The notes under the pieces: model-generated
What the model was told of the DNA's origin: nothing
Database searches by the model: none
The model's input: only the letters and a program-made list of their open reading frames with translations
Program-made: the position numbers and the translations under genes
Assembly (NCBI GenBank): GCA_050011565.1
Contig: JBEKIW010000003.1
Coordinates: forward strand, 192,001 to 256,000
DNA from: Dehalococcoidia bacterium
GTDB lineage: Bacteria; Chloroflexota; Dehalococcoidia; GIF9; UBA5629
Length of the DNA stretch: 64,000 nucleotides
Reading direction: 5' to 3'
Shown here: piece by piece, positions 1-64,000 of the stretch
Layout of the letters: each line of letters opens with the position of its first letter
Numbering within the stretch: position 1 is the first letter of the stretch

Positions 1-2
1 GC

Positions 3-1550
3 CTGGCTTCGAGGACGTTCGAGGACGAGCGCGAACTCAGGTCTACAGTTCAGGTCGGCAATCCATTTTTAGAGAAACTGCTTATCGAAGCCTGTCTAGA
101 GCTGGCTCAAACGGATTGGATTGCCGGCATGCAGGATTTAGGCGCTGCCGGTCTAACTAGCTCGGCTGTGGAATCAGCCAGCAGGGGCGGTGGCGGCATT
201 GAAATCGACGTCCTCAAAATACCCCGTCGTGAAAAAGGTATGACCCCTTACGAGGTAATGCTATCCGAATCACAGGAGAGGATGCTGGTGGTGGTGAAGA
301 AAGGCTATGAAGGCAAGGTGAAAGCTTTATTCGACCGGTGGGAACTTCGCTCGGATATAATCGGCTTTGTCACCGGCGATAGCTTAACCAGGATTAAAGA
401 AGGGGTAAAGGTGGTTGCTGAGGTGCCGGTGAATGTGCTGAGCTCATCGCCCGTGTACCGGAAGCGGGTTAAAAAGCCGGAATGGCTGAATAAGCTGCAG
501 TCCTTCGACGTCAGCTCTATTCCTGATTTGCCGCGAAAGAAAGTAAAAACAGCCCTGCTCCGCTTACTGGCATCGCCCAACATTGCCAGCAAACACTGCG
601 TCTATCGACAATACGACCACCAGGTAGGTAACAACACTGTGGTCTTTCCCGGCAGCGATGCGGCAGTGCTGCGGATTAAAGGTACCAAAAAGGCCATCTC
701 ATTAACTACCGATGGCAACGGCCGGTTTTGTTATGTAAACCCATACCTGGGCGGTGTTATTGCGGTGTGTGAAGCGGCTAGAAACCTGGCCTGCAGCGGC
801 GCTCAGCCACTGGCTATTACCGACTGCCTTAACTTCGGCAATCCGGAGAAAGACGACGTTTACTATCAACTGAAGGAATGCATTGCCGGCATGGCTCGCG
901 CTTGCCGTGAGCTCAAAATACCGGTTATCAGCGGCAACGTCAGCCTGTACAACGAGACCAGGGGCGAAGCCGTATATCCAACTCCGGTAGTGGGAATGGT
1001 CGGGCTCATCGAGGATGTAGCCAAACATTGCACTTCCGGATTCAAGAATGAAGGTGACCTGGTGTTTTTGCTCGGCGAAGGCAATACAGTTGACGGCTCC
1101 ATCGGCAGCAGCGAATATCTGGAACTGACGCACGGAATGATAAAAGGCAATCCCCATATTGATTTGGAGATGGAGAAACGTCTACAGCGCTGCTGTCTTC
1201 AAGCAATCAGGCGAGGGTTCATAAACTCAGCCCATGATTGCTCCGAAGGAGGATTGGCGGTAACCCTGGCAGAGAGCTGTCTGGCTAACGGCCTTGGCTT
1301 CATTAGTTCTGAATGGGATATTGAAGGCCGACTGGACGCAGCTCTTTTCGGCGAGGCGCAATCGAGAATCGTGGTCTCAATAGCACCCAAATCGTCCTGG
1401 AAATTGCAGAAACTCGCTGACCATTATCGTATAGCCGCCACCAAGCTTGGCGTTGTAGGCGGCAAACGATTCATTTTGAAGGGCTACACGGATTTATCTC
1501 TTAAAGAGATCGGGGAGGCATGGTGGGGTGGCCTTGAGAAATTGTTATAA
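3..1550 (+). CDS. purL: Phosphoribosylformylglycinamidine synthase subunit PurL (5'-truncated by window edge)
   Basis: Frame is open from position 3 (STVQVGNPFLEKLLIEACLE); motifs QDLGAAG, LSESQERM, DCLNFGNP, SGNVSLYN, SAHDCSEGG. Confidence 0.97.
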   Translation: MASRTFEDERELRSTVQVGNPFLEKLLIEACLELAQTDWIAGMQDLGAAGLTSSAVESASRGGGGIEIDVLKIPRREKGMTPYEVMLSESQERMLVVVKKGYEGKVKALFDRWELRSDIIGFVTGDSLTRIKEGVKVVAEVPVNVLSSSPVYRKRVKKPEWLNKLQSFDVSSIPDLPRKKVKTALLRLLASPNIASKHCVYRQYDHQVGNNTVVFPGSDAAVLRIKGTKKAISLTTDGNGRFCYVNPYLGGVIAVCEAARNLACSGAQPLAITDCLNFGNPEKDDVYYQLKECIAGMARACRELKIPVISGNVSLYNETRGEAVYPTPVVGMVGLIEDVAKHCTSGFKNEGDLVFLLGEGNTVDGSIGSSEYLELTHGMIKGNPHIDLEMEKRLQRCCLQAIRRGFINSAHDCSEGGLAVTLAESCLANGLGFISSEWDIEGRLDAALFGEAQSRIVVSIAPKSSWKLQKLADHYRIAATKLGVVGGKRFILKGYTDLSLKEIGEAWWGGLEKLL

Positions 1551-1569
1551 ATATGAACGGAGGAAATAC

Positions 1570-2853
1570 TTGGCCGAGATTAGTGCTTTCTTAGGTGTTC
1601 GTTACAACCAGGAACTTGTCAAAGATATGGCAGCAGTCATCTGCCCGCCGTACGATGTCATCTCTACAGAAGAACAGAAAGCCTACTATGAGAAAAGCGA
1701 TTACAATGTCATTCGCCTTGAGCACGGTATGGTGCTGCCCAACGATACTAAGACAGACAACAAGCATACGCGAGCCTGCACTACCTTCAATCAATGGCTC
1801 AAAGACCGTGTGCTGCTGACTGACCACGTTGCCTCATTCTACATCCACGAACACTGTTTTACCTATCAAAATATCAGAAAAAGGCGCCTCGGCTTAACGG
1901 CCTGTGTCAGACTCGAGCCCTGGGAGAAAAAGACCATATTTCCCCACGAAAATACGGTACCGGGGATTAAAAGCGACCGCCTGGAACTGATGCGAGCCTG
2001 TCCTGTCAACTTCAGTCCGCTACTCGGCCTCTACGAAGACATGGGCCAGAAAGTTACCAAGCTCCTGACGATACAGGCCAGTCGTAAGCCGGCGATTGAC
2101 TTTGCCGAAGCCGGGGAAACGCACAAACTCTGGGTAGCTAACGAACCTGAATTCGTCCAGAGAGTAAGTCATTTCCTGGCTTCGAAGCCCATTTATATCG
2201 CCGATGGCCATCACCGCTATGAAACAGCACTGGCTTATCGGGATGAAAGACGGCAAGAAACCAGGCACATTAAAGGTAACGAAGCCTTTAACTTTGTCAT
2301 GATAACATTAGTCTCCTTCTCTGACCCCGGTCTTGTAGTGCTGCCCGTGCACCGATTGATACGCAATTTATCCACCGATGCCCTGGATAAATTCAGAAGC
2401 GTCATGGAAACTTACTTCGAGCTGATATCCGCTCCGTTGGGTGAAGGTGGCTTACCCGAGATAGCAGGAGCCACTACCAGGGTTATGGGGCTGGAGCCGG
2501 GCAAAATAGTAGCTCTGAAACTCCGGCAGCCCTTAGCGTTAAAAGAAATAATGCCGGAAGGTCATTCCGAAGCCTACAAGAGACTGGACATTAGTATTGT
2601 CCAGCACCTTGTCATAGACAGGCTGAAGGCGCTCGATAAAAGCTGCAGCATCGCCTATACACCAAATGCGATAGAAGCTCGCCGACTTATAGAACGCGGT
2701 GAATATCAACTGGCTTTTCTACTGAATTCGATACCCGTGTCGACGATTAAAACGATCGCTAATTCAAACGATAGAATGCCCGGGAAGTCAACCTATTTCT
2801 ATCCCAAATTGCCCACCGGTCTGGTCATCAACCGCCTTGAGGGAACACTGTAA
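1570..2853 (+). CDS. DUF1015 family protein, commonly linked to serine biosynthesis genes
   Basis: PPYDVI, FPHENT and IADGHHRYETA motifs, C-terminal MPGKSTYFYPKLPTGL; TTG start after GGAGG. Confidence 0.9.
   Translation: MAEISAFLGVRYNQELVKDMAAVICPPYDVISTEEQKAYYEKSDYNVIRLEHGMVLPNDTKTDNKHTRACTTFNQWLKDRVLLTDHVASFYIHEHCFTYQNIRKRRLGLTACVRLEPWEKKTIFPHENTVPGIKSDRLELMRACPVNFSPLLGLYEDMGQKVTKLLTIQASRKPAIDFAEAGETHKLWVANEPEFVQRVSHFLASKPIYIADGHHRYETALAYRDERRQETRHIKGNEAFNFVMITLVSFSDPGLVVLPVHRLIRNLSTDALDKFRSVMETYFELISAPLGEGGLPEIAGATTRVMGLEPGKIVALKLRQPLALKEIMPEGHSEAYKRLDISIVQHLVIDRLKALDKSCSIAYTPNAIEARRLIERGEYQLAFLLNSIPVSTIKTIANSNDRMPGKSTYFYPKLPTGLVINRLEGTL
2821..2853 (+). repeat. Direct repeat copy 1 (3' end of the DUF1015 gene)
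   Basis: ctggtcatcaaccgccttgagggaacactgtaa; 30/33 identical to 3499-3531. Confidence 0.9.
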
Positions 2854-3012
2854 GTCAAGCTGGATGCCTTTCAGAGATTCTGTGCCAGCTCATTAAGCAT
2901 AAGCCTGTACAAAATGGACTTTTGTACAAGTCGACAAAATGCCCTTTTTAAAAGGCACACCTAGTAATTATAATGTTTATAGGAGCAATACTATATATTG
3001 GGTGATCTGAGT

Positions 3013-3378
3013 CTACTGGACCGAGCCTTGGATTGCATCGGCTAGCTCTTGAAGAGCTCGCTTGTACTTATCAATAAACCCCGATTTGAAGGCATACTTA
3101 TGTGTCTCTCTAATAAGTAACCTCACCTCTGTCTGCGATTCATTTATTCGTTCGAGATGAATTTCCGCTTTCTTCGGTAGGGTTTCCCTGGATACCCAAA
3201 ACTCTCCTAGAAATCTCGATTTAAGAAGTGAGCCAAAATTGTATTCTATGTAAACTCCACCGGATTTCATATCTCTTCTTCCCTTGAGGAATTCTAGCGT
3301 TTTTGCGAGAGCTGACCTAGCTTCGTCAAGGCTCATATTAACTCTCCATCTTCTCTCAACTGGCTCTATTCCACTCAC
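3013..3378 (-). CDS. Hypothetical protein on a small AT-rich insert
   Basis: 121-aa ORF, GTG start preceded by a G-rich RBS, lies between the direct repeats. Confidence 0.7.
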   Translation of the reverse strand: MSGIEPVERRWRVNMSLDEARSALAKTLEFLKGRRDMKSGGVYIEYNFGSLLKSRFLGEFWVSRETLPKKAEIHLERINESQTEVRLLIRETHKYAFKSGFIDKYKRALQELADAIQGSVQ

Positions 3379-3498
3379 TTACATCCCCCCTTTCAAGTTA
3401 AGCTTATATGGTTCAAGTCCTAGAGCAATAACATCAGAGACAGTAACACTACTTTCGAATAAGATTGAACACAAAACGCCCTATTGTGTGATGGCAAC

Positions 3499-3531
3499 CT
3501 GGTGATTAACCGCCTTGAGGGAACACTGTGA
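3499..3531 (+). repeat. Direct repeat copy 2 (displaced DUF1015 3' end)
   Basis: ctggtgattaaccgccttgagggaacactgtga, encodes the same LVINRLEGTL-stop. Confidence 0.9.
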
Positions 3532-3546
3532 CTGGGCTGTGCCTTA

Positions 3547-5208
3547 TCACAAGGCATTTACTTTACCGGTACTGTATGAGGCGTAGTTGTCCCGCCCCTG
3601 TTCTTTAACCCAGTACATCGCGATGTCGGCATTCCTCAGCAGCGTGTCCGAATCTTCGCCATCCTCGGGGTAAATAGCAATGCCGACGCTGTTAGTAATA
3701 CGAACTTTAAAACTATTAATCATAAAGGGCTTTCGAAAGGCTTCCAGGATCTTTCGGGCAACCCTTACGGAATCTTCAACCCTGGCGATTTTTGGCAGCA
3801 AAACTAAAAACTCATCCCCGCCGACGCGAGCCACCGTATCGCTCTTACGCACCAGAGCCACCAGCTGCTCTCCAGCAGCCCTTAATACCTTATCGCCCAA
3901 ACTGTGGCCAAAAGTGTCGTTAACTACTTTAAACCGGTCTAAGTCCAGCATCATTACGGCCAACTTAGTTCTATTGCGTCTCGCCCCAGCCAGCGCCACA
4001 TTTAGTCGGTCCTGTAGCAGCATCCTGTTAGGTAATCCGGTTAAGAAATCATGGGTAGCTATATCATTAAGTTCCCGCTCCAGCCGCATACGTTCGGTAA
4101 CATCACGGGCGATGCCGCGAAAAGCGATAACTTTTCCGGCCTCGTCCTTTATGGCAGAAACCGACAATTCATTAAATCCCACGGTGCCATTTCTATCTAC
4201 AAACTTATAGGATAGACCTTTCATGGTTTCACCCGTGCGAAAAACCCGGTTGAAATCTCGGTACACAACCTCAGCATCTTCTTTCGCCGTAAAAACTTGA
4301 TAGTTCATGCCCATGAGTTCTTCTTTAGAATAACCCATGGTCCGGCACATGGCATCATTGACAAAGATGAAATTACCAGCCAGGTCTGTTTCAAAGTAAT
4401 TATCCTGAATTTCCTCGAGGATAGTCCGGTATCTCTGCTCAGATTCTTTTACAGCCTCCTCAAGCTTTTTACGCTCAGTAATATCGAAGACAATGGCCAT
4501 ACCTGCAGTCAAGGTATTTTTATGAAAAATGGGTGACACGGAAGGGTATATCCAGACAGTATGCCCGTCTTTGTGGATTGCCCTGAACTCCAATTGATAC
4601 TCTACCCCAGGATGCCCAAGACCTTCTGCGAATCTCTCCAGCACGCTTGCTTTGTCATCAGGATGAAGAAAGTCAGTAAAAGGTTTTCCCGTCAGTTCCT
4701 CCTGGGAGTAGCCAAGTATCTTACAAAATGACTCGTTCACAAAGGTTATGTTTCCGTTCAAGTCTCCCGTGAGAACGCCTGCCCCGCCAGTCTCAACAAT
4801 GCTTTGATATCTGGCTTGGCTCTCCGCCAATGCCTCTTCTGCCTGCTTGAGTTCGGTTACATCCAGGAAACTTCCCACTGTGGCCCGTTTTCCCTTGTAT
4901 TCTGTTGAGGTGACTTTTTCCAGGACCCATATTATTTCGCCATTCTTCTTAACGAACCGGTACTCGTAAGGTAAAGAGCTGCCAACCTTCAGGCTGTCTA
5001 TTGCCTTTTTTCTGACTGTTTCTCTGTCTTCAGGATGGACGAGGTCGAGAGAATATTTGCCCAATAACTCCGGCTCCGAATAGCCTGTCAGTTCCAGAAA
5101 CAGGGGATTAACATACCTAAATTTTCCATTCTGAACAATGTAAACTCCTGTCCCGGCGCAGCGCAGTAACGCTTGAGCCAGTTCCGCCGACTCATCGAAT
5201 TTAGCCAT
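3547..5208 (-). CDS. PAS(x3)-GGDEF diguanylate cyclase
   Basis: Three PAS/PAC repeats, HDFLTGLPNR, RKSD I-site and GGDEF motif. Confidence 0.95.
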   Translation of the reverse strand: MAKFDESAELAQALLRCAGTGVYIVQNGKFRYVNPLFLELTGYSEPELLGKYSLDLVHPEDRETVRKKAIDSLKVGSSLPYEYRFVKKNGEIIWVLEKVTSTEYKGKRATVGSFLDVTELKQAEEALAESQARYQSIVETGGAGVLTGDLNGNITFVNESFCKILGYSQEELTGKPFTDFLHPDDKASVLERFAEGLGHPGVEYQLEFRAIHKDGHTVWIYPSVSPIFHKNTLTAGMAIVFDITERKKLEEAVKESEQRYRTILEEIQDNYFETDLAGNFIFVNDAMCRTMGYSKEELMGMNYQVFTAKEDAEVVYRDFNRVFRTGETMKGLSYKFVDRNGTVGFNELSVSAIKDEAGKVIAFRGIARDVTERMRLERELNDIATHDFLTGLPNRMLLQDRLNVALAGARRNRTKLAVMMLDLDRFKVVNDTFGHSLGDKVLRAAGEQLVALVRKSDTVARVGGDEFLVLLPKIARVEDSVRVARKILEAFRKPFMINSFKVRITNSVGIAIYPEDGEDSDTLLRNADIAMYWVKEQGRDNYASYSTGKVNAL

Positions 5209-5429
5209 AATTGCTTTTTATCCTTAGGATTACGACAACAAATCTTTTCTTCAACGTGCCGCTAAATCAGCCTGACTTTACATATAATTTCCTAAGGCTT
5301 CGATAAATAGATACATAATTATATATATTCGTATGGAAAAAGGATAGACCGATAAATCAAGACCCCTAAGGTCTTTACGCGGTTATTCACCACAAAAAAA
5401 CCCTTAACCAAAACAGTTGTGACCTGCGT

Positions 5430-7004
5430 CTAAATCTTGACCACTTTGGCGGTATGAACATCCTCAAGGTCGAGGATTTTCTGTATCTGTTTATCAGGCA
5501 GCGGCTCATCCAGGGCCAAAATCATAAGCGCCTGCCCTCTGAGTTTAAGACGGGCAAGCTGCATGGAACTGATATTGATATCCGCCTTGCCAGTGATAGA
5601 ACCCACGGCACCGATAAGCCCGGGCCGGTCACGATGGTCACTGAACAGAAAATAACCTCCGGTGGGAACGATATCCAGCCAGAAATCGTTCACGCGGACT
5701 ATATGAGTTTCTCCACGTAAAACAGTACCAGCGACTGTGGTCATGCCGGCATCAGTTACAGCTTCCAAGGTAATCATACTGGCGTAGTTCTCACATGTGG
5801 CCTCTTTCTGTTCCATAATCTTTATGCCCCGCTGAGCAGCAATGACTGCGGCATTTATTAAATTTATTCTTTCCTCGCTTATACCTTCCAGTAAACCTCC
5901 GATAACCGATGCCTTTATCGCCGCAGTGTCATAGCCGGCAATCTCACCGTTGTATTTGATACGGAGGCTATTTATTTGTCCTTCCATCAACTGACGGGCT
6001 AAACTGCCAAGCGTTGATGCCACCTGCATAAAGGGAGCTAAAACAGACAACAACTCAGCTGGAATCTGCGGGGCATTCACAGCGTACTTGGCGGGCTGAC
6101 CTTTTAATACAGCAATTACCTGCTCGGCGACCTCGAGAGCAACGCTAGCCTGCGCTTCCTTAGTAGAGGCTCCCAGATGTGGAGTAACGATAATCTTGTC
6201 ATTCTGGAAAAGTACGCTATCGGTCACCGGCTCTTTAACAAAGACGTCAACAGCAGCGCCAGCCACTTTTCCTGCCTCCACGGCTTTGAGCAGAGCTTCT
6301 TCATCGATAAGTCCGCCGCGGGCACAGTTGATGATACGCACCGTTGGTTTCATCTTGCTCAGTTCTTTGGCGCCAATCAACATCTTGGTTTGGGAAGTCA
6401 AAGGCAGATGAAGAGTAATGAAGTCAGATTCCTTGAGCAATTGCTCCAAGGTGACCAGTTCCACAGCCAGGTTACGGGCATAATCACTGGTGACAAAAGG
6501 GTCATAGCCGATAAGCCGCATATTAAAAGCCTGAGCCCGCCTGGCAACCTCGGAACCCACATTGCCCAGGCCGATGATACCTAAAGTTTTGCCTCTGAGT
6601 TCAACGCCCATATAGTCGCTGCGTTGCCAGAGACCTGATTTGAGCTTGGCATTAGCCTGAGCGATATGCCGGGCCAGAGCCAACATCATGGCCACCGTAT
6701 GTTCGGCAGCAGCGATGGTATTGCCGGTGGGCGCGTTGACCACCACCACACCCTGCCGGGTAGCTGCCTCGACATCAATATTGTCCAGACCGACACCAGC
6801 CCGCGCGATAACCTGAAGTTTTGTGCCGGCCTGAATAATATCGGCAGTAGCCTTGGTCTCACTGCGAACCACCAGGGCTTCATAATCGCCTATAACTTTC
6901 TTAAGCTCGTCAGGCTTAAGGCCGAGTTTGACATCAACCTGAGCCTGAGCTTTCAAAGCTTCTATGCCTTCTTTAGCTACCGGGTCGGCAACAAGTATTT
7001 TCAT
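5430..7004 (-). CDS. serA: D-3-phosphoglycerate dehydrogenase
   Basis: RAGVGLDNID, GIIGLGNVG, INCARGG, TPHLGAST; C-terminal ASB and ACT domains. Confidence 0.97.
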   Translation of the reverse strand: MKILVADPVAKEGIEALKAQAQVDVKLGLKPDELKKVIGDYEALVVRSETKATADIIQAGTKLQVIARAGVGLDNIDVEAATRQGVVVVNAPTGNTIAAAEHTVAMMLALARHIAQANAKLKSGLWQRSDYMGVELRGKTLGIIGLGNVGSEVARRAQAFNMRLIGYDPFVTSDYARNLAVELVTLEQLLKESDFITLHLPLTSQTKMLIGAKELSKMKPTVRIINCARGGLIDEEALLKAVEAGKVAGAAVDVFVKEPVTDSVLFQNDKIIVTPHLGASTKEAQASVALEVAEQVIAVLKGQPAKYAVNAPQIPAELLSVLAPFMQVASTLGSLARQLMEGQINSLRIKYNGEIAGYDTAAIKASVIGGLLEGISEERINLINAAVIAAQRGIKIMEQKEATCENYASMITLEAVTDAGMTTVAGTVLRGETHIVRVNDFWLDIVPTGGYFLFSDHRDRPGLIGAVGSITGKADINISSMQLARLKLRGQALMILALDEPLPDKQIQKILDLEDVHTAKVVKI

Positions 7005-7051
7005 AGCGTACTTCCTCGGACAGACCTAAAGGCATGCCCTAAATTTTTGAG

Positions 7052-8134
7052 TTACACGCTTGCCTTTGGCAAAGCTTTACCTATAGCACCCAGGGTTTCT
7101 TTGATGTCCGCTTCAGTAACCCAGCCCAGGTGTCCGATGCGGAAAATCTTCCCTGTCAGGTCGCCCTGACCCCCGGATACTACCACCTTATATTCGTCTC
7201 TAAGTATTTGTTGCAGCTTAGATACATTTATCTTATCCGAAGCATTAACTGCCGTTACAGTATTAGAGGCGTACTTCTCGTCGGCAGGAAACAGGGACAA
7301 CCCCAGAGATTTCACTCCCTTTCGGGTCATATCGCCCAGTTTAGCATGCCGAGCAAAGATATTGGTTAATCCTTCTTTCAGCATCATGTCCAGCGAAACA
7401 TCCAGGGCAAAGAAGACCGAAATACAAGGTGTCCACGGTGTCTGTGCCTTCTCCAGGTAGCTCTTGGCTTTGGTGAAATCCCAATAATAACGAGGTATCT
7501 TGGCTTGAGCATGGGCCTTCCAGGCCTTTTCGCTCACGCTAACCATAGCCAGGCCGGGCGGCACCATCCAGCCTTTTTGAGAGCCGGTAACTACAACATC
7601 GCACTTCCAGGCATCGGTTTTCAGGTCGATGCAGCCAAGGCCGCTTATGGCATCGACCAGAATAAGCTTGTCAAACTCATTGATAACAGCGCTGATTGCC
7701 TGCAAATCGCTGGTCACGCCTGTGGAAGTTTCATTCTGAGTCACCAGGACTGCCTTTATTTTGGAGTCGGCCTTTAAAGCCTTACGCACAGCATCCGGGT
7801 CAACCGGCTTACCCCAATCAAACTTGAGCCGTGTTACCTCAGCGCCGTAGCACTCAGCGATATCGGCAAAGCGGTTTCCGAAGACACCGTTGGCAGCTGA
7901 TAACACCTTGTCACCGGGCGACAGCATATTAACTACAGCAGCTTCCATGCTTCCGGTACCCGAACCGGTCAGGATGTAAAGGTCGTTTTTGGTTTGAAAC
8001 AGTTCCTTCAGTTTTACTGTAATACGGTTGATCATCTCACCGAACTCTTTGCCGCGGTGATTGATCATCTGTCTGCTCATGGCTTTCAAAATCTCGGGCG
8101 GACAAGGGGTGGGGCCTGGTATTCGCAATTGCAT
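7052..8134 (-). CDS. Class V PLP aminotransferase (serine/alanine-glyoxylate type; probable phosphoserine aminotransferase role)
   Basis: IPGPT, NETSTG, VDAISG, GSQKG lysine motif, FRIGHLG; directly upstream of serA. Confidence 0.92.
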   Translation of the reverse strand: MQLRIPGPTPCPPEILKAMSRQMINHRGKEFGEMINRITVKLKELFQTKNDLYILTGSGTGSMEAAVVNMLSPGDKVLSAANGVFGNRFADIAECYGAEVTRLKFDWGKPVDPDAVRKALKADSKIKAVLVTQNETSTGVTSDLQAISAVINEFDKLILVDAISGLGCIDLKTDAWKCDVVVTGSQKGWMVPPGLAMVSVSEKAWKAHAQAKIPRYYWDFTKAKSYLEKAQTPWTPCISVFFALDVSLDMMLKEGLTNIFARHAKLGDMTRKGVKSLGLSLFPADEKYASNTVTAVNASDKINVSKLQQILRDEYKVVVSGGQGDLTGKIFRIGHLGWVTEADIKETLGAIGKALPKASV

Positions 8135-8153
8135 GTCATACCTCCATTTTATT

Positions 8154-9365
8154 CTAATTATTGCCGGCAATCTGGGCGAAGCGCCGCTTGCCCACTTTTA
8201 TTATGCTACCCTTTTTGATTTGTGTTATTTCTAAATCTTCGGTAACCGTTTTTCCGTCAATCTCTATAGCGCCCTGAGCCAGCAGTCTCCTCGCTTCGGA
8301 ACGACTTTTAGTCAGGCCGGCTTCGGTTAATTCAGCCGTCAACGTGCTTTTGTTCCCAGCGGAAGTTTTTAAGGGCACTAACTCCTCCGGCATTTCCCCC
8401 CTTTGAAATACCTTGGTAAAATGCTCTTCCGCTTCACTTGCAGCCGGAGCACCGTGAAATTGAGTAACAATCTCCTGCGCTAATCTTTTTTTGATGACCA
8501 TCGGGTTAATCGACTGATTAGCCATTTGCTCCTTGAAATCGGCAATCTCCTTATCGGGCACGTCGGTCACTAACTCAAGATAATCGATAATCAGGCTATC
8601 AGGGATTGACATGACCTTACCGTAAATTTCGTTTGGTGGCTCGTCGATGCCTATATAATTACCCAAACTCTTGCTCATTTTCTGGCTGCCGTCAGTGCCG
8701 ATAAGCAGAGGCACCAGAAAAACCTGCTGAGGTCGCTGCCCCCTCATTTGCTGCAGTTCCCTGCCGACAAGGCAATTAAATTTCTGGTCGGTGCCGCCGA
8801 ATTCAACGTCGGCCTCAATGGCTACCGAATCGTAGGCCTGCAGTAATGGATACAACAGCTCCGTGATAGCTATAGGACGCCCCGTGCTATACCGCTTGGC
8901 GAAGTCTTCCCTGGCCAGGAATTGGGCCACGGTAAATTTGCTGGTGAGCTTTATCACGTCCTCGAGGCCAAATTTACCGAACCATTCGCTTTGCCATCTC
9001 ACTTCGGTCTTATCCTTATCAACCACCTTGAAGAATTGGTCCATATAAGTCTGAGCATTAGCCTGCACTTCTTCCGCGGATAACATGGAGCGGGTGGCCG
9101 ATACACCGCTGGGGTCTCCAATCTGTGCCGTCCAGTCACCGACGATAAGTACAACGCGATGACCTAGCTTTTGAAACTGACTCAATTTTCTTAAGCCAAC
9201 CACATGTCCCAGATGTATATCCGGGCAACTGGGGTCGAAACCCTGTTTCAATCTGAGTGGTTTGCCCGATTCCAGTAACTTCAACAGCTCAGATTCAACG
9301 ATAACCTCGGCCACACCTCGCTTTAACAGCCATTTTAGGTCGTGAGCAGTCATGTTCTTAATCAA
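8154..9365 (-). CDS. tyrS: Tyrosine--tRNA ligase
   Basis: HLGH and KMSKS motifs, YPLLQAYD, GGTDQKFN, C-terminal S4 domain. Confidence 0.97.
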   Translation of the reverse strand: MIKNMTAHDLKWLLKRGVAEVIVESELLKLLESGKPLRLKQGFDPSCPDIHLGHVVGLRKLSQFQKLGHRVVLIVGDWTAQIGDPSGVSATRSMLSAEEVQANAQTYMDQFFKVVDKDKTEVRWQSEWFGKFGLEDVIKLTSKFTVAQFLAREDFAKRYSTGRPIAITELLYPLLQAYDSVAIEADVEFGGTDQKFNCLVGRELQQMRGQRPQQVFLVPLLIGTDGSQKMSKSLGNYIGIDEPPNEIYGKVMSIPDSLIIDYLELVTDVPDKEIADFKEQMANQSINPMVIKKRLAQEIVTQFHGAPAASEAEEHFTKVFQRGEMPEELVPLKTSAGNKSTLTAELTEAGLTKSRSEARRLLAQGAIEIDGKTVTEDLEITQIKKGSIIKVGKRRFAQIAGNN

Positions 9366-10303
9366 ACCCTCTCCTGTTTCACCTGTTCGTTTAAAATTTG
9401 TCTTGCCTGCTCCACGTCTCTTATCATCTGAGCCTTCAGTTCTTCAACGGTATCGAAACGTTCCTCGTCTCTTAGCTTATCCACCAGTTCAATTGTGAGC
9501 TTCTGCCCGAGCAAATCACCTTCGAAGTCCAATATGTGGGTTTCCACCAGGCGTTTACTGCCACCAAAGGTGGGACGAACGCCAATATTAGTTACCGAAG
9601 GCAGAGAGTCGTCGTCGGTGTGAGTGATAGTAGCATAAACTCCATCGCCGGGCAATGCCTGTTCCGGCTTCAAATCCAGGTTGGCCGTAGGAAATCCGAG
9701 ATTTCTGCCACGCCTGTCGCCGCTGACCACCTGCCCGCTAAGGCTGAAGAGCCGCCCGATTAACTTCTCCACCTTCTTCATATCTCCCTCGACCAAAGCC
9801 TGACGGATGGTACTGCTGCTTACCACATAGCCATCGATTACTACCGTCGGTATGACTTCAACACTAAAGCCCATTTCCTCCCCCAAAATCCGGAGCTTTT
9901 CATAATCCCCTTCCCTGTTTCTGCCCAGGGCAAAATCAGGACCTATTATCAAGCCGCGCATTTTCAGGTGCTGTTTAAGTAGTTGAACAAATCTCCGAGC
10001 CGTGAGCCGGGACAGTTCAGAACTGAAAGGCAGCGCCACAACGATATCTATGCCTAAATTTCGGAGTAGGCTAATTCTCGTCTCCAAATCATTTAACCAG
10101 AGTAGTTTGTTTTCCCCGGCCAGCACCACCTCCGGATGAGATTTAAAGGTGACCACACCGCTTAGCCAGTTCTTACTCCGAGCTTCATCCCGTAAATGAG
10201 TCAGCAGCTGTTGATGTCCAAGATGAACGCCGTCGAAAACACCGATGCTAAGCAACATCTCCTGTTGTGGTTTTACTCTGGCTAACTCTTTTTCAACCTG
10301 CAC
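9362..10303 (-). CDS. ribF: Bifunctional riboflavin kinase/FAD synthetase
   Basis: GVFDGVHLGH, SSSTIR, GFPTAN, NIGVRPTF. Confidence 0.96.
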   Translation of the reverse strand: MQVEKELARVKPQQEMLLSIGVFDGVHLGHQQLLTHLRDEARSKNWLSGVVTFKSHPEVVLAGENKLLWLNDLETRISLLRNLGIDIVVALPFSSELSRLTARRFVQLLKQHLKMRGLIIGPDFALGRNREGDYEKLRILGEEMGFSVEVIPTVVIDGYVVSSSTIRQALVEGDMKKVEKLIGRLFSLSGQVVSGDRRGRNLGFPTANLDLKPEQALPGDGVYATITHTDDDSLPSVTNIGVRPTFGGSKRLVETHILDFEGDLLGQKLTIELVDKLRDEERFDTVEELKAQMIRDVEQARQILNEQVKQERV

Positions 10304-10335
10304 TACTGACTCTCCAATCGGCGTCGTATTACGGG

Positions 10336-11376
10336 CTAAGACTTTGCCCCGGCGGACGAACCGGCGATATGCCGGCCGACAGCCTTGGCTACATGTTCCA
10401 GTTGGGACATCAGTTGCTGAAAATTAGTAAAGGTCAGCGACTGCGCGCCGTCTTTAAGTGCCAGGTCCGGATGAGGATGGACCTCGACCATTATGCCATC
10501 AGCCCCAGCAGCTACCGCGGCCAGAGCCATCGGAATCACCAAATACCACTTGCCGGTGCCGTGACTGGGGTCGGCGATAATCGGCAAATGACTTACTTTT
10601 TCGATTATCGGGATAACGCTTATGTCCATGGTGTTGCGGGTATAAGTTTCAAATGTTCTGATGCCCCGCTCGCAAAGTATAAGCTGCCCATTGCCTTGGG
10701 CCAGGATATATTCAGCAGCCAGCAGCCACTCCTGGACGGTGGCTGATAGCCCACGCTTTAACATCACGGGCTTACCGGTTTTGGCGACTTCTTCAAGAAG
10801 ACTGAAATTTTGCATATTGCGAGCCCCAATCTGGAGAATATCAGCGTATGCGGCAACAAGTTCTACGTCGCCGGTAGACATAACCTCGGTTATGACCGGC
10901 AGTCCAACGTCTTTCTTAACCCTGGCTAAAAGCTCTAACCCGGGCTCACCCAGGCCGCGGAATTGATAAGGCGAGGTGCTTGGCTTAAAGGCGCCGCCGC
11001 GTAGAATGTTCGCCCCGGCCGCTTTCACCGCGTTAGCTGTTTCGAAAATCTGCTGCTCGCTTTCCACAGCGCAAGGTCCCGCCATAACCACAATCTCTTT
11101 ACCACCGATGGTAATATCGCCAACCTTAACCGTAGTGTCCAACGGATGAAACTCACGGCTGCTGAGCTTATACGGTTTACTTACCCGAATAACTTCATCA
11201 ACGCCGTGAAGCATTTCCAGCATGTCTTGAAGTTCAGGGAAAATTTGGCCCACCACACCGATAATAGTCCGTTCCACGCCTTGGGAAACATGCGTCTTCA
11301 AGCCGGCGGACTCAATACGCTTAATTACTCCTTCGATTTCCTTATCGCTTGAGCCAACTTTCATAACTACTATCAT
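10336..11376 (-). CDS. aroF: 3-deoxy-7-phosphoheptulonate (DAHP) synthase, type I-beta with N-terminal regulatory domain
   Basis: AGPCAVES, QIGARNMQNF, LKRG, ERGIRTFE, DPSHGTG. Confidence 0.95.
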   Translation of the reverse strand: MIVVMKVGSSDKEIEGVIKRIESAGLKTHVSQGVERTIIGVVGQIFPELQDMLEMLHGVDEVIRVSKPYKLSSREFHPLDTTVKVGDITIGGKEIVVMAGPCAVESEQQIFETANAVKAAGANILRGGAFKPSTSPYQFRGLGEPGLELLARVKKDVGLPVITEVMSTGDVELVAAYADILQIGARNMQNFSLLEEVAKTGKPVMLKRGLSATVQEWLLAAEYILAQGNGQLILCERGIRTFETYTRNTMDISVIPIIEKVSHLPIIADPSHGTGKWYLVIPMALAAVAAGADGIMVEVHPHPDLALKDGAQSLTFTNFQQLMSQLEHVAKAVGRHIAGSSAGAKS

Positions 11377-11774
11377 TTTTTACCATCATCCTGCCAGATT
11401 CTTTCACCCTCGTCTCTAAGTGTCACGGCGCCGCCCAGATAGACGTGTACCATCTCCTCATTTCTCTTATCGGTGTTGAACAACACCAGTACTCTCAAAC
11501 AGCTCGGCAAACTCCCCGGCACATTCATTTCATGCCCGCACAACAACGGTACCTGCGTCCAACCCAGTTCCCTGGCAGCTGCCGCTGGAAACGCCGCATT
11601 GAGGTCGGATGTCGTAGTAAACAAAATACAGGCTATATCGCTGATTTTCACCTCATTGACTTTTATCATCTTCTGCAGCAACTCTTTGGTCGCAGCTCCT
11701 ATAGCCTCTTTCTTATTTTCCGGCACAGTAATAGCGCCTCTTATGCCACGGCACCACAATTTAGTTATCTCCAC
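11373..11774 (-). CDS. aroH: Chorismate mutase, AroH class
   Basis: RGIRGAITV, FTTTSDLNAAFPAAAAR, HVYLGGAVTLR. Confidence 0.93.
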   Translation of the reverse strand: MEITKLWCRGIRGAITVPENKKEAIGAATKELLQKMIKVNEVKISDIACILFTTTSDLNAAFPAAAARELGWTQVPLLCGHEMNVPGSLPSCLRVLVLFNTDKRNEEMVHVYLGGAVTLRDEGERIWQDDGKK

Positions 11775-11904
11775 CTATCTTTAGTAGGCTAATAGCCTAC
11801 TGCATTCCACCCTTCATCGTCAAGAGTTTCTTGCCTTAAGACCCAAAAGCGACTAAACTAATACGGTAAATTAATCGTTATGTTTTCAATAACGGAGGCC
11901 CATT

Positions 11905-12483
11905 GTGGATAATAGCCAGAAAATAGCTACTGCAATCAGCATATTCCTTGCCATCATCATACTGTGCGGCGGCTCGCTATTTCTCGGCTATATGCGTGGT
12001 TATCAGAAAGGCCATGCAGGCAGTTACACTCAAGCATATAGCCAGGGCAAGGATGAAGGTTATCAGGCTGGTTATCAATCCGGCTACCAGGCAGGATATA
12101 AACCCGGCACGGAACAGAAGACATCAGACGGATACATTCTTCAAAATCCCACGTACAAGGAAATGAAGACATTTCTAGCGCAAGACTCCACAAATGCCAA
12201 CAACTATGTGGAAGATCAATATGTCTGCGTAGACTTTGCGGCTGCAGTTAAGAATAACGCTGAGGCTAAAGGCATCCACTGCGCCGTCGTCGATATCTTC
12301 TACCCTGATGGCTACGGCCACACCATAGTAGCCTTCGACACTACTGACCGAGGTTTAATATACATTGAACCGCAGTTTGACCAGGAGGTAAAATTGGTTG
12401 TCGGTAGGAGTTACTCACAGCTTAATAACTTCACGGCCGCGCCCCGTGACGATACTATCAAACGATACCTGGTCGTCTGGTAG
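11905..12483 (+). CDS. Membrane-anchored hypothetical protein with GYxxG repeats and a putative transglutaminase/papain-like Cys-His-Glu domain
   Basis: N-terminal TM helix, GYQAGYQSGYQAGY, YVCVDFA...GHTIVAF...YIEPQ. Confidence 0.7.
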   Translation: MDNSQKIATAISIFLAIIILCGGSLFLGYMRGYQKGHAGSYTQAYSQGKDEGYQAGYQSGYQAGYKPGTEQKTSDGYILQNPTYKEMKTFLAQDSTNANNYVEDQYVCVDFAAAVKNNAEAKGIHCAVVDIFYPDGYGHTIVAFDTTDRGLIYIEPQFDQEVKLVVGRSYSQLNNFTAAPRDDTIKRYLVVW

Positions 12484-12608
12484 GCTCCATTTCATTTTGA
12501 CCCGAGAAACCGGCCCCACTTCGTAACATACCTGTTTTTATAGTCGAAACCCCCTTTTAAGCATTTTCAGTCTGTGGTAAAATAACCCAAAATACAGGGA
12601 GGTGGAAA

Positions 12609-13250
12609 ATGAAAGTTCGAGATGTCATGACCTGGAATGTGGTCACTGTGACCAGCGATATGCCTATAATGGAAGCCAGGAAAATCATGGACGCGCATGG
12701 TATTCGCCGTTTGCCAGTGGTTGACAGAGGAAAACTGGTCGGCATGGTAAGCAAAGAGCGCATCACCCGTACGGCTCCCTCACCGGCTACCAGCCTGAGT
12801 GTCTGGGAAATTAACTATCTCCTGGCAAAAATGACGGTCAAGGAAGTAATGTCCAAAGACCCGGTCACAGTCGACCCCGAAATGTCGGTAGAGGCTGCTA
12901 TTGCCCTGGCTCAGAAGAAAGGCGTCGGCGCGCTGCCCGTGGTGGAAAATAATAAGTTGGTAGGCATAGCCACAACCAACGATTTCTTCTACAAAATACT
13001 AAATCCGGTATTAGGAATCGGCAAGTCGGGCACGCGCATCGTTATCTCCAAGGGTGGCGATATCAAAGGCTTGCAAGAGATTTTGGATGCTGTCAAGAAG
13101 GCAGGCGCCAAAATAGTTTCATTCCACAACATGCCGCCGGTCGAAGGCAAGGAACAGGACGTGTGCCTACATCTTGATAAAGAAGATGTTAAGCAGCTTG
13201 TCAAAGACCTGGCAAACAAAGGTTACGCAACTGAGATAGTAGAACGGTAA
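12609..13250 (+). CDS. CBS-pair plus ACT-like protein (AcuB family)
   Basis: Two CBS domains with SPATSLSVWEINYLLAKMTV linker. Confidence 0.88.
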   Translation: MKVRDVMTWNVVTVTSDMPIMEARKIMDAHGIRRLPVVDRGKLVGMVSKERITRTAPSPATSLSVWEINYLLAKMTVKEVMSKDPVTVDPEMSVEAAIALAQKKGVGALPVVENNKLVGIATTNDFFYKILNPVLGIGKSGTRIVISKGGDIKGLQEILDAVKKAGAKIVSFHNMPPVEGKEQDVCLHLDKEDVKQLVKDLANKGYATEIVER

Positions 13251-13289
13251 AGCTATATAGTTCTGTTCTAAAAATATGAACATCTCAAC

Positions 13290-13329
13290 GATATCAAGCT
13301 GCCTGGTTGAATTTAGGCAGCTTGATGTC
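13290..13329. terminator. Hairpin, probable terminator after the acuB-like gene
   Basis: gatatcaagctgcct...aggcagcttgatgtc inverted repeat. Confidence 0.55.
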
Positions 13330-13358
13330 ATTTATTCAGTGCCCAAGAGGAGCACGTA

Positions 13359-14081
13359 ATGCTGCTAGCCGATATCGCTCTTATTGTAGGTGCTTACCTG
13401 TTGGGCTCGCTGCCTTATATGATTCTTCTCGGTCGTGCTCGTGGTATTGAACTGTCGCACGAAGAGGACCTGCACATGGCACTATGGAGTAAAGCAGGCC
13501 GCCTCTATGGTTTATCTGGTATAGTCGTTGATGCACTTAAAGGGGCTGTTCCCATAATCGTCGGCTTTTCCCTTCATCTTCACCTGGCTGCGATTGCTGC
13601 CTCGGGAGTGGCTGCCGTTGTCGGGCAGATGTGGCCAGTGTTTCGAAAATTCGACGGTGAAAAAGGTAACACCACGGGTATCGGTTTTGTTATCGCTCTC
13701 ACCTCGTATCTGACAGCGACCATTTCTCCACTTGCCTACGTAGTCTTCATTATCTTCGCCATCCTTATACTTATAGGTGCCGGTATCAGGACACTTCCAC
13801 GATTTATTGCACCGGGTCAAACAATGAACGAACGCCTGATGCTTGGCGGCCCAATTAGCAACAGCATGCCGCTGGGTATGCTTACCGCCTTTGCCGTGGC
13901 ACCATTAGCCTCCGTGTGCCTGAGACAACCAGCGGAGATGACCTGGTCTTTCCTGGCAGTCTTCGTCGTAATAATAATACGTCGTCTCACCGCGGGACTG
14001 AGCAAAGACCTCAAAACACCTACTATCAGCGTAGGCACTATATTACTAAACCGCTTTCTCTATGACCGCAGCTACTTCTAA
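13359..14081 (+). CDS. Glycerol-3-phosphate acyltransferase PlsY-like membrane protein (divergent)
   Basis: YLLGSLP, DALKG, GQMWPVFRKFDGEKG; lacks the canonical GSGNxG loop. Confidence 0.8.
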   Translation: MLLADIALIVGAYLLGSLPYMILLGRARGIELSHEEDLHMALWSKAGRLYGLSGIVVDALKGAVPIIVGFSLHLHLAAIAASGVAAVVGQMWPVFRKFDGEKGNTTGIGFVIALTSYLTATISPLAYVVFIIFAILILIGAGIRTLPRFIAPGQTMNERLMLGGPISNSMPLGMLTAFAVAPLASVCLRQPAEMTWSFLAVFVVIIIRRLTAGLSKDLKTPTISVGTILLNRFLYDRSYF

Positions 14082-14132
14082 GCTTAGCCTTAGTATATGT
14101 CAAATCAACATCTAAAAAATGAGACAATGTAT

Positions 14133-14200
14133 GTCATTGCGAGGCACGAAGTGCCGTGGCAATCTCGGTGGTGAGGCGGTAAAGGTGAGATTGTTTCGCT
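14133..14200. repeat. Intergenic palindromic repeat of the GTCATTGCGAG...GCAATCTC...GAGATTG type
   Basis: Nested hairpins between convergent genes; a degenerate relative occurs near 34476-34530. Confidence 0.55.
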
Positions 14201-14216
14201 TGAAACGACGGAATAT

Positions 14217-15620
14217 TTATCTATCCAGCCGCTTCAGTATCTCCCGGGCAACCACCACGCCGCAAGCCGAGGCCTGTATTAGTCCGCGGCTGACACCGGC
14301 ACCATCGCCGGCAGCAAACATATTGCCGATTTCCGTTTCCAGGCACGGGCTTAGCTCCAGCTGGCAGGAATAGAACTTGACCTCGGCACCATAAAGCAGG
14401 GTATGCCGGGATGCCACCCCGGGCGCCAGCTTATCCATTGCTTGAAGCATCTCAACTATTCCCTTAAGATGACGAAACGGCAGAGCAAAGCTCAGGTCTC
14501 CCGGTGTTGCCGCTTTAAGAGTAGGCTCAACGATACTGTGCTGAATACGCTCCGGCGTTGAGCGGTGCCCCTCCATCAGGTCGCCGAAGCGCTGCACCAG
14601 CACGCCCCCGCTGAGAATATTCGCCAGTCGCGCCAGATATTTCCCGTAAGCAATAGGCTCATGAAACGGCTCGGTAAACATGGTGCTCACCAGTATGGCA
14701 AAATTTGTATTTCCGGTCTTGCGTTCGGCGTAACTATTGCCGTTTACTGTAATCACCGAATCAGCACCGCCGGTAGCCTCCATAATCACCTCACCGCCAG
14801 GGCACATACAAAACGTCCTTATCCGGTCATTAAAACTTCTGGAGAAAAATTCAAGCTTGGCTTCATATAGCACCGAGGTCAACTCGTCAAGCACCGGCGC
14901 CGGCACTTCTACTCGGACGCCGACATCTATAGGATTGGACTTCATGCTCAGCTTAAGCCGGCTGGCTTCATTTGTCAGCCACTCAGCACCTTCTCTTCCC
15001 GGCGCCAGGACAAGATACCGGCACCCCAACCGCTCACCGCGATTCGTCTCCACCCCGGCCACCACTCCGTTATCAACTATTATGCTCTCCGCCACCTCAC
15101 CCAACCTCAGTTCAACCCGACCGAAAATGAAATCTCGCATGGCTTTGAGCACCTGACGGGACCGTTCCGTCCCTATATGACGCAGCTTCACCGGAATTAA
15201 CTTCAATTCCGCCAGAATAGCCCTTCGTCTAAATTCATCTACCTCCTCGCCGACACCGTAAATCTTATCGGTAGCTCCAAACTTCAGGTAAAGGCTGTCG
15301 ACATAGTCGATAAGCTCCTGCACCTGGCTGTTACCCAGTAATTCGCCCAAACGCCCGCCTACTGCCGGTGACAAAGTCAGCTTACCATCGCTGAAGGCTC
15401 CGGCACCGCCGAGCCCGCTAACCATGTGACACGGTGTGCAAGATGAGCAGTTCTGGCCTTTTTCTTGAAGCGGACACCTGCGGTCATCGATATCTTTGCC
15501 CTTTTCTAGAATAAGTATGTTAACGCCAGCTGATTGGCACAACTCAAGCGCGGCAAAGATACCTGCCGGCCCGCCGCCAACGATAATGACATCGTACTTT
15601 TGAGGGTTTTGCGAAATCAT
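14217..15620 (-). CDS. NAD(P)/FAD-dependent oxidoreductase
   Basis: GGGPAG, GLGGAGAFSDGKL, RTFCMCPGG, AGDGAG. Confidence 0.9.
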   Translation of the reverse strand: MISQNPQKYDVIIVGGGPAGIFAALELCQSAGVNILILEKGKDIDDRRCPLQEKGQNCSSCTPCHMVSGLGGAGAFSDGKLTLSPAVGGRLGELLGNSQVQELIDYVDSLYLKFGATDKIYGVGEEVDEFRRRAILAELKLIPVKLRHIGTERSRQVLKAMRDFIFGRVELRLGEVAESIIVDNGVVAGVETNRGERLGCRYLVLAPGREGAEWLTNEASRLKLSMKSNPIDVGVRVEVPAPVLDELTSVLYEAKLEFFSRSFNDRIRTFCMCPGGEVIMEATGGADSVITVNGNSYAERKTGNTNFAILVSTMFTEPFHEPIAYGKYLARLANILSGGVLVQRFGDLMEGHRSTPERIQHSIVEPTLKAATPGDLSFALPFRHLKGIVEMLQAMDKLAPGVASRHTLLYGAEVKFYSCQLELSPCLETEIGNMFAAGDGAGVSRGLIQASACGVVVAREILKRLDR

Positions 15621-15638
15621 GGCTTTTGCCGTCCTGCC

Positions 15639-16622
15639 CTAACCGCGGGGCCGCCTTTCAGCCAGCTGCCGCGACCATGTAGCCAGCAAAGTCCGCGGCC
15701 GCAGTATTTCATCAGCCGCTGAATAAGGGTCGACTTCGCCGGCTTCTACCATCGCCATATGCCGGCTCAACTCCTCATCGCCTTCCACCATCTTCAACAG
15801 TTCATCAGAAACTCTGCGTTCCACGATTTCCAGAAATTCACGGCGGCGCTGTTCCTGCCTGCGCTGCGGTAAGCGTCCCGTCTCTTCCAGGGCTCGGCGA
15901 TGATTTTTTATCTGGCAGTAAAGTTCATCAATGCCGATATTATTTACGGCTTCGGTGGCTATCACCGGCACCTGCCACCAGGTCTCCTCGGGACGAAGCT
16001 GCACCATCATCCTGAGTTCAGCCACCAGATTATCGGCCCCCGGCCGGTCAGCCTTATTTACCACAAAAATATCAGCAATCTCAAACAAACCCGCCTTCAT
16101 TGTCTGAATTGTATCGCCCGCCTCCGGGACCAATGCCACCACCACTGTATCTGCATTCTCCATAATGTCCAATTCAGTCTGTCCCACACCCACCGTCTCC
16201 ACCAGGATGAAATCTTTTCCGAACGCATCCAGCAATTTAATCACGCCACCGGTGCCATGTGGTAGGCCGCCATGGCTGCCGCGGGTGGCCATACTTCGAA
16301 TAAATACGCCTTCATCCAGGTAATGCTGCTGCATTCTTATCCTGTCCCCGAGCACGGCACCACCCGTAAACGGACTGGTGGGGTCAGCGGCAACTATACC
16401 CACGCTTAAATTATCGGACCGCATCTGTGCTGTCAACCGGTCAACGATGGTGCTCTTTCCCGACCCGGGAGGTCCGGTTACGCCCACGCAATAGGCTTTA
16501 CCCAGGTGAGGGCATATCTGCTTCATTATCTGCGGTACATCAGCGCCGTCTTTTTCCACCCTCGTAATCAGCCGTGCTAAAGACAGCACATTTCCAGCAA
16601 GCATTTCTTCAACCAGCTTCAT
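15639..16622 (-). CDS. meaB: MeaB/ArgK family GTPase (methylmalonyl-CoA mutase-associated)
   Basis: GPPGSGKST, DPTSPFTGGAVLGDRIRM, ETVGVGQ, VNKAD. Confidence 0.93.
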   Translation of the reverse strand: MKLVEEMLAGNVLSLARLITRVEKDGADVPQIMKQICPHLGKAYCVGVTGPPGSGKSTIVDRLTAQMRSDNLSVGIVAADPTSPFTGGAVLGDRIRMQQHYLDEGVFIRSMATRGSHGGLPHGTGGVIKLLDAFGKDFILVETVGVGQTELDIMENADTVVVALVPEAGDTIQTMKAGLFEIADIFVVNKADRPGADNLVAELRMMVQLRPEETWWQVPVIATEAVNNIGIDELYCQIKNHRRALEETGRLPQRRQEQRRREFLEIVERRVSDELLKMVEGDEELSRHMAMVEAGEVDPYSAADEILRPRTLLATWSRQLAERRPRG

Positions 16623-16794
16623 TGCCAAAACTTTTTTCTGTCTCTTTGATTCAGCGGCCGCCACATTCAACATTCTATAAATTAACCCCTACTACGTCAA
16701 GAAGGTGAAAGAGGCTCAAACCGCTACAAACCGCATTGACAACTACATATAGTCCTGCTACACTGAAAATAAGTTTATTCGGAGAAGGTGACTA

Positions 16795-17493
16795 ATGCCA
16801 AAAGAACGCCCAAAAATAAAAGTGTTAATAGCCGACCAGCAACCCCTGTTCCGGCAGGGCGTGCGCGCCTCTCTAAATCAAATAGCTGATGTAGAAATCT
16901 GCGGTGAAGTTACTTCCGGCAACGACCTTATTTCAGCCATAAGCACTTTGTACCCTGATGTCGTTCTCCTCGATATCGAGCTGTCCCATACCGACGATAT
17001 GGATTTAGCCAAAGCCGTCAAGCAGCTATTACCCAGCGCCGCCGTAATACTCCTTTCACCGCAACCCAACGATGATGAGCTCTTCCAGGCAATTAAATCC
17101 CGGGTAGCAGGCTATGTCAGGCGCGATGTCTCCTCGAATGAACTGCTGACGCTAATCCGCAGGGCTGCTGCCGGCGAACACCCTATTAACGATACTTTTT
17201 TGTCGCAGCCTAAGGTAGCCCACCAGGTATTGGAACAATTTCAAAACTTCTCCTGGGGAAAAGGCGCCGAGTCCTTTGTTTCACCTCTGACCCCCAGGGA
17301 AACTGAAATACTCACCTACATGGCCCAGGGTTTCTTCAACAAGCAAATCGCCATCGAACTCAGTATCAGCGAACAGACCATTAAAAACCACATAACCTCC
17401 ATCCTGCGCAAACTGGATGCCAATGCCCGCACCCAGGCGGTAATCACCGCACTGAAACGAGGCTTCATCACCCTGGACAAAGATGTTAAGTAG
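16795..17493 (+). CDS. NarL/LuxR family response regulator (no adjacent kinase)
   Basis: REC domain plus LTPRETEIL...ISEQTIKNH HTH; TTGACA-17-TACACT promoter upstream. Confidence 0.93.
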   Translation: MPKERPKIKVLIADQQPLFRQGVRASLNQIADVEICGEVTSGNDLISAISTLYPDVVLLDIELSHTDDMDLAKAVKQLLPSAAVILLSPQPNDDELFQAIKSRVAGYVRRDVSSNELLTLIRRAAAGEHPINDTFLSQPKVAHQVLEQFQNFSWGKGAESFVSPLTPRETEILTYMAQGFFNKQIAIELSISEQTIKNHITSILRKLDANARTQAVITALKRGFITLDKDVK

Positions 17494-17593
17494 CCACTGT
17501 AGGCGAATGCCGCGTGGAACAATATTATCGCATCACACCATCCACAAATATATGATGTTATGCTTCCATCTGCAACCCCCGTCGAGAAACAGC

Positions 17594-18793
17594 TCAGGTG
17601 GCTCCGAGGATGAGTTTGTGCTGGTAGCGGGCTTGCTTGGGGCTATACTCGAACCGAATCCCGACCACTCTGAACTTGACGGCTGACTGGTTGGCTCCGG
17701 AATCCGATATTTGCACCACATCGAAAAGCTCCTGGCCACAGTTCGGCGGTATGAGTATGACCCCCCTCTTTCCCATAAGCCTTATTTTGGAGAGGACGGC
17801 TGAGGCTACATCTGCTGCCTGAGCGGTGGTGGGGATGGCAGGGTCTGGCTGGAAGTCCAACCTCTCTCCCACCAGTCCTATCTCGGTTGAGTCCTGGGCT
17901 TCTCCCCATACCGGGTTGCCATACCGGTCTCTGCCTATAACGAACATTCTGTTCTTTTCTGGCGTCTCGGTGGCATAATTTCCGTCAAGTATGACATGCC
18001 AGACATACTTGAGGAGGGTAGGTGTGCCGATGGCTACCGGCTGGATGGTGCTCTGCGGTTTGATTAAGCCAAGGATGCCGACCCACGGCATGCCAACAGA
18101 TATAGACTGAATGATGCTTGATGGAGATATGGTCTGGCGGTAACGAAGTGATGGCGTACCAATGGCTACGACCTGGAGAATGCTTGACGGCTGGATGATA
18201 AGAGCTGAGGTCAGGACCGTGGGCGTGCCGTAGACCAACGCCTGCAGTATGCTTGATGGCTTAATGGAGAGGTTTAGCTTGGGCGAGCCATAGCTTACGA
18301 GCTGGCTGATGCTTGACGGGGTGAGGACAAGGATGCCATAGGCTGAGTAGGATATGTATATGCCAGAGTAATCGGTCCAAGACATATCACCGCCGTTTTC
18401 AGGCAGGCCTTCAGCAAAGGTTTTTGTGTAGCTGAATTTGTATGATCTTCCCACCTCATTGTCGTATTTTACTGTGTTAGCAGCACTTTGTAGTACAACT
18501 AACCAATAAAGAGTGTTATTGGTTACCTCGCATTCTGCAGAAAGGTCGATGTCATTCCATTGCCCGCCGATGACGGGTGTGCTGGCATTCTGAACTCCGA
18601 TGCGTGTCCCAGGAAGACCGGCTGCGTCGGTATAAATGCCGACTTTTGCATTGGTGTTGGCGGCCGCATAAAAGCGAATCTTCTGGACTTTACCTGTCCC
18701 GGTGGCAGCCCAGCGGGTGGCAGCGGTGTGATTAACACCGCCGCCGGTCAATGTCCCAACGGAGTCAGTTCCAACTAGTTTACCTGTCGCCAT
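17594..18793 (-). CDS. Phage-type tail/baseplate-associated protein: beta-rich N-domain, five ~21-aa IxPSSIxQ..GTP repeats, hub-like C-domain
   Basis: Repeats are visible in the translation; C-terminus PPNCGQELFDVVQISD...RVVGIRFEY resembles the end of phage tail proteins. Confidence 0.65.
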   Translation of the reverse strand: MATGKLVGTDSVGTLTGGGVNHTAATRWAATGTGKVQKIRFYAAANTNAKVGIYTDAAGLPGTRIGVQNASTPVIGGQWNDIDLSAECEVTNNTLYWLVVLQSAANTVKYDNEVGRSYKFSYTKTFAEGLPENGGDMSWTDYSGIYISYSAYGILVLTPSSISQLVSYGSPKLNLSIKPSSILQALVYGTPTVLTSALIIQPSSILQVVAIGTPSLRYRQTISPSSIIQSISVGMPWVGILGLIKPQSTIQPVAIGTPTLLKYVWHVILDGNYATETPEKNRMFVIGRDRYGNPVWGEAQDSTEIGLVGERLDFQPDPAIPTTAQAADVASAVLSKIRLMGKRGVILIPPNCGQELFDVVQISDSGANQSAVKFRVVGIRFEYSPKQARYQHKLILGAT

Positions 18794-18825
18794 GTTTCAC
18801 CATTGATTACAGCGATTCACCGGGG

Positions 18826-19236
18826 CTAAGAGAGGCGGAAGATTTTGTCGGCACCGCTGGGCCACTGGATGGTGATGTCCGAGCCGTTGGGCGTGCAGGG
18901 CAGGCCGGTAGCCGTGTCAATGAGCAATATTAGCCGACTGGTACCCTCTACCCCGGTGTGCTTGTAGAGCGCCAGATATTCGAACTGGTCTCCTGAGACG
19001 CTAGCTACTACGATATCATCGGCATCGAAGACGCCGTCGGTGACGGTCTTGCTCTGCAGCGCGCCGGTGACGGCTACCCTGGCTGCTGAGGGGATATCGT
19101 CGAGGTTATCGTGAGTTGACAGGTTGGGGGTGTAGTCAGCGCCGTCCACCAGCACGACTCTGATATCGTCCGTGTCCAGGTCGATGCTGCCGTCTATGAG
19201 ACCCTGCTTGGCTTTGGTATAGAGTGCGTTGGCCAT
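18826..19236 (-). CDS. Phage-type minor tail/structural protein
   Basis: IDLDTDDIRVVLVD...VFDADD...LILLID...PNGSDITIQW pattern typical of small phage tail proteins; GGAGG RBS. Confidence 0.72.
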   Translation of the reverse strand: MANALYTKAKQGLIDGSIDLDTDDIRVVLVDGADYTPNLSTHDNLDDIPSAARVAVTGALQSKTVTDGVFDADDIVVASVSGDQFEYLALYKHTGVEGTSRLILLIDTATGLPCTPNGSDITIQWPSGADKIFRLS

Positions 19237-19276
19237 GATTGTCCTTTAAACCTCCTTCCTTTTTTTAGTAATACAT

Positions 19277-19436
19277 TTTGTAATGTAGTTTATTGACCTC
19301 ACCCCCTTTGTCCCCCTCTCCTACCCCATATCCCAGTGGGAATAAATCCTCACTGGATGCCTACCCACCCTGCCTCCCGAGGAGAGGGGGAATGATTTTT
19401 TATTAAGAGGGGCTGTGCCCCTCTTAAACTCCCCTT
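19277..19436. repeat. Intergenic multi-hairpin repeat (CCCCTCTCC...GGAGAGGGG type)
   Basis: ccccctctcc/ggagaggggg, ccagtg/cactgg and ttaagagggg/cccctcttaa inverted repeats; short relative near 25104-25143. Confidence 0.6.
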
Positions 19437-21244
19437 TATGCTGGGAACTTGTATTTGTAGACAATCGTGTCTCCTGCCTGGGGGTAGACGATATAGCCGT
19501 CCAGGCCGAAGAAGTAGATTACATCTGGCACCAGGTTAAGAAGCCTTTTGAGCACGCCGGCTGCCGACTCGCCGGCACCGACTTCGAGCCTGGGGTACAA
19601 ACTGGTAATCAAGCTACTCCGGGACTTATAATCCAGCGTGCCCCCTATCGCCTGTACTACCTTTTCCATTAACTGGTAGCAGGTTAAATCATCGGAGCTA
19701 ATATTCCACTCCGCGGGCTTGTTGAACTGGTAACAAGAAAGCAACCCCCAGGCGTCCACACAGTGAATGATAAAGCTGGCAACATTGGGGTCTCTTTTGT
19801 ACTCCATAGCCTCTACGAAATACCTGGCTGCCTCTGAGAGCTGGTCACCTGAGGTAGTCTTATAACCGACAAAAAGATTAACCCGGGCGCCGCGCTTCAT
19901 AACGGCCAATGAACCTGAGCCCGGGCTGTTATAAGTGCCCCTGGAATTATCCAGCTCCACCACCAGCTCAGAGGGCTGGCTAGGATCTACCGCCTCAATT
20001 ATCCTGGCTATTTTGGAGACCGGGATGGTAATTTTGTCGCCGGCGCCACTTCCTGGGGTGGGGGGACTCCAGGCGCCAGGGCAAAGGGCGCGCCAGACCT
20101 CGGTCGGCTGCGTTGCCCAGATGTATTCTCCGTTGGGGTCGGCGGCTAAAGCCATGCCTCGAGAAGCTAAAGTATCAACGAAGCTGGCTTTATTCCAGTT
20201 GTAGTCGTAGAAATCCGTGCCCGGCTTAAGCCTGAATATCCAGGGCTGATTTTGGCGGGCTAGAGATAATAGGGGGCGTGAGCAAGATGTAGCCGGCTTT
20301 AACAGGTAGGGACCTGAGACATCCAGCGTCTCACCGGCCAGGGCTTCAACTACCGCCTGATGCCTCTCCCAGTACGTGGAAGCAGTCCGTGGCTCCCAGG
20401 GACCGAAGGGCTGCAACCTGCGAAAGCCTACAGGCCAGCCGACCTCGAACTGCCTTAACCTCACCTGGGCGGCAACATCTACCCTGGCCCTGCCTAAACC
20501 TATTTTGGCATCCGTGGCCCAGGTGCCGGCTGAAACCTTATAGCCGTCTCCGTAAACCATGCGGACCACAGAAATATAGCTGCCTTCCTGGACCAGGGCG
20601 ATGATGTTCCAGTCGCCATCATAGTACATGGCTAAATCTTCAATCTCCCGGTCTCCCGAGCGCTGGCCGAGGCCGGTGCTCCAGCTCCCCCCTGTCCTCT
20701 TTTGAATATACAGACTGGTGGGGTCATTGATATCAGAAGCGTGGACGATAGCACAATCGCCATTGGGCTTGTAGGCTATGGCGGCACCTCTTTCGCAGGG
20801 GCGGGCATTCATCATAGCCGTCCAGCTCCCCCAGGTGGCACCGTAGTCCGATGACTGCCGGCGATAGAGATTAGCGGCATCCATGGAGGCCACCATGACC
20901 TCTGCGCCTTGAGAGGCAATGGCGACCCTGGCATAGGCAGGGACACCGCCGAAGGAGCTACCCCACTGGGAAAAACCTGAGCTCGGGCCCGGGCTGGTGA
21001 CACGGGAGAGAAAGAGACTGGTGCCATCTTTGCGGACCCGAATCAATGAGCCGTCACCGGGAATGGTCAAACCGTGGGAATCATTGACCTCACCTCCCTG
21101 ATAAAAGCGCTGCCAGCCCAAGGCTTCCCACTGAAGGCTCGAGGACTGCTGGGGATGGCCGTAAGCCTGCACCTCGAGCTTGACCAGCGGCTTCCTGGTG
21201 GGCTTCCTCTGTTCTTCGAGCAGCGCGTCAGTTATGCTTCGCAT
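19436..21244 (-). CDS. Phage-like tail/baseplate-hub-type protein with beta-propeller/Asp-box region (true start MRSITDALL)
   Basis: ATG at 21244 with AAGGA RBS; SSDYGATW Asp-box; the 941-aa ORF call adds a spurious extension across the IS. Confidence 0.65.
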   Translation of the reverse strand: MRSITDALLEEQRKPTRKPLVKLEVQAYGHPQQSSSLQWEALGWQRFYQGGEVNDSHGLTIPGDGSLIRVRKDGTSLFLSRVTSPGPSSGFSQWGSSFGGVPAYARVAIASQGAEVMVASMDAANLYRRQSSDYGATWGSWTAMMNARPCERGAAIAYKPNGDCAIVHASDINDPTSLYIQKRTGGSWSTGLGQRSGDREIEDLAMYYDGDWNIIALVQEGSYISVVRMVYGDGYKVSAGTWATDAKIGLGRARVDVAAQVRLRQFEVGWPVGFRRLQPFGPWEPRTASTYWERHQAVVEALAGETLDVSGPYLLKPATSCSRPLLSLARQNQPWIFRLKPGTDFYDYNWNKASFVDTLASRGMALAADPNGEYIWATQPTEVWRALCPGAWSPPTPGSGAGDKITIPVSKIARIIEAVDPSQPSELVVELDNSRGTYNSPGSGSLAVMKRGARVNLFVGYKTTSGDQLSEAARYFVEAMEYKRDPNVASFIIHCVDAWGLLSCYQFNKPAEWNISSDDLTCYQLMEKVVQAIGGTLDYKSRSSLITSLYPRLEVGAGESAAGVLKRLLNLVPDVIYFFGLDGYIVYPQAGDTIVYKYKFPA

Positions 21245-21364
21245 GATAAAATCCTTAGGGTAGATTGGAGCAGACGCTCCGGGGTACCCCTTTATTAAAG
21301 GTAAGTATCCCTTGACAATATAAGCTCCTTGTGTTATGATGGTATTATAACAAGGAGAAAAGAA

Positions 21365-22321
21365 ATGACAGCCGTAAATAGAACTAACCCAATAAAGGCA
21401 AAATCTTCTGACTCTCAATATACACTCGTAGAGTTTATGGAGACATTCCCAACCGATGCCGCTTGTCTCGAATGGCTTTGGAAACGACGCTTTTCGAAAG
21501 ATGGCGAACATGCCCATTGCCCGAAGTGCAATAAGGTACGCTCTTTTAAGCGGTATCAATCGCATCAACTGAAAGTCTCTTGGACTTGCGTCGCTTGTGG
21601 TTATCATATTCACCCGTTGGCTAGAACTATCTTCGAGAAGTCCTCTACTTCCCTGCGATTGTGGTTCTATGCCATGTACCTGATGGTGAGCACTAAATGC
21701 GGTATTTCCGCCAAACAACTGGAGCGAGAACTTGGGGTTACATACAAAACAGCTTGGCGTATGGCCTATTTGATAAGGAAATACCTTATGGAACAAACAG
21801 GCGAATTGCTTGGCAGGAATGAGGGTGTTGAACTGGACGAGACATTTATTGGCGGGAAAGCCCATAATATGCACAAGGCCAAACGTGCCCGTCTTGGCGG
21901 ACGTGGAACTGCCGGTAAGGTTCCTGTATTTGGTGCAGTCGAACGGCATGGTAGAGTTGTGGCAGTCACTGTCCCTAACGTAGATAGAGTTACACTCCTG
22001 CCACAAGTCATAAGGCATGTTATTCCAGCGTCCACCGTTTATACCGACGAAATGGGTGCTTATGACCCGCTGACCGAGAATGGATATAACCATAAAAAAA
22101 TCAACCACATGGAAAAAGTCTATGTGAGCGGGGATGTCCATACAAACACAATTGAGGGCTTCTGGTCGCTCGTAAAGCGAGGCATTGGGGGTGTCTATCA
22201 CGCAGTGTCCGCTAAACATCTTCAAGGCTACCTGAATGAATATGCTTGGCGGTATAATCACCGCGACGATGAGAGGGCGCAGTTTGAGACGTTACTTCTT
22301 CGGGCGGCGGCTGGGAGCTAG
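21365..22321 (+). CDS. IS1595 family transposase
   Basis: Zn ribbon CPKC...CVAC, GISAKQLERELGVTYKTAW HTH, VELDET, VYTDE, HTNTIEGFWSLVKRG. Confidence 0.96.
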   Translation: MTAVNRTNPIKAKSSDSQYTLVEFMETFPTDAACLEWLWKRRFSKDGEHAHCPKCNKVRSFKRYQSHQLKVSWTCVACGYHIHPLARTIFEKSSTSLRLWFYAMYLMVSTKCGISAKQLERELGVTYKTAWRMAYLIRKYLMEQTGELLGRNEGVELDETFIGGKAHNMHKAKRARLGGRGTAGKVPVFGAVERHGRVVAVTVPNVDRVTLLPQVIRHVIPASTVYTDEMGAYDPLTENGYNHKKINHMEKVYVSGDVHTNTIEGFWSLVKRGIGGVYHAVSAKHLQGYLNEYAWRYNHRDDERAQFETLLLRAAAGS

Positions 22322-22435
22322 TGGTTTGATTGGCTTTGCCGCCTTTTCGAGTACGTCTAACACGTCCTTGCGTTTCGGGATTGGTATCTCGAAATCTTTC
22401 GGGGTTTTTTGTGTCTTCATTTTCTTGCCTTCCAT
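22292..22435 (-). CDS. Small basic protein inside IS1595 (KTPKDFEIPIPKRKD)
   Basis: 47-aa ORF convergent with and overlapping the transposase end; extended -10 (TGcTATACT) just upstream; alternative start at 22420. Confidence 0.5.
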   Translation of the reverse strand: MEGKKMKTQKTPKDFEIPIPKRKDVLDVLEKAAKPIKPLAPSRRPKK

Positions 22436-22454
22436 AGTTAGAGTATAGCATATC

Positions 22455-23318
22455 ATGAACGACTGGTGGCTCAAGTTCCAACGGGCTGAGAAGCACATGG
22501 TAGACATCAATCAAGAAGCCATGAGGTACGCAAGCAGCAATCCTTACAGTTTTACTCGTATTCGGTTGCCTAACAGCAAGAATGAAATCAGGGGACGCTT
22601 CCATATCACTGAGCAACCTAATCCCATGATTGCTGTTATGCTCGGTGATTTCATACATAACTTGCGAAGTGCACTTGATTACATCGTTGTTGCCTGTGTT
22701 CCCAAACAACATCGGAAGCACGCGAGTTTCCCAATCCTGTATCAAGACATCTTCGCCAAGGGTAAGGACGGACAATTCGTGGTCAATGATGCCCAATTGC
22801 GGGATAACTTTGAGACCGCCACCAAAGGGCTTCATCCGAGAGCTAAAGCATTCATCATATCTCTGCAACCTTATCAAGCGGTGATTCTTGGGCTTCCGCC
22901 AGATAATTCTCTCGGAGTTCTCAACCGCCTCGAAAACGCAGACAAGCACCGTCAACTTATTACCGTTGGTTGTGGCGGGCAAGAAGGTATTCTTAGTTTT
23001 ACTGTACGTGGTTTCACTGAATCTATTACATATCACCAAAGGTTGGGCGTCGGTACTCAATTTCTCAAAGATGATACAGTAATCCCGTTCGTTCTTCATC
23101 CTGATTTCAATAGAATTCGCCATCCCGATGGGTCGTTTGTCCAGCCATCCGATATGGAGATGCATCTCAGCACTACCGCTAAGATATTGGTCAAGGTACC
23201 CAGGATAGGAGGGAATCAGTCTGCCTATAACATGTTGATTGATGACATCATATCTACCTCCCTCTTTGACGTGAACGGCATTCTCAAGCGATTGGAATTC
23301 TTTGTTTGCAATACCTAA
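22455..23318 (+). CDS. IS passenger protein, putative HEPN-like domain
   Basis: LKFQRAEKH...GDFIHNLRSALDY...LNRLENADKHR pattern; lies entirely between the TIRs. Confidence 0.6.
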   Translation: MNDWWLKFQRAEKHMVDINQEAMRYASSNPYSFTRIRLPNSKNEIRGRFHITEQPNPMIAVMLGDFIHNLRSALDYIVVACVPKQHRKHASFPILYQDIFAKGKDGQFVVNDAQLRDNFETATKGLHPRAKAFIISLQPYQAVILGLPPDNSLGVLNRLENADKHRQLITVGCGGQEGILSFTVRGFTESITYHQRLGVGTQFLKDDTVIPFVLHPDFNRIRHPDGSFVQPSDMEMHLSTTAKILVKVPRIGGNQSAYNMLIDDIISTSLFDVNGILKRLEFFVCNT

Positions 23319-23370
23319 TCGTTTATTCAATTTTCCCCCTTTATATCGAGATGGGATAGGTACCTTTATT

Positions 23371-23438
23371 AAATGTAGCCTCGACCTTTCAAGGTCGAGG
23401 TCGCGGGGTTAAAACCCCGCGGCTGCATGCTTAACAAA
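23371..23438. repeat. GTAG-type REP-like double hairpin, copy 1
   Basis: 60/68 identical to 32889-32956, with compensatory stem changes. Confidence 0.85.
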
Positions 23439-23570
23439 CTCTCCGCTATTCGCAGGCTGGACGTCGCATAAGAAATTTTTCTAAATTTTTTCAAAATAGT
23501 ACTATTTTCCCCTTGAAATTGGCCTGGCTTACTGTTATTATTCGTATACTCCTTGTGGGGGAGGAGTAAG

Positions 23571-23696
23571 ATGCTTAATAGAAATCTGATAATGGGCCTC
23601 ATTACCCTCGGAGTCTTGCTGGTGATATTGGTATATATAGCCATTACGCCATCCCCCTTTGGTAATTTACCTTCGATCATAATCCCGCAAGGCTAA
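23571..23696 (+). CDS. Small single-TM protein (41 aa, MLNRNLIMGLITLGVLLVILVYIAITPSPFGNLPSIIIPQG)
   Basis: GGAGGAG RBS, TTGAAA-17-TATTAT promoter, hydrophobic helix; below the ORF-track cutoff. Confidence 0.6.
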   Translation: MLNRNLIMGLITLGVLLVILVYIAITPSPFGNLPSIIIPQG

Positions 23697-23789
23697 AGCC
23701 CCATCTACACACCTGCTGCGGGAGCACTTGCTCCCGGCTATCCCCATCAGTCTCTATTAATTTCAATCGGTCTCCATCAATCTCTAACA

Positions 23790-24512
23790 TCAATTGAAAC
23801 TATTCGATAGCAGCTGCCCTGCCAGAGTTCCCACTCCATACAGCGTCCTGTTGAACGGCGCCAGCCTGGACTGCCAGTCGATTTTGGAACCGGCCAGCTC
23901 AGACAGGCTGTTGGCAGCCCTGACGGTAGTGTTGAAGTCCCGGTTAAAGACATAGTACTCGGGACTGCGGCCGCACTCTCCTTTCTTTTTCTCGGTCTGC
24001 TCCTTAATCCAGTCCTTGGCATCTACCGCCAGGTCGACCAGGTAATTCCAGTAGTCCACGGCCTGTGAGATGTGCTGGCAATCCGTCACCGAGCCTTTAT
24101 CCCGCGCCTTATAGAATATGGTGCACGGGTTCACCTCGGTATAGGTCTCCTTGACGGTAGCCATAACGCTCTCGTGGAACGCCTTGGGGTCAAAGGCGTG
24201 AATTCCAAGAGTTACTTGAGTTCCTTGAGTTTCTGGTGTTCCTTGAGTTTCTTGAGCTAAAGGGGCCGGCGCGCCGTTAGAAACAGTAGCCACCTGTGCC
24301 TCGGCGGTTTTGGTTTTCTCCTTCTCGGCGTCAATTTTGCCCTGAGTCAGTATATAGAAGACTCCGGCTGCGGCTGCTGCCAGGGATGGGACCATGTCCA
24401 TAAAGGTCTTCTGCGCCTCCGGCTCCTGGACGAAAAGCGGTATGATTGTGGCCAGCATAGTAATAATGAAGGCGCTGTACTTCTTTTTGCCATCTAAAAA
24501 CTTTTGTATCAT
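23790..24512 (-). CDS. Holin-like two-TM N-terminus fused to a soluble helical domain
   Basis: FLDGKKKYSAFII...YILTQGKID holin-like pattern; AGGAGG RBS; ETQGT repeat linker. Confidence 0.6.
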   Translation of the reverse strand: MIQKFLDGKKKYSAFIITMLATIIPLFVQEPEAQKTFMDMVPSLAAAAAGVFYILTQGKIDAEKEKTKTAEAQVATVSNGAPAPLAQETQGTPETQGTQVTLGIHAFDPKAFHESVMATVKETYTEVNPCTIFYKARDKGSVTDCQHISQAVDYWNYLVDLAVDAKDWIKEQTEKKKGECGRSPEYYVFNRDFNTTVRAANSLSELAGSKIDWQSRLAPFNRTLYGVGTLAGQLLSNSFN

Positions 24513-24743
24513 TAATAATGTACCTCCTTTTATTTGGTTGCTGGGGGATGGGCATGAGCTCTGCTCATCCCTTTTTGTTTGGTTGTTGCGGGTGGGGTAT
24601 GAGCTTTAGCTCATCCCTTCATTTATTTATTATGATTACAGGATATTCCCTGTGGGTAGATTGGAGCATCCGCTCCAGGCATACCCTTTTTATTAAATGT
24701 CGCCTTTGTCTGCCGTTATATGTAGCCTTTGTCTGCCGTTATA

Positions 24744-24775
24744 TGTAGCCTCGACCTTAAAAGGTCGAGGCTACA
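24744..24775. repeat. REP-like hairpin, copy 2, preceded by a 23-bp tandem duplication (24698-24743)
   Basis: tgtagcctcgacctt-aa-aaggtcgaggctaca perfect stem. Confidence 0.85.
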
Positions 24776-25046
24776 CATGGTGCCTACTTTTCGTGTTCCG
24801 TAAGGCTCGCTGTACCGTCCTCCGGCTGACTCCGAAAAGCCCGGCTATTTCCTTGACGCTTTTACCCATCCGCCTCAAGTCCTCCATTCGCCTCTTCCGC
24901 GCCGCCATCCTCAACCGCTGCTGACCCCGGGGTTCGTCCTCAACACATTTGGGCAGCGGACAATTCAAACACGACGGAAAGAACTCGCAGCCCTGGTCCC
25001 GCCACTCAACCTCATCAGGCAATAAATCAAGTTCGCCGCCAATCAT
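24771..25046 (-). CDS. Small Cys4 plus helix-turn-helix protein (putative regulator of the phage-like module)
   Basis: C-x5-C-x2-C-x4-C followed by GKSVKEIAGLFGVSRRTVQR. Confidence 0.8.
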   Translation of the reverse strand: MIGGELDLLPDEVEWRDQGCEFFPSCLNCPLPKCVEDEPRGQQRLRMAARKRRMEDLRRMGKSVKEIAGLFGVSRRTVQRALRNTKSRHHV

Positions 25047-25055
25047 GATGACCCT

Positions 25056-25098
25056 ATACTAGCACTAATGTTCTATTTTCTCAAGATAATTTTGTCGC
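25056..25098 (-). promoter_or_regulatory. Sigma70-type promoter with overlapping LexA-like box (TAGAACATTAGTGCTA)
   Basis: Minus strand TTGAGA-17-TAGTAT with extended TG; GAAC-N4-GTGC in the spacer; near-identical copy at 47520-47562. Confidence 0.7.
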
Positions 25099-25210
25099 TT
25101 TTTCACCCTCACCACGACCCTCTCCCATCAAGGGATAGGGAGATTACAAACAGTTCAGGCGTGGCTTCGGACTTGACAAGGCTCAGGCGAGGGGGTATAA
25201 GATTTATACC

Positions 25211-26560
25211 GTGAAATTTCTGGGTTATGCCGGTCTGATTCTTCTACTGACGTTATCCCTGGTGCCTGGCGCCGTCAAAGCCGACGGCTGAGCCGGGGGT
25301 TCCTGTGCCTCCACAGTTAGTGGAGCAGAAGGCAACACGGGTAAGGTCGGCTCTACGGCAACTATAAGCATAAATGGCGGCGGGTTCGATTTAAACGGGC
25401 CTTACAAAGTCAGGTGGAGCAAAGTCCCTATCGGGGATAACAGCGTTGAATGTACTGATGAGGTTTTACCCTCGTGTTACACCGTAGTAGGTAAGGGTGA
25501 GTTTCCTATCGACACGAAAAATGCAACGGTCTCTTTTACCATACCTGAAGCCACTTACGGTCCCAACTTCGTCCAGTTCCTGAGAGACTATCGCCCCGGA
25601 AACCCTTACGGCTTCTCCTTTTCCGTAGTGCCAGACCTCACCGTGACCTCATCGACATGCACGCCCCACTCTACCGTCACCATCAAGGGCACCGGCTTCC
25701 CGGCCAAGAGTCAAGACATCAAGGTCAGCTTCGATGGCAAAGATACCGGTCTGAGCATCCTTACCAGCGAACTGGGCAGCTTTACCGGCGATTTCACCAT
25801 ACCCGAGACCATGGCCGGCAGCCACCAGTTCAAAGCTACCGATGAGAACCTGTTCCTGGGAGATCTTACGGCTAACCTTCAGGTCGGCCCGACCATCAGC
25901 CTTCAACCGGAGCATCCCGAGATCGGCTCCGAGGTCACCTTGACCGGCTGTGGGTTCTCCGCCAGGAGCACGGTAGCTATTAAGTACGATGATATCGCCG
26001 TATCGAACTCTCCGGTTACTGACGACAACGGCAACTTCACCGAGAAATTCACCGTACCGGAAAGCTCCACGGGCAATCACGTCATCACCGCTACCGATAG
26101 GGCGGGCAATGTCGCCACCTACGGGCTGCCCCTGAAAGGCGGCCTGGAAGGCACAGCGCCGTCGGTACCGACTCCCACCTCACCGGTAGATGAAAGGTAC
26201 GGCTGGTTCGGCTCCCAGCCTGTCATCTTCACCTGGACTGATTGCACCGACCCCAGCGGCATCACCTATACCCTGGAGGTAGATAACAGCCTTCGCTTCT
26301 TTCCGCTGGAACCGGGCATGAGAAAGACAGGACTGACCAAGCCCAACTGCGTCATGAATCTCGAGCCTGGCACCTATTACTGGCGGGTCAAAGCCGTCGA
26401 CGGTGCCGGCAACGAAAGCGAATGGTCGCTCTCTCCATACCCCTTCCAGGTGGGATTTTTCTCCGGCCTGTATCTGGCCGGCGGCGCCGTCATCTTCCTT
26501 ATCATCTTCATCTTCATCATCCGTGCCTTCTTCCGTCGCGTCCGTGAATACTACAAGTAA
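25211..26560 (+). CDS. Secreted IPT/TIG plus Fn3-like surface protein with in-frame TGA at codon 27 (putative selenocysteine; otherwise a pseudogene)
   Basis: GTG at 25211 begins a signal peptide (..VPGAVKA) in frame with the 25628 ORF; single TGA at 25289-25291; C-terminal TM plus basic tail; TTGACA-17-TATAAG promoter. Confidence 0.75.
25292..25333 (+). promoter_or_regulatory. Candidate bacterial SECIS hairpin
   Basis: CTCCAC-AGTTA-GTGGAG upper stem; apical loop begins after 23 nt following the UGA, with G at loop position 2. Confidence 0.5.
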
Positions 26561-26574
26561 ACACCTCCTAATCC

Positions 26575-26750
26575 TGAGCCACCACCAAATAGCAAATTCT
26601 AAATGCTAAATCTCAAACAATATCAAAATTCAAATTGGCCAAACCCGAAATTTTTCGAGTTTCGGTCATTAATATTTGGTGCTTTGGATTTGTTTGGGAT
26701 TCGGTGCTTGGAAATTATTTGAAATTTAGTGCTTTGGATTTGAAATTTTA
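26575..26750. repeat. Low-complexity AT-rich inverted repeat (caaat.ctaaat.../ttggatttg... heptamer type)
   Basis: A/C-rich arm followed by a complementary T/G-rich arm; half-copies near 32955-33015, 34570-34634 and 48915-48966. Confidence 0.55.
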
Positions 26751-27087
26751 CACTTGGGGGGTCTTGACAGCCGTGGTACAATAGTACTAAGGCAAGGGAT
26801 AACCCTTGTGCTTTGGACTATCTATATGGAAAGGAGGTGATGAGATTGGCAGGAGGCCGAAGCTGGCAGACACCGGCTGAAGCAAGCGAAGTAGTGTCCT
26901 GACTCCGGGACATAAAGCCAAACCCAGAAAAATTTGCTGGGTTATGTGTGGAGTAGCCCGTACAGGCGGGCTGTAAAAATACCTTCAAAAAGTTAATACT
27001 TTCCCCGAAAGGGGTCCCTAAAACCGGAGGCGGGGGTCGAATTTCCGCCGAAGGTCTCCGAAACAAATCCCGTACATGATTTTCTTT

Positions 27088-27145
27088 ATGTAGCCCTGAG
27101 GCTTCAGCCTCGGGTGCACCCGACCTTAAAAGGTCGGGGCTACAT
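27088..27145. repeat. REP-like double hairpin, inverted-orientation copy in the S-layer leader
   Basis: atgtagccc..gaggcttcagcctc..cgaccttaaaaggtcg..gggctacat. Confidence 0.8.
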
Positions 27146-27192
27146 TGGGAAAGAGAATAAGTTTTCGGAGTTTAGAAATATTAGGAGGTATA

Positions 27193-30100
27193 ATGAAAAC
27201 GAAATATCCTAAACTATTCGGTCTCCTGGCGATGCTGATGCTGGTAGCCAGCTTCGTGGTGCCGACCAGTTTGGTCAACCCATCAGCAGTTCAGGCTGAC
27301 CCCGGCATGTGCAAATGGGATAACTTGGCGGAACCGGGATCAGCGCCCGTACTGAACAACATCACTCCCAATGAAATACTCGACTACTCTATCGCCAGTG
27401 ACGGGACCAACATGAGCGCCATAGTACGTATACCCAGCACTGCATTGGGAGGGGTAAACGTACTGATGAATTCACCGGCGTATACGGGTCTGTTCTGGTC
27501 ACTCGCCAAATACCCCGATCTGGCCGGGACGCCTGGCTTTTACGTGGGAGCCGTCCCACGCATGCTGTACCAGGTAATCTATGCCCCGGACGACCCCAAC
27601 TTCTTCGCTGTGACCAGCGATGGTTCAGCTGCTGCAGACTTATTCAAAGGCCCTAAAGAGGTGTGGGTCACGCGGAACAATGGCGGTACCTGGGAAAACG
27701 CCCAACTGCAGGGCAAACTGACAGCAGTAGGTGAGACCATCCGCTGCATCGACGTCTCAGTCGATTACGGCGGCAGGCGCGATATCGTCGTCGGTACGGT
27801 AAATGGTGCCGGCGCCGGCAAGCTCATAGTAGTTAAGTCAACCGGCTTCAGCGGCTGGGTGACACAGGTTACCACTGCTCTGGGCACTGTCGATTTCTTT
27901 GCCGCTAAGTTCTCGCCGAGCTATCCCAGCGATGGTTCGCTAGCGGTCGTCTTCGCTGACCTTACCAAGACTTATTACAACGTCGCCCTGCGCGACCTCG
28001 ATGCTAACACGATTATTAGCTGGGCATTCACCACGCCGGGCGTGGAAGTTGTAGACCCCACTAAGGCCGGCACGTCACCCGGTTATCTCGAGCTGAACAA
28101 GGCCGACCTTGAGCTGCCCTCCGACTTCTCGGGTCAGGCGGCATCACTGCGCCGCGCCTACATCAGCCTCGACACCTATAACTGTGGCGCAGCTAAGGCT
28201 GCCTGGGACGGTATCGTCCGCATAGACGACACTACCGTCTATGTCCTCATGGACACCTCAGGCATGCCCGACAAGTCCATTTACAGCATCGCCTACTTCG
28301 GCACCTATGCCTCAGGCAAGCTGCTGGCCGGCGAGCGAATGGGCTATCCGTGTGATGCAACCGTGCCCACGTGGTTTACCGATTCACCGACAACCTGCCC
28401 CGTCCCCTGCTGGTATCCGTGCCTTAAATGTCCTACCGGCGCTGCCTGCGGTGCTGGTGCCTGCAACTGCCCTGGCCTTTTCAACTGCGCACCAGGGTCC
28501 AAGACTGGCGTCGGTGCTGCTCTCGTTGCGTGGAGGCCTAACGGCCAGCTGGCATTCGTCGGCACCGGCGGGCTAGCCGCTGCTATGGGCGCAACCTGGT
28601 GGAGGTGCTTGTCGACTGGTGCCGTAACACCATGCGACGAGTCTGCCTTTGCCATCAGCCGCAACAACGGTGAGACCTGGAACGAGGTTGCACTCATCGA
28701 TACTAAGATAACCAAGTTTACCGATGTAGCGCCCTCGGCTGACTGCCAGACCGTTTACCTGGCTTCGGTCAACACAGGCTGCACGATCACTACTGGCGGG
28801 TGCATCTTTAAGCAACAAATACAATGTGACAACTCTACACTACCTTTACCTACTTTTAAGGACCTCGGGCAATTAGGTGGAGGTTACCCAAATTCGGCTA
28901 ATTGCACCGGCTGCGGTTATAATACCTATACCATCCTGTCGATGGCTACTGGCGGGTGGAACCCGGTTACCTGCAAGTGCGATTACACCATTAGTGGTAA
29001 CATCACATTTGACATGCCCTGTGCTCCGGGCTGCTGGACGGTCGTCCCGTTCTCCACTTCGGGCTCAATGCCCTGTGCCACATCGACAAATATCACTGTC
29101 ACCTTACCCTGCCAAGCCAGTATCTGCTGCCCTACTACTATTACTGAGGGTTGCTGCGGCTTCGACAGCGTGTGGCGCACCAGCAGCAATGCTGACGTGG
29201 TGGCACCTATTGCCAATCTGCCCGTAGGCACGATCTGGGAGAGGGTATGGACCCACGTAACTGCAGCAAATTGCAATTTACCACAGTCAAACGTGGCGCT
29301 GTTGAGGTTGGTGCCTTATTGCGCCGACCCGACCGGCGAAATAGTCGGCTGGGGCGTTTACGGTAAAAATGTAGCCTTCTGGTCGCCTGACTTCGGTGAT
29401 TACTGGGCTCCGATAACGGTGCGGAATACTATCCAAGACTTCACCTTTGAGTCCAGGACAATGCTGTACTTCCTCAGCCCCACCGGTCTGGTTCAGAAGA
29501 TGCCGTTCACCGGCACCTCCTGGTCAACCTCTCTGCCTAGCTATGATTCAAGTACAAACCCGGCTCATAGCATCGCCGCTCAGCCAACAGGCAAAGTCCT
29601 GGTTGGCAAGGGTGACGGAGGCGCGTATGCCGGTGCATTCAGCTTTAACATGGACACCGATAACCCGACGTTCGGGTCATGGTTAACAGCTGGACCCATA
29701 CTGGGTGGCGCTGTACATGTCGCCTTCGATCCTAACTTCGATGACAACAGCATCATCTATCTCGACCAAGAAGGTCCTGGTGGCTCGGTGTATCGAAACA
29801 ACCCCACATCGCAGCTAAGATGGACAGATATGGACATGCTGGCTGCTGCTAACGGCGCTGTTGGCTGCCTCCCTCTCAACCCTGCCTCAGGCTTTAGCGG
29901 TATATTTCTCGCCTACACCGGCCAAGCTCTGTACGCATCCAGCCAAGTTCCAGGCTGGGGTGTCTTCCGCATCATCGATGACGGCACCGGCAAATACGGT
30001 CCGCTCTCCGGCTTCCCCAAGCCGGGCATCGCCTGGGATCAGCTAACCGGAGTAGGACTTCCCGTCGATGTGGTATTCACAGCTCAGCCTACTGCACTCA

Positions 30101-31056
30101 AGGCATGCGGCTGCTGCACCCTGGACACCGATACCACGCTGTATGCCATTGACGACAGGCCTTACGGAGGGCCCCTTACGAATGTTGGCAAGATCTGGAG
30201 GTTCACCGACTGCCTGGCCAAGAGAGGCCCAAGCCTGGTTACCGAGGATAAGGTTCTCATTGGCTGCGACCCGGTATCCGGCAGGGCTGGTGAAGTCAAC
30301 CTGTGCTGGGAGCAACTCTGCGTGGCTAACGGGTACGATATCGAAGTCGCTAAGGATGCCAACTTCACCATTAGAGTTTTAGACTGGATGGACGAAGGAT
30401 GTACCATTAGCCCATTCGAGCCCGCTGATGTGACCACTCCTTGCGCCTATGTACCGGCTGGCGGCATAGTCTCGGGCAGCTCCGCGATTGGTAGCACCTA
30501 TTTCTACACGGGCAACCTCGAATGCGGACACACGTACTACTTCCGTGTCAGGGCTCGCGAGTGCGCCACTGGCGCGTTTGCCCGCAGCCCGTGGTCTGAG
30601 GTCAGAAGCTTCACCGTCAAGGCTGGCTACCCAGTTGTCAGCCAGTACCCTGGCCTGCAACTTCTGGCACCAGCCAACGGCAGCCTGGGCATCCCGGTCA
30701 AGTCAGTATCCTTCTCGTGGTCACCGTTTGGGGATGCCACGAAGTACAAGTTCGTACTGGCTAAGGACTCGAACATGACCCAGGTCGTCAAAGAGGCTGA
30801 GACTACCAACACCGCCTACGGGTACGATGGTACGCTGGACTACAGCACCAACTACTTCTGGCGAGTAATGGCTACCGAACCAGCTCCGAGCGATTGGTCA
30901 GCTACCTTCAGCTTCCAGACGGAGCCGCAACCTGCGCCTCCATCGGAAAAAGCACCAGTAGCTCCAACCCCAATTTGGGTTTGGGTTGTTATCGCTATCG
31001 GCGCTATTCTCGTCATCGTCACCCTGGTACTCATCTTCAAGACGCGCCGGGTGTGA
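27193..31056 (+). CDS. Large Cys-rich S-layer-like surface protein (Asp-box/BNR propeller, C-terminal Fn3-like domains, TM anchor)
   Basis: AGGAGG RBS, signal peptide, Asp-boxes (TRNNGGTW, SRNNGETW, SPDFGDYW), about 44 Cys, TPIWVW-TM-KTRR end, long leader and strong terminator. Confidence 0.8.
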   Translation: MKTKYPKLFGLLAMLMLVASFVVPTSLVNPSAVQADPGMCKWDNLAEPGSAPVLNNITPNEILDYSIASDGTNMSAIVRIPSTALGGVNVLMNSPAYTGLFWSLAKYPDLAGTPGFYVGAVPRMLYQVIYAPDDPNFFAVTSDGSAAADLFKGPKEVWVTRNNGGTWENAQLQGKLTAVGETIRCIDVSVDYGGRRDIVVGTVNGAGAGKLIVVKSTGFSGWVTQVTTALGTVDFFAAKFSPSYPSDGSLAVVFADLTKTYYNVALRDLDANTIISWAFTTPGVEVVDPTKAGTSPGYLELNKADLELPSDFSGQAASLRRAYISLDTYNCGAAKAAWDGIVRIDDTTVYVLMDTSGMPDKSIYSIAYFGTYASGKLLAGERMGYPCDATVPTWFTDSPTTCPVPCWYPCLKCPTGAACGAGACNCPGLFNCAPGSKTGVGAALVAWRPNGQLAFVGTGGLAAAMGATWWRCLSTGAVTPCDESAFAISRNNGETWNEVALIDTKITKFTDVAPSADCQTVYLASVNTGCTITTGGCIFKQQIQCDNSTLPLPTFKDLGQLGGGYPNSANCTGCGYNTYTILSMATGGWNPVTCKCDYTISGNITFDMPCAPGCWTVVPFSTSGSMPCATSTNITVTLPCQASICCPTTITEGCCGFDSVWRTSSNADVVAPIANLPVGTIWERVWTHVTAANCNLPQSNVALLRLVPYCADPTGEIVGWGVYGKNVAFWSPDFGDYWAPITVRNTIQDFTFESRTMLYFLSPTGLVQKMPFTGTSWSTSLPSYDSSTNPAHSIAAQPTGKVLVGKGDGGAYAGAFSFNMDTDNPTFGSWLTAGPILGGAVHVAFDPNFDDNSIIYLDQEGPGGSVYRNNPTSQLRWTDMDMLAAANGAVGCLPLNPASGFSGIFLAYTGQALYASSQVPGWGVFRIIDDGTGKYGPLSGFPKPGIAWDQLTGVGLPVDVVFTAQPTALKACGCCTLDTDTTLYAIDDRPYGGPLTNVGKIWRFTDCLAKRGPSLVTEDKVLIGCDPVSGRAGEVNLCWEQLCVANGYDIEVAKDANFTIRVLDWMDEGCTISPFEPADVTTPCAYVPAGGIVSGSSAIGSTYFYTGNLECGHTYYFRVRARECATGAFARSPWSEVRSFTVKAGYPVVSQYPGLQLLAPANGSLGIPVKSVSFSWSPFGDATKYKFVLAKDSNMTQVVKEAETTNTAYGYDGTLDYSTNYFWRVMATEPAPSDWSATFSFQTEPQPAPPSEKAPVAPTPIWVWVVIAIGAILVIVTLVLIFKTRRV

Positions 31057-31078
31057 TCCTTACCTGCTTGAGATAAGC

Positions 31079-31114
31079 AAAAAGGGAGGTGGCATAAGCC
31101 ACCTCCCTTTCTTA
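31079..31114 (+). terminator. Rho-independent terminator of the S-layer-like gene
   Basis: aaagggaggtggc-ataa-gccacctcccttt followed by a T-rich tract. Confidence 0.85.
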
Positions 31115-31544
31115 TTTCCGCCGATATCGCATAGATTGGTGCATCTGCTCTCGTGTCACCGCAACATGTAGCCTCGACCTTCCCATCGGCGATATCCCCG
31201 TAACCTTCATAATCGATGTAATCCTCATAGGGCAAATTTGCGATCGAGGGCCTTACGTCGGCAATATTACGATGACGGTATATGATTTCAATAGGCGGCG
31301 CATCTGAAAACCGCTGAGGATGACGTAACGGTACTAAAGTTCGTTGAATTCCAGGACTAAAGTATCGTCTACGGATAAACAAATCCACACCATATTCCGT
31401 TATCCTATTTAGGGATTGACAAGATTACGGTCATACTAAAAGGAGGTGATATTTTTTTGCAGGTAAGAGTTTCGGCTTAAAGGCAGGGTTTCCACCGCAT
31501 CAATGTAGGCTAAACGGAAATAATATTAATAAATGGAGGTGAAT

Positions 31545-32765
31545 ATGAATACGCAAAAATGGTTTCTTGTCTTAATCGCCATATCGTTGTTAGCGCTGAT
31601 TGGCTCCGCCGCCGGCTGCGGTGCAGCGGCACCGGCAACATCGGCTGCCATGCCAACCATCAGCTCCTTTGGCGCCAGCCCGCCGAGCATCAATCAGGGG
31701 CAGCAGACCACGCTTAGCTGGAACGTATCCGGTGCCACCACGCTTACCATACAGCCCGATATCGGTAGTGTAGGCCCATCAGGTTCGCTTACGCTGACCC
31801 CCAATGCTACTATCAGCTACACACTGACAGCCAGCAACGAGGCCGGTAGCACCACCGGTTCTGCTACCGTAAACGTGACGCCGGTGGTCGCCGGTAAGCC
31901 TGATCTGGTCATTACAGATTTCTATCTCATGTCCAGTCAGGTCTATTACGTAATAAAGAATCAGGGTAATGCCGAGGCGCAACCAACACAGACAGATTTT
32001 TATATTGCCTATATTAACCAATCTGCAGAAACAGTCACCTGGCTTAAACAGACCAGTAACTTCGTAGACAAGCTGGCGCCGGGAGAGGAAAGGATACAGC
32101 GCTTTTCCAATTTCGATTGGACCTTTGGGTCTGTGAACCCTATTGTAGGAACGTCCATCACCTATAACGTCCGGGCCTGCGCTAATGCCAATAATTCTAT
32201 CGCAGAGAGCAATACGGGCAACAACTGCCTGGTCAAAGTCTGGGGGACGGGCTTCACCTACGATTTCGTAAAACAGGCGCATCTGGCTAAGTGGACGAAC
32301 GGCATCGATACCCTCCGCTGGCCAATGTCCTCCAAGGACGTTAACGGCGCCGCCTATTTAATTAGCTATAACCCCATGCTGGTAATATGCCCCGAGCAAG
32401 TAAACAACGGCTGGATAATGGGTAAATTCGGCGATTTTTATAGTGATCCAGAGACCCGCGCGGCCATGGTACGCGATATTGAAATACCGCTGCTGGCAGA
32501 GTTTACCTCCAGGGTTGGCTTTGCTCCGGGCACAACATCCCCCGATGGAGTCACCGTCGCCCTTGGTTACTACGATGATATGGGCAGCCTCGTATTTTTT
32601 GACAAGATGCCCGTCATGAGCGATGGGCAAATGCACGACTACAACGTCGACCTTGGTAATATGGCGGCGAAGCACACCCAGTTTGTGCTCTGGGTTCAAG
32701 CGAACGGCTCTCCGCAGGGCACCTGCTTGAGGTGGGAGGCACCCAAGATAACTCAAAAAGAATAG
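31545..32765 (+). CDS. CARDB/Ig-like domain lipoprotein
   Basis: Lipobox SAAGC, Ig-like domain, KPDLVITD...IKNQG...ESNTGNN CARDB motif. Confidence 0.8.
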   Translation: MNTQKWFLVLIAISLLALIGSAAGCGAAAPATSAAMPTISSFGASPPSINQGQQTTLSWNVSGATTLTIQPDIGSVGPSGSLTLTPNATISYTLTASNEAGSTTGSATVNVTPVVAGKPDLVITDFYLMSSQVYYVIKNQGNAEAQPTQTDFYIAYINQSAETVTWLKQTSNFVDKLAPGEERIQRFSNFDWTFGSVNPIVGTSITYNVRACANANNSIAESNTGNNCLVKVWGTGFTYDFVKQAHLAKWTNGIDTLRWPMSSKDVNGAAYLISYNPMLVICPEQVNNGWIMGKFGDFYSDPETRAAMVRDIEIPLLAEFTSRVGFAPGTTSPDGVTVALGYYDDMGSLVFFDKMPVMSDGQMHDYNVDLGNMAAKHTQFVLWVQANGSPQGTCLRWEAPKITQKE

Positions 32766-32888
32766 CAATAGATGTAATAGCACGCTTTTAGCGTTGCCGC
32801 GGCGGGGCTTAAAGCCCCGCCCTCCCTTTTCCCCTGCTGACTACAGGCATAGAGTGGAGCCTCCGCCGCAATTCCGCCCGGAGCGGCA

Positions 32889-32956
32889 AAATGTAGCCTC
32901 GACCTTTTAAGGTCAAGGTCGCGAGGCTAAAGCCTCGTGGCTACATGCTTAACAAA
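32889..32956. repeat. GTAG-type REP-like double hairpin, copy 4
   Basis: Matches 23371-23438. Confidence 0.85.
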
Positions 32957-33152
32957 TCGCAAATCCCGAGCACCAAACCCCAAACAGATTCAAAGCCCCA
33001 AATACGAATGACTCAATCATACCTATCACCGTAATCTCTTTTTCATCTTTGTAATCTTTCTATTTGTCCTTTGATTGTTAACTTTTGGTTTTTCCTTTCG
33101 TTTGACACATATTCTAACCACACCTATAATGCCCGTAAAAACCGGAGGCCGG

Positions 33153-34358
33153 ATGATGAAACATAAATGGTATTTAACGCTTATCGCCATATCTCTCGCC
33201 GCCCTAATCGGCTCAATTACCGGCTGCATAACTATCGTCACACAGGAGCCGGCACCTGCCACGGAGCAGCCGGTATCTCCACCGACAATCAACTCCTTTA
33301 CCGCCAGCCCGACTAGCGTCAGTCAGGGGCAGCGTACTACGCTGAGCTGGGACGTTTCCGGTGCCGCCACGATTACCATACAGCCCGAAATCGGCACCGC
33401 AGGGCCTAGCGGCTCGCTACAGCTAACACCAAATGCTTCCGTCACCTATATGCTGACAGCTACCAATCAGGCCGGCAGCACCACCAGATCCGTCTCTGTA
33501 GCAGTCACGCCTGGCTTTGCCGGCAAGCCAGACCTGGTGATTACGGATATCTGGCTAAGTGGAAGCCAGGTCAATTATAAGATAGCCAACATCGGCAGCG
33601 GCGATGCCAAATCGAGCCAGTCCTATCTATACACAAATGACGTCAAGCAAGCCGATGACTGGGTGGAACCGCTGGCCGCGGGTGAGGAAAGAACCACGTC
33701 CTTTCCTAATTACGACTGGAAAATCGAGACGGGCGCCAACCCTGTCTCTGGAGATTTCTCCACACACTATGTTAAGGTCTGTGCCGATGCCGAAGATAGC
33801 ATTGAGGAAAGCGACAAGGGCAACAACTGCCTGACCAAAAACTGGGGGCAGACGTTTACCTACGACTTCGTGCAGAACGCACACCTGGCAGAATGGAGGA
33901 GCGGCGCCGCCGTAATCACCTGGCCTAAGTTTGCCGGCAATCAAGCGGGAGCCGCCTACTTAGAGGGCAATGCATTGATAATGTGCCCCGAGCAGGTTAG
34001 TAATGGCTGGATACAAGGCAGATTCGCCGATTTCTACTACGACCCCATCACCAAGACAACGCGCAGCAGCTTGCTTAAAGTGCCGGAGAATGCCAGGTTC
34101 ACTGCTCAAGTGGGCTTTAAAACGGGAGCCACATCCACCGACGGAGTAGTAATCGCCCTCGGTTACCTGGACGAAGCCGGCGGCATTGTGCTATTACCTA
34201 AGATTGAACTTTATCCAGGTGATAAATCACGGGCTTACACAATCGATTTAAGCAATCTGGCAGGTAAGCAAACCGAGTTCATACTTCGAGTAGAAGCCAA
34301 AGGTACCCCTGAGGGAGACTGCGTGCGTTGGGTGGAACCCAAGATAGTCCAGGAGTAG
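33153..34358 (+). CDS. CARDB/Ig-like domain lipoprotein, tandem paralog of 31545-32765
   Basis: Lipobox SITGC; colinear similarity (KPDLVITD, FTYDFV, CPEQVxNGWI); GGAGG RBS. Confidence 0.8.
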   Translation: MMKHKWYLTLIAISLAALIGSITGCITIVTQEPAPATEQPVSPPTINSFTASPTSVSQGQRTTLSWDVSGAATITIQPEIGTAGPSGSLQLTPNASVTYMLTATNQAGSTTRSVSVAVTPGFAGKPDLVITDIWLSGSQVNYKIANIGSGDAKSSQSYLYTNDVKQADDWVEPLAAGEERTTSFPNYDWKIETGANPVSGDFSTHYVKVCADAEDSIEESDKGNNCLTKNWGQTFTYDFVQNAHLAEWRSGAAVITWPKFAGNQAGAAYLEGNALIMCPEQVSNGWIQGRFADFYYDPITKTTRSSLLKVPENARFTAQVGFKTGATSTDGVVIALGYLDEAGGIVLLPKIELYPGDKSRAYTIDLSNLAGKQTEFILRVEAKGTPEGDCVRWVEPKIVQE

Positions 34359-34695
34359 CGGATGTGGAACCAATCTTGTCCAGAGCAGCCAGTGTACTCG
34401 CGACCCTAAAAGGTCGCAATTAAAAATATCATTCAGAAGCTTTTTTTCTGCCATTTCCAAGAGCATCCCTTTTTCTGTCATTGCTGCAGTCTCTCCACCC
34501 CTCCTAGATTGCCACGCTTCGGTTGCAATCACCATCGAATGTAGGAATAGAACTTCAGGTCTGTCCGCCCCACAAATCACAAAACGCAGGCACCAGAGAC
34601 CAAATAAATTCAAAAACACACTAATTAAAAACTAGGTAGTGTATCATTTTCAAATCTGGTATAATATAGTGCAAATCGATAGAGGTAGATATAAA

Positions 34696-34851
34696 GTGAA
34701 AATACCGAAACAAAGCGACGGGAATCCCGCCAGACCGGTTCGTGTTAAAAATGGTTTAGGACTTCGGCCAAATAAATCAGGCAAAGGGGCGATGGTTGTA
34801 CCTCCGAAACGCATACCTCTTCCGAAGTTCAGCCCACCTAAAAATAGTTAA
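34696..34851 (+). CDS. Small basic Pro/Lys-rich peptide inside the IS end
   Basis: GAGGT RBS, GTG start, TATAAT upstream; convergent with the transposase. Confidence 0.35.
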   Translation: MKIPKQSDGNPARPVRVKNGLGLRPNKSGKGAMVVPPKRIPLPKFSPPKNS

Positions 34852-35684
34852 TTTACCAGTCTGACTAGTTCATCAATTCCCCAAACATGGTCAGTTAATC
34901 CTGCTGCCATTGCCGGAGTTCTCGGATAAGGATAAGCCAGTGTCTTATGCGGTCTAGCGAAGTTATAATGCATAAAATATAAAGCTAGAGCGTATACATG
35001 GTTTTCCAGTTTCTTAGAAAAAGCATTTGTTAGCCTAGTAAATCTTCTCATGCTCATTCTCATTGTTAGATTCTGACGCTCTGCAAAACTAGTAGATATT
35101 TGGGCGGGGTCGGGATTCCCCTGAATAACTTGTTTTTCTGCCGCAATGCAAGCAGCGGGGCCATAGCGTTTTTCAGTTTCTGACTCAAGCCCATAGAGTT
35201 TAATTAGCATTGCATAATCCACCTCAGAGCCAAAGGCATCCTCAATAGCCCACAAGTAGACCTTGTGACCGTCTGTGGTAATTTGAACACGATTAGCTAG
35301 TCTGTTTTTTAGGTCATTCATAAACGGATAAGCATAACTAGCATCCCTCAATCCCACCAGCCAGCAGGGTACTAGCTTTGTGTCTGCGTCTATGGCTGTC
35401 CACGTCCATACATCGCCATACCCGAATTCGCCATTATGTTCTTCCGGCACATTTTTGTCTTTTGAATAAACAAAGCTCCATATTTCGTCACATTGTATGT
35501 GCGTACATGGTAAGTCATGCATTACCTTGTCCTGATATTCCAGGCAGGCTGCACCGACCTCTCTGAGCAATTTGACGACTGTATTGATGGCAGTGTCAGT
35601 TATACGGGCGGTACTGCGTATCGAGTTGCCTTCACAGAGTACCTTGATAACTTGAGCTTTGCGTTCTATACTGAGCTTATTCAT
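34848..35684 (-). CDS. IS1-family DDE transposase
   Basis: EGNSIRSTAR HTH, QCDEIWSFV, ITTDGH, STSFAERQNLTMR, RRFTRLTNAFSKK. Confidence 0.93.
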   Translation of the reverse strand: MNKLSIERKAQVIKVLCEGNSIRSTARITDTAINTVVKLLREVGAACLEYQDKVMHDLPCTHIQCDEIWSFVYSKDKNVPEEHNGEFGYGDVWTWTAIDADTKLVPCWLVGLRDASYAYPFMNDLKNRLANRVQITTDGHKVYLWAIEDAFGSEVDYAMLIKLYGLESETEKRYGPAACIAAEKQVIQGNPDPAQISTSFAERQNLTMRMSMRRFTRLTNAFSKKLENHVYALALYFMHYNFARPHKTLAYPYPRTPAMAAGLTDHVWGIDELVRLVN

Positions 35685-35808
35685 TATTGTATTTCCTATT
35701 CCTAATTGACTATATTATAACACATCGCTTAAGCATTGTCAATAGGAATATAACAATAATGTTATTATACAATAACATTTGACAAAATAACAATATTGTG
35801 ATAGCATA

Positions 35809-36225
35809 ATGCCGCAAGCTAAGATAACTCCTAAATGGACATTTTTGGATTATGTTGATAGGACTGGTGTTAACAGGATTAGCGAATGGCTACAGTCAAT
35901 CCCAATTGATGCACGAGTGGAATTCGAGGTGTTGCTTGATATGTTGAGGGGTAAATGTATATTAACTAGACCTGAGACCGGAAAGCTGTATAAGGCACTT
36001 GATGGACTCTACGAATTCGTTTTCAAAGTTAGCAACGTACAATATCGTCCGATATTTTGTTATGGGCCAGACACTAAAGCACGGGAAATCACTATACTGG
36101 TTGGTGCAACAAAGAAGAACAACCGATTTATCCCAGCCGGTGTAGGTATTACAGCAATGTCTAGGGCAAAAGAAATTTGGGCTGGAGACAGAAAGAAGGT
36201 GGTACGCCATGTACGAATCAGCTGA
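35809..36225 (+). CDS. RelE/HigB (Gp49-like) type II toxin
   Basis: EWLQSI...LDGLYEF...VQYRPIFCY...ILVGATKK; TTGACA-17-TAGCAT promoter directly before the ATG. Confidence 0.78.
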   Translation: MPQAKITPKWTFLDYVDRTGVNRISEWLQSIPIDARVEFEVLLDMLRGKCILTRPETGKLYKALDGLYEFVFKVSNVQYRPIFCYGPDTKAREITILVGATKKNNRFIPAGVGITAMSRAKEIWAGDRKKVVRHVRIS

Positions 36226-36715
36226 AGAAAAAGAATTATCCGATTACTTGAGCAATCCTGAAGTCCGCCATCTATATATTGATAGCAGCATTCGTCATTT
36301 GCTTGCTATGCAGTTAAGGTCGATGCGAGAGACTAAGGAATGGTCACAAATTGAAGTCGGTAATAAAGCTGGTATGAAACAATCCGCTATCGCCCGTCTA
36401 GAAGACCCAAGATACAGCAGCATGACGTTATCCACTCTCAAACGATTAGCCAAGGCTTTTGATGTTGCTCTCATAGTTCGCTTTGCGCCCTTCAGTGAAT
36501 TCATCTCTTGGACTACACAAATAGCTGAACCACGCCTATCTCCACCTAGTTTTAGCGAAGAACGGAATTATGCCTTGGCATTGGTTTCGGCGGCTGTGGA
36601 TGCAAATAGCATTTTCAATTTTAGTATGCCAACGGCAAGTACATACGCATGCCCCGCAAGGACTGAAAAGGAGAAGGAGTTCGCTTATGCAGGAAGAATT
36701 TCGTCAACGTCTTGA
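36209..36715 (+). CDS. XRE-HTH antitoxin (HigA-like) with long C-terminal extension
   Basis: QLRSMRETKEWSQIEVGNKAGMKQSAIARLE...TLKRLAKAFD; overlaps the toxin stop. Confidence 0.85.
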   Translation: MYESAEEKELSDYLSNPEVRHLYIDSSIRHLLAMQLRSMRETKEWSQIEVGNKAGMKQSAIARLEDPRYSSMTLSTLKRLAKAFDVALIVRFAPFSEFISWTTQIAEPRLSPPSFSEERNYALALVSAAVDANSIFNFSMPTASTYACPARTEKEKEFAYAGRISSTS

Positions 36716-37115
36716 AAAGGAATATCGCTATGCTGTAACCAAAATGCAGGAGGTAACTCAGTTAGCAAGTAAACTGTTCTATTTTAGTGTCTTTTTTGGA
36801 GAGGCACAGCGTGTACTTAATTGGGAATGGAACACTGACCTCGCACTCATACATATGGTTACTAAGCAAGTTTATACGGAAATCAATACCACGATACAAA
36901 TGTCTGGACCTGGGCAAACGCCCCCTATTGATTGGACAACCGTTTCTGATAAATTGACCCAAGTTGCCTCTGACCTTGCCACTCACTTTGAGAGGGCAGA
37001 GAATGAGGGTAGTAAAGAAGAACTGCACCGAATATTAGGGCACTTCGCTGAAGTCGCCTATGCCGTTTCAGGGAACGGTAGTTATTTGTATGAGAAAGGG
37101 TCTTTTAAGCTTTAG
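36687..37115 (+). CDS. Hypothetical helical protein, third gene of the TA operon
   Basis: AAGGAG RBS, ATG at 36687 overlapping the antitoxin 3' end; 142 aa. Confidence 0.7.
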   Translation: MQEEFRQRLEKEYRYAVTKMQEVTQLASKLFYFSVFFGEAQRVLNWEWNTDLALIHMVTKQVYTEINTTIQMSGPGQTPPIDWTTVSDKLTQVASDLATHFERAENEGSKEELHRILGHFAEVAYAVSGNGSYLYEKGSFKL

Positions 37116-37341
37116 TCTTCCAACGTGCTTGGGCTGCTTTCTTTGCTATCTCGCTTCGTTCTTCGGGTGTTAATTTTTCAGCTCTAGCCTTACCGCCTTT
37201 TAGACCGCCAGCATGTCCTAGAGCCTTATAATCATATTCCTTACGTGCTTTCTTGGGTTGTTCAATTTGACCTGTAGCCTCTTGGACTACTCGGAAGGCA
37301 GTAACAGCAAAATCATGGTCTCGCTTCTTTTTCCTTTCCAT
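37105..37341 (-). CDS. Small basic KGG-motif protein associated with this IS1 group
   Basis: LGHAGGLKGGKARAEKLTPEERSEIAKKAAQARW. Confidence 0.75.
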   Translation of the reverse strand: MERKKKRDHDFAVTAFRVVQEATGQIEQPKKARKEYDYKALGHAGGLKGGKARAEKLTPEERSEIAKKAAQARWKTKA

Positions 37342-37468
37342 AACCTTAGCATAGCACTATCGCTCAAGCATGGTCAAGGGTTTGGAAATTCAAAATGATA
37401 CACTACCAAAAACTAAGGCAAGTTGACAGAATTTGTCAGCCAAACTAAACTAGATACTACTAATAAAC

Positions 37469-38431
37469 ATGGACAAATATAATTGGTTTTTAGCATTAAC
37501 TGTAGCTTTGCTGATAGTTTTGATGACTTCGGCTGGCTGCATGTTAGCTACGCCTACCCCTGAAACGGCGTCAACTGCTGATATGGGTAATATCTCTACC
37601 GCTGTGCCCGAAGCGGAAGCCCCCAACAGTTCCGCTTCAGCCACAGCCACACCGCCAGATAATACCGTGATAAGCAACGACCCGGTCTCGGGCCAAAATG
37701 AGGAAGTTGACCTGCGTTGGGAACAGCTTTGCCTGTCCAGCGAGTATCAGGTGCAAATCGCTAAAGACCCGGGGTTTACGGTGATAGTCCTTGACACGGG
37801 CTCGTTCGCGCCCGCCTCCTCGGAGTCGCCCGGCGCCTACTACCCTGCGGGTGGCCGAGCCGCATCTCCGTCTTCGCTGACCACGTGGGCTAATTTGGAG
37901 GCAGGACATACCTATTATTGGCGGGCAAGAGCCCGGCAGGCAGCTACCGGCCAGCATATGCTCAGTCCCTGGTCCGAAGTCGAAAGCTTCACTATTAAAT
38001 CAGGGGCTCCGGCAAGCACTACATCGTACGGGATACAGCCGACATACCCAAATAACGGTCGTAATATCTATCCTGTAAAACCGGTATCTTTCAGCTGGTC
38101 ACCTTCGAACGATACCACCAAGTACAGGTTCGTGCTGGCTAAGGACGCAGCCATGACTGAGGTCGTCAAAGAGGCAGTGGTAACCACTACCGCCTATGAC
38201 TACGATGGCGAACTGGAATACAGCCAGGCCTATTTCTGGAGGGTTATGGCACTCGAGCCAGCGCCCAGCGACTGGTCGGCAACGTTTAGCTTCCAGACCG
38301 AGCTGGCTCCCTCATCCTCTCAAGCGGTACCAGCTCCACAAACCCCACTCTGGGCCTGGGTGTTCATAGTAGTCGGTTTAATTCTGCTCATTGTAATTAT
38401 AGCCCTCATCTTTAGAATGCGTCACCTATAA
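37469..38431 (+). CDS. Lipoprotein paralogous to the C-terminal Fn3-like region of the S-layer-like protein
   Basis: Lipobox TSAGC; DPVSG..EVxLxWEQLC, PWSEV, APSDWSATFSFQTE and TPxWxW-TM shared with 27193-31056. Confidence 0.82.
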   Translation: MDKYNWFLALTVALLIVLMTSAGCMLATPTPETASTADMGNISTAVPEAEAPNSSASATATPPDNTVISNDPVSGQNEEVDLRWEQLCLSSEYQVQIAKDPGFTVIVLDTGSFAPASSESPGAYYPAGGRAASPSSLTTWANLEAGHTYYWRARARQAATGQHMLSPWSEVESFTIKSGAPASTTSYGIQPTYPNNGRNIYPVKPVSFSWSPSNDTTKYRFVLAKDAAMTEVVKEAVVTTTAYDYDGELEYSQAYFWRVMALEPAPSDWSATFSFQTELAPSSSQAVPAPQTPLWAWVFIVVGLILLIVIIALIFRMRHL

Positions 38432-38665
38432 GCTTAATGACAAAACTTGACAAGCTGCAAGAGAGTTCTTATAATTAAAAGAAACCACTTACCCCTACAT
38501 TCAAACTTGTCATCCATTTAAGTTTCCCAGCAATGAACCGTACAAAATATGTACGTATAGTTATAACTAGAACTGCATTATGGTGATTCATATATTTACT
38601 TACGCCGAAAAACTCTGCCACCCAGGAGAATTCGCTCCCCGAAATCGTAAGCATCGAACAAACTG

Positions 38666-40297
38666 ATGAGCAAATACATCTTCGTTACCGGTGGCGTAGT
38701 TAGCTCAGTGGGCAAGGGTATCAGCGTCGCCTCTATCGGCAGAATCTTGAAAAGCCGCGATATTTCGGTCTCTGTTCAGAAATTGGACCCGTACCTTAAC
38801 GTAGACCCGGGAACTATGTCCCCGTACCAGCATGGCGAAGTTTTTGTCACTCAAGACGGTGCTGAGACCGACCTTGACCTGGGGCACTACGAGAGATTCA
38901 TCGATGTCGATTTAACGTCTGCTTCCAATGTCACCTCAGGTCAAATTTACTCGGCGGTTATTGCCGGGGAGAGACGAGGGGATTATCTTGGCGGTACTAT
39001 TCAGGTGATACCACATGTCACCAACGAGATAAAGCGGCGGATAAGGGAGGTAGCGGACCTCTCACACGCTGAAGTGGTTATCGTTGAGGTTGGTGGCACC
39101 GTGGGCGATATTGAGGGCTTGCCGTTTCTGGAAGCTATCCGCCAGATGCGAAATGAAGAAGGCAGAGACAATGTCCTCTACGTTCACGTTACTTTCCTGC
39201 CGCACATTGCCACCACCAACGAACTTAAGACCAAGCCGACTCAACACAGCGTCAACGAGTTAAGACGCATCGGCATTCAACCGGACATTGTTTTGTGCCG
39301 CTCGGATTACGAAATTCCTCAAAGCTTGAAGGACAAGATATCTCTTTTCTGCGATGTGGCTAAAGAAGCCGTCATTCCACTGGTCACCGCTGAGACCATC
39401 TACGAGGTGCCGCTCATGCTTGAGGAGACCGGTTTAAGCGAGTTGATTATTCACCGGCTCGGTCTTGAAGCTAAAGATGTCGACCTCAAAGAGTGGAGAG
39501 CCATGGTGGCCAAACTGAAGACCCCCAAAGACCCGGTGTCCATCGCCCTTGTAGGCAAATATGTTGAACTTCGGGACGCTTATTATTCCGTGCGAGAAGC
39601 TCTGTGTCATGCGGGACTGTACCATGACCGGCAGATAAATCTGTTGTGGGTTCATTCCGAAGACCTGCAGTGCGATAGTAGTATTAATCTGTTGAAGTCA
39701 GCCCAAGGCATCATCGTCCCGGGAGGCTTCGGTTACCGTGGTATAGAAGGCATGATAAGCGCTGTAAATTATGCCCGCCAGAACAATATCCCTTACCTGG
39801 GCTTATGCCTGGGTATGCAGGTTATGGTTATTGAATTCGGGCGTTATGCTTTAGGCAATAATCAGGCGAACTCCACCGAATTCGACCCCAAAACTCCATA
39901 TCCGGTAATAGACCTCTTACCGGACCAACACAAAATCAGCGATATGGGTGGCACTATGAGGCTCGGTACCTATCCCTGCCACCTGGTCCCCAGCACAAAA
40001 GCAGCTGAAGCTTACGGGGCGGATATAGTCTACGAGCGACACCGTCACCGATTTGAATTCAACAACCTTTTCCGCGACCAGCTGGAACAGAAAGGACTTA
40101 TCGCCAGCGGGCTATCTCCGGATAATCGTCTGGTTGAAATAGTTGAAGTCAAAGACCATCCCTGGATGGTGGCTTGCCAGTTTCATCCTGAATTCAAGTC
40201 ACGTCCCAATAACCCGCACCCGTTATTTGCCAGTTTCGTCGGAGCTGCCAAGGAGACTTTGATCGAAGGCGCTCAAGTTACACTGCCACTATCATGA
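38666..40297 (+). CDS. pyrG: CTP synthase
   Basis: [42 protein letters not shown]. Confidence 0.98.
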
Positions 40298-40333
40298 AAT
40301 TAACATATACCGGATTATCTTTTGGAGGGATAC

Positions 40334-41011
40334 ATGCGACTCTTTCTAGATACAGCTAATATCGAACATATCCGGCACGGCGTCAGGCTCGGAGTAATTA
40401 CCGGCGTGACCACAAATCCAAGCCTGATATCAAAAGAGGGCAAGGTGGATTTTAAACACCATGTCCGGGAAATCTGCTCTATTGTTCCCGGGCCGGTATC
40501 AACCGAGGTGCTGAGCCAGAATGCAGCAGATATGGTCCGTGAAGCTAAAGAGGTTGCCTCTTGGGCAAAAAATGTGGTCGTAAAAATACCAGCCAGCTTA
40601 GATGGGGTGGAAGCTACGTACCAGCTTGCCAGAGCGGGTGTGAAAGTGAATTTCACCCTGTGCTTTTCCGTAAATCAAGCTCTGCTCGCTGCCATAGCCG
40701 GTGCTACCTTTGTAAGTCCTTTCGTGGGCAGGCTTGATGACATCGGTGAAAACGGCATGAGGCTGGTTAAAGAGATTGTCGAGGTCTACAAAAATTATCC
40801 TGATTCCATTAAGACACAGGTGCTCGCCGCCAGTATCAGGCATCCGCAGCACTGCATCGAGGCAGCCACGGCTGGCGCCCACATAGCCAGCGTCCCATAT
40901 CAGGTATTGATGCAGATGATTCAACATCCTTTGACCGATATCGGCATCAAACGGTTTCTGGAAGACTGGCACAAAGTAATGGGTACCGGTACCGAAGGTG
41001 CTAGGCGTTAA
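40334..41011 (+). CDS. Transaldolase / fructose-6-phosphate aldolase family protein
   Basis: [33 protein letters not shown]. Confidence 0.93.
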
Positions 41012-41047
41012 AATACTAATTATTACTTTACATGAGAGGGTACTAAC

Positions 41048-42310
41048 ATGAACGTTGCTGAACTTGAAACCAAGACAAGAGACGAGCTGGTCGAGATGGC
41101 CAAACAACAGGGCGTTGAAGGTTACAGCGGGCTGAAGAAACAAGACCTTATCATGCGGCTGGTACAGGCACATGCTGAACAACAGGGCTACCTGTTCGTC
41201 AGTGGTATACTTGATATCGTTGGCGAAGGTTATGGGTTTTTGCGTCAGGAAAGCCTTCTGCCGGGACCCGACGATATCTATATCTCCAACTCGCAGATTC
41301 GCCGCTTCAGTTTAAGGTCCGGTGATACCGTATCGGGACAGGGCAGGCCACCTAAAGAGGGCGAGAAATACTGCAGCCTGATTCGCGTTGAGGCAATTAA
41401 TGGCATCGACCCGGAGCAATCCAGGAACCGGCCTCATTTCAACTCTCTGACACCGACCTTCCCTGATAAAATGTATAATCTGGAGACCAAACCACACTAT
41501 TTGTCAACGCGGCTCATAAACCTGATAGCGCCTATAGGTCGAGGCCAACGTGGACTTATTGTTTCACCGCCTAAAGCTGGCAAAACCGTGCTTCTTAAGC
41601 ATATAGCCAACGCCATTACCACCAACTACACCGATCCTCATCTCATGGTATGCCTTATCGGCGAAAGGCCGGAGGAAGTAACCGATATGAAACGCTCGGT
41701 AAAAGCCGAGGTTGTAGCCGCTACTTTCGATGACCTGGCCGAGAATCAAACACGTGTAGCCGAACTGGCTCTGGACAGAGCCAAAAGGCTGGTGGAAATA
41801 GGCAAGGATGTAATTATCCTGCTTGATGGTATCACACGTCTAACACGAGCCTATAATCTGGCCATGCCACCCAGCGGGCGCACCCTATCCGGAGGTATTG
41901 ATTCGGTAGCCCTCTATCCGCCAAAGCGCTTCTTAGGCGCCGCTCGTAATATGGAAGAAGGAGGCAGCCTGACCATCATCGCTACTTGCCTGGTAGATAC
42001 CGGCAGCCGGATGGACGAGCTGATTTACGAAGAATTTAAAGGCACAGGCAATATGGAACTGCATCTCGATCGCCACCTGGCCGAAAAGAGAATCTTCCCG
42101 GCCCTGGATATATTACACAGTGGCACGCGCCGCGAGGAACTGCTACTTGATGAAACTACTATGAAGCAAGTATGGCTGCTCAGGCGCATAGTGAATATGC
42201 TGGCCGAAGACTCACCGAACAGCACTGAAGCTACTGAGAGACTTCTCGACCGTTTGGCTAAAACTCAAACCAATGCTGAATTTTTGGCAACACTGTCCAA
42301 AGATGTATAA
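41048..42310 (+). CDS. rho: Transcription termination factor Rho
   Basis: [41 protein letters not shown]. Confidence 0.98.
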
Positions 42311-42406
42311 GAGGACAGCCATCTGCCATAACCCTGGGCCCAGGCTCTCTATTGACTTTAATCCATTTCGTGTTATGATAGCAGACAAAATGGCTTGGAG
42401 GAAGCA

Positions 42407-44194
42407 ATGAAAGCAGGAGCTACAGGTACAGCACTCGCCATTCTATTGCTCGCTGTTTGCCTGACACCGATACCTGTCCACGCGGATTCTCTAATGTTGA
42501 ACACTGCCCAAGGTATTGTGGGCACAAATGTGACCATTCCTTCGGTGACTGGCTACGGCCTTGGTAATTACGAGCTTTACTGGGGCGAAAATGACCTGCT
42601 GATAGGCCAGGGCGAAATTAAGCAGGGCGTAGTTTCAATAGCTTTTATTGTTCCGGAAGCCTCCAGAGGCAAACACAAAGTCACCTTGAAAATCGCCGGC
42701 AACTTTTTCACTAGCGACTTTATCGTCATTCCCGCTATAGGCCTCAGCAGTAACGAGGGTACCGTAGGCTCAAATCTGACAATTGCCGGGAAAGGCTTTA
42801 ATGCCAATGAATCGAACATACAGGTAACCTTCGACGCTAACCCGGCACAAACTGGGATTGTGGCCGGTAGTAAAGGAAGCTGGCAAATCACTATAAAAGT
42901 TCCGGCGAGCAGTCGAGGCCAGCATATTATCGATGCTGCAGGCACCACACCTGCTTCCGAGGTTGAAGATAAAGAATTCACAGTAATCCCGGAAATCGAA
43001 ACCAACCCGTCGTCCGGCTGGGTAAACACGGTAGTAGGCATATACGGCAGCGGGTTTGCTACCGGCGAAACCAACATAAAAGTAACGTACGATGGCGGAA
43101 CAGTAAAAACGGATATAGCGGCCGATGCCAAAGGTTCATGGCAGTCCAGTTTCTCAATCCCGTCATCCTCTAGAGGCAGCCACGATATAAGAGCTTACGG
43201 AGCGGTTACCAACGAAAGTGATTTACAATCAGCTAGCTTCTCCGTATCTCCGGGAATAAAACTTGAACCGGTCTCCGGTTACCTGGGCGGTGCTATTTAT
43301 GTAGGTGATGGTCTATATATCGGCGGCGTCGGCTTCGAAGCTAACGAAACCAATATCAAAGTCACTTATGACGGAGCGCTGGCTATCAGTAATATCACAG
43401 CCGATACCAAGGGCTCATGGTCAGATAAATTAGATGTGCCTCCGTCTAGCAAGGGAGAGCATATCATCGATGCTTCTGGAGAAATTACTAAAGCTAGCGA
43501 TATCGTCGACGCTATTGTAATTGTTTCACCCAAGGTAGAACTGAATCCCGCTTCGGGCGCTATAGGCAGTGATATAACGGTTCACGGCACTGGTTTTGCA
43601 GCCAATCAGGTTATAACTATCAGCTACGATGGCGCCAAGGTTGCCTCCGGCGCAGCCACAGACGCCAAAGGCGTTTTCACGACCAGCTTCAAAATTCCAC
43701 AAAGTAGAGCTGGCGACCATACAGTAACCGTTACCGACCCAACGGCCGCCGTATTCTCAATGAACTTGAGTGTAGAGTCAGTGCCGCCGCCAACACCCAA
43801 TCTCATATCTCCGGAGGCCGGCAGCGAGTTCGGGTCCTTCGGCAAAACTATCGTTACCTTCCGCTGGTCAGCCGTCGAAGACCCCAGCGGAGTCTACTAT
43901 GTATTGGAAATAAGCCCCAGTTCCGATTTTGCTGGTACAGTAATTCGAAAAGAGGGCTTAACCGTGACCGACTACACGCTGGCTAAGAACGAGGCTCTCA
44001 CCAAAGGGAACTATTATTGGAGAGTCAGAGCTGTAGACGGTGCCGATAATCAGGGCGATTGGACAAACGGACAACTCTTTAAGATTGGCGGCATCGACTG
44101 GTGGCTAATTCTACTCATCGCCGTGGCTGTCATAGTTGTAATCGTTATTATCTGGCGTTTCGCATCTGTCAACCGAAAGGACAAATGGAAATAA
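42407..44194 (+). CDS. Secreted multi-IPT/TIG plus Fn3-like surface protein with C-terminal TM anchor
   Basis: Signal peptide (VHA), repeated GxGFxAxExNIxVTxD units, DPSGV.Y, YYWRVRAVDGA; paralog of 25211-26560. Confidence 0.85.
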   Translation: MKAGATGTALAILLLAVCLTPIPVHADSLMLNTAQGIVGTNVTIPSVTGYGLGNYELYWGENDLLIGQGEIKQGVVSIAFIVPEASRGKHKVTLKIAGNFFTSDFIVIPAIGLSSNEGTVGSNLTIAGKGFNANESNIQVTFDANPAQTGIVAGSKGSWQITIKVPASSRGQHIIDAAGTTPASEVEDKEFTVIPEIETNPSSGWVNTVVGIYGSGFATGETNIKVTYDGGTVKTDIAADAKGSWQSSFSIPSSSRGSHDIRAYGAVTNESDLQSASFSVSPGIKLEPVSGYLGGAIYVGDGLYIGGVGFEANETNIKVTYDGALAISNITADTKGSWSDKLDVPPSSKGEHIIDASGEITKASDIVDAIVIVSPKVELNPASGAIGSDITVHGTGFAANQVITISYDGAKVASGAATDAKGVFTTSFKIPQSRAGDHTVTVTDPTAAVFSMNLSVESVPPPTPNLISPEAGSEFGSFGKTIVTFRWSAVEDPSGVYYVLEISPSSDFAGTVIRKEGLTVTDYTLAKNEALTKGNYYWRVRAVDGADNQGDWTNGQLFKIGGIDWWLILLIAVAVIVVIVIIWRFASVNRKDKWK

Positions 44195-44277
44195 AGGCCG
44201 TAAACTTGACAATCTGAGACTAATAGCATAATATGAAACAAATTAACCAATATGTTAACACAAAGTAAGGAGGTATC

Positions 44278-45459
44278 ATGAGACTATTGGTTATCGGATT
44301 AGGGCAATGTGGCTCCCGAGTCGCCGATCAGTTTGTCCGTTTAAATAAGCGGGCAGCAGCGCAGTGGGGCATCAATATAGTCACGGGAACCTTTGCCGTA
44401 AATACGGACCAAACCGACCTGACTGGTTTAACTCATATAGGCACCGATTTTATGCATCGCATCCTCATCGGCGGTCGTAAGACCTGGGGACATGGTGTGG
44501 GCAAGATAAACGAGATGGGCGCCGAGTTAGCCAGAGAGGACGGTGACAAGGTAGTTGATGCCATCAGAACTGCACCCAATTTTTACCAGACCCATGCTTT
44601 CATGCTTATCGCTGGGGCGGCCGGTGGTACCGGCTCGGGTGCCATATCGGTAATCGCCCAAATGCTTAAAGAACGATACGTTGGCAAGCCGGTCTACGCC
44701 CTGGTGGTTCTTCCCTTCGAACACGAGGAAATGGCGGAGCTAAGAAGCGTTTACAATACCGCGACTTGTCTAAAGTCAATACAGTCGGTAGCCGATGGCG
44801 TCTTTCTGGCAGATAATCAACGCTATGTTAGAAAGGACGCCAGCCTGGCAATGAACCTGGATAGAATAAACTCAACCATTGCCGAACCTTTTTACGATAT
44901 GATGTGTGCCGGCGAGATAACTAGATTTAAATACGTCGGTGCTAAAGTGCTGGATGCCGGTGATATAATGCAGTCCATAGACGGCTGGACGGCAATAGGG
45001 GTTGGCCGAACCAGCATACCGCGTGCCTTCCGCTTTCCCTGGGAACTGAACAAGGTCAGCTTCAAGGAGAAGAGCGATGAGAGTCTAAGGGCTATGCAGG
45101 CTATGGACGCCGCCTTCAGTGAGCTTTCCGTCGGCTGCAGCCCCGAGGATGCCGGCAGAGCCTTATATCTGCTCTCGGCACCGGCGAAGGACATGTCTAT
45201 GGACATCGCCAAAGGTTTAGGCGACTATCTCAGAGAACTCGCAGAAAATGCAGTAATCAGAGCCGGCGACTTCCCCAGAGGTGGGGTAACCGTCGACGTC
45301 ACCGTAATACTTTCTCAGCTAGCCTTCGTCCAGAAGATAAGAGACTACTACGACAGAGCTACAGCCTTTGCTCAGACCCAGAAGGAGCGGATAAAGGAGA
45401 CAACGGGCAGGCTCCGTGACATGGAAGAAGCCGCTAAGGGATTGCCCAGCTTAATCTAG
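44278..45459 (+). CDS. Tubulin/FtsZ superfamily protein, CetZ-like (intact GTP motifs)
   Basis: GLGQCG, AVNTD, GHGVG, GAAGGTGSG, VLPF, DN, VLDAGD; TTGACA promoter and AGGAGG RBS. Confidence 0.9.
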   Translation: MRLLVIGLGQCGSRVADQFVRLNKRAAAQWGINIVTGTFAVNTDQTDLTGLTHIGTDFMHRILIGGRKTWGHGVGKINEMGAELAREDGDKVVDAIRTAPNFYQTHAFMLIAGAAGGTGSGAISVIAQMLKERYVGKPVYALVVLPFEHEEMAELRSVYNTATCLKSIQSVADGVFLADNQRYVRKDASLAMNLDRINSTIAEPFYDMMCAGEITRFKYVGAKVLDAGDIMQSIDGWTAIGVGRTSIPRAFRFPWELNKVSFKEKSDESLRAMQAMDAAFSELSVGCSPEDAGRALYLLSAPAKDMSMDIAKGLGDYLRELAENAVIRAGDFPRGGVTVDVTVILSQLAFVQKIRDYYDRATAFAQTQKERIKETTGRLRDMEEAAKGLPSLI

Positions 45460-45488
45460 CCATATCAAATATTATTCTGACAAAACAT

Positions 45489-45520
45489 AAGGGGAGGGAT
45501 AAACCCTCCCCTTTATTATT
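45489..45520 (+). terminator. Rho-independent terminator
   Basis: aaggggaggg-ataaa-ccctcccctt followed by a T-rich tract. Confidence 0.8.
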
Positions 45521-45560
45521 TAAGAAGGTCCGTCCCTACTTTTTTATATTCTGGCCCCTC

Positions 45561-45626
45561 CTTACGCTCATTCCGAGCTTCCTTTACGCATATTCCGGTC
45601 TTTCTTTACGCTCATTCTGAGCTTGT
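45561..45626. repeat. Three degenerate 22-bp tandem repeats
   Basis: cttacgctcattccgagcttcc / tttacgcatattccggtctttc / tttacgctcattctgagcttgt. Confidence 0.7.
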
Positions 45627-45657
45627 CGAAGAATCCGCAGGGAAACGTCTACTTTCC

Positions 45658-47064
45658 TCAGTCAGATAATAGCCCTCTAGCCTTTCGTGGCATCCACTTA
45701 TTGGCCGCTTGAACCACCATAGCCAGGCTCATCAGATAATCATCATGACCATCACTGCTATCGACAAAGAAGTTCAATGTCTGGCTGGGTCTGTATATGC
45801 TCTTAGCTTTCTGAAGCTCAAACATCAACTCCCTATAATCTTCGGAGTCGTCCTGTTGGTAAAGCTTGAGCCTGCCGGAGTTTACAGCCGCCAATAAATC
45901 GAAGCCCGCTTCAGACTTCGTCTTTTGAGTAAATTTAAAGGGGATAACTTTACCGCCCAATGATTTACGTAAGAAGCTGGTTACGGGCTCACCAATGCCC
46001 GTGGCGTCGGCGACAATTCGGCTGCATCTCCATAAGTTTTTCAGTATGTCCACCATCTGAGGGTATAGTTCAGCATGCTTCTTGCCCACCCAGCTATAGT
46101 TCTCAACTACATGTACTCTGGGCTCCCTGGCCGGTATGTCCATACCATCATATGTAACCTCAGCAATGGTTATGACGGTGGCGTCTCTGCCCGAGCGGGT
46201 CAGAATATCATCTTCGAGCTGCTCCGACTCGCCGGCGAAATCTATGCCGGCTACGTAGACCCTGCCTTCCTGCAGGCGGCTAAGTCTGAGATGTTCGCCC
46301 CTTAGTTGGGCGATTTGCTGGTTGGTCAGGAAACCACCTCCGCCTCGAATTGGCAGTAGAGCATATTGAGTCCGGAACAGAGGATGGTCTTCGCCGAGAC
46401 GCTGCCGTTCGGACTCAATAAAGGATTTGTAACTTGGATTATATTTGGCTACTTCCTGCCAGTCATAACGGAAATGGCGCTTAATACCATCCTTCTTCTC
46501 CAGCTCCAGGTTAGTCTGCTTTACCTCTTCCAGCAAGGTAGTATCGTCCCAGGTTGTGCCATAGTGAACAGTGGTGGCATTTGAAGCTGATACCATGGGC
46601 CGGAATTCTTTGGTATATTTATCCTTAGCTACGTCCTGGGATTCGTCTATCTCTAGCAGTATGTCGGCGGTATGCCCCACTACCGAAGCTGATTCGTCAG
46701 CGGAAAGAAATATCTGTCTGGCATTGCCCAGCCTGACCATATAGCCAGCCTCGGTAAACCAGATGCCGCCGAAACCGAAATCGTTTAGCCTGTCCTTGAG
46801 CCGGCTAATGGAGATAATTGTCTGCGGTTTGAACGTTGGGGAACACTTGATGGCATTGCCGCCGGCAGCCATGAACATTGTCAGCAGTAAAACTTCGAGA
46901 TGTACCGAAAGCTCATTCTTACCACCCTGGCGGGCGATTTCGACCGAAAAGGTCAAACCTAAATTACCCTGAATGCTCTCGATGATGGCTTTGGACGCTT
47001 CAGCTTGATAGGGCGCAATTTCATTTCGAAAAATAAAAGGAAAAGGGAACTCGAGGAAAAACAA
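45658..47064 (-). CDS. Phage terminase large subunit-like protein (5' end uncertain; possible frameshift)
   Basis: PYQ motif, Walker A ARQGGKN, Walker B LEIDESQ, YGTT, nuclease AGIDFAG, DATGIG, HDDYLMSLA. Confidence 0.85.
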   Translation of the reverse strand: MFFLEFPFPFIFRNEIAPYQAEASKAIIESIQGNLGLTFSVEIARQGGKNELSVHLEVLLLTMFMAAGGNAIKCSPTFKPQTIISISRLKDRLNDFGFGGIWFTEAGYMVRLGNARQIFLSADESASVVGHTADILLEIDESQDVAKDKYTKEFRPMVSASNATTVHYGTTWDDTTLLEEVKQTNLELEKKDGIKRHFRYDWQEVAKYNPSYKSFIESERQRLGEDHPLFRTQYALLPIRGGGGFLTNQQIAQLRGEHLRLSRLQEGRVYVAGIDFAGESEQLEDDILTRSGRDATVITIAEVTYDGMDIPAREPRVHVVENYSWVGKKHAELYPQMVDILKNLWRCSRIVADATGIGEPVTSFLRKSLGGKVIPFKFTQKTKSEAGFDLLAAVNSGRLKLYQQDDSEDYRELMFELQKAKSIYRPSQTLNFFVDSSDGHDDYLMSLAMVVQAANKWMPRKARGLLSD

Positions 47065-47089
47065 AACCGGCGGTCTCTTATTGAAACCT

Positions 47090-47419
47090 TTAGCTTCTTA
47101 TCAGCGTCTTAACACCCAGGGGAATAGCTATCTCAGTTAATACTTTGGTGATAGCCTCCTTAAGAGACTTCTTCTGTTCCTTGCTGATGTTATAGCGGGT
47201 TGTTACCAGCCGGGCAATAGTGGTAGCCAATCTCAGATGCAGGTCAAATTTCTCCGGCGCGGCGACAATAAGCTCCCTGAGCTTAACGCGAAGTATGGCA
47301 ATCTCCTCGTCAATACCCTCTATGCCCCTAGCTTCTTCAAGCTCCAGCCTCTCGGCTTCATTAAGTGCCTGTCCGTAAAATACCTGTCTTTTGCTTTTTG
47401 CGGCGTTCTTTCTTACCAT
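47090..47419 (-). CDS. Putative terminase small subunit-like helical protein
   Basis: RKNAAK..FYGQAL..GIDEEIAILRVKLRELI; immediately upstream of the large subunit. Confidence 0.6.
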   Translation of the reverse strand: MVRKNAAKSKRQVFYGQALNEAERLELEEARGIEGIDEEIAILRVKLRELIVAAPEKFDLHLRLATTIARLVTTRYNISKEQKKSLKEAITKVLTEIAIPLGVKTLIRS

Positions 47420-47510
47420 TTTCCATCGCCCTGATAATTCCATAGACCAAAGCATAAGCAGCCAGGTCATATCTCTGACTATCTAATGCAACCTTCAACA
47501 ACTTCGCCAT
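47361..47510 (-). CDS. Small hypothetical protein (49 aa), first gene of the terminase operon
   Basis: MAKLLKVALDSQRYDLAAYALVYGIIRAMENGKKERRKKQKTGILRTGT; ATG follows the -10 box by 9 nt, the same spacing as at 25046. Confidence 0.55.
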   Translation of the reverse strand: MAKLLKVALDSQRYDLAAYALVYGIIRAMENGKKERRKKQKTGILRTGT

Positions 47511-47519
47511 GTCATCATC

Positions 47520-47562
47520 ATAGTAGCACTATTGTTCTATTTTAACAAGCTTAACTTGTCAC
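47520..47562 (-). promoter_or_regulatory. Sigma70-type promoter with overlapping LexA-like box (TAGAACAATAGTGCTA)
   Basis: Minus strand TTGTTA-17-TACTAT with extended TG; 47524-47562 is 31/39 identical to 25060-25098. Confidence 0.7.
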
Positions 47563-47646
47563 TATTTCTTTCGGAATCGGGGCCGGCTCCGATACGATTG
47601 GCAGCCTTTGGGTTAAATAAGCCGGTGTGCTATACTATGCGCCATT

Positions 47647-48906
47647 ATGAAGCACAGGGTTGCAGTTGTCGTATTGATTAGTACCCTGCTGCTCATGCTG
47701 GCGTGTGCTAGTTCCTCACAAAAGTATATTGAGCAGGCTGATACCTATTTCGCGCAGCAACAATGGAATGAAGCTATTAGCGAATACAGCAAGGCAATTG
47801 ACGACAATCCAAACCTGGCCTTGGCCTATAGCAAACGCAGCCAGGCTTATGCCGCCAAAGAAGATTGGAATGCGGCTGTCAGCGACCTGAATAAGGCTAT
47901 CGAGCTGGACCCGAAGTTAATTGAGGCCTACAGTCATCGTGCTGCAGTTTATCATGCTCAAGGGCAATGGGACATGGCCATTAGCGACCTGAATAAGGCT
48001 ATCGAGCTGGACCCGAACCTGGCCGTGGCATATAGCAGTAGAGGCTGGACCTACGCTTCCAAAGGGCAATTAGATTTAGCGCTTGCTGATTTGAACAAAG
48101 CCATTGAGTTAGACCCCAATCTGGCTGAGTCATATCATAATCGAGGTCTGGTCTACAACGCTCAGAGTCGTTGGGACATGGGCATCGCCGATTTGAGCAA
48201 GGCAATAGAGCTTGACCCGACCAATTTCACGGCATACGAGGACCGTGGCTCCGCCTATTCCAACACCGGGAAACTCGACCTGGCCATCGCTGACCTGAAT
48301 AAGGCTATAGAGCTGAAACCTGACTATGCATTGGCTTACTATAATCGCGGCCTGGTCTACAAGGAACAGGAAAAATGGGAACCGGCAATCGCCGATTTCA
48401 ACAAAGCATTGGAACTCGAACCGAGTCTCGTCGGTATCAATCAAGTACTGGCTGAAGTATACACCAACCGAGGTTTTATCTATCGGACACAAGAGCAAAA
48501 TGACCTGGCTATAGCCGACTTTAATAAGGCTATAGAACTGGACCCGAACCTGGCTGTAGCCTACTTTAATTTGGGCTGGGTGTACAATACGCAGGGAGAG
48601 TGGGAGCTGGCTATCACCAATTTTAGCAAAGCGGTGGAGTTGGAGCCCCATTACCCGCAGGCATACAGTAACAGGGCTTACAGCTATCTCGTCACTGGAG
48701 AATTGGATAAAGCTATCGCTGACTACAGCAAGGCAATTGAGCTAGACCCAAGTTATGCCCTGGCTTATTACAATAGGGCACTTGCCTACTACAACACCGG
48801 CCAGTCTGACCTGGCAGTTGCCGATTTCAATAAAACCATTCAGCTGTCGACCGACCCAGACCTGATTTCCTTAGCTAAGGACCGCATATCCGAGATCCAA
48901 AAATAA
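47647..48906 (+). CDS. TPR-repeat lipoprotein (about 11 TPRs)
   Basis: Lipobox MLAC; repeated AIADxNKAIELDP..AY..RG. Confidence 0.93.
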   Translation: MKHRVAVVVLISTLLLMLACASSSQKYIEQADTYFAQQQWNEAISEYSKAIDDNPNLALAYSKRSQAYAAKEDWNAAVSDLNKAIELDPKLIEAYSHRAAVYHAQGQWDMAISDLNKAIELDPNLAVAYSSRGWTYASKGQLDLALADLNKAIELDPNLAESYHNRGLVYNAQSRWDMGIADLSKAIELDPTNFTAYEDRGSAYSNTGKLDLAIADLNKAIELKPDYALAYYNRGLVYKEQEKWEPAIADFNKALELEPSLVGINQVLAEVYTNRGFIYRTQEQNDLAIADFNKAIELDPNLAVAYFNLGWVYNTQGEWELAITNFSKAVELEPHYPQAYSNRAYSYLVTGELDKAIADYSKAIELDPSYALAYYNRALAYYNTGQSDLAVADFNKTIQLSTDPDLISLAKDRISEIQK

Positions 48907-48936
48907 AGTAGTGTGGATTGAGAAATTTGGATTTAT

Positions 48937-49620
48937 TTAGGATTTGGTGCTTAGAATTTGGAATTTGTCCTTAAAAAAGTCAGCTACCTTATTGCCCAGA
49001 ACTGATTCATATCCCCACCACAGGTGGTCGGCTCCGTCAATTAGTTCAAATTGTTTTGGCTCAGCCGCTTCTCTACCCATCAGTCGCGCCTGCTCCAGCG
49101 GCACAATCATATCATTAGTTCCACAGATTAGAAGCTTTGGCTTGGGGCAGCTCTTCAATTGAGAAATCTGTGACTTTCCATGAGGCATTGAAATCAACGC
49201 CACTGCTCCGACTCTATCATCCGCGCAGGCAACGGGCAATGCCACAGCAGCGCCAAATGAATAACCCGAAAGCCCCACCCGGTTACCATCCGCTTCCGGC
49301 TGAGAAATAATCCAGCTTAGGGCGGCCGCCGCATCTTCTTGTTCGGCTATGCCACCCCCAAAGCTGCCCTGGCTGCCACCCACGCCGCGAAAGTTAAACA
49401 TAAAGGCAATAACAGACTTTTTTATCAGAGCCAAACTTATCGATAGAATAACGTTGTTATCCATCGAGCCGCCATAGACAGGATGAGGATGGCACAGCAC
49501 TACGGCCGGGAAAACTCCATCTCTGTCCGGGCAATAACACAGACCCTCAAGCGTAAGCTTACCGCAAGGAAAAGATACGTGCCTCTGCCTCAGCCTTTCG
49601 TCTCCCGTTTGCCTTGCCAC
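48937..49620 (-). CDS. Alpha/beta hydrolase
   Basis: HPHPVYGGSMDN, FNFRGVG, GYSFG nucleophile, GADH. Confidence 0.92.
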   Translation of the reverse strand: MARQTGDERLRQRHVSFPCGKLTLEGLCYCPDRDGVFPAVVLCHPHPVYGGSMDNNVILSISLALIKKSVIAFMFNFRGVGGSQGSFGGGIAEQEDAAAALSWIISQPEADGNRVGLSGYSFGAAVALPVACADDRVGAVALISMPHGKSQISQLKSCPKPKLLICGTNDMIVPLEQARLMGREAAEPKQFELIDGADHLWWGYESVLGNKVADFFKDKFQILSTKS

Positions 49621-50960
49621 CAGGCCTCAATTCTGGCTGCTATCTCTTTTTCGTAGCCCTGGTCACTTGGCGAATAGTATCGCTTCCCCTGAAGCATGTC
49701 CGGCAGATTCTGCTGTTCTACAAAGTGGCCCGGGTAATCGTGGGCATATTTGTAACCTTTTCCATAGCCGCTATCTTGCATCAACTTGGTAACCGGATTG
49801 CGCAGATGAAGCGGCACCGGCTCATTTCGACTCCGTTCAACGTCATGCTGCACCTTAGAGTAGGCTTCGTACAGAGAATTACTTTTCGGCGCTGTAGCCA
49901 AATAGGTTACGGCTTCAGCCAGAGCCAGATTGCCTTCAGGCATGCCGATAAAGTGGACGGCCTGTTGCGCTGCCACTGCTACCACCAATGCCTGAGGGTC
50001 AGCCATACCCACATCCTCGGAGGCGAAGCGTAGCAGTCGCCGGACAATATATAGAGGGTCTTCGCCCGCCTCCAGCATTCGCCCCAGCCAATATAAGGCT
50101 GCATCCGCGTCGGAACCACGCAGCGACTTATGAAGCGCCGAGATCAGGTCGTAATGCTGGTCGCCAGCCTTGTCATAAAGCAAAGCTCGATGCTGCAGTG
50201 CTTCCTCAATGGTTTTGAGGTTAAGCCGCCTATGTCCGTCAGCATCGGGCGCAGTGGCCTGTGTGGCCATCTCCAAAGCATTCAGAGCCACTCTGGCATC
50301 TCCGTTCGACATGACGACCAGGTGCGCCAAAGCATCTTCGTCAAGCCCTACATTGAACTTGCCTAACCCCCTGTCCTCATCTTTAATAGCTCGCTCAACG
50401 ATAAGACGGACCTCAGCATCACTCAAGGAATTCAGACTAAACACCCGGCATCTGGAAAGCAGCGCTGAGATAACTTCAAAGGAAGGATTTTCTGTAGTGG
50501 CGCCGATGAGAATTACTACACCGTTTTCCACATACGGCAATATGACGTCTTGCTGAGTCTTATTAAATCGGTGAATTTCATCAATAAACAGGATAGTACG
50601 CTGTCCGGTAAGCCTGCGTCTACGCCTGGCCTCATTCACAATGCGCCGTAAATCCGCGACTCCGGCATTGACGGCACTTAGAGGGCTGAAATGCGATTTG
50701 GTAACGTTAGCGATAACGTAGCCTAAAGTTGTCTTGCCGCTGCCTGGTGGCCCCCAGAGAATCATCGAAGGTAACTGGTCTGCTTCGATGGATTTTCTCA
50801 GCACCCGCCCTTTGCCCACAATATGTTCTTGCCCCACAAACTCATCGAAATTATGTGGGCGCATTCTGGCGGCTAGAGGTAAATCACCGGGCAATTCACC
50901 GTATGCCCAAACATCCTTTTTCTCCTTCTCCTCCTGCCCAGTCAAATCGAAAAGAGTCAT
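49590..50960 (-). CDS. rarA: Replication-associated recombination protein A (MgsA/RarA)
   Basis: PLAARMRP, WGPPGSGKTT, FIDEIHRFNK, ATTENPSF, SALHKSLRGSD. Confidence 0.97.
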   Translation of the reverse strand: MTLFDLTGQEEKEKKDVWAYGELPGDLPLAARMRPHNFDEFVGQEHIVGKGRVLRKSIEADQLPSMILWGPPGSGKTTLGYVIANVTKSHFSPLSAVNAGVADLRRIVNEARRRRRLTGQRTILFIDEIHRFNKTQQDVILPYVENGVVILIGATTENPSFEVISALLSRCRVFSLNSLSDAEVRLIVERAIKDEDRGLGKFNVGLDEDALAHLVVMSNGDARVALNALEMATQATAPDADGHRRLNLKTIEEALQHRALLYDKAGDQHYDLISALHKSLRGSDADAALYWLGRMLEAGEDPLYIVRRLLRFASEDVGMADPQALVVAVAAQQAVHFIGMPEGNLALAEAVTYLATAPKSNSLYEAYSKVQHDVERSRNEPVPLHLRNPVTKLMQDSGYGKGYKYAHDYPGHFVEQQNLPDMLQGKRYYSPSDQGYEKEIAARIEAWWQGKRETKG

Positions 50961-50961
50961 G

Positions 50962-52071
50962 CTAATCCGTCTTCTTCTCCGCCTCCACCGCTGGGGCTAG
51001 CCTGGCTGCCCTGTCATAATAGCTTTTAATTCTGTCAACATAAATCAACTCCGAAACAAGCACTGTCACTTTGGTAAAATTCTTCGAGCCATAGAAATTA
51101 CCATCTCTTATTTCAGCATTGGGTGCCAGCTCTCGTAGGCGATTACCCAGAGCCTTAATCATGTCCACATTGGCTTTTCCGGCCGGTGCCGAAAGTAGAA
51201 ACAAACCCTTACCGGCATCTTCCAGCTTGCAGTCAACCGACAACCGCATTAAAGCCAAATCCATGGCTTCCATGACTCTGAACGTATCAGAGCTCTTCCC
51301 CTCGAACCCGGCAGTTCTTCTGAACGAAAATATAGAGGATTGGAACTGGGCCTTGCCGACACCTATTGCCGTCCAACCGAATAGACTTTGCATGATATCA
51401 CCGGCGTCGAGCACTTTCCCGGCAACATACTTCGAGCCGGCTATCTCGCCAGCGCAGAGCAGGTCATAGAAGGGCAAAACTAATTCCCTATTCAAGCCGC
51501 CCATCTTTTGCGGTTGGGCTATGTTCCCCAGCAGCCCCAAACCCCCGTTATCTGCTAGAAATACAGCATCAGCCACCTTGTCAATGGTCTTTAGACACAT
51601 AGCCGTATTGTGAATACGCTGCGCATCGTCCAGCTCAGAATCAAAGGGTAAAACTAGAAGCGCGTAAACCGGCTTATCGATATGGCGCTCTTTGAGCATC
51701 TGAATCATCACCGGAAGACCGCCGGAACCAAGGCTACCGGCAGCGCCGGCAATGAACAGAAAGGCATCAGTATTTATGAAAGCACCCAGCCTCATGGCTA
51801 ACATAACCCGCTCGCTTTCATGACGCATCAGCTTGGCTCCTGCTTCCGTCGACTTATCTCCCATCCCAAGAGAGCCGCGAATAGGTACTGCCTTCAGCCA
51901 GTCCCATCCCGATTTAGTCAGTTCAGCCAGAACAGCCGGCTCATTATTAACGGCATAGGCGCAGGTAACTATGTTAGCGTGCCATTCTGCTCTCGCCATT
52001 TTATTTAACTCAGCGAATTCGCGAGCCAGTCTACAGCCGCAGTCTCCAACGCCGATAACCATCAATTTCAT
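50962..52071 (-). CDS. Tubulin/FtsZ superfamily protein, CetZ-like paralog with degenerate GTP-binding loops
   Basis: GVGDCG, GAAGSLGSG, no GHGVG loop, retains VLDAGDIMQS and GWTAIG. Confidence 0.85.
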   Translation of the reverse strand: MKLMVIGVGDCGCRLAREFAELNKMARAEWHANIVTCAYAVNNEPAVLAELTKSGWDWLKAVPIRGSLGMGDKSTEAGAKLMRHESERVMLAMRLGAFINTDAFLFIAGAAGSLGSGGLPVMIQMLKERHIDKPVYALLVLPFDSELDDAQRIHNTAMCLKTIDKVADAVFLADNGGLGLLGNIAQPQKMGGLNRELVLPFYDLLCAGEIAGSKYVAGKVLDAGDIMQSLFGWTAIGVGKAQFQSSIFSFRRTAGFEGKSSDTFRVMEAMDLALMRLSVDCKLEDAGKGLFLLSAPAGKANVDMIKALGNRLRELAPNAEIRDGNFYGSKNFTKVTVLVSELIYVDRIKSYYDRAARLAPAVEAEKKTD

Positions 52072-52118
52072 GTTATTTCTATCTCCTTGCCAAAAAGTAG
52101 CAGATATACACCGTTATG

Positions 52119-52634
52119 TCAAGCAAACCTTTCCACCCGGAAACGATACAATCTTATCGGCTCCCCGGCTGATATGCCGGCTTTAGCCCGGCAAATTTCC
52201 ATTTGTTCTTCAACTTTATCCACGCCTGCCAGGTCAGGCAACAACAGCCCGCGCCTGTAACCGCATTCTACAATCACACCATATTTCCGGGGGTCAAGCT
52301 GGTCAGTGCTTTGCACCGGCTCCGGTTCCGTAAGAATATCTACACTATATTCAAGGTCAACCAGCTCAGAGGTCTCCACCGGCATAAACCTTGGGTCCTG
52401 TGTAGCTGAGCTTATAGCATTGGCTACGATTTCCTCAGCTACGTTCGTCCTTGTTGGCATGAAAGTACCGATACAGCCCCTTAATTCACCGCGCTTCTTA
52501 ATAGATACAAAAACTCCTGCCCTCTGCTTCATCTCAGCGGTAAGCTTCCGCGGCTTGAATATCTTGCCCTGGCGGATATACCTTTCTACTGCTTTTCGAG
52601 CTAATTCAACTATCGCAGGACGTGGTTTAGTCAT
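52119..52634 (-). CDS. amrA: AmmeMemoRadiSam system protein A (AMMECR1 domain)
   Basis: [27 protein letters not shown]. Confidence 0.93.
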
Positions 52635-52653
52635 TTGACTGCATTCTCTCCGA

Positions 52654-53457
52654 TTACTTTATTAATATTCCGGCATAACCCACCACACTGCTGTAATCAC
52701 CCGATGCGTCGCCGCTGGTCTGATACTTAACCAATTCTGCTTTTTTAGCGCCCATTTCCTTGGCCGCAGAGATAAGGCTGACCACCGGTGCATAACCGCA
52801 CATTGATATATCAAAATCAGCAACTCGTCTCAATAACTCGTCCTCATCTAAATTCAATATAGCCTCAATCGCCTTACTGTCCTTCTTCCTGGCTGACTCC
52901 TGAGGCTCATAATGCGTCATGTCGCTGCTGGCCAGGATTGTGACTTGCTTCTTCGACTCTTTTATGGCGGCGGCTAATTCCTTACCGATTCTCTTATATA
53001 CATTCCCGCGAGCGTGAGCCAGAACTATGGGCACTATCCTAACATCTGGTTTGAAATACTGCAAAAAGGGCACCTGGACCTCAAGAGAGTGCTCAAATTG
53101 ATGCGCCATATGGTCTTCTTCCAAATAGCTCGAAGATGTTAAAATTCGCTGTCCCAGCTCCGAGTCAATCTCCGTCTCACCTAAAGGTGTTATCCACGTG
53201 CCTTTGGTCATGATACTAAAACTTTTTCCTCGCCCGGTGTGATTTGGGCCAAGCATGACAAAGGTATCATTGAATTTAATCTCAGATATGACTGCTCCGG
53301 CTACCATACCCGAGTAGACATATCCGGCATGAGGCGAAATCAGCCCGATTACCTCAACCTTCCCTGCCTTGTCGTCTACCATGCTCTCAATCATCGTCCT
53401 GAGCCCGTCCGATGAGCCCGGGTAGAACTGTCCGGCAGCAATCGGCTCTCTAATCAT
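52654..53457 (-). CDS. amrB: AmmeMemoRadiSam system protein B (MEMO1 family)
   Basis: [38 protein letters not shown]. Confidence 0.94.
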
Positions 53458-54517
53458 GCACTCCTCCTCGTGATAGTAAAAACTGGCGAACCCAACCGGT
53501 CGTCTTGATATTAAGCTCAGACCCGCAAAACTTACACTTGGAACCGTCTACGCCAACTATGTCAACGTCATACCCCACCCGCTTAATCACCACGTTGCCG
53601 CAGCAGTAACAAACCGTGTTTTCCGCACTATGGCCGGGCACATTACCCAGATATACGAAACGCAGCCCAACTTTTTTGCCGATATTGTAAGCCTTTTCCA
53701 GGCTTGCTATCGATGTCGGCGGCAGATGCATCAGGTTGTATTGTGGATAGAATCGGGTCACATGCCACGGTGTCAGCTCACCCAGCTCATCGCGTATCCA
53801 GCCGGCGATACCGTTTAGCTGCTCGTCATCGTCATTCATCGTCGGAATAATATTAGTCACCACCTCGACATGCATTCCCCACTTTTTTTGAGCTCTCTTG
53901 GTAACGTCCAGTATGCCTCGCCACCGTGGAATTTTGGCTAAGTCACGATATAATTTGTCGGAAAAGCCCTTGATATCAACGCGCCAGGCATCAAGATAGG
54001 GGCCGATGGCATCCAGAGCTTCAGGTGTCAGGTAACCGTTGGTAACGTATCCCGTATAAAGGCCCTCTTTCTTGGCCAGTTTGGCTGAGTCCAGAGTATA
54101 TTCGAACCAGATGCTCGGCTCGTTATACGTCCAGGTAATACCGCCGCAGCCGCGCTGCTTAGCCAGCTTCACAGCCTCCTCCGGCGGCAAGTAACGTGAC
54201 TCATCTGACATCTCCGCCGGTGTCTCAATACAGGAAATCTGCCAGTTTTGACAATGTTTGCAGTGAAAATTACATCCCCAGGTGCCCAGGGATAAAGCTG
54301 AACTTCCCGGGAAAAAATGAAACAGGGGCTTTTTCTCAATAGGGTCAACAGCTACCGAGGAGGCTTGAGCGTAGTTGAGAACATGGAGAATACCGTCATC
54401 GTTTCGGCGCACCCGACAGACACCAAATTTGCCGGGGTTAATCACACAGCGCCATTGACAGATATTGCATCGTACCCTGGATTCAGAAAGCTTTTCATAA
54501 ATGAACACTTCAATCAT
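53450..54517 (-). CDS. amrS: AmmeMemoRadiSam system radical SAM enzyme
   Basis: DPIEKKPLFHF, CNFHCKHCQN, TYNEP. Confidence 0.95.
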   Translation of the reverse strand: MIEVFIYEKLSESRVRCNICQWRCVINPGKFGVCRVRRNDDGILHVLNYAQASSVAVDPIEKKPLFHFFPGSSALSLGTWGCNFHCKHCQNWQISCIETPAEMSDESRYLPPEEAVKLAKQRGCGGITWTYNEPSIWFEYTLDSAKLAKKEGLYTGYVTNGYLTPEALDAIGPYLDAWRVDIKGFSDKLYRDLAKIPRWRGILDVTKRAQKKWGMHVEVVTNIIPTMNDDDEQLNGIAGWIRDELGELTPWHVTRFYPQYNLMHLPPTSIASLEKAYNIGKKVGLRFVYLGNVPGHSAENTVCYCCGNVVIKRVGYDVDIVGVDGSKCKFCGSELNIKTTGWVRQFLLSRGGVHD

Positions 54518-54688
54518 AGAACCGCCCCACGTACCAATTATATCATTTCAATACGACTATTATAATAGCATGCTTACACTCCACTTATTGCTGAAGGCTT
54601 GGTTAATATATGAAGGGTGGTTGCACCAACTAGACAATGCCTAAAACTTGGTCTACAATTTCTTAAGAAAAACCTGAAAGGTGTAGAC

Positions 54689-55855
54689 ATGATACTAGAA
54701 CTCAACGAAGCCCAAAAAATACTCCAGAAGAACGCCCGCGAATTTATGGAACGTGAAATAATACCCATTGCCGATGAATATGACCGCAAATATCATCCAA
54801 TGCCCAAAGATGTTGCCCTCGGCCTGCTCAAGAAACTACTCCCGCTGGGCTACGTGGGCTCGACTTTGCCCCCGGAGTACGGCGGCCAGAGTTTGGACCT
54901 CGTCTCATACGGTGTACTCGGAGAGGAACTCTCACGCGCCTACCTCAGCCTGGGCATGATTGTCCTGATACAGGATGGCAGTGTGCTCCCTGTAATAGTT
55001 GCCCACGGTACTCCTGAGCAAAAAGCCAGGTACATCCCCAAAATAATGTCGCTGGAAAAGATAACCTGCTTTTGCCTGACTGAGCCCGATGTCGGCTCCG
55101 GAGCCCGTGACTTGAGTACTTCAGCAACACTTGACGGAGACCATTATGTACTCAACGGTACCAAAACATGGATAACCAATGGCGGCATCGCCGACCTGGC
55201 ACTCGTTTTTGCCTCTACCGACCGGAGCAAGGGAGCCAGGGGTATTTCTTGTTTCCTTGTCGATAGGGATGAATCACCATTCACCAGCCGGGAACTACCT
55301 AAATTAGGCTGCCGCTCCTGCCCTACCTCAGAGCTTAGCTTCGATGACTGCCGTGTGCCTAAGGAAAACCTGATTGGCACGCCGGGCAGCGCCTACGTGC
55401 TGGCGCTTTCTGAGCTGGCTAAACTTCGAGTCGCCGTCGGAATAGGAGCCGTAGGTTTAGCTCAGGCTGCTCTCAATGCAGCCATCAAATACGCCCAGGA
55501 AAGAAAACAATTTGGCCGCCCTATCGGTAGCTTTCAGCTCGTCCAAGAAATGATTGCCGATATGGCTATACTGACCGATGCCGCCCGATTAATTTGCTTC
55601 AGAGCTTTGTATCTGATAGGTAAAGGCCAAACCCCGTTCAAGGAAGCGTCTATGGCCAAAGCCTACAGTACCGAAATGGCTGTTGAGGTAACATCCAAAG
55701 CCATCCAGGTCCACGGCGCCTACGGTATCTCCGAAGAATACCCCGTGGAGCGTTATTTCCGCGACGCTCGCACGCTTACTTTCCCTGATGGTGCTACACA
55801 AATACAGAAACTGGTCATCGGCCGTGAACTATTGGGCATTTCGGCCTTCGTCTAA
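54689..55855 (+). CDS. Acyl-CoA dehydrogenase
   Basis: CLTEPDVGS, LNGTKTWITNG, RKQFGRPIGSFQ, QVHGAYG, ERYFRDAR. Confidence 0.95.
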   Translation: MILELNEAQKILQKNAREFMEREIIPIADEYDRKYHPMPKDVALGLLKKLLPLGYVGSTLPPEYGGQSLDLVSYGVLGEELSRAYLSLGMIVLIQDGSVLPVIVAHGTPEQKARYIPKIMSLEKITCFCLTEPDVGSGARDLSTSATLDGDHYVLNGTKTWITNGGIADLALVFASTDRSKGARGISCFLVDRDESPFTSRELPKLGCRSCPTSELSFDDCRVPKENLIGTPGSAYVLALSELAKLRVAVGIGAVGLAQAALNAAIKYAQERKQFGRPIGSFQLVQEMIADMAILTDAARLICFRALYLIGKGQTPFKEASMAKAYSTEMAVEVTSKAIQVHGAYGISEEYPVERYFRDARTLTFPDGATQIQKLVIGRELLGISAFV

Positions 55856-55870
55856 GGCCCTATAAAAACC

Positions 55871-56464
55871 ATGCTCGTCATTGGCCTAACCGGGAACTTA
55901 GGCACCGGCAAGACCGAAGTAGCTCAGATTCTTGCCGAACTCGGCGCTGTAGTAATAAACGCCGATGAGCTTGGGCATGAACTCCTCCAACTGAGTACCC
56001 GGGCATATACGGAAATAGTGGCTGCTTTTGGCAAATCTATACTCAAACATAATGGAGAAATAGACCGTAAAAAACTGGGCCAGCTGGTCTTTGATGACCC
56101 CGCAGCATTGAACAAACTTAACCGGATAATGCACCCGCGGATATACGAGATAGTCAGGCAAAAAATAGAGGAATATCGCCAGTCAGGTGCCGGGGTTGTA
56201 GTCCTCGAAGCTGCTCTGCTTATCGAAGCCGGTTGGAAGCCGCTCCTAGACCAGGTCTGGGTTACCACAGCCCCCGAAGCCACCATATTAGAACGGCTGA
56301 AGAAGGCCAGAGGGCTTAGTCAAGAGCAGATCCTGGCTCGCCTCAAGGCTCAGATGCCGCAAAAAGAAAAGATGAAACAGGCAGACTTGGTCATAAACAC
56401 CGATTGCCCAATCGACGAACTTAGAGCCAGAATAACCGAATTATGGAACAAGCTCCAGGTCTGA
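55871..56464 (+). CDS. coaE: Dephospho-CoA kinase
   Basis: IGLTGNLGTGK, IDRKKLG, IMHP, EAALLIE. Confidence 0.95.
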   Translation: MLVIGLTGNLGTGKTEVAQILAELGAVVINADELGHELLQLSTRAYTEIVAAFGKSILKHNGEIDRKKLGQLVFDDPAALNKLNRIMHPRIYEIVRQKIEEYRQSGAGVVVLEAALLIEAGWKPLLDQVWVTTAPEATILERLKKARGLSQEQILARLKAQMPQKEKMKQADLVINTDCPIDELRARITELWNKLQV

Positions 56465-56481
56465 AAAGACCCCAAGTTACA

Positions 56482-56925
56482 CTACCAGTTCCAGGCCAGC
56501 AGTAAGGCAAGGACAATCCCCAAAATAGCCCCGGCAGCAACCTCAAACTTGGTATGGCCTATTAGCTCTTTTACACGCTGCTGAAACGCCGGATTACCTT
56601 TAAAAAGCTCCTCCACGATGTGATTCAGCATCGTCGACTGGGTACTTACCGTCTGGCGCACTCCGGCAGCATCATACATCACCACCAGCGCAAAAAAAGC
56701 AGATATGGCGAAAACGGCCGAACCTACACCGTAAACTACAGCTACGGTCGTCGCCAGCGCACAGACCAGTGCAGCATGCGAGCTGGGCATGCCACCCATG
56801 GTAATCAGATAGGAAAAATTCAAATGCCTGTCTTTTATAGACTCAATAATAACCTTCAATATCTGAGCCACACACCAGGCAGCCGCAGGCACCCATAATG
56901 CTTTATTGCTTAAAACTGATTCCAA
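56482..56925 (-). CDS. Divergent PAP2 family (DUF212) membrane protein
   Basis: AQILK, GGMPSSH, VMYDAAGVR, ELIGHT. Confidence 0.92.
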   Translation of the reverse strand: MESVLSNKALWVPAAAWCVAQILKVIIESIKDRHLNFSYLITMGGMPSSHAALVCALATTVAVVYGVGSAVFAISAFFALVVMYDAAGVRQTVSTQSTMLNHIVEELFKGNPAFQQRVKELIGHTKFEVAAGAILGIVLALLLAWNW

Positions 56926-57171
56926 GATTTCTCCTTTTACGCGAGCTATCTGCTACTTAAGTTATCTTAAAGAGGTAAATTATACCACAGACGCAGCTGC
57001 TATACTTACGAATTGACCTCTCTGGTAAAAGCACAATTTATTAGTGCTTTTCTTCGGAGCAAAAGAGCCGTCTGAATATTTTTAGCCAAGAGGCGCAGAC
57101 CGGTGGAGCTCGACTAAATCAAGAGGATATCACGGAAAATAGAAGACCGTTTCATATGCGGCAGAGCGACT

Positions 57172-57864
57172 TTATTGAAGCGACTTATAGACTTCCAGGC
57201 TGCCTATATCGAACCACACATCACTGAACAGATAAGCATTGACCTGGTCTATTTCTACCAGATAAGAGATAAAGTTGCCCAGATTGTCCCCGCCCTCGGT
57301 ACAACATTGAAATACCAGTGGAAATATACGGGGCGGGAAAATATAGCAGGCAATGGCGACCAGGCTCGATTCAGGCTTCATCGGCTTCTCAACAAGCTCG
57401 ACTATCCTGTTACCTTCTAACCGGACGACGCCGAATTGCCCCGCCTTACTTTTATCACCGATATCATAAACAGCCACCAGAGTGTGTTCGCCCGTATAAG
57501 CAGCAATGAACTTACGCAGGTCGAACTCGAAGTAGTTATCGCTGGCTATGACCAGCAAATCATCGGTTATATTTTTAGTTTTAATCCAATAGTCCAGTGA
57601 GCCTACGGCACCAAAGGCCTGTTCCTCGGTTAAGACCGGCTCAACGCACAGGGTCACTACCCTGCCTATCTTATCTTTCCACTGGCGAAAATCAAGTTCG
57701 AATTTCCGGTTGATGTTAACCAGTATATCTATATCTTGAGGAATCTTATCGATAATGTGGCTTATTACTGGTTTACCGTTGTATTCGAGCAGCGCCTTCG
57801 CTTTACTTTTGGTCAGTGGATATAGCCTCGTCCCGAAGCCGCTAGCCAGTATCAAACATTTCAT
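57172..57864 (-). CDS. Sugar-phosphate nucleotidyltransferase
   Basis: LILASGFGTRLYPLT, VEKP, WFDIGS. Confidence 0.9.
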   Translation of the reverse strand: MKCLILASGFGTRLYPLTKSKAKALLEYNGKPVISHIIDKIPQDIDILVNINRKFELDFRQWKDKIGRVVTLCVEPVLTEEQAFGAVGSLDYWIKTKNITDDLLVIASDNYFEFDLRKFIAAYTGEHTLVAVYDIGDKSKAGQFGVVRLEGNRIVELVEKPMKPESSLVAIACYIFPPRIFPLVFQCCTEGGDNLGNFISYLVEIDQVNAYLFSDVWFDIGSLEVYKSLQ

Positions 57865-57902
57865 AAAACTGAGCTTCAACTAACAGAGGAGTTTAACCTG
57901 AT

Positions 57903-59051
57903 TTATTTGACGCCCGAGGCTTCACCGTAGATGCGCTCTTTCCAGCGCACACCCAGGCCAACCACTTCCCGCCAGAGACCGTATAGGCCGGCCGAGAACC
58001 AGAAGGAAAAACCTATCGGATGCAAGAAGGTCGAAAGAAGTGATTGCCTGAAATGATGTTCCACCAGCCAGCGCATAAAAATAATCATCCCTATCTGAAA
58101 AGTAACGATGAATCGCCAATCGGTGGGAGCCGCCACCGAAAAGAAGCCACTCCACAACCAGTAGAAAGGGGCTAAATAAAAAACGAAGGCAGCAGCTAGT
58201 AGCGCCACCACCGCCACCGGTGACAGTGCCGCTATGGAATATATCCACTTGACAAAACCCTCCCATATAGCCCCCACGGTCCGGTACATGCGACAAGAGA
58301 ATACTGTAGATAAATCGACGGCTACATGCCTCCCTCCCTGCCGGACCGTTTCAACTCCAAGCCAAACGTCCTCAAGTATCCTGTCTTTCACCGCCATGTG
58401 TCCGCCGATGCGCCAGTATTCCTCTCTGCGGAAAAGAAGAAACTGGCCGATAGTCAATGACGGCCTGTGCCCTACGGAGCGATGCAGCCACCATAAAGGC
58501 AGCCAGCTCATAATAACGAAATACATTATAGGCAAGGCTATCTTCTCAGGAAGAGATTCAGCCATCTGTCGAGGAAAACCGGAAAGCAGAGAAAGTTTAA
58601 GCTCAACGGCTAATGCCAACGTGCTGCGCATCATGTGTGGCTCACTTTTAGTATCGGCATCAAGAAACAGCAGCCAGGAACCTTTGGCATTTTCGGCAAG
58701 CTGGTAGCAGGCAAACGGCTTACCTGCCCAGCCCTCAGGAAGTGGTTGCCCTTTTAGCAGCCTGATACGGTCGTCTTTAGCTGCAATTCGTTCCACAATC
58801 CCAGCCGTGCGATCCTTCGAGTTATCGTCTAAAACTATAATCTCGAAGTTCGTATAGTCCTGTTTTTGTAGTGACTTCAGGCAGGTTTCTATATTTTCCT
58901 CTTCGTTCCGTGCTGGAATAAGCACCGAAACCAGAGGTGCTGGCCCGGCTATCCGGCTACTGCTGTCCGGTCTTCTCAGCGACCTCAAATTGAGTATCAG
59001 ATTAATGGAAAAGACAACCAGCAAGGCAGCAATTACTATTTGATATAACAT
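57903..59051 (-). CDS. Family 2 glycosyltransferase (carotenoid/hopanoid glycosyltransferase-like)
   Basis: VSVLIPARNEE, LPEGWAGK, FLDAD, IGGH...ILED, CRMY. Confidence 0.88.
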   Translation of the reverse strand: MLYQIVIAALLVVFSINLILNLRSLRRPDSSSRIAGPAPLVSVLIPARNEEENIETCLKSLQKQDYTNFEIIVLDDNSKDRTAGIVERIAAKDDRIRLLKGQPLPEGWAGKPFACYQLAENAKGSWLLFLDADTKSEPHMMRSTLALAVELKLSLLSGFPRQMAESLPEKIALPIMYFVIMSWLPLWWLHRSVGHRPSLTIGQFLLFRREEYWRIGGHMAVKDRILEDVWLGVETVRQGGRHVAVDLSTVFSCRMYRTVGAIWEGFVKWIYSIAALSPVAVVALLAAAFVFYLAPFYWLWSGFFSVAAPTDWRFIVTFQIGMIIFMRWLVEHHFRQSLLSTFLHPIGFSFWFSAGLYGLWREVVGLGVRWKERIYGEASGVK

Positions 59052-59064
59052 TTCCTAAATCCTG

Positions 59065-59703
59065 CTAGTGGCGGCTTATGTGCGCTGTTCTCCTGGCCTG
59101 AAACCAGGTAATCAGCTTCCCCCTTAATCTCGGCCTGGTAGTCCTTAGGTCTTCGAAATGCTTCACCGCCAGTATCCCTATAACACAAACAATAAACAGC
59201 GGCTCTAATGAAAACCCCTTTGTAACCAGTAAGTAAATCAACGTCGCCGTCATGGCAACCGTTACTCTCCAGGCATCAACATCAATTAAAAGGTATGCCA
59301 AAAACATGAATATAACAAGTGAGATAAACATCTCATGTTGCGGCATTGCCAGCAGTACACCTCCTGTTACCGCCAGCGCCTTGCCTCCATTGAAGCTCAA
59401 TATCGGTGTGAAAGCGTGACCCAATATGGCACTCAAGCCGACTGCCATCACCATTGCATCGGGCAGGCCGAAGTGATAATACGCCAAGGCTACAAAAGGT
59501 ACACCTTTTCCCATATCTAGAAATAAAACCAGAGCAAAAGTCCAGCGACCTCCGGCTCGCATAACATTATACGAACCCGGATTGCCGTCCCCATAGTTTC
59601 TTACGTCCTTGCCTAATAGCCACTTCCCGACCCACAATGCAAAAGGACAGGCACCAAGCCAAAAAGCCAGCACGAAAAGAAGCGCAAAATAGAAAATATC
59701 CAC
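59065..59703 (-). CDS. Glycerol-3-phosphate acyltransferase PlsY family protein
   Basis: DVRNYGDGNPGSYNV, DMGKG, GHAFTP..FNGGKALA. Confidence 0.85.
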   Translation of the reverse strand: MDIFYFALLFVLAFWLGACPFALWVGKWLLGKDVRNYGDGNPGSYNVMRAGGRWTFALVLFLDMGKGVPFVALAYYHFGLPDAMVMAVGLSAILGHAFTPILSFNGGKALAVTGGVLLAMPQHEMFISLVIFMFLAYLLIDVDAWRVTVAMTATLIYLLVTKGFSLEPLFIVCVIGILAVKHFEDLRTTRPRLRGKLITWFQARRTAHISRH

Positions 59704-59889
59704 TCTACAGATACCCTCTAAGTATGCCCCTCTGTACCTAGTAACACAAGGTACAGATTAAACGATAAACCCCGCTCTGTCAATAGGACGCCTTCATACG
59801 AAGGCTAAAATTGAACTCCTGCTAATGTCAATAGTATCATACAGGAAGTGCTTTTTCTACGGTGATAGCAAAAATTAACAATTGCGTAA

Positions 59890-60366
59890 ATGATTAGAGA
59901 GCTTTCCTACGTAGATATAGACTGCATTTATGACATCATAAACTCGGCCGCTGGCGCCTACAAGGGCATCATACCATCAGGCTGCTACCACGAGCCGTAT
60001 ATGCCGAAGGAAGAGCTGCAAAGGGAAATGAAGAGCATGACTTTCTTCGGCTGGGAAGAGGGGCGCAAATTGGTCGGTGTTATGGGATTTCAGCCGGTTA
60101 AAGATGTGACGCTTATCAGGCATGCTTATGTATTACCTGACCGGCAGGGTAAGGGCGTCGGCACCAAGCTTCTCGACCACCTGAAGCAGATGACCAGGAG
60201 CAGCCAGTTGCTGGTGGGTACCTGGGCAGATGCTACGTGGGCGGTAGAATTCTATCAAAAGCAGGGCTTTAAGCTTATGCCCGATAAAGACGAGCTATTG
60301 TTGAGCTACTGGAAGATCCCCCGGCGTCAGATTGAGACCTCGGTGGTTCTGGGTATTGATTTGTAA
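59890..60366 (+). CDS. GNAT family N-acetyltransferase
   Basis: HAYVLPDRQGKGVG acetyl-CoA motif, FYQKQGF. Confidence 0.9.
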   Translation: MIRELSYVDIDCIYDIINSAAGAYKGIIPSGCYHEPYMPKEELQREMKSMTFFGWEEGRKLVGVMGFQPVKDVTLIRHAYVLPDRQGKGVGTKLLDHLKQMTRSSQLLVGTWADATWAVEFYQKQGFKLMPDKDELLLSYWKIPRRQIETSVVLGIDL

Positions 60367-60421
60367 AACCCTGCCATTTGAAAAACGAAATACTTCTGGC
60401 TATATTAAGCTTTAGATATGG

Positions 60422-60859
60422 TTATGCTAATAATTGCTGGACAATCTCCGCAGCATCGCGGACAAATTTAGTGCAAAGGGTATCGCGGAGCTTCTTATCC
60501 ACAAATGTCTTCTGGCCTTCCGGCATGCTTAAATCACACCCGAGCAACTCCCGGCATACAATTGACCCGTTAAGAGACTTAAACCTGCCCACAAACTCCC
60601 TAACCAACCGGTTAGTCTTTTCATGTGATTTTGTATCTTGAATCGTCGTCCGACCATATTTAAGGCCTATGACCATAAAGGCTCCGGTCACCGCCCCGCA
60701 TGTCTCGCCCATTCGACCCATTCCCCCACCAAACGCGGCACTGACCTTTAAGGCAGTTTCGCGGTCCATACCGAACCGTCCGGCGTAAGCAGTAAGTAAT
60801 GCCTGAGAGCACATAAATCCTTCATTGAAGCAAGAAACGGCTTTTTCAACTTCACTCAT
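60422..60859 (-). CDS. C_GCAxxG_C_C family putative redox-active protein
   Basis: CSQ, FGGGMG, TCGAVTG, CRELL, C-terminal Cys. Confidence 0.92.
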   Translation of the reverse strand: MSEVEKAVSCFNEGFMCSQALLTAYAGRFGMDRETALKVSAAFGGGMGRMGETCGAVTGAFMVIGLKYGRTTIQDTKSHEKTNRLVREFVGRFKSLNGSIVCRELLGCDLSMPEGQKTFVDKKLRDTLCTKFVRDAAEIVQQLLA

Positions 60860-60893
60860 GTTTCAATTCCTCCCAGACATTTTTATTAGCTCG

Positions 60894-61811
60894 CTATCGG
60901 CGCTTACCCCGCTTTTTAGGCGGTATCCTGGCTTCGCAGGGTACCTTGGTCTGGCATAGCCCGCAACCCAGATAGCGACCGATATAGCCGTCTTCTCTGC
61001 CTAACTCCTTGACTATCTCTTTCTGCCTGGTAAACAAGAACTCCAGGCACTTGTTCTTGTCGTGCCCCTGCTCGCTGATAGCACCGGCTGGACATCGCTC
61101 GGCACAACGTCTACATGACCCATCACGGTAAAAGAGGCAGTTGGCTAAATGGTCCTTGTATACCCTTAGGCTGGGTGGGATTCTGGCGTCGGTCACCACA
61201 CTGCCACAGCGCATAGCCATTCCCCTCGGTGTAATGAAGCCATCGTTCAGGCTAAAGGTCCCCAGGCCGGCAGCGTAGGCGATATGCCTCTGTGACCAGT
61301 TGGATACATAACCGCCGGGCAGGTTCTTCAATTTAAAGAAACCAGCCAGTTCCGGCGCTACAGCCATATAGCCCATACCCTCCAGTAGTGATATCAAATA
61401 ACGTGATAGTTCATCGATGAGGTGCTGACCGTGCCAGCGGGTGTGGTTCCACCTGAGTGATGGAATCATTGTTTCCTTGCGTAAGCTCAGCCGAGTCTCA
61501 TACGTAACCGGCAAGACAAAAGAGATTACGCTCACTTCGGACGAACGCTTCTGAATGCCCTCTTTGGACTCGAGGTACTTTTCTAAGACCTCACGTGGAG
61601 TAAGGTGGAAATCACCTATTATCGTTTTATAGTCTCGAAATATAGCGTCATCGCCATCGGCAAAACCAACCAACGGCTCATCGAAGATGCATCCGTCGTC
61701 GAAGGACTCAAGCCGGTTTGCCGGGTTTTTCGCCACATACTCTTTAATTGCCTTTTCCAGAAAGGCAGCCGCATTCTCCTCGGATAGCACTCGATTCAAT
61801 TTACTCACCAC
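60894..61811 (-). CDS. QueG-like (epoxyqueuosine reductase family) Fe-S protein
   Basis: WSQRHIAYAAGLGTF, CRRCAERCP, CGLCQTKVPC. Confidence 0.82.
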   Translation of the reverse strand: MVSKLNRVLSEENAAAFLEKAIKEYVAKNPANRLESFDDGCIFDEPLVGFADGDDAIFRDYKTIIGDFHLTPREVLEKYLESKEGIQKRSSEVSVISFVLPVTYETRLSLRKETMIPSLRWNHTRWHGQHLIDELSRYLISLLEGMGYMAVAPELAGFFKLKNLPGGYVSNWSQRHIAYAAGLGTFSLNDGFITPRGMAMRCGSVVTDARIPPSLRVYKDHLANCLFYRDGSCRRCAERCPAGAISEQGHDKNKCLEFLFTRQKEIVKELGREDGYIGRYLGCGLCQTKVPCEARIPPKKRGKRR

Positions 61812-62772
61812 TGAAGAGCCTCCGGGGGTTTCCCACCATCAGGGTATTAATCTTGTCCTCGCTGACTCCAGCCTCTCTCAGCGCCGGGATGATGTTATTG
61901 AAAACGTGGACGTAAGACCAGTTAGCCAGAAGCGGTTTGGCAGCATCTGAAAATTCGAAGGGGCGGCCCAGCCGGTAGGCCCAGCAATCTTGAGACAGCA
62001 TAATTCTATCAGCGTGGCCGATCCCAATCAGACCAATAAGGCAAGCCTTCCTCAATTTGTCCGGGAAAAGAATGTCAATACCTAACCGGTCGAAGGCTAT
62101 ATTCACTCCTTTTTCCAGAACGGAGAGATGATAGTTCAGGTCGGCATTGCCGCACATGTGCCCGATAACTACACGCTTGGGGTCGGCACCTTCGGAGATA
62201 AGCAGGTCAGCCTGCTCCGGCCCCATGGTTCCGGATTCGGTGTGGGTGATAATAGGCACGCCCGTTTCCTTCTGTGCCCTGGCTGCTGCCTTAAGTACCT
62301 TCTCCTCATAAGAACTTATCCTGGCATGCCCCGTGGCTACCTTGATGACACCGGCTTTAACCCCGGTATTGCCTATGCCCTGCGTAATCTCCTTAACAAG
62401 TGTCTCGCACAATTCAGTGGTGATATCATACGCCAGACTGCGAAACTTGAAATAGCCGGCCTTCCCGTATTTCTCCGTGTAAAAACCCGTAGCGCAGATA
62501 ATATTGACACCCAGTTTCTCGGACACAATCTTCTGCAACTCTACATCCCTGCCCATGTCAGTGGCGGTAGCATCAACCAGCGTCTTCAAGCCGTAGCCCT
62601 TGGCTTCCCTCAAAGCCTCCACACAAGCCGCAGCGGCTGCTTCCCGGTCATAGGGCGGAGCCAGCGCATCACAATCCCACCCCAGATAAGCAAAAACTAG
62701 ATGCTCGTGCATCAGGGTCACGCCCAGCTCGTCTGCGGAAACCGGACCCAGTACCGTGTTAATTTTAGCCAT
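61801..62772 (-). CDS. Phosphotriesterase-family amidohydrolase
   Basis: GVTLMHEH, GVIKVA, ITHT, IGH, LSQD, NPRRLF. Confidence 0.92.
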   Translation of the reverse strand: MAKINTVLGPVSADELGVTLMHEHLVFAYLGWDCDALAPPYDREAAAAACVEALREAKGYGLKTLVDATATDMGRDVELQKIVSEKLGVNIICATGFYTEKYGKAGYFKFRSLAYDITTELCETLVKEITQGIGNTGVKAGVIKVATGHARISSYEEKVLKAAARAQKETGVPIITHTESGTMGPEQADLLISEGADPKRVVIGHMCGNADLNYHLSVLEKGVNIAFDRLGIDILFPDKLRKACLIGLIGIGHADRIMLSQDCWAYRLGRPFEFSDAAKPLLANWSYVHVFNNIIPALREAGVSEDKINTLMVGNPRRLFSGE

Positions 62773-63007
62773 GAAATTACCTCTTTTTCTTGCGTTTGCG
62801 CCGGAATAGCTGCGGGGCTTCAAACATTGACGCTAAATTATATCAATTACTGAAGCAGCGCGGTAATTATTAATTTGAACAGCTTCGATCTACTTATTTT
62901 GACAGCATGAACCCCGTAGCTAAACCTTTCCAGACTCGCCACCGTTATAAGAGGATGGGAGCGGTATTCGACCTGGTGTTTAATTAATAAAAGGGGGTGA
63001 ATTCAAA

Positions 63008-63901
63008 ATGGCAATCTCCAGAGGCAGTTTATTTGCAGTTGTGGCGGTGTTGGCTATGGCTGCCATTTTAGGCAGCGCTTGCGCGGCTCCGGCACCACCA
63101 CCAGTGCCACCACCAGTGCCCGAACCTAACCAGTCGCCCGTAATTTCAAAAGTAACCGCTAGCCCGGCGGAGGTAGTCTCTGGAGACAGCACGACTATCA
63201 TCGCTGCTGCTGCTGACCCTGATGATGACCCACTTACCTATAGCTGGTCAGCTAGTGAGGGCACTATCACCGGTACGGGCAGTCAGGTCACCTGGGTCGC
63301 GCCAAACAATAGCGGGAGTTTTAACATAGGCGTGACTGTCAAGGATAATCGGGGCGGTCAGACGACAGGCAGCGTGACAGTTACTGTTTCACCACCTACA
63401 AAAACAGTAACCCTCAATCCCGTTGCTTCAGAAACCGGCACCGTATACCAGAACAATGCCACTGACTATTCACGTACCATGGCTGGAGACAACGCTCAGA
63501 ATGTCGGCTGTCGCGCTTGCTGGAGCTTCGATATTTCCAGCCTCGCCCACAAAGATATACAGAATGCCAGCTTGAAATTCACCACCGGGCGTATAGTTGG
63601 CGACCCATTCTCCTACATGCCCTCATCAGGATTTGGCGGACTATGGCTGTGGCAAGACACCTACGGTTCCGGTATGCTGCCAGTTTTCGGCTATGTCGGT
63701 GCCAAGTTGATGAACACCGGACTCATATATGAGCCGCCGTCTGTCGTAGATGTCACCATAGAGGTAAAACTACCTTCTAATTTCGGGAATGATCGCTTTC
63801 AGGTTGAAGCCCTGTTCAATAAAGTAAGCAACGGTGACAATGCCGCCGAATACATTGAATGGTCCTCCGTTGTCCTCGAGGTAACCTACGCAGTCGAGTA
63901 A
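63008..63901 (+). CDS. Ig-like/PKD domain lipoprotein
   Basis: Lipobox GSAC, Pro-rich linker, NQSPVI..DPDDDPLTYSW..VKDNRGG. Confidence 0.82.
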   Translation: MAISRGSLFAVVAVLAMAAILGSACAAPAPPPVPPPVPEPNQSPVISKVTASPAEVVSGDSTTIIAAAADPDDDPLTYSWSASEGTITGTGSQVTWVAPNNSGSFNIGVTVKDNRGGQTTGSVTVTVSPPTKTVTLNPVASETGTVYQNNATDYSRTMAGDNAQNVGCRACWSFDISSLAHKDIQNASLKFTTGRIVGDPFSYMPSSGFGGLWLWQDTYGSGMLPVFGYVGAKLMNTGLIYEPPSVVDVTIEVKLPSNFGNDRFQVEALFNKVSNGDNAAEYIEWSSVVLEVTYAVE

Positions 63902-63950
63902 CCTAGCTGCCGAATAGATATATTAATTGGCTTCGGTACTGTTAAATAAT

Positions 63951-63980
63951 TAGCTGCCCCCTAGAAATAGCGGGCAGCTA
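63951..63980. terminator. Hairpin terminator after the lipoprotein gene
   Basis: tagctgccc...gggcagcta inverted repeat. Confidence 0.6.
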
Positions 63981-64000
63981 TAATCTTAATAACCTGTTTA

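Follow-up and report, generated by a model that had tools for sequence, protein, structure and literature searches.

A phage-derived gene set split by host genes in Dehalococcoidia and its probably broken, headless copy in one genome

The gene transfer agent RcGTA consists of phage head, tail and terminase genes that reside at several loci in alphaproteobacterial chromosomes, without integration or replication genes. It is inherited with the host across a high taxonomic rank and is under purifying selection. PBSX of Bacillus is a fixed, non-propagating phage-like element under repressor control, arranged as one contiguous cluster and encoding a contractile tail. Here we describe a phage-derived gene set of Dehalococcoidia that is split by host genes and of which we found no published account in the open-access literature and bioRxiv, searched as record listings.

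The genome under study (G000; 1,996,460 bp, 8 contigs, 99.2 % complete) was compared with a panel of 40 relatives from five families. Most of these relatives are incomplete MAGs, so a gene not found in them is not necessarily absent. The window, i.e. the whole analysed stretch of 64,000 nucleotides, lies on contig C3. The original prediction described two same-strand blocks at 17594-25046 and 45658-47510 with pyrG, tal (transaldolase) and rho between them, and interpreted them as one phage-derived system, a GTA candidate with head genes elsewhere in the genome. The blocks and the intervening genes are where it placed them. The two blocks also belong together, as contiguous copies join both in a single gene order (orfA-orfB-terL-(hth)-portal-scaffold-MCP-adaptor-...-hub-fibre). 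It seems quite probable that they are the halves of a phage-derived set fixed across the order, and that the copy in G000 is a recently broken remnant from which the head genes were deleted.

The two blocks and their shared promoter

The features of the locus are listed below by their positions in the window.

17594-18793, minus strand: p399, fibre-like protein; weak PHROG 'tail protein' match (0.0049)
18826-19236, minus strand: p136, virion tail accessory protein; phrog_644 (E 5e-42), PDB 9d93 'Tail wing arm, gp31' (E 1e-18)
19436-21244, minus strand: p602, tail hub protein; N-terminal beta-propeller and predicted C-terminal gp27 / Mu gp44 / VgrG-like hub domain
21291-23373, plus strand: IS1595-family element of 2.08 kb between p240 and p602; DDE_Tnp_IS1595 (1.9e-45)
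23790-24512, minus strand: p240, with two hydrophobic segments in its product; gene just upstream of that for the hub
24514-24804, no strand: deletion scar of about 290 nt
24771-25046, minus strand: hth91, Cys-rich N-terminus and C-terminal helix-turn-helix; HTH_23 (E 2.3e-7)
25056-25079, minus strand: promoter P2 upstream of hth91; -35 TTGAGA, 17-nt spacer, -10 TAGTAT; operator TAGAACATTAGTGCTA at 25060-25075
45658-47064, minus strand: terL, predicted large terminase; Terminase_6C 1.3e-4 (22.4 bits, just below the cut-off of 22.6), PHROG TerL 5e-6
47090-47419, minus strand: orfB, about 109 aa; true start at a conserved Met, residue 18 of a 126-aa ORF
47361-47510, minus strand: orfA (p49), small helical protein opening the packaging operon, conserved in relatives
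47520-47543, minus strand: promoter P1 upstream of orfA; -35 TTGTTA, 17-nt spacer, -10 TACTAT preceded by TG

Block 2 (orfA-orfB-terL) would represent the packaging half. The terL product matched four PHROG TerL families, and all its family matches are weak. The motifs RQGGKNE, LLEIDE, AGxDxAG, DATGIG and GHDD are invariant in 13 homologues and were assigned by us to Walker A, Walker B and the nuclease Asp residues. With these motifs, the protein reads as a large terminase, i.e. a predicted N-terminal ATPase with a C-terminal RNase H-like nuclease. The orfA gene overlaps orfB in the +1 frame. Programmed frameshifting between them was ruled out: in all relatives read, a conserved Met stands 15-25 residues before the orfB motif GFY..ALxEAE, and orfA and orfB are thus two overlapping genes. 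From its position alone, orfB is a candidate small terminase subunit; family-profile and PADLOC searches gave it no family match. PADLOC defence models had no meaningful match to p287, p240, orfA, orfB, hth91, p278 or terL. Six short contigs of RNA run X20 map to the terL region, and we rejected them as a sign of expression as they are short, 90-95 % identical and possibly derived from DNA carry-over.

Block 1 carries the HTH and tail genes and would be the remainder of the head-tail half (hth through hub, wing arm and fibre). We consider hth91 a putative regulator; its homologue opens the structural operon in relatives and was found in 16 of the 40, of which 14 also hold a portal gene. The homologues of p240 are 27-80 % identical within family f1. 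This protein had no family match in Pfam- and PHROG-type profile searches and may be holin-like, or a short tape-measure or ejection protein. The 941-aa ORF over p602 is an artefact reading through the insertion element, and the true start is at 21244. Searches of PDB sequences with p602 and p399 returned nothing usable, and the fold search with whole p602 gave generic beta-propeller matches only; the C-terminal domain needed to be folded by itself. When residues 305-602 were modelled alone, pLDDT was 70-84 over residues 100-285, and Foldseek matched the model to, among others, the hubs of eCIS, E217, P1 and Mu gp44 (E 2e-7 to 5e-6). The predicted fold of the C-terminal 190 residues resembles baseplate hub and VgrG proteins (Mu gp44, P1, E217 etc.; 38 PDB matches with E of at most 0.001), and on this model p602 would belong to the gp27 / Mu gp44 / VgrG hub proteins. 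It was found in 17 of the 40 relatives, and p136 in 7. The N-terminal part of p399 is variable, with PSSI(L/I)Q..GTP repeats; its C-terminal domain (residues 266-398) is conserved and occurs as a fusion with the hub protein in families f2 and f4.

The segment separating the blocks carries genes for Ig-like surface proteins (TIG, CARDB, Big_13), a Gp49/HTH pair and a CetZ-type tubulin, as well as pyrG, tal and rho, each of which is present only once in G000. No integrase was found on contig C3, all 10 PF00589 matches of the genome being on C1, C4, C6 and C8. No tRNA was found within the window, and the flanks of the blocks share no 12-mer that could represent an att-like repeat. Together with the lack of any portal or capsid gene of this family in the genome, this bears out the original reading of a locus devoid of integrase, att sites and head genes.

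The two promoters had been described as nearly the same, and they are indeed identical at 22 of 24 positions. In a search of both strands of the whole 2.0-Mb genome they were the sole matches to the 24-mer at up to four mismatches. In P1, the spacer is taken up by an imperfect palindrome, TAGAAC-N4-GTGCTA (47524-47539), and some 12 nt before the -35 box there is a GACAA. The 16-nt operator core has just two extra sites at up to two mismatches, both before unrelated genes. The sites at C1:508400, C4:144956 and C6:82831 were considered as further element promoters and dismissed, the genes downstream being unrelated. Across the order, relatives have this promoter before both operons. The P1 architecture recurs before orfA homologues, where 13 of 16 rows fit the regular expression and the remaining three are one letter off or flipped. 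Before hth homologues, the P2 architecture fits in 8 of 13 rows, and two more are variant or cut off. Each half retains its own copy of one sigma-70-type promoter, with the palindrome covering the spacer and the -10 region. As one palindrome covers the promoters of both operons, a single repressor could switch both. We hypothesise that this regulator could be LexA. The LexA of Dehalococcoides binds GAAC-N4-GTTC; G000 has two LexA-like genes, and the promoter of one contains three AAC-N4-GTT boxes. One half-site of the element operator resembles this box; the second, GTGC, shares the TG of the extended -10. No such box was seen at recA.

Head-gene loss and other lesions in G000

The native place of the head genes is block 1. 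In relatives, genes for portal, scaffold, HK97-fold capsid (MCP), adaptor and p142 are found there, with the HTH gene on one side and those for the tail on the other. The portal proteins match SPP1_portal (3e-28) and phrog_64 (7e-38), the MCPs match phrog_212 (2e-61) and Phage_capsid (2.5e-10), and the adaptor is SU10_adaptor-like. At this position G000 has the scar at 24514-24804, which replaces 4.56 kb of relative G009 comprising portal, scaffold, MCP, adaptor and p142 (blastn against L058). The scar contains a hairpin repeat at 24746-24775.

We searched the genome for these genes in several ways. When 17 proteins from G009 and G040 served as tblastn queries against G000, no match was obtained for portal, scaffold, MCP or adaptor, nor for the small p142/p114, p115, p145 and p212. 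The portal profile returned no candidates, and PF04860, PF05133 and phrog_212 had no matches in G000; the phrog_212 result is weak, because this profile matched no control genome either. The only PF05065 capsid of the genome, on C1, was rejected as the lost head gene: it belongs to the phrog_10 family and to a distinct element that carries integrase and replication genes and lacks the operator motif. The expectation that portal and capsid genes would be found elsewhere, behind further copies of the promoter, was therefore not borne out: no head gene of the family and just the two promoter copies were recovered.

The original prediction had overlooked the IS1595 element in block 1 and a frameshift at the start of terL. 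The element has 33-nt inverted repeats, a transposase gene (21329-22321) and a passenger ORF, p287 (22455-23318); it is present in a single copy in G000 and has no counterpart in G009. The conserved ATG of terL (47022-47024) is out of frame owing to a 1-nt deletion, one C of the run at 47011-47013 (codon 5) being missing; all 27 terL loci examined in relatives read ATG-xxx-xxx-xGx-CCN-TAY-CAR. The terL frame can be read without interruption only if translation begins at a TTG further upstream (47064); TerL might therefore still be produced to some extent. Run X3 (100 % identity) has the same deletion, and runs X4 and X5 (about 98.7 %) carry the extra base. As X3 comes from another study of the same habitat type, its agreement is weak independent support for the deletion.

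Judged by gene content, G000 falls short of a full GTA, which would need genes for head, portal, terminase and tail together. It does fit a defective or cryptic prophage, with a 4.56-kb deletion, an IS1595 insertion, a terL frameshift and no integrase. The loss of genes is observed directly, and with these three breaks (head deletion, IS1595, terL start) the formation of particles in G000 would presumably be impossible.

The set in relatives and its phage kin

The terL gene was found in 36 of the 40 relatives, in five families, and TerL relatives occur in 136 of 200 other genomes sampled across the class. In the loci read, the packaging half has a repeated setting, with pyrG-tal-rho-TIG-cetZ on one side of terL-orfB-orfA and TPR-hyd-mgsA on the other. 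In G005, G019, G024, G025, G029, G035 and G040, the row from hth and portal to fibre lies 9-26 kb from terL on the same contig. This layout, split around host genes and without integrase, is common to at least three families; that of G034 differs, with orfB-terL-portal, host kinase genes and then scaffold-MCP. Uninterrupted full sets were found in G009, G025, G027, G029, G038 and G040. The portal gene was recovered in 17 of the 40 relatives, and the copies of G005, G024, G035, G036 and G008 contain frameshifts or partial deletions. A broken or missing terL was seen in 9 of 23 portal-less relatives versus 1 of 17 with portal, kin not being independent in this count, and nine portal-less relatives keep a full-length, stop-free terL. 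Extra copies on other contigs are present in G010 and G013.

The dN/dS ratios were 0.05-0.14 for terL, 0.11-0.14 for portal and 0.12-0.18 for MCP (dS about 0.4-3), compared with 0.04-0.10 for the host gene mgsA. For p602, in the same range of dS, we obtained 0.085-0.12 within the genus and 0.22 against G015 of another genus. Some 'stop' rows in these alignments extend beyond the gene ends and were not counted as pseudogenes. Judged from these ratios, the split set appears to be under purifying selection in relatives. Families f1, f2 and f4 reappear in the TerL tree, and TerL identity follows that of cetZ (r 0.83) and rho (r 0.85). Synteny, phylogeny at the family level and dN/dS of about 0.1 thus agree with the idea of a set inherited with the host. 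Two results do not. In the TerL tree, the split copies do not form a single clade and contiguous phage-like ones nest among them (AU p 1e-5, with the group defined after the tree was seen); a model of strictly vertical descent from a single event is therefore too simple. For G040 and G035, the dS of the head genes is 0.74-0.79 versus 0.19-0.20 for terL and cetZ, which points to replacement by recombination.

In IMG/VR, 75 of 80 loci have the portal gene either directly after terL or after terL and hth, and most go on with scaffold-MCP-adaptor-p142-hub-fibre. In 40 of 80 species-representative loci, cetZ lies opposite terL. The IMG/VR contig L151 (18.4 kb) has a 62-nt terminal repeat and encodes an integrase, an HNH nuclease and a methylase. 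Among cultured phages in GenBank, only 15 records matched TerL.

Explanations and comparison with known systems

The free kin of the set would be small temperate phages of Dehalococcoidia such as L151. In an ancestor of the order, a copy would have lost its integration and replication genes, and 10-26 kb of host genes would have come to separate terL from hth, as the shared synteny suggests. The products of an intact set would be a small HK97-fold capsid with its portal, a terminase, and a short tail of hub and fibre. With a span of 20-38 kb in relatives, versus 18.4 kb for the phage contig, the element itself would probably be too large for such particles to carry.

We regard it as highly improbable that G000 itself has a functioning GTA-like system with dispersed genes, the heads being encoded at a third site behind the same promoter. 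The promoter shared by both blocks and a terL frame intact save for its start, with all catalytic motifs present, speak for it. However, no head gene of the family is found in a nearly complete genome, the promoter 24-mer occurs just twice with the extra core sites preceding unrelated genes, the other capsid gene sits in a foreign-family integrase and replication element without the motif, and the heads of relatives lie inside block 1, precisely at the scar. The insertion and the terL frameshift are further damage. A candidate GTA could presumably not work in G000 because its head genes are gone. With portal found in 17 of the 40 relatives, several copies decayed and the heads missing, the GTA claim fails for G000 by the refuting conditions that the original prediction had set. 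Transferred to the lineage, the same idea is a reasonable possibility, although short of probable: the set of intact relatives would be domesticated, host-controlled and host-selected, packaging host DNA randomly or in successive headfuls from near terL, with G000 as one of many secondary losses. It is favoured by order-wide synteny without integrase or replication genes, by essential single-copy host genes between the halves, by a span exceeding the phage genome of about 18 kb, by dN/dS of about 0.1, with dS at saturation, for the genes of head, tail and terminase, by the conserved twin promoter and operator, and by the six uninterrupted sets. The concentration of terL loss in portal-less genomes also fits one functional unit. 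Against it stand the patchy presence of portal, hth and p602, the lesions in five relatives, the interleaving of TerL with phage copies and the discordant synonymous distances in one pair.

Alternatively, the split copy could be a grounded, long-lived cryptic prophage without host function, which looks selected because closely related temperate phages of the same hosts repeatedly overwrite it or receive genes from it. We find this possible but somewhat doubtful. A real phage of the family exists (L151), contiguous copies nest in clades of split ones, the head genes of G040/G035 have four times the dS of terL and cetZ, extra copies occur in G010 and G013, and decay is frequent. Yet the split layout and both promoters persist across at least three families with frames open at dS above 1, and TerL identity tracks host genes no less closely than these track one another. 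Moreover, L151 lacks the operator upstream of orfA, so the twin promoter was not simply copied from it. We think it unlikely that orfA-orfB-terL has a role of its own, for instance as a nuclease/ATPase on incoming or damaged DNA. The excess of terL over portal among relatives and the nine full-length copies without portal agree with such a role, but terL decay is concentrated in portal-less genomes, no defence family is matched, and a 2-kb operon takes longer to be struck than a 10-kb one.

Returning to the split set with a broken copy in G000, we tentatively suggest, as a possibility on the doubtful side, that Dehalococcoidales have an order-wide fixed two-operon particle system derived from 18-kb temperate phages and governed by one shared operator, whose intact sets move host DNA in small capsids. 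If so, the phylum Chloroflexota would have its first known gene transfer agent, and a group noted for dehalogenase genes on islands would have a route for exchanging genes. Throughout an order of largely uncultured Dehalococcoidia, the phage-derived structural set occupies the same chromosomal site, and it adjoins a live family of very small temperate phages not known from culture. With its domestication-like stability and continuing phage exchange, it may be a useful case for how GTAs arise.

Compared with described systems, the Dehalococcoidia set resembles RcGTA in being chromosomal, without integration or replication genes, at more than one locus, and apparently inherited with the host at high rank under purifying selection. 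In contrast to RcGTA, its tail proteins match no RcGTA-specific Pfam family, its MCP and adaptor resemble SU10-type families, its copies are patchy and interleaved with those of live phages, and G000 is headless. Like PBSX, it is chromosomally fixed, presumably not self-propagating, possibly under repressor control and conserved within a host group; unlike PBSX, it is split by host genes and has a short hub-and-fibre tail. L151 shares the 13-gene structural row, including homologues of p240, p136 and p399, with a TerL 71 % identical, but it is contiguous, has the terminal repeat, integrase, HNH nuclease and methylase, and lacks both the hth gene and the TAGAAC-N4-GTGCTA operator before orfA. 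Cultured phages in GenBank have TerL and MCP of a recognisable tailed-phage type and are distant (best TerL 31 %, Bacillus phage vB_BboS-125; best MCP 41 %, Bacillus phage PK2). The copy in G000 has all four marks of a cryptic prophage, namely virion-gene deletion, IS insertion, frameshift and no integrase, but whereas ordinary cryptic remnants are strain- or species-specific, this one occupies the same locus across an order and appears to have been under purifying selection in the past.

Two halves of one phage-type gene set

Each of the two minus-strand blocks is one half of a single set of structural genes of phage type. Block 1 carries, in the direction of transcription, hth91, p240, p602, p136 and p399, and block 2 carries orfA, orfB and terL.

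24771-25046, minus strand: hth91, HTH_23 match (E 2.3e-7)
23790-24512, minus strand: p240, two hydrophobic segments
21291-23373: IS1595-family element of 2.08 kb with 33-nt inverted repeats, between p240 and p602
19436-21244, minus strand: p602, tail hub-like by its C-terminal model and structure matches
18826-19236, minus strand: p136, phrog_644 match (E 5e-42)
17594-18793, minus strand: p399, fibre-like, with PSSI(L/I)Q..GTP repeats
47361-47510, minus strand: orfA, conserved
47090-47419, minus strand: orfB, conserved, overlapping orfA in a different frame
45658-47064, minus strand: terL, large terminase with weak family matches

The tail label of block 1 is backed by the match of p136 to PDB chain 9d93 ('Tail wing arm, gp31', E 1e-18) and by the fold predicted for p602. 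The C-terminal 298 residues of p602 were modelled, with pLDDT 70-84 across the final 190, and resemble the baseplate hubs of phage, eCIS and T6SS (38 matches with E <= 0.001, including Algoriphagus eCIS, E217, P1, Mu gp44 and VgrG); the N-terminal half is a beta-propeller. A 941-aa ORF at 19436-22261 was discarded as an artefact, its reading frame crossing an insertion. The IS1595 element encodes a transposase (DDE_Tnp_IS1595, 1.9e-45) along with a 287-aa passenger ORF. A transposase gene of the same type also lies between p240 and the hub gene, the same intergenic place, near position 9642 of the IMG/VR contig L143, which holds a contiguous copy. The N-terminal domain of p399 (residues 27-113) has three paralogues, 36-41% identical, in host genes on another contig (C1:600655-607095).

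In block 2, a conserved Met ahead of the orfB GFY motif rules out that orfA and orfB are one frameshifted gene. The TerL motifs, labelled by our own reading of the alignment as Walker A (RQGGKNE), Walker B (LLEIDE) and nuclease motifs, are invariant among 13 homologues.

The near-identical promoter noted before both blocks is confirmed: only 2 positions distinguish the 24-mers at 25056-25079 and 47520-47543, and no further copy with up to 4 mismatches was found on either strand of the genome. Both promoters consist of a -35 TTGnnn, a 17-nt spacer and TG-n-TAnnAT, the spacer being filled by the imperfect palindrome TAGAAC-N4-GTGCTA with GACAA upstream. The split layout, with halves parted by host genes, and the twin promoter are common to the order, and the same architecture precedes the homologues of both operons in every family read. 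Upstream of orfA, a regular expression matched 13 of 16 rows, the other three being a one-letter variant or a flipped palindrome. Upstream of hth it matched 8 of 13; two were variant or cut by extraction, one repeated another row and was truncated at the edge of its locus, and two had no such sequence. Several contiguous copies, such as L174 and L176, have this promoter before an hth gene lying between terL and portal. The operator is absent before orfA of the IMG/VR contig L151. Sites with a looser operator core elsewhere in the genome precede unrelated genes. One of two LexA-like genes (upstream region C1:685206) has three AAC-N4-GTT boxes past its promoter and a GACAAAA in the spacer of that promoter, a partial echo of the element's promoter.

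The genes between the blocks encode Ig-domain surface proteins, a Gp49/HTH pair, pyrG, transaldolase (tal), rho and a CetZ-type tubulin; the genome has one copy each of pyrG, tal and rho. No integrase was found on the contig of the window, all ten PF00589 matches sitting on other contigs, and we found no tRNA within the window and no shared 12-mer at the block flanks. Two CetZ-type tubulin genes, at 44278-45459 (plus strand) and about 50995-52071 (minus strand), flank the terL operon region; both have Tubulin and CetZ_C domains and are 48% identical to one another. Their synteny holds throughout the order, and few genes here are as conserved (dN/dS 0.02-0.04 for most pairs). As a rule, CetZ is regarded as archaeal. 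At 35809-36715 a Gp49/HigB-like toxin gene and an HTH_3/HTH_31 gene overlap as a likely toxin-antitoxin pair, inside a low-GC patch at about 34000-37000 (GC 0.42-0.43 vs about 0.50 around). A hairpin repeat of about 30 nt, with a GC-rich stem around TTTTAA, follows genes at 23376, 24746-24775, 27130, 31169 and 32894; its half-site has 13 matches genome-wide, 6 of them within the window.

Missing head genes and further lesions

The original prediction placed the head genes elsewhere in the genome, and this is not so. Relatives encode them between hth and p240, as in the same-genus genome G009 (locus L058), with the same row in families f1, f2 and f4. The genes of G009 are:

portal, 469 aa (SPP1_portal 3e-28; phrog_64 7e-38)
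scaffold-like protein, 166 aa
HK97-fold major capsid protein (MCP), 306 aa (phrog_212 2e-61; Phage_capsid 2.5e-10; SU10_MCP)
SU10_adaptor-like protein, between hth and p240
p142, between hth and p240

In the window, about 290 nt (24514-24804) containing the hairpin repeat replace 4.56 kb of G009; this hairpin copy lies directly after hth91, at the deletion scar. Searching the genome by tblastn with proteins of G009 and G040 returned no portal, scaffold, MCP, adaptor or p142. The portal profile gave no candidate, and PF04860 and PF05133 found nothing. The phrog_212 search was also empty, a weak blank as this model was silent in every control genome too. The single PF05065 capsid gene of the genome, at C1:724945-725790, was rejected as the missing head gene, since it sits in an unrelated integrase-bearing element. 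This small integrative element (C1 about 720000-731000; L141, L142) has a tyrosine integrase, replication initiator, Arc-like protein, HK97 capsid (PF05065, 5e-46; phrog_10), tape-measure-like protein and serine recombinase; no portal was found in it, and it is perhaps satellite-like or a further remnant.

The copy in this genome thus lacks head genes and bears two further lesions, the IS1595 insertion and a damaged terL start. In 27 of 27 loci read from relatives, terL begins ATG-xxx-xxx-xGx-CCN-TAY-CAR. Here one C is missing from the run at 47011-47013, putting the conserved ATG (47022-47024) out of frame, and the frame is open only from an upstream TTG. Contigs from the public sequencing run X3, which are 100% identical, share the 1-nt deletion; this run belongs to a different study, but its habitat type is that of the possible source samples. 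In runs X4 and X5, from sister populations at about 98.7% identity, an extra G behind 47010 (plus strand) restores the frame. The deletion is therefore probably real and very recent.

Probable inheritance with the host and possible exchange with phages

Of 40 relatives spanning 5 families and 22 genera, 36 gave a terL match at 63-90% identity. The order pyrG-tal-rho-TIG-cetZ / terL-orfB-orfA / TPR-hydrolase-mgsA-cetZ2 recurs, whole or in part, in f1, f2, f3 and f4, and cetZ faces terL in 12 of the 16 fetched regions in which flanking-gene order was read. The block from hth and portal to fibre shares a contig with terL, at a distance of 9-26 kb, in G005, G019 and G024 (f1), G025 and G029 (f2) and G035 and G040 (f4), with response-regulator, meaB and p467 genes on its far side, matching the window. 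A tree of TerL from 17 genomes recovers all three multi-member families with the minimum of 3 label changes (0 of 200 shuffles were as low), and pairwise TerL identity follows that of cetZ (r 0.83, 120 pairs) and rho (r 0.85, 45 pairs) about as well as cetZ follows rho (r 0.91). Both results point to inheritance with the host. Across the class, the TerL profile matched 136 of 200 other, evenly sampled genomes at E <= 1e-10 and was positive in 96 of 143 genera, the window's own counted. A scan of species representatives gave 301 terL loci, the best 80 of which, save one labelled Anaerolineae, are titled Dehalococcoidia or Chloroflexota MAG. Family f24 (G060, G098, G140, G157, G173, G206) has 3-8 terL matches per genome, so the element is multi-copy there. 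Some peat and freshwater sediments hold these organisms in abundance.

The element's genes have been under purifying selection. Values of dN/dS, taken at dS mostly near or above 1, were 0.05-0.14 for terL, 0.085-0.12 for p602 within the genus (0.22 vs G015 of another genus), 0.09-0.15 for p136, 0.06-0.23 for hth91, 0.11-0.14 for portal and 0.12-0.18 for MCP. Among host genes, most pairs were at about 0.02-0.04 for cetZ and rho, with 0.06 and 0.21 for cetZ of two f4 pairs, and mgsA gave 0.04-0.10. Selection is needed to keep frames of 300-600 codons open at dS of about 1 or more.

The gene set is also patchy, and many copies are decaying. Portal was found in 17 of the 40 relatives, hth in 16, p602 in 17 and p136 in 7. 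p602 is split in G005, MCP, adaptor and p602 in G024, and terL, MCP and hub genes in G035. G036 is without scaffold, MCP and adaptor, G008 without hth through MCP, and G019 has a 2.3 kb insert between MCP and adaptor; the sets of G009, G025, G027, G029, G038 and G040 appear uninterrupted. In the single-contig genomes G136 and G153 (family f50), terL is accompanied by a full-length portal gene. By simple counts among the 40 related genomes, many of them incomplete MAGs, terL was frameshifted, stopped, fragmentary or not found in 9 of 23 relatives lacking a portal match vs 1 of 17 with one, which fits one functional unit whose terL decays once heads are lost.

In IMG/VR, 193 contigs carry this TerL. 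The 80 that we kept have a contiguous gene row, with portal downstream of terL in 70 and hth then portal, or hth alone, in 5; most run on through scaffold, MCP, adaptor, p142, hub and fibre. None of the 80 contains the host genes of the split layout. L151 (18,400 nt, TerL 71% identical to that of the window) has a 62-nt exact terminal repeat and, beside the structural row, a tyrosine integrase, HNH nuclease and DNA methylase; most likely it represents the whole genome of a small temperate phage, about 18 kb in size. In a 170-sequence TerL tree, cetZ-flanked (split) and portal-flanked (contiguous) labels change 6 times vs a mean of 41 when shuffled, so the copies are strongly clustered, yet they do not form separate clades, and the phage-like group L143-L151 is sister to the clade holding the window's genus. 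An AU test on a subset of 39 sequences rejected a single clade of split copies (delta lnL 313, p 1e-5), the group having been named after the tree was inspected. In the congeneric G040 and G035 (L043, L046), dS is 0.19-0.20 for terL and cetZ vs 0.74-0.79 for portal and MCP, and this fourfold gap in synonymous divergence hints at recombinational replacement of the head module. G034 has a different layout again, with orfB-terL-portal, host kinase, response-regulator and GGDEF genes, then scaffold-MCP-adaptor. Together, the interleaved tree, the dS gap and this layout argue that genes pass between resident copies and phages, or that the set was rearranged more than once.

Possible particle formation and comparison with known systems

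The resident set may go back to a single old immobilisation event, and both operons would be co-regulated through the shared operator. Intact copies span 20-38 kb, which exceeds the phage genome of about 18 kb, so they would be unable to package themselves. It is possible, though less likely than not, that intact copies in relatives form GTA-like particles with host DNA. About equally likely is an alternative in which the resident copy is maintained chiefly by exchange with related phages that infect the host; the interleaved TerL tree and the divergent head module of G040 and G035 speak for it, and the agreement of TerL identity with that of host genes speaks against it. A working GTA-like system in the genome of the window itself is very unlikely, with the heads gone, p240 and p602 parted by an insertion and the terL start frameshifted.

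Among the titles and abstract openings listed from open-access literature and bioRxiv on GTA, prophage, terminase, capsid or portal in Dehalococcoidia and Chloroflexota, none describes such an element. Cultured phages are distant, with only 15 records matching TerL, the best at 31% identity, and a best MCP match of 41%. The system invites comparison with RcGTA, PBSX, lateral transduction and phage SU10, the last through the matches to SU10-named Pfam families.

Follow-up and report, generated by a model that had tools for sequence, protein, structure and literature searches.

The stretch of DNA analysed here (64,000 nt, hereafter the window) carries a predicted selenoprotein gene, which lies between a divergent helix-turn-helix gene and a gene for a long cysteine-rich surface protein (Table 1). 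Its frame starts with the GTG at 25211 and, with one TGA read through, runs for 449 residues to a stop at 26558–26560. This TGA, at codon 27, is the sole interruption. The 24 codons of the signal peptide are followed by D25, G26, the TGA, the residues AGGS and Cys32. Without read-through the ORF listing begins at the GTG at 25628, and no in-frame ATG, GTG or TTG is present in the window sequence between the TGA and that position. The first-pass annotation had proposed the same GTG start and a frame continuing through the TGA into the 25628 ORF, and it had placed the TGA as the third residue of the mature protein, five residues before a Cys. The sequence bears out the frame, and the position of the TGA fits with a cleavage site predicted from the AxA rule.

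Table 1. Features of the locus, in window coordinates.
Feature	Position	Strand	Details and basis
Helix-turn-helix gene, divergent, 91 aa	24771..25046	-	Pfam HTH_23
Promoter-like TTGACA (25173-25178), 17-nt spacer, TATAAG (25196-25201)	25173..25201	+	Read from the sequence
Predicted selenoprotein gene, complete	25211..26560	+	449 codons + stop; TGA 25289-25291 as Sec
Predicted signal peptide, residues 1-24, MKFLGYAGLILLLTLSLVPGAVKA	25211..25282	+	Helix 2-16 in the model; AxA rule
Predicted Sec codon UGA, residue 27	25289..25291	+	Same alignment column in 11/11 orthologues
Cys32, predicted Sec partner, motif U-x4-C	25304..25306	+	Invariant in the 11-sequence alignment
First beta-sandwich (Ig-like) domain, residues about 33-140	25307..25630	+	Strands 33-140 in the model
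Predicted SECIS hairpin, stem CUCCAC/GUGGAG, apical loop AGUUA	25309..25325	+	Fold, covariation, bSECIS model
Second and third Ig-like domains, residues about 141-306	25631..26128	+	Second = IPT/TIG; model
Fourth beta-sandwich, membrane-proximal, residues about 321-415, motif YYWRVKAVDGAGNES	26171..26455	+	Big_13; model
Predicted C-terminal transmembrane helix and short basic tail, RAFFRRVREYYK	26456..26557	+	Helix 420-448 in the model; conserved in orthologues
Cys-rich membrane-anchored surface protein, 1287 aa, 44 Cys	27193..31056	+	Putative S-layer-like label

The promoter that had been read ahead of the GTG also stands, both of its boxes being kept in most of the upstream regions of orthologues, of which 11 were aligned, although a consensus promoter scan did not call it on the plus strand. 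The scan missed the TATAAG box because its rule demands a T as the sixth base of the −10 box. This box ends only about 9 nt ahead of the start codon, and the mRNA is therefore probably leaderless, or nearly so.

The signal peptide is predicted to be cut by signal peptidase I after A-V-K-A, and the P-x-A-x-x-A pattern at this place is kept in the orthologues. The TGA thus lies two residues past the predicted cleavage site. In the structure model the protein consists of all-beta sandwiches with terminal helices, and the N-terminal tip has a pLDDT below 50. The second domain belongs to the Pfam family TIG (PF01833, residues 147–210, 32.1 bits against a cut-off of 20.9) and the fourth matches Big_13 (29.2 bits against 27), while a Big_6 match falls below its cut-off. 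A Foldseek search against the PDB returned only generic strings of Ig and FN3 domains at a TM score of about 0.2, such as receptor phosphatase ectodomains and complement C3, and these offer no clue to function. The first domain has seven invariant residues in the alignment of 11 sequences (G44, V46, G47, W69, F109, P112 and E113), and a TGA acting as a stop would remove it from the protein. We also considered a thioredoxin-fold selenoprotein of the UxxC or CxxU kind. It was rejected on the four-residue spacer, the all-beta model and the lack of any thioredoxin-family Pfam match.

The search of 41 related genomes gave 11 further near-full-length matches, with 52–81% identity and lower, and each of them has exactly one TGA. 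When 11 sequences were aligned, the TGA column showed no variation, and neither did G26 or C32. Overall, 26 distinct TGA forms share this location of the codon and the motif G-U-x4-C around it; the spacing is U-x4-C in 25 of them and U-x5-C in one (L057), and the residue before the U is Gly in 23 and G, S or T in all 26. Because so many distinct sequences from many assemblies share the TGA, a sequencing error at this position, which the first-pass annotation had wished to see excluded, can be set aside. The region 25100–25474 is also identical to a contig of an independent metagenome run (X3), with 0 differences in what is a comparison of contigs and not of raw reads. The stretch from the TGA to the next potential start codon is conserved as protein and folds as a domain in the model.

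Six further forms (L052, L123, L124, L131, L132 and L133) have a Cys in place of the Sec, in the motif G-C-x4-C. Five of the six sit in genomes with no SelA match, and of these genomes three are 97–98% complete, one is 91% complete and one has no completeness figure. SelA is present in all 14 TGA-form genomes of the set of relatives, and in four further TGA-form genomes as well.

The hairpin that follows the TGA has a stem of 6 bp and an energy of −7.9 kcal/mol when folded alone, and its loop begins 23 nt past the A of the UGA. This is the stem-loop with an AGUUA loop already described in the first-pass annotation. With a fixed rule (a stem of 5 bp or more, a loop containing GU, and a loop start 19–30 nt from the U), such a hairpin was found in 23 of the 26 TGA forms, with GU loops 20–25 nt past the UGA, and in none of the six Cys forms. 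The three TGA forms without it were L053, where the loop is GAU, and L055 and L102, with one stem mismatch each. The same rule picked out 563 of 11000 shuffles (5.1%), 7 of 426 other in-frame positions of the gene (1.6%) and 48 of 1555 open-flank TGAs in the genome (3.1%). Given these control rates, the hairpin behind the TGA is not there by chance.

The published bSECIS model, as given in the available text of the source, asks for a loop of 3–9 nt, an upper stem of 4–16 bp, a G in the first two loop positions, a distance of 16–37 nt from the UGA and a minimum free energy of at most −7.5 kcal/mol (PMC13188914). The window hairpin fits this model, with its loop AGUUA, a stem of 5–6 bp, a spacing of 23 nt and −20.7 kcal/mol over 55 nt. 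When folding was unconstrained, 21 of the 26 family members agreed with all four constraints, and in five TGA forms the SECIS hairpin lies outside the minimum-energy fold. The stems also covary. The count covered 18 of 22 sequences, the four with 4-nt loops being left out; these sequences are mutually related and also served to derive the structure. In them 82.6% of the cells were paired as compared to 53.1% after shuffling and 31–42% after sliding, 7 of 8 pairs were changed on both sides, and the covariation score was 0.715 as compared to 0.186, with none of 500 shuffles scoring as high. Every form of the VSLTP clade uses the loop-building codons AGU and UUG, and relatives without Sec have other codons in their place.

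The genes selD, selA and selB and the tRNA-Sec (selC) are all present in the same genome, on contig C4 at about 47–53 kb, and selD carries one TGA itself. Five other TGA-interrupted genes of the genome have the same kind of hairpin. Four of them encode FdhA, an HdrA-like protein, a DsbA-like protein with UxxC and a C_GCAxxG_C_C-glutaredoxin, all families that appear in the available part of a review's selenoprotein table, and the fifth encodes an Fe-S protein that was not matched to a listed family. The first-pass annotation had proposed to judge its candidate by the Sec machinery of the genome, by the alignment of TGA with Cys among homologues, by covariation of the hairpin and by a bacterial SECIS model. 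The homologues do have TGA, more rarely Cys, at exactly this column, and the other comparisons came out in the same direction.

With the conserved UGA, the covarying SECIS, the Sec machinery and the Sec/Cys homologue pairs taken together, we are confident that the frame is a genuine selenoprotein gene, with the predicted Sec decoding and the protein layout described above. The mRNA would begin at, or just ahead of, the GTG, and the ribosome would read the signal peptide and Asp-Gly before it meets the UGA. There the hairpin would recruit SelB carrying Sec-tRNA(Sec), so that selenocysteine is inserted instead of termination. The product would be exported through the Sec translocon, cut after A-V-K-A and retained in the membrane by its C-terminal helix. 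The four beta-sandwich domains would then act as a stalk that holds the flexible tip D-G-U-A-G-G-S-C away from the cell.

The most likely function of the tip would be selenenylsulfide exchange, or cross-linking, with extracellular thiols. The first-pass annotation had similarly suggested disulfide shuffling or covalent attachment as possible roles beside the Cys-rich neighbour. Sec27 and Cys32 may form a reversible selenenylsulfide which reacts with thiols outside the cell, and the neighbouring Cys-rich surface protein would be the obvious candidate partner. The idea draws on the greater reactivity of selenium and on the lower redox potential that Se-S bonds have, in an anoxic habitat. The protein itself has no cofactor-binding domain that could re-reduce the tip. 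The 1287-aa neighbour has only weak Pfam matches and no NCBIfam match, and a homologue of it lies downstream of the orthologue in nine distinct loci. In Dehalococcoides, DET1407 is a putative S-layer protein, according to the available text of the source (PMC5102406). Although the adjacency is conserved, no partner cysteine for the Sec could be identified in the neighbour. A pairing of the tip with its N-terminal Cys56 was considered and rejected, Cys56 being absent from the neighbours of several TGA forms, and the secondary paralogues with the same tip have no Cys-rich neighbour gene. On the other side of the gene, the helix-turn-helix gene adjoins the orthologue in 13 of the 30 loci tested, some of them duplicate records, and heads a phage-like block in other genomes. 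The conserved upstream genes of the relatives are phage-like (portal, capsid, adaptor) and are absent from this genome, which makes it probable that the shared helix-turn-helix neighbour is positional. For the same reason we dropped a functional link to the upstream genes. The ORFs 23790–24512 and 22455–23318 had no PHROGs or Pfam match.

Another use for the same tip can be pictured without any change to the Sec decoding. Sec27 and Cys32, perhaps together with the new N-terminus, could chelate a soft metal or metalloid (Ni, Cu, Hg or Co, for example) for surface capture, sensing or detoxification. The motif does lie right at the mature N-terminus, in a flexible tail rich in Gly, and would there resemble the N-terminal nickel hook of NiSOD. 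Several of the listed selenoproteins are also metal-related, among those in the available text the mercuric transport protein, a Cu/Zn efflux transporter, and CopZ-like, YHS and BtuF proteins (PMC13188914). However, the surroundings of the pair contain no conserved His, Met or Asp, leaving aside the variable residue 25, and there is no metal transporter or chaperone as a conserved neighbour. The distance from the predicted cleavage site to the U differs by 2–4 residues among the relatives, which counts against a role for the N-terminal amine. We regard a metal hook as unlikely.

It is conceivable, although very improbable, that the Sec or Cys is a lipobox-like modification site, with cleavage right before U27 and a selenol lipidated by Lgt and processed by LspA. 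The G, S or T before the U in all 26 forms is what is found at lipobox position −1, the genome encodes two Lgt proteins and one LspA, and several divergent paralogues carry the same tip at their head, as would be expected of a sorting signal. A lipobox is uncharged, reads [LVI][ASTVI][GAS]-C and immediately adjoins the hydrophobic core. The window protein does not match it, its residues −4 and −2 being Lys and Asp; a simple pattern collected 92 lipoprotein-like N-termini from the genome, of which only one has a charged −2 residue, and in this set the Cys directly follows the hydrophobic stretch. Here eight residues intervene, among them a clean signal peptidase I site of the form P-x-A-x-x-A, and the protein already has its membrane anchor at the C-terminus.

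Two readings question selenocysteine itself. It is harder still to believe that the UGA is recoded as something else, by read-through as Trp, Cys or Gly or as a selenium-dependent expression switch, even if a UGA at codon 27 would presumably tie synthesis of the whole protein to the supply of Sec-tRNA. All 6 non-TGA forms in which the motif is retained have Cys as the alternative residue, which implies a functional thiol or selenol at position 27; the partner Cys does not vary, the genome has tRNA-Sec and SelB, and the hairpin agrees with the SelB-type SECIS model. The least credible reading is that the TGA is a true stop, within a pseudogene or, as annotated by gene callers, after a 26-codon ORF with a separate gene downstream: the public protein collections do have only N-terminally shortened 'hypothetical proteins' of 353–415 aa that start past the TGA, and one relative (G012, loci L029 and L049) is truly a pseudogene with several stops, but the TGA stands at one column in 26 distinct sequences with both flanks evolving as protein, the hairpin covaries, TGA forms occur only in SelA-positive genomes among those tested, and with no in-frame start before 25628 a stop would cost the anchored ectodomain a conserved domain and its signal peptide.

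The selenoprotein gene resembles canonical ones such as that of FdhA in its in-frame UGA, the small hairpin 16–37 nt downstream, the apical loop with a G and then U or G in the first positions, the Sec/Cys homologue pairs and the dependence on selA, selB, selC and selD. The hairpins of the FdhA, HdrA-like, DsbA-like and C_GCAxxG_C_C genes of this genome likewise lie 20–26 nt from the U. Canonical selenoproteins are oxidoreductases with the Sec in a folded active site, whereas here the Sec would sit in the disordered mature N-terminal tail of a beta-sandwich stalk without a cofactor domain, and in a U-x4-C motif rather than UxxC or CxxU. An analogy may be seen in mammalian thioredoxin reductase, which has a C-terminal Gly-Cys-Sec-Gly tail: there too a Sec/Cys pair on a flexible terminus forms a selenenylsulfide that passes redox equivalents to partners, but the Cys and Sec are adjacent, they are at the C-terminus, and the flavoenzyme re-reduces its own tail.

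Selenoproteins outside the cytoplasm are not without precedent. MccSep (ExtKL) of Geobacter sulfurreducens is described, in the available text, as a periplasmic multiheme polysulfide reductase in which selenium incorporation was demonstrated by mass spectrometry, and export of Sec proteins is therefore feasible (PMC13510729). By the features described there, it shares with our protein a signal peptide, Asp-Gly before the Sec (..PDGUP..) and an Ig-like domain, which in MccSep bears the Sec (PMC13510729). Unlike the membrane-anchored protein here, MccSep is described as a soluble tetramer with five c-type hemes and has Sec 325 in a catalytic centre beside a heme (PMC13510729).

A similar architecture is that of Sec-free Ig-like (IPT/TIG, Big) surface proteins of Dehalococcoidia, with paralogues in this genome at 42395–44194 of the window and at C4:71364–73004 and C4:90006–91355. 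They likewise have a signal peptide, tandem beta-sandwich domains, YYWRVKA-type membrane-proximal domain and C-terminal helix with a basic tail. They have no TGA, no hairpin and no G-U-x4-C tip, and the mature protein opens with the first strand (e.g. ..AQNITLTP..).

The first-pass annotation knew of no such selenoprotein family, and this agrees with NCBIfam, with the names in databases and with the literature as far as the available texts go. No NCBIfam model reached its cut-off; the best of 7 matches was GxPGS_dom, a generic Ig-like domain (35 bits against 45), and none of the 7 is a selenoprotein model. The family does not appear in the available part of the selenoprotein table of the 2026 review, and an earlier entry among the 111 families of BSepDB is conceivable. 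The TGA is almost certainly read as selenocysteine, and the membrane-anchored, Ig-like surface protein of these uncultured Dehalococcoidales then makes a selenoprotein family that was previously unlisted, as far as these sources show. Current gene callers remove the signal peptide and the Sec from every member, which is why databases do not show the family and why predictions of its localisation go wrong.

To our knowledge, almost all bacterial selenoproteins are oxidoreductases or metal-handling proteins with the Sec in a folded active site. A Sec in the flexible tip of an exported, anchored stalk points to the use of selenium at the cell surface, in abundant uncultured anaerobes from peat and sediment. 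It is a tentative and rather doubtful idea that the G-U-x4-C tip is a portable module by which stalk proteins of the wall-less Dehalococcoidales are Se-S-bonded to a Cys-rich surface layer. If true, such Se-S staples would outlast a reducing habitat where disulfides would not, and selenocysteine would for the first time be seen in a structural, non-catalytic role in a bacterial cell envelope. Within this one bacterial family the switch between Sec and Cys follows the presence or loss of the Sec machinery, and it makes a clean natural experiment on the advantage of Sec over Cys outside the cell.

Translating the window confirmed the frame that the first-pass annotation had proposed, from the GTG at 25211 through MKFLGYAGLILLLTLSLVPGAVKA-DG, the TGA and AGGSC onward, giving 449 residues if read through, with the TGA as the sole interruption up to the stop. 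A mechanical ORF listing begins the gene only at the GTG at 25628, and no possible in-frame start codon was found between the TGA and this codon. The segment from the TGA to this next start is conserved as protein, with a predicted β-sandwich fold. A sequencing error is untenable as the source of the TGA because many independent assemblies carry it, and a contig assembled from an independent metagenome run (contigs, not reads) is identical to the window across 25100-25474.

Of the promoter claimed ahead of the GTG at 25211, a consensus scan made no call, because the -10 box ends in G. The boxes themselves (-35 TTGACA, 17-nt spacer, TATAA[AG]) are conserved in most of 11 aligned orthologous upstream regions. 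They end about 9 nt 5' of the start codon (window 25173-25213 and orthologues), and no Shine-Dalgarno sequence was found there, which suggests that the transcript is probably leaderless. The start codon is GTG, not ATG, in both the source genome (G000) and the related genome G004. Further upstream, a short repeat at 25100-25142 (..caccacgaccctctcccatcaagggatagggag..) collects numerous unrelated contigs from each of the four metagenome runs, with a depth of up to about 420 and loose contig ends to either side. The region upstream of the G005 orthologue contains a similar stretch; the element is probably a palindromic or miniature repeat dispersed in these genomes.

Features of the window and of related contigs (window positions unless a contig or locus is named; C1, C2 and C4 are contigs of G000, L numbers are loci of relatives)
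Feature	Position	Strand	Remarks
Selenoprotein gene	25211-26560	+	GTG start 25211, TGA 25289-25291, stop 26558-26560, 449 residues
SECIS hairpin	25309-25325	+	CUCCAC-AGUUA-GUGGAG, loop start 23 nt after UGA
Cys-rich protein, 1287 aa	27193-31056	+	44 Cys, signal peptide, C-terminal anchor
IS1595/ISXO2-type transposase	21329-22321		overlaps opposite-strand 941-codon ORF
Phage-like head-gene block	L038:207-4351; likewise L039, L040, L043, L044, L046, L051, L053		several genera
DsbA-like selenoprotein (UPWC, UxxC)	C1:556384	+	TGA and like hairpin
C_GCAxxG_C_C-glutaredoxin fusion selenoprotein	C1 about 497115	-	TGA and like hairpin
FdhA selenoprotein	C1 about 402032	-	TGA and like hairpin
HdrA-like selenoprotein	C1 about 338105	-	TGA and like hairpin
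Fe-S protein, motif FIUNCCGDCCG	C2:191921	+	TGA and like hairpin
SelD selenoprotein	C4:46992-47918	-	one TGA; failed fixed hairpin rule

A six-frame search of 41 related genomes, G000 included, gave, among the matches listed, at least 11 near-full-length ones with a single TGA each (G004, G013, G009, G005, two in G001, G008, G007, G024, G019 and G015). When the window protein was aligned with ten orthologues (48-81% identity), all 11 TGAs shared one column, and Gly26 before and Cys32 after the TGA were invariant. The relatives in public contigs come from uncultured Dehalococcoidales or Dehalococcoidia MAGs. At the Sec column the homologues comprise 26 distinct TGA forms, all fetched loci pooled, and six Cys forms. 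The TGA forms read U-x4-C in 25 cases and U-x5-C in one (L057), and U is preceded by Gly in 23 and by Ser or Thr in three. In G012 the orthologue (L029/L049, its contig C4) has recently decayed to a pseudogene: signal peptide, TGA and hairpin are kept, but several more stops and frame changes break the gene. Of 301 genomes sampled evenly across the class, five had the N-terminal module, all in the window's own family.

The hairpin described in the first-pass annotation, with loop AGUUA beginning after 23 nt, is present. We applied a fixed rule (perfect stem of at least 5 bp, at least two G-C pairs, GU in the loop, loop start 19-30 nt from U), which was passed by 23 of the 26 TGA forms and none of the six Cys forms; the failures have an 8-bp stem with loop GAU (L053) or one stem mismatch each (L055, L102). 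As controls, 563 of 11000 shuffles, 7 of 426 other in-frame positions of the gene and 48 of 1555 open-flank TGAs across the whole genome passed. The stems vary by clade (CUCCAC/GUGGAG, CCCCAC/GUGGGG, UGCCCGCA/UGUGGGCG, CGGCGUCA/UGACGCCG, CCCCGG/CCGGGG) around a constant G-U loop. Covariation was calculated on 18 sequences out of the first 22, aligned without gaps; L022, L023, L040 and L043 were left out because their 4-nt loops need a gap. Pairing was found in 82.6% of the cells, as compared to 53.1% when shuffled and 31-42% with the partner slid, and seven of eight stem pairs were altered on both sides. The covariation score was 0.715 versus 0.186, matched by none of 500 shuffles, figures which lean towards the structure because these related sequences were also its source. 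The bSECIS model in Fig. 2 of a 2026 review (PMC13188914) has a loop of 3-9 nt with a G within its first two positions, a stem of 4-16 bp, a spacing of 16-37 nt and an MFE of at most -7.5 kcal/mol; when the first 55 nt are folded freely, 21 of the 26 TGA forms, the window gene included, satisfy all four constraints of that figure.

The Cys forms (L052, L123, L124, L131, L132, L133) have G-C-x4-C at the Sec position. In relatives without the motif the mature protein begins directly at the first strand; the codons AGU-UUG, constant in the VSLTP clade of TGA forms, are replaced by others there. SelA was found in all 14 TGA-form genomes of the relatives set, among the matches listed, and also in the TGA-form genomes G043, G044, G045 and G222. 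A SelA search of five Cys-form genomes gave no match (G041, completeness not given; G020, 91%; G058, G290 and G122, 97-98%), and no TGA form occurred in a SelA-negative genome among the matches listed. The remaining Cys form belongs to the SelA-positive G001, where it lies in tandem with a TGA-form paralogue. These two genes (L045/L123, at about 37.3-39.8 kb of contig C12) read ..VEAGUVGANC.. with TGA and ..ANAGCVGGSC.. with Cys, a natural Sec/Cys pair inside one organism.

The source genome (2.0 Mb, 99.2% complete, window in contig C3) also has the Sec machinery, with selA, selB, selD and tRNA-Sec (selC) all found in one cluster on contig C4. The tRNA has the anticodon TCA, selB has 645 codons and the SelB winged-helix domain, and selD itself carries one TGA at its GAGUASK site. 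Five other TGA-interrupted genes have like hairpins 20-26 nt from U, and the loop of the C_GCAxxG_C_C gene, AGUUA, is identical to that of the window gene. This list of selenoproteins is incomplete because the hairpin rule missed SelD.

IPT/TIG and Big_13 exceed their Pfam cut-offs in the window protein. In an AlphaFold model (mean pLDDT 76.3, from an 11-row alignment), a helix at the N-terminus corresponds to the signal peptide, and residues 13-40 have pLDDT below 50. Four β-sandwich domains span residues 33 to about 415, followed by a C-terminal helix at 420-448; Foldseek matches of the model are generic Ig/FN3 strings only. This layout places Sec27 and Cys32 in a short and probably flexible overhang just N-terminal of the first strand, at the stalk end most distant from the membrane anchor. 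By the AxA rule, the signal peptide would be cleaved after A-V-K-A. Lgt and LspA are present in G000, and in its lipoprotein-like N-termini Cys directly follows the hydrophobic core. A lipobox reading is unlikely: in the window protein position -4 is K and position -2 is D, and a charged -2 occurs in only one of 92 such N-termini.

Downstream lies the 1287-aa protein, which may be a surface-layer protein. Many of its Cys are densely clustered between about residues 400 and 730, Asp-box-like motifs are also present, and no family was found in Pfam or NCBIfam. A homologue follows the orthologue in nine distinct loci, one of which is the Cys form L052, and a divergent 91-aa HTH gene is the second conserved neighbour. 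Secondary paralogues with the same tip adjoin neither gene, and the N-terminal Cys of the 1287-aa neighbour is variable; the link to the Cys-rich protein is therefore one of adjacency. In eight other loci the HTH gene heads a phage-like block (SPP1-type portal, HK97-type capsid, SU10-type adaptor); this may mark a prophage site common to these loci or an element resembling a gene-transfer agent. The block is absent from G000, where 19436-24512 occupies its place with the transposase and ORFs of no known family (22455-23318 and 23790-24512 gave no matches). The 941-codon ORF opposite the transposase is probably partly spurious.

Every family member in the databases is a truncated version beginning after the TGA, either unnamed or called 'hypothetical protein', and no NCBIfam model reaches its cut-off for the window protein. 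In the passages searched of the table of known and predicted prokaryotic selenoprotein families in PMC13188914, no entry is of the TIG, immunoglobulin, fibronectin or UxxxxC type; such a family is likewise unmentioned in the parts consulted of the deep-Sep and BSepDB papers. Within these sources, the first-pass statement that no such family is known holds. Export as such is not new among selenoproteins; MccSep, a periplasmic protein of Geobacter, is an example (PMC13510729). The UGA is very probably decoded as Sec, and the window gene represents a real selenoprotein family, so far unlisted in the material compared, with ordinary bacterial decoding. What is unusual is the type of protein bearing Sec. 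As a candidate role for the Sec-x4-Cys tip, exchange or cross-linking through a selenenylsulfide at the cell surface ranks first and metal capture second.

Follow-up and report, generated by a model that had tools for sequence, protein, structure and literature searches.

A CetZ-like gene pair, one intact and one with a degraded nucleotide pocket, in a Dehalococcoidia bacterium

The 64,000-nucleotide stretch of DNA analysed here (the window) carries two tubulin-superfamily genes, 5.5 kb apart and 48% identical in their products, that belong to a Dehalococcoidia clade lying beside the archaeal CetZ proteins and not nested among them. Paralog A looks like an intact GTPase of the superfamily and resembles a normal GTP-driven filament former, while the sequence of paralog B supports a pseudo-GTPase with a degraded nucleotide pocket and a retained T7 loop. 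The altered pocket of B is a conserved, selected state, which supports the original prediction of a degenerate paralog. We put at roughly one in two the chance that A forms GTP-driven filaments on which B, a dead-pocket duplicate, would act as a cap or as a heteropolymer partner. Both open reading frames, and the GTPase motifs first noticed in each, were found as predicted (Table 1), and the expectation of a bacterial host is borne out by a Rho gene within the window and a lineage in Chloroflexi/Dehalococcoidia.

Table 1. Positions in the window of the two CetZ-like genes, their motifs and neighbouring genes
Feature	Position	Strand	Details
TIG/Ig-repeat surface protein	42395..44194	+	Pfam TIG 8.6e-19, Big_13; NCBIfam GxPGS_dom
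CetZ-like paralog A, 393 aa	44278..45459	+	Pfam Tubulin 1.3e-30, CetZ_C 3.5e-14
A, T1 loop GQCG, residues 9-12	44302..44313	+	motif
A, T3 loop GHGVG, residues 71-75	44488..44502	+	motif
A, T4 signature GGTGSG, residues 116-121	44623..44640	+	motif
A, T7 loop LDAGD, residues 225-229	44950..44964	+	second Asp aligns with CetZ1 E218
A, extreme C-terminal motif GLPSLI	45439..45456	+	tail conserved among A-type sequences
Terminase-large-subunit-like gene	45658..47064	-	Terminase_6C 22.4 bits, just under the 22.6 cut-off
Small gene, 126 aa	47090..47470	-	upstream of terminase-like gene and conserved with it, 8/8 loci
Alpha/beta hydrolase	48937..49620	-	5/8 loci; last in the co-directional run containing B
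MgsA/RarA AAA+ ATPase	49590..50960	-	MgsA_C 9e-73
CetZ-like paralog B, 369 aa	50962..52071	-	Pfam Tubulin 1.5e-17, CetZ_C 7.7e-11
B, T7 loop LDAGD, kept, residues 221-225	51397..51411	-	motif
B, altered T4 GSLGSG for GGTGSG, residues 112-117	51721..51738	-	motif
B, T3 remnant LGMGD	51856..51870	-	degenerate across B orthologues
B, T1 loop GDCG (Q to D), residues 9-12	52036..52047	-	Q10D, a conserved switch
AMMECR1	52119..52634	-	PF01871 1.7e-48
Memo-like protein	52654..53457	-	PF01875 2.2e-79
Radical SAM enzyme	53450..54517	-	PF04055 2.3e-21

A Dehalococcoidia branch of CetZ-like proteins

The original assignment of both proteins to the CetZ-like group, as opposed to FtsZ, is upheld by domain models, structural matches and phylogeny. 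Against cut-offs of 33 bits for Tubulin (PF00091) and 21.6 bits for CetZ_C (PF21011), paralog A scores 107.5 and 53.1 bits and paralog B 64.9 and 42.2 bits, matches well outside what chance would give; among 14 control genomes the CetZ_C model found a match only in Haloferax volcanii. The closest solved structures of both paralogs are Haloferax CetZ1 and CetZ2 (4B46 and 4B45, respectively, according to figure legends in PMC9856176). With phmmer, A matches 4b46 at E 4.5e-41 across residues 1-374 (best FtsZ, 1.5e-8) and B matches it at 9.3e-23, and a Foldseek search with the AF2 model of B (pLDDT 81.8, pTM 0.84) returned 4b45 (TM 0.82) and 4b46 (0.79), then TubZ 4ei7 (0.75).

Two other identities fit the data less well. 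TubZ and PhuZ are disfavoured by the PF13809 model, which scores A at 16.5 bits, under its cut-off of 27, and does not match B, and by the Foldseek ranking, in which both CetZ structures come before TubZ. Canonical FtsZ is disfavoured by TIGR00065 scores of 60.4 bits (A) and 16.5 bits (B) against a cut-off of 295.2, by the LDAGD form of the T7 loop, and by the tree. The FtsZ motif NxDFAD is literally absent from both proteins, as had been stated, but LDAGD supplies the equivalent acidic pair of T7, its second Asp aligning in either paralog with CetZ1 E218 and with the final Asp of NLDFAD in host FtsZ.

The main tree comprised 101 rows, none of them from Thermococcales, TubZ or PhuZ; SH-aLRT support came from a quick search, and several long branches were flagged. 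Brown and Duggin (2023), where they delimit the CetZ family, draw its boundary at the Thermococcales CetZs. A split with support 100 separates FtsZ sequences (FtsZ1, FtsZ2 and host FtsZ) from every CetZ-like row, and A and B fall inside a 59-row Dehalococcoidia clade (support 95) that adjoins 25 archaeal CetZ rows (support 92). The label "archaeal-style" given to the pair should be read with the qualification that their family forms its own clade next to archaeal CetZ. The B clade (16 rows, support 100) joins the A clade in an order-level clade of 30 rows (support 99); B is, on this placement of the sequences, an order-specific duplicate of an A-like gene.

An intact paralog

All of the GTPase loops are kept in A, which carries the T4 signature G-G-G-T-G-[ST]-G lacking in B, and its T1 and T3 motifs are conserved in 116 of 120 orthologues. 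Neither protein had been thought to possess a C-terminal tail. This is correct for B, whose end is short, variable and charged and has no conserved extreme C-terminal motif, but not for A: at least 105 of the 120 A-type sequences end in [KR]xLP[ST]L[IM], and other Dehalococcoidia A-like paralogs, like archaeal CetZ (..ELEPLF), have comparable ends.

A degraded but selected pocket

The changes in B are spread over the pocket. Of 114 B-type sequences, 97 have GxGDCGC at T1. In T4 the GGT is replaced by GS(L/V/I), the eight commonest forms (77/114) all lack GGT, and in sister families the decay goes further, to GNFGS. The T3 stretch takes 91 distinct forms among the 114 sequences and is the most variable part of an otherwise constrained protein; in B of the host genome the GxG loop, described earlier as lost, is not wholly gone, and a GMG remains. 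Twenty-one sites are at least 95% conserved in A and below 50% in B, 11 of them at A positions 47-83 (T2-T3) and 5 at 185-197 (T6-H7), and constraint is lost in B at positions 69-83 (T3).

The T7 region is kept. The 11-mer KVLDAGDIMQS, first described as almost identical between the paralogs, is fully identical, and the A and B groups share residues G228 and D229 (A numbering), each with a conservation of 90% or more. That said, the first T7 Asp is missing from many B-type sequences outside the host genus (LG[VI]GD). Over the whole protein, B shares 79 conserved positions with A and shows a conserved switch at 10 others. Its evolution is the faster of the two by mean pairwise identity (0.61 vs 0.77) and median dN (0.118 vs 0.033); median dN/dS is 0.113 for B (20 of 55 pairs with dS<2) and 0.031 for A (36 of 55). 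The reading frame of B is intact in 11 of 11 genomes compared. B is under purifying selection.

We infer that B has lost GTP binding. However, part of the pocket survives, namely the glycines of T4 G-x-x-G-S-G (G112, G115, S116 and G117 are invariant), the T6 Asn and the T5 LPF, so that residual or altered nucleotide binding is possible. B could then be one more specialised paralog, binding nucleotide with altered kinetics or specificity and polymerising normally, alone or with A. The whole C-terminal domain is retained, the T1 Asp could coordinate Mg, and other genomes of the class commonly have two or three intact CetZ-like paralogs, all of which would suit such a protein. Against it stand the alteration of four separate pocket elements (T1, T3, T4 and T6-H7), their further drift in sister families, the variability of T3, and a modelled T6-H7 segment (residues 177-189) with pLDDT below 50. 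We regard a nucleotide-binding B as a minority possibility.

A conserved neighbourhood

Synteny was compared over eight order-level loci from three families; in all eight the two genes belong to a single conserved neighbourhood. The gene immediately upstream of A, in the same orientation, encodes a TIG-repeat protein with an N-terminal signal-like segment, one C-terminal membrane helix and a 12-residue basic tail; a homologue flanks the A gene in 8/8 loci and also in a genome of another family (G049). On its other side A is met by the convergent terminase-like gene, which adjoins it in 8/8 loci and matches PHROG terminase families at 5e-6 to 7e-5, while the 126-aa gene beyond has no Pfam or PHROG family. 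The description of the region as an S-layer cluster is unproven: the surface-protein neighbours show TIG, Big, Ig-like and CARDB domains only and none matches a curated S-layer family; three large ORFs have no Pfam family.

B lies in different company. AMMECR1 is directly upstream (gap 47 nt), adjoining B in 7/8 loci, with the eighth ending before that side, and belongs to an adjacent, co-directional trio with the Memo-like and radical SAM genes, 52119-54517(-). MgsA begins 1 nt past the B stop; it follows B immediately in 5/8 loci and after about 0.4 kb in one more. B is apparently co-transcribed with AMMECR1, Memo and MgsA and not with A, a point against an A-B partnership. This tight placement would suit a B that functions separately from A, whether as a GTP-independent scaffold or as a client of the AMMECR1-Memo-radical SAM cassette and MgsA. 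Yet in G031, of a sister family, MgsA comes straight after AMMECR1, and in G054 and G169 the radical SAM, Memo/AMMECR1 and MgsA region has no CetZ-like gene among its members. Since the operon exists without B in these three genomes, B looks inserted into a pre-existing operon. The A-like ancestry of B, and a subunit-contact T7 loop identical to that of A in the host genome, also speak against a role apart from A, which we consider unlikely.

Host envelope and division genes

The host genome (99.2% complete) gave no match for SEDS, PBP transpeptidase, MurG, MreB or SepF. It does have a canonical ftsA-ftsZ pair, and A and B lie outside that locus. Host FtsZ (G000, contig C4) has GGGTGTG, NLDFAD and a C-terminal peptide ending ..LDVPSFLRR. 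Across a class sample of 201 genomes, CetZ_C was found in 37, SEDS in 88 and MreB in 87, and the overlap of CetZ_C with SEDS/MreB was zero, a figure drawn from related genomes with no phylogenetic correction. In that sample 76 of the 113 SEDS-less genomes have no CetZ_C match, so CetZ-like proteins are no general requirement of wall-less Dehalococcoidia. Within family f1, 18 of 25 genomes have at least two CetZ_C matches, and the seven with a single match are all at most 88% complete.

These division genes bear on whether the pair might be an accessory of FtsZ in division, with no part in shape; the tail of A, for example, might compete for FtsA. The end of A (..KGLPSLI) does resemble that of host FtsZ, FtsA is encoded beside ftsZ in a genome where SepF was not found, and a D. 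mccartyi study places its tubulin-like protein among division proteins (PMC8163811). The resemblance is short, however, archaeal CetZ tails are similar, CetZ1 is described as acting in shape and not division (PMC9856176), and A and B are encoded away from ftsA-ftsZ. A division role seems to us distinctly unlikely. As for a decaying, functionless duplicate, its faster evolution and degraded catalytic motifs fit, but a dN/dS of 0.11, frames intact across three families, the 79 shared positions and 10 switches, and a confident fold make this highly improbable.

A proposed mechanism

In the reading we prefer, A as filament former and B as its dead-pocket partner, A would polymerise in a GTP-dependent manner using its intact nucleotide loops and T7 catalytic loop, and its hydrophobic C-terminal tail may recruit a partner or tether the filament to the envelope. 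B would have arisen within the order by duplication of an A-like gene and been kept by selection while its own pocket (T1, T3, T4 and the T6-H7 base-contact region) was dismantled. The T7 catalytic Asp may have been kept for insertion into the GTP site of a neighbouring subunit. Because this Asp persists in a protein whose pocket has been taken apart, B would most likely dock, by way of its T7 face, on the end of A that carries GTP. Docked there it might end or destabilise the filament, as a cap; alternatively, A and B could build a heteropolymer whose interfaces differ, one being static and the other dynamic. By either route B probably regulates A. The data show what the pair is, its phylogeny, motif states, selection, synteny and distribution; polymerisation, A-B contact and a cellular role in shape or envelope organisation are what we infer.

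Work on related proteins offers parallels. CetZ1 polymers are destabilised by the T4 mutation G108S and hyperstabilised by the T7 mutation E218A, and rods are no longer supported by a CetZ1 mutated in its C-terminal tail (10.1101/2024.04.08.588506). In D. mccartyi an "FtsZ/Tubulin GTPase" distinct from FtsZ was detected as protein and was scarcer in co-cultures, in which disc-shaped cells become barrel-shaped (PMC8163811).

A much more speculative extension, which we would not expect to prove right, is that Dehalococcoidia without peptidoglycan or MreB rebuilt a shape system on a CetZ-like obligate two-subunit polymer, independently of alpha/beta-tubulin and coupled to the envelope. The subunits would be one GTP-active protein and one with a dead pocket that keeps T7, and the coupling would run through the tail of A and the upstream TIG-repeat membrane protein. 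A sister family (G026) has partly degraded paralogs of different origin; were the extension true, the dead-pocket partner would thereby become a solution reached more than once.

Significance

Current reviews call CetZ archaea-specific (PMC9856176, PMC11621097), and bacterial CetZ-like genes have a single passing mention in print, in PMC9871819, as far as these sources reach. A gene family otherwise studied only in archaea is present here in two copies in a wall-less bacterium. A conserved bacterial CetZ-like branch confined to genomes without SEDS or MreB would be a testable candidate for holding shape in wall-less Dehalococcoidia, a group that takes in Dehalococcoides-like genomes of bioremediation interest. 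The active/degenerate pair may also offer a compact natural system for questions of tubulin-like capping or heteropolymers, normally approached only through eukaryotic tubulin.

Comparison with known systems

The nearest relatives are the archaeal CetZ proteins (CetZ1 4B46, CetZ2 4B45 and Methanosaeta 3ZID), which share the Tubulin and CetZ_C domains, give the best sequence and fold matches, and have in common the T1 Gln (GQ.G), T3 GHGVG and an acidic T7 residue at the CetZ1 E218 position. The hydrophobic C-terminal motif of A has its like in LESLF of CetZ1, and the host resembles CetZ archaea in having no detectable peptidoglycan machinery. The differences are the bacterial host, the separate clade, T1 GQCG in place of GQAGG and T7 DAGD in place of DSSE. 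B has no counterpart among characterised CetZs, and the A/B family is known here from sequence. The Chloroflexota-Dehalococcoidia CetZ-like sequences of Santana-Molina et al. 2023 (PMC9871819) are the same protein group; the passages of it consulted here make no mention of an intact/degenerate pair, of a tail, of synteny or of an association with loss of peptidoglycan and MreB genes.

Canonical FtsZ shares the superfamily fold and the logic of T4 and T7, and its C-terminal peptide is similar in flavour to the tail of A. Unlike A and B, which fall below the TIGR00065 cut-off, the host FtsZ has the canonical T4 and T7 motifs and FtsA as its neighbour.

Alpha/beta-tubulin and BtubA/BtubB are also built of two paralogous subunits with unequal nucleotide sites and unequal shares in catalysis. 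Alpha-tubulin still binds GTP, and beta-tubulin is the subunit without the catalytic T7 residue. In the present pair, unlike alpha/beta-tubulin, it is the damaged-pocket subunit, B, that keeps T7, and the A-B heterodimer is only putative; as in those systems, two such unequal subunits could give static and dynamic interfaces.

A CetZ-like pair in a bacterial genome

Two tubulin-family genes, A and B, lie 5.5 kb apart on opposite strands, and their exact positions have been borne out as the original prediction gave them. The pair is real, conserved and bacterial CetZ-like, and one member has a degraded nucleotide pocket. Both proteins exceed the gathering scores of Pfam Tubulin (A 1.3e-30, B 1.5e-17) and CetZ_C (3.5e-14 and 7.7e-11, respectively), and they share 48% identity across 367 residues (E 6e-101). 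Neither reaches the FtsZ equivalog TIGR00065, with 60.4 bits for A and 16.5 for B at a cut-off of 295.2. The best solved relatives of A by sequence are 4b46 (4.5e-41), 4b45 (2e-21) and 3zid (1.8e-14), all stronger than its best FtsZ match among solved structures (1.5e-8); B matches 4b46 at 9.3e-23. The first two structures are described, in the available portion of a review, as H. volcanii CetZ1-GDP and CetZ2-GTP (PMC9856176). Foldseek placed the AlphaFold2 model of B (33-row input alignment, mean pLDDT 81.8, pTM 0.84) closest to CetZ2 (TM 0.82) and CetZ1 (0.79), with TubZ (0.75) and FtsZ (about 0.65) lower.

Features of the window bearing on the CetZ-like pair
Feature	Position	Strand	Products and matches
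CetZ-like paralog A	44278-45459	+	393 aa
CetZ-like paralog B	50962-52071	-	369 aa
Terminase-large-subunit-like gene and small gene	45658-47470	-	468 aa and 126 aa; weak Terminase_6C and PHROG terminase matches
Large predicted surface-protein cluster	19436-34358		ORFs of 941, 372 and 240 aa without Pfam family; further members a 310-aa TIG/Big protein, a 1303-aa Ig-like protein and two CARDB proteins
DDE transposase match (weak)	34848-35684

Host genome and distribution

The window occupies C3:192001-256000 of a 2.0 Mb genome in 8 contigs, rated 99.2% complete. It includes a Rho gene, and the close homologues that carry names come from Chloroflexi or Dehalococcoidia bacterium. Three tubulin-superfamily genes are present in the genome: A, B and, on contig C4, a canonical FtsZ with GGGTGTG, NLDFAD, the C-terminal peptide ..LDVPSFLRR and ftsA directly upstream. 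No match to SEDS (FtsW/RodA), PBP transpeptidase, MurG, MreB or SepF was obtained in this 99.2%-complete genome. The ftsA-ftsZ pair (contig C4, about 30.6-32.4 kb; L001, L149) is kept without detectable peptidoglycan synthesis genes.

CetZ_C was found in all 41 genomes of the order sample, in 37 of the 201 sampled from the class, and in 13 of 151 from the phylum, all 13 belonging to this class (0/135 for other classes). None of the 37 class genomes with CetZ_C has SEDS or MreB, which occur in 88 and 87 of the 201, respectively; the Fisher p of 4e-11 overstates this exclusion because kin are not independent. Both SEDS and CetZ_C are absent from 76 of the 201. At least two CetZ_C matches were recovered in 18 of 25 genomes of one family (f1), and the seven with a single match are all at most 88% complete.

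CetZ-like sequences of Chloroflexota-Dehalococcoidia have been noted before, in the portion available of Santana-Molina et al. 2023 (PMC9871819), and reviews, as far as their accessible text goes, still term CetZ archaea-specific (PMC9856176, PMC11621097). Proteomics of D. mccartyi detected an "FtsZ/Tubulin GTPase" distinct from FtsZ, which may or may not be CetZ-like; according to the sections available, it was less abundant in co-cultures, where cells turn barrel-like (PMC8163811). The accessible parts of the literature on CetZ in Chloroflexi/Dehalococcoidia and on Dehalococcoides tubulin yielded no description of a degenerate paralog.

Phylogenetic position

The tree (IQ-TREE quick search, LG+C20 PMSF, SH-aLRT support) comprised 101 rows: A, B, Dehalococcoidia tubulin-family ORFs, host FtsZ, 14 database-search proteins and, taken from three archaeal genomes, FtsZ1, FtsZ2 and additional CetZ proteins. 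Archaeal loci had been found with a 10-row archaeal-like alignment, which yielded archaeal loci only; 24 of the 80 named loci were included, and the remaining 56, for the most part additional Halobacteria and Archaeoglobi, were omitted for size, as were L008, L010-L012, L049 and L128. Several rows were flagged as long branches.

As predicted originally, the pair does not group with FtsZ, whose seven rows stand apart from all others with support 100, in a tree whose rows include no TubZ, PhuZ, eukaryotic tubulin or Thermococcales CetZ. Archaeal CetZ forms a group of 25 rows (support 92); a separate clade of 59 rows (95) unites A and B with every A-like paralog from Dehalococcoidia. An order-level clade of 30 rows (99) inside the latter contains the clades of B (16 rows, 100) and of A (9 rows, 99), so B is read as having arisen from an A-like gene by duplication within this lineage.

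Six further genes from Dehalococcoidia (L006, L101-L104) make up a clade of their own (support 100), whose link to the archaeal CetZ side is weak (85, drawn open). They represent a second, separate CetZ-like lineage, found in G033, G150, G071, G051 and G049, with the archaeal-type motifs GQAGG and GLGGGTGSG, no hydrophobic tail, and much stronger CetZ_C matches (E 1e-30 to 1e-38). Two of these genes stand in tandem in G049, adjoining an A-like gene and a TIG-repeat protein. Another genome (G026, sister family f3) carries two partly degraded paralogs, L133 and L134. Both have lost the T1 Gln; one also lacks T3, and the other the first T7 Asp. They branch elsewhere in the Dehalococcoidia clade than B, which suggests that a second paralog has eroded independently. 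In Hydrothermarchaeota (L017, L020, L021, L022) a CetZ gene precedes a tandem of two tubulin-family ORFs (about 338 aa and 252-391 aa) that are very divergent and whose T1 and T4 motifs are altered.

A rewritten nucleotide site

The motifs reported for A, namely GQCG (T1), GHGVG (T3), GGTGSG (T4) and LDAGD (T7), are all present, as are GDCG, GSLGSG and LDAGD in B, and the 11-mer KVLDAGDIMQS is identical in the two. Two other statements need qualification. The GxG loop of B had been called lost; T3 is indeed degraded, but it is not absent in the host genome, where it reads LGMGD. Both proteins had been said to lack NxDFAD, yet their LDAGD supplies the acidic pair of T7: the second Asp aligns with E218 of CetZ1 and with the last Asp of NLDFAD in host FtsZ.

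Orthologues (120 A-type and 114 B-type sequences, each at least 330 aa) extend the picture. A-type proteins retain GQCG and GHGVGK in 116/120 each, and GGTGSG in all T4 forms listed. In the B-type set T1 is GxGDCGC in 97/114, T4 is G[SA][LVI]GSG in the eight commonest forms (77/114), and T3 takes 91 distinct forms among the 114. Substituting the Thr of GGGTGTG in FtsZ impairs GTP binding. Site by site, conservation reaches at least 95% in A yet stays below 50% in B at 21 positions; 11 of these fall at positions 47-83 (T2-T3) and 5 at 185-197 (T6-H7, the base-contact region). A further 10 positions are conserved A/B switches, Q10D among them. Another 79 hold the same conserved residue in A-type and B-type proteins alike; T7 G228 and D229 are among these, as is much of the C-terminal domain. 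Pocket decay is more advanced in sister families (T1 GxG[RK], T4 GNFGS, T7 LG[VI]GD).

Simple decay of B is at odds with its median pairwise dN/dS of 0.113 (20/55 pairs with dS<2; for A, 0.031, 36/55 pairs) and with ORFs intact in 11/11 genomes compared. B is, on these sequence comparisons, under purifying selection, and it is thus read as a functional protein whose nucleotide site has been rewritten rather than as a pseudogene.

Gene neighborhood

A common gene order recurs in 8 loci, drawn from three of the order's families. A TIG-repeat surface protein gene precedes A on the same strand; on the opposite strand lie the small gene and the terminase-like gene and, further along, (radical SAM,) Memo, AMMECR1, B, MgsA and a hydrolase in order of transcription. 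The TIG protein combines a signal-like N-terminus and Ig-like repeats with a single C-terminal membrane helix and a basic tail of 12 residues, and a homologue also adjoins an A-like gene in another family (G049). The surface-protein cluster at about 19-34 kb had been called an S-layer cluster, a label not borne out here: no curated S-layer family was matched.

The terminase-like and 126-aa genes adjoin A in 8/8 loci at 68-84% identity, and no other phage genes lie near them in the window. A prophage remnant, the simple reading, was rejected given this conservation across three families; they look like a domesticated pair.

B begins 47 nt after AMMECR1 and ends 1 nt before MgsA, a placement that might suggest work with the AMMECR1-Memo-MgsA operon. 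That said, MgsA directly follows AMMECR1 in a sister family without a B-type gene (G031), and radical SAM, Memo/AMMECR1 and MgsA share one region with no CetZ-like gene in G054 and G169. Because the operon occurs without B, this gene seems to be an insertion into an older operon; any functional reading of the adjacency is weakened, and Memo or AMMECR1 is down-weighted as its partner. In the latter two genomes Memo and AMMECR1, separate in the window, are apparently fused in single ORFs of 443 and 439 aa (L159, L160).

Proposed mechanism and comparison with archaeal CetZ

The best reading, drawn from sequence logic and the behavior of CetZ1 mutants, is that A would be a GTP-dependent filament former, tethered or partnered via its tail. 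B would use its intact T7 face to dock at the end of A that bears GTP; having itself no GTP-loaded face to offer, it would act as a cap or destabilizer or else enter an A-B heteropolymer. In the part available of a preprint, the CetZ1 T4 mutant G108S destabilized polymers and the T7 mutant E218A hyperstabilized them (10.1101/2024.04.08.588506). A predicted complex of A (1-365), B (1-360) and GTP, run without controls, gave a score of 0.00 and a mark of 0.32, and speaks neither for nor against binding. Rival readings are that B still binds nucleotide, or that the role of the pair lies in cell division and not in shape.

The tail of A invites comparison with known systems. The original prediction gave neither protein a C-terminal tail, which is wrong for A: at least 105 of the 120 A-type proteins terminate in [KR]xLP[ST]L[IM], preceded by a conserved stretch, ..RLRDME[DE]AA. 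The B tail is charged, short and variable. In other Dehalococcoidia families, most intact paralogs of the A-like kind terminate in ..D[IL]P[ST]LL, and the C-terminal peptide of host FtsZ resembles the A tail. Replacing the terminal LESLF of CetZ1 abolished rod formation, according to the same portion of the preprint (10.1101/2024.04.08.588506). Many archaeal CetZ proteins end in a similar hydrophobic motif, ..E[LI][ED]PL[FI].
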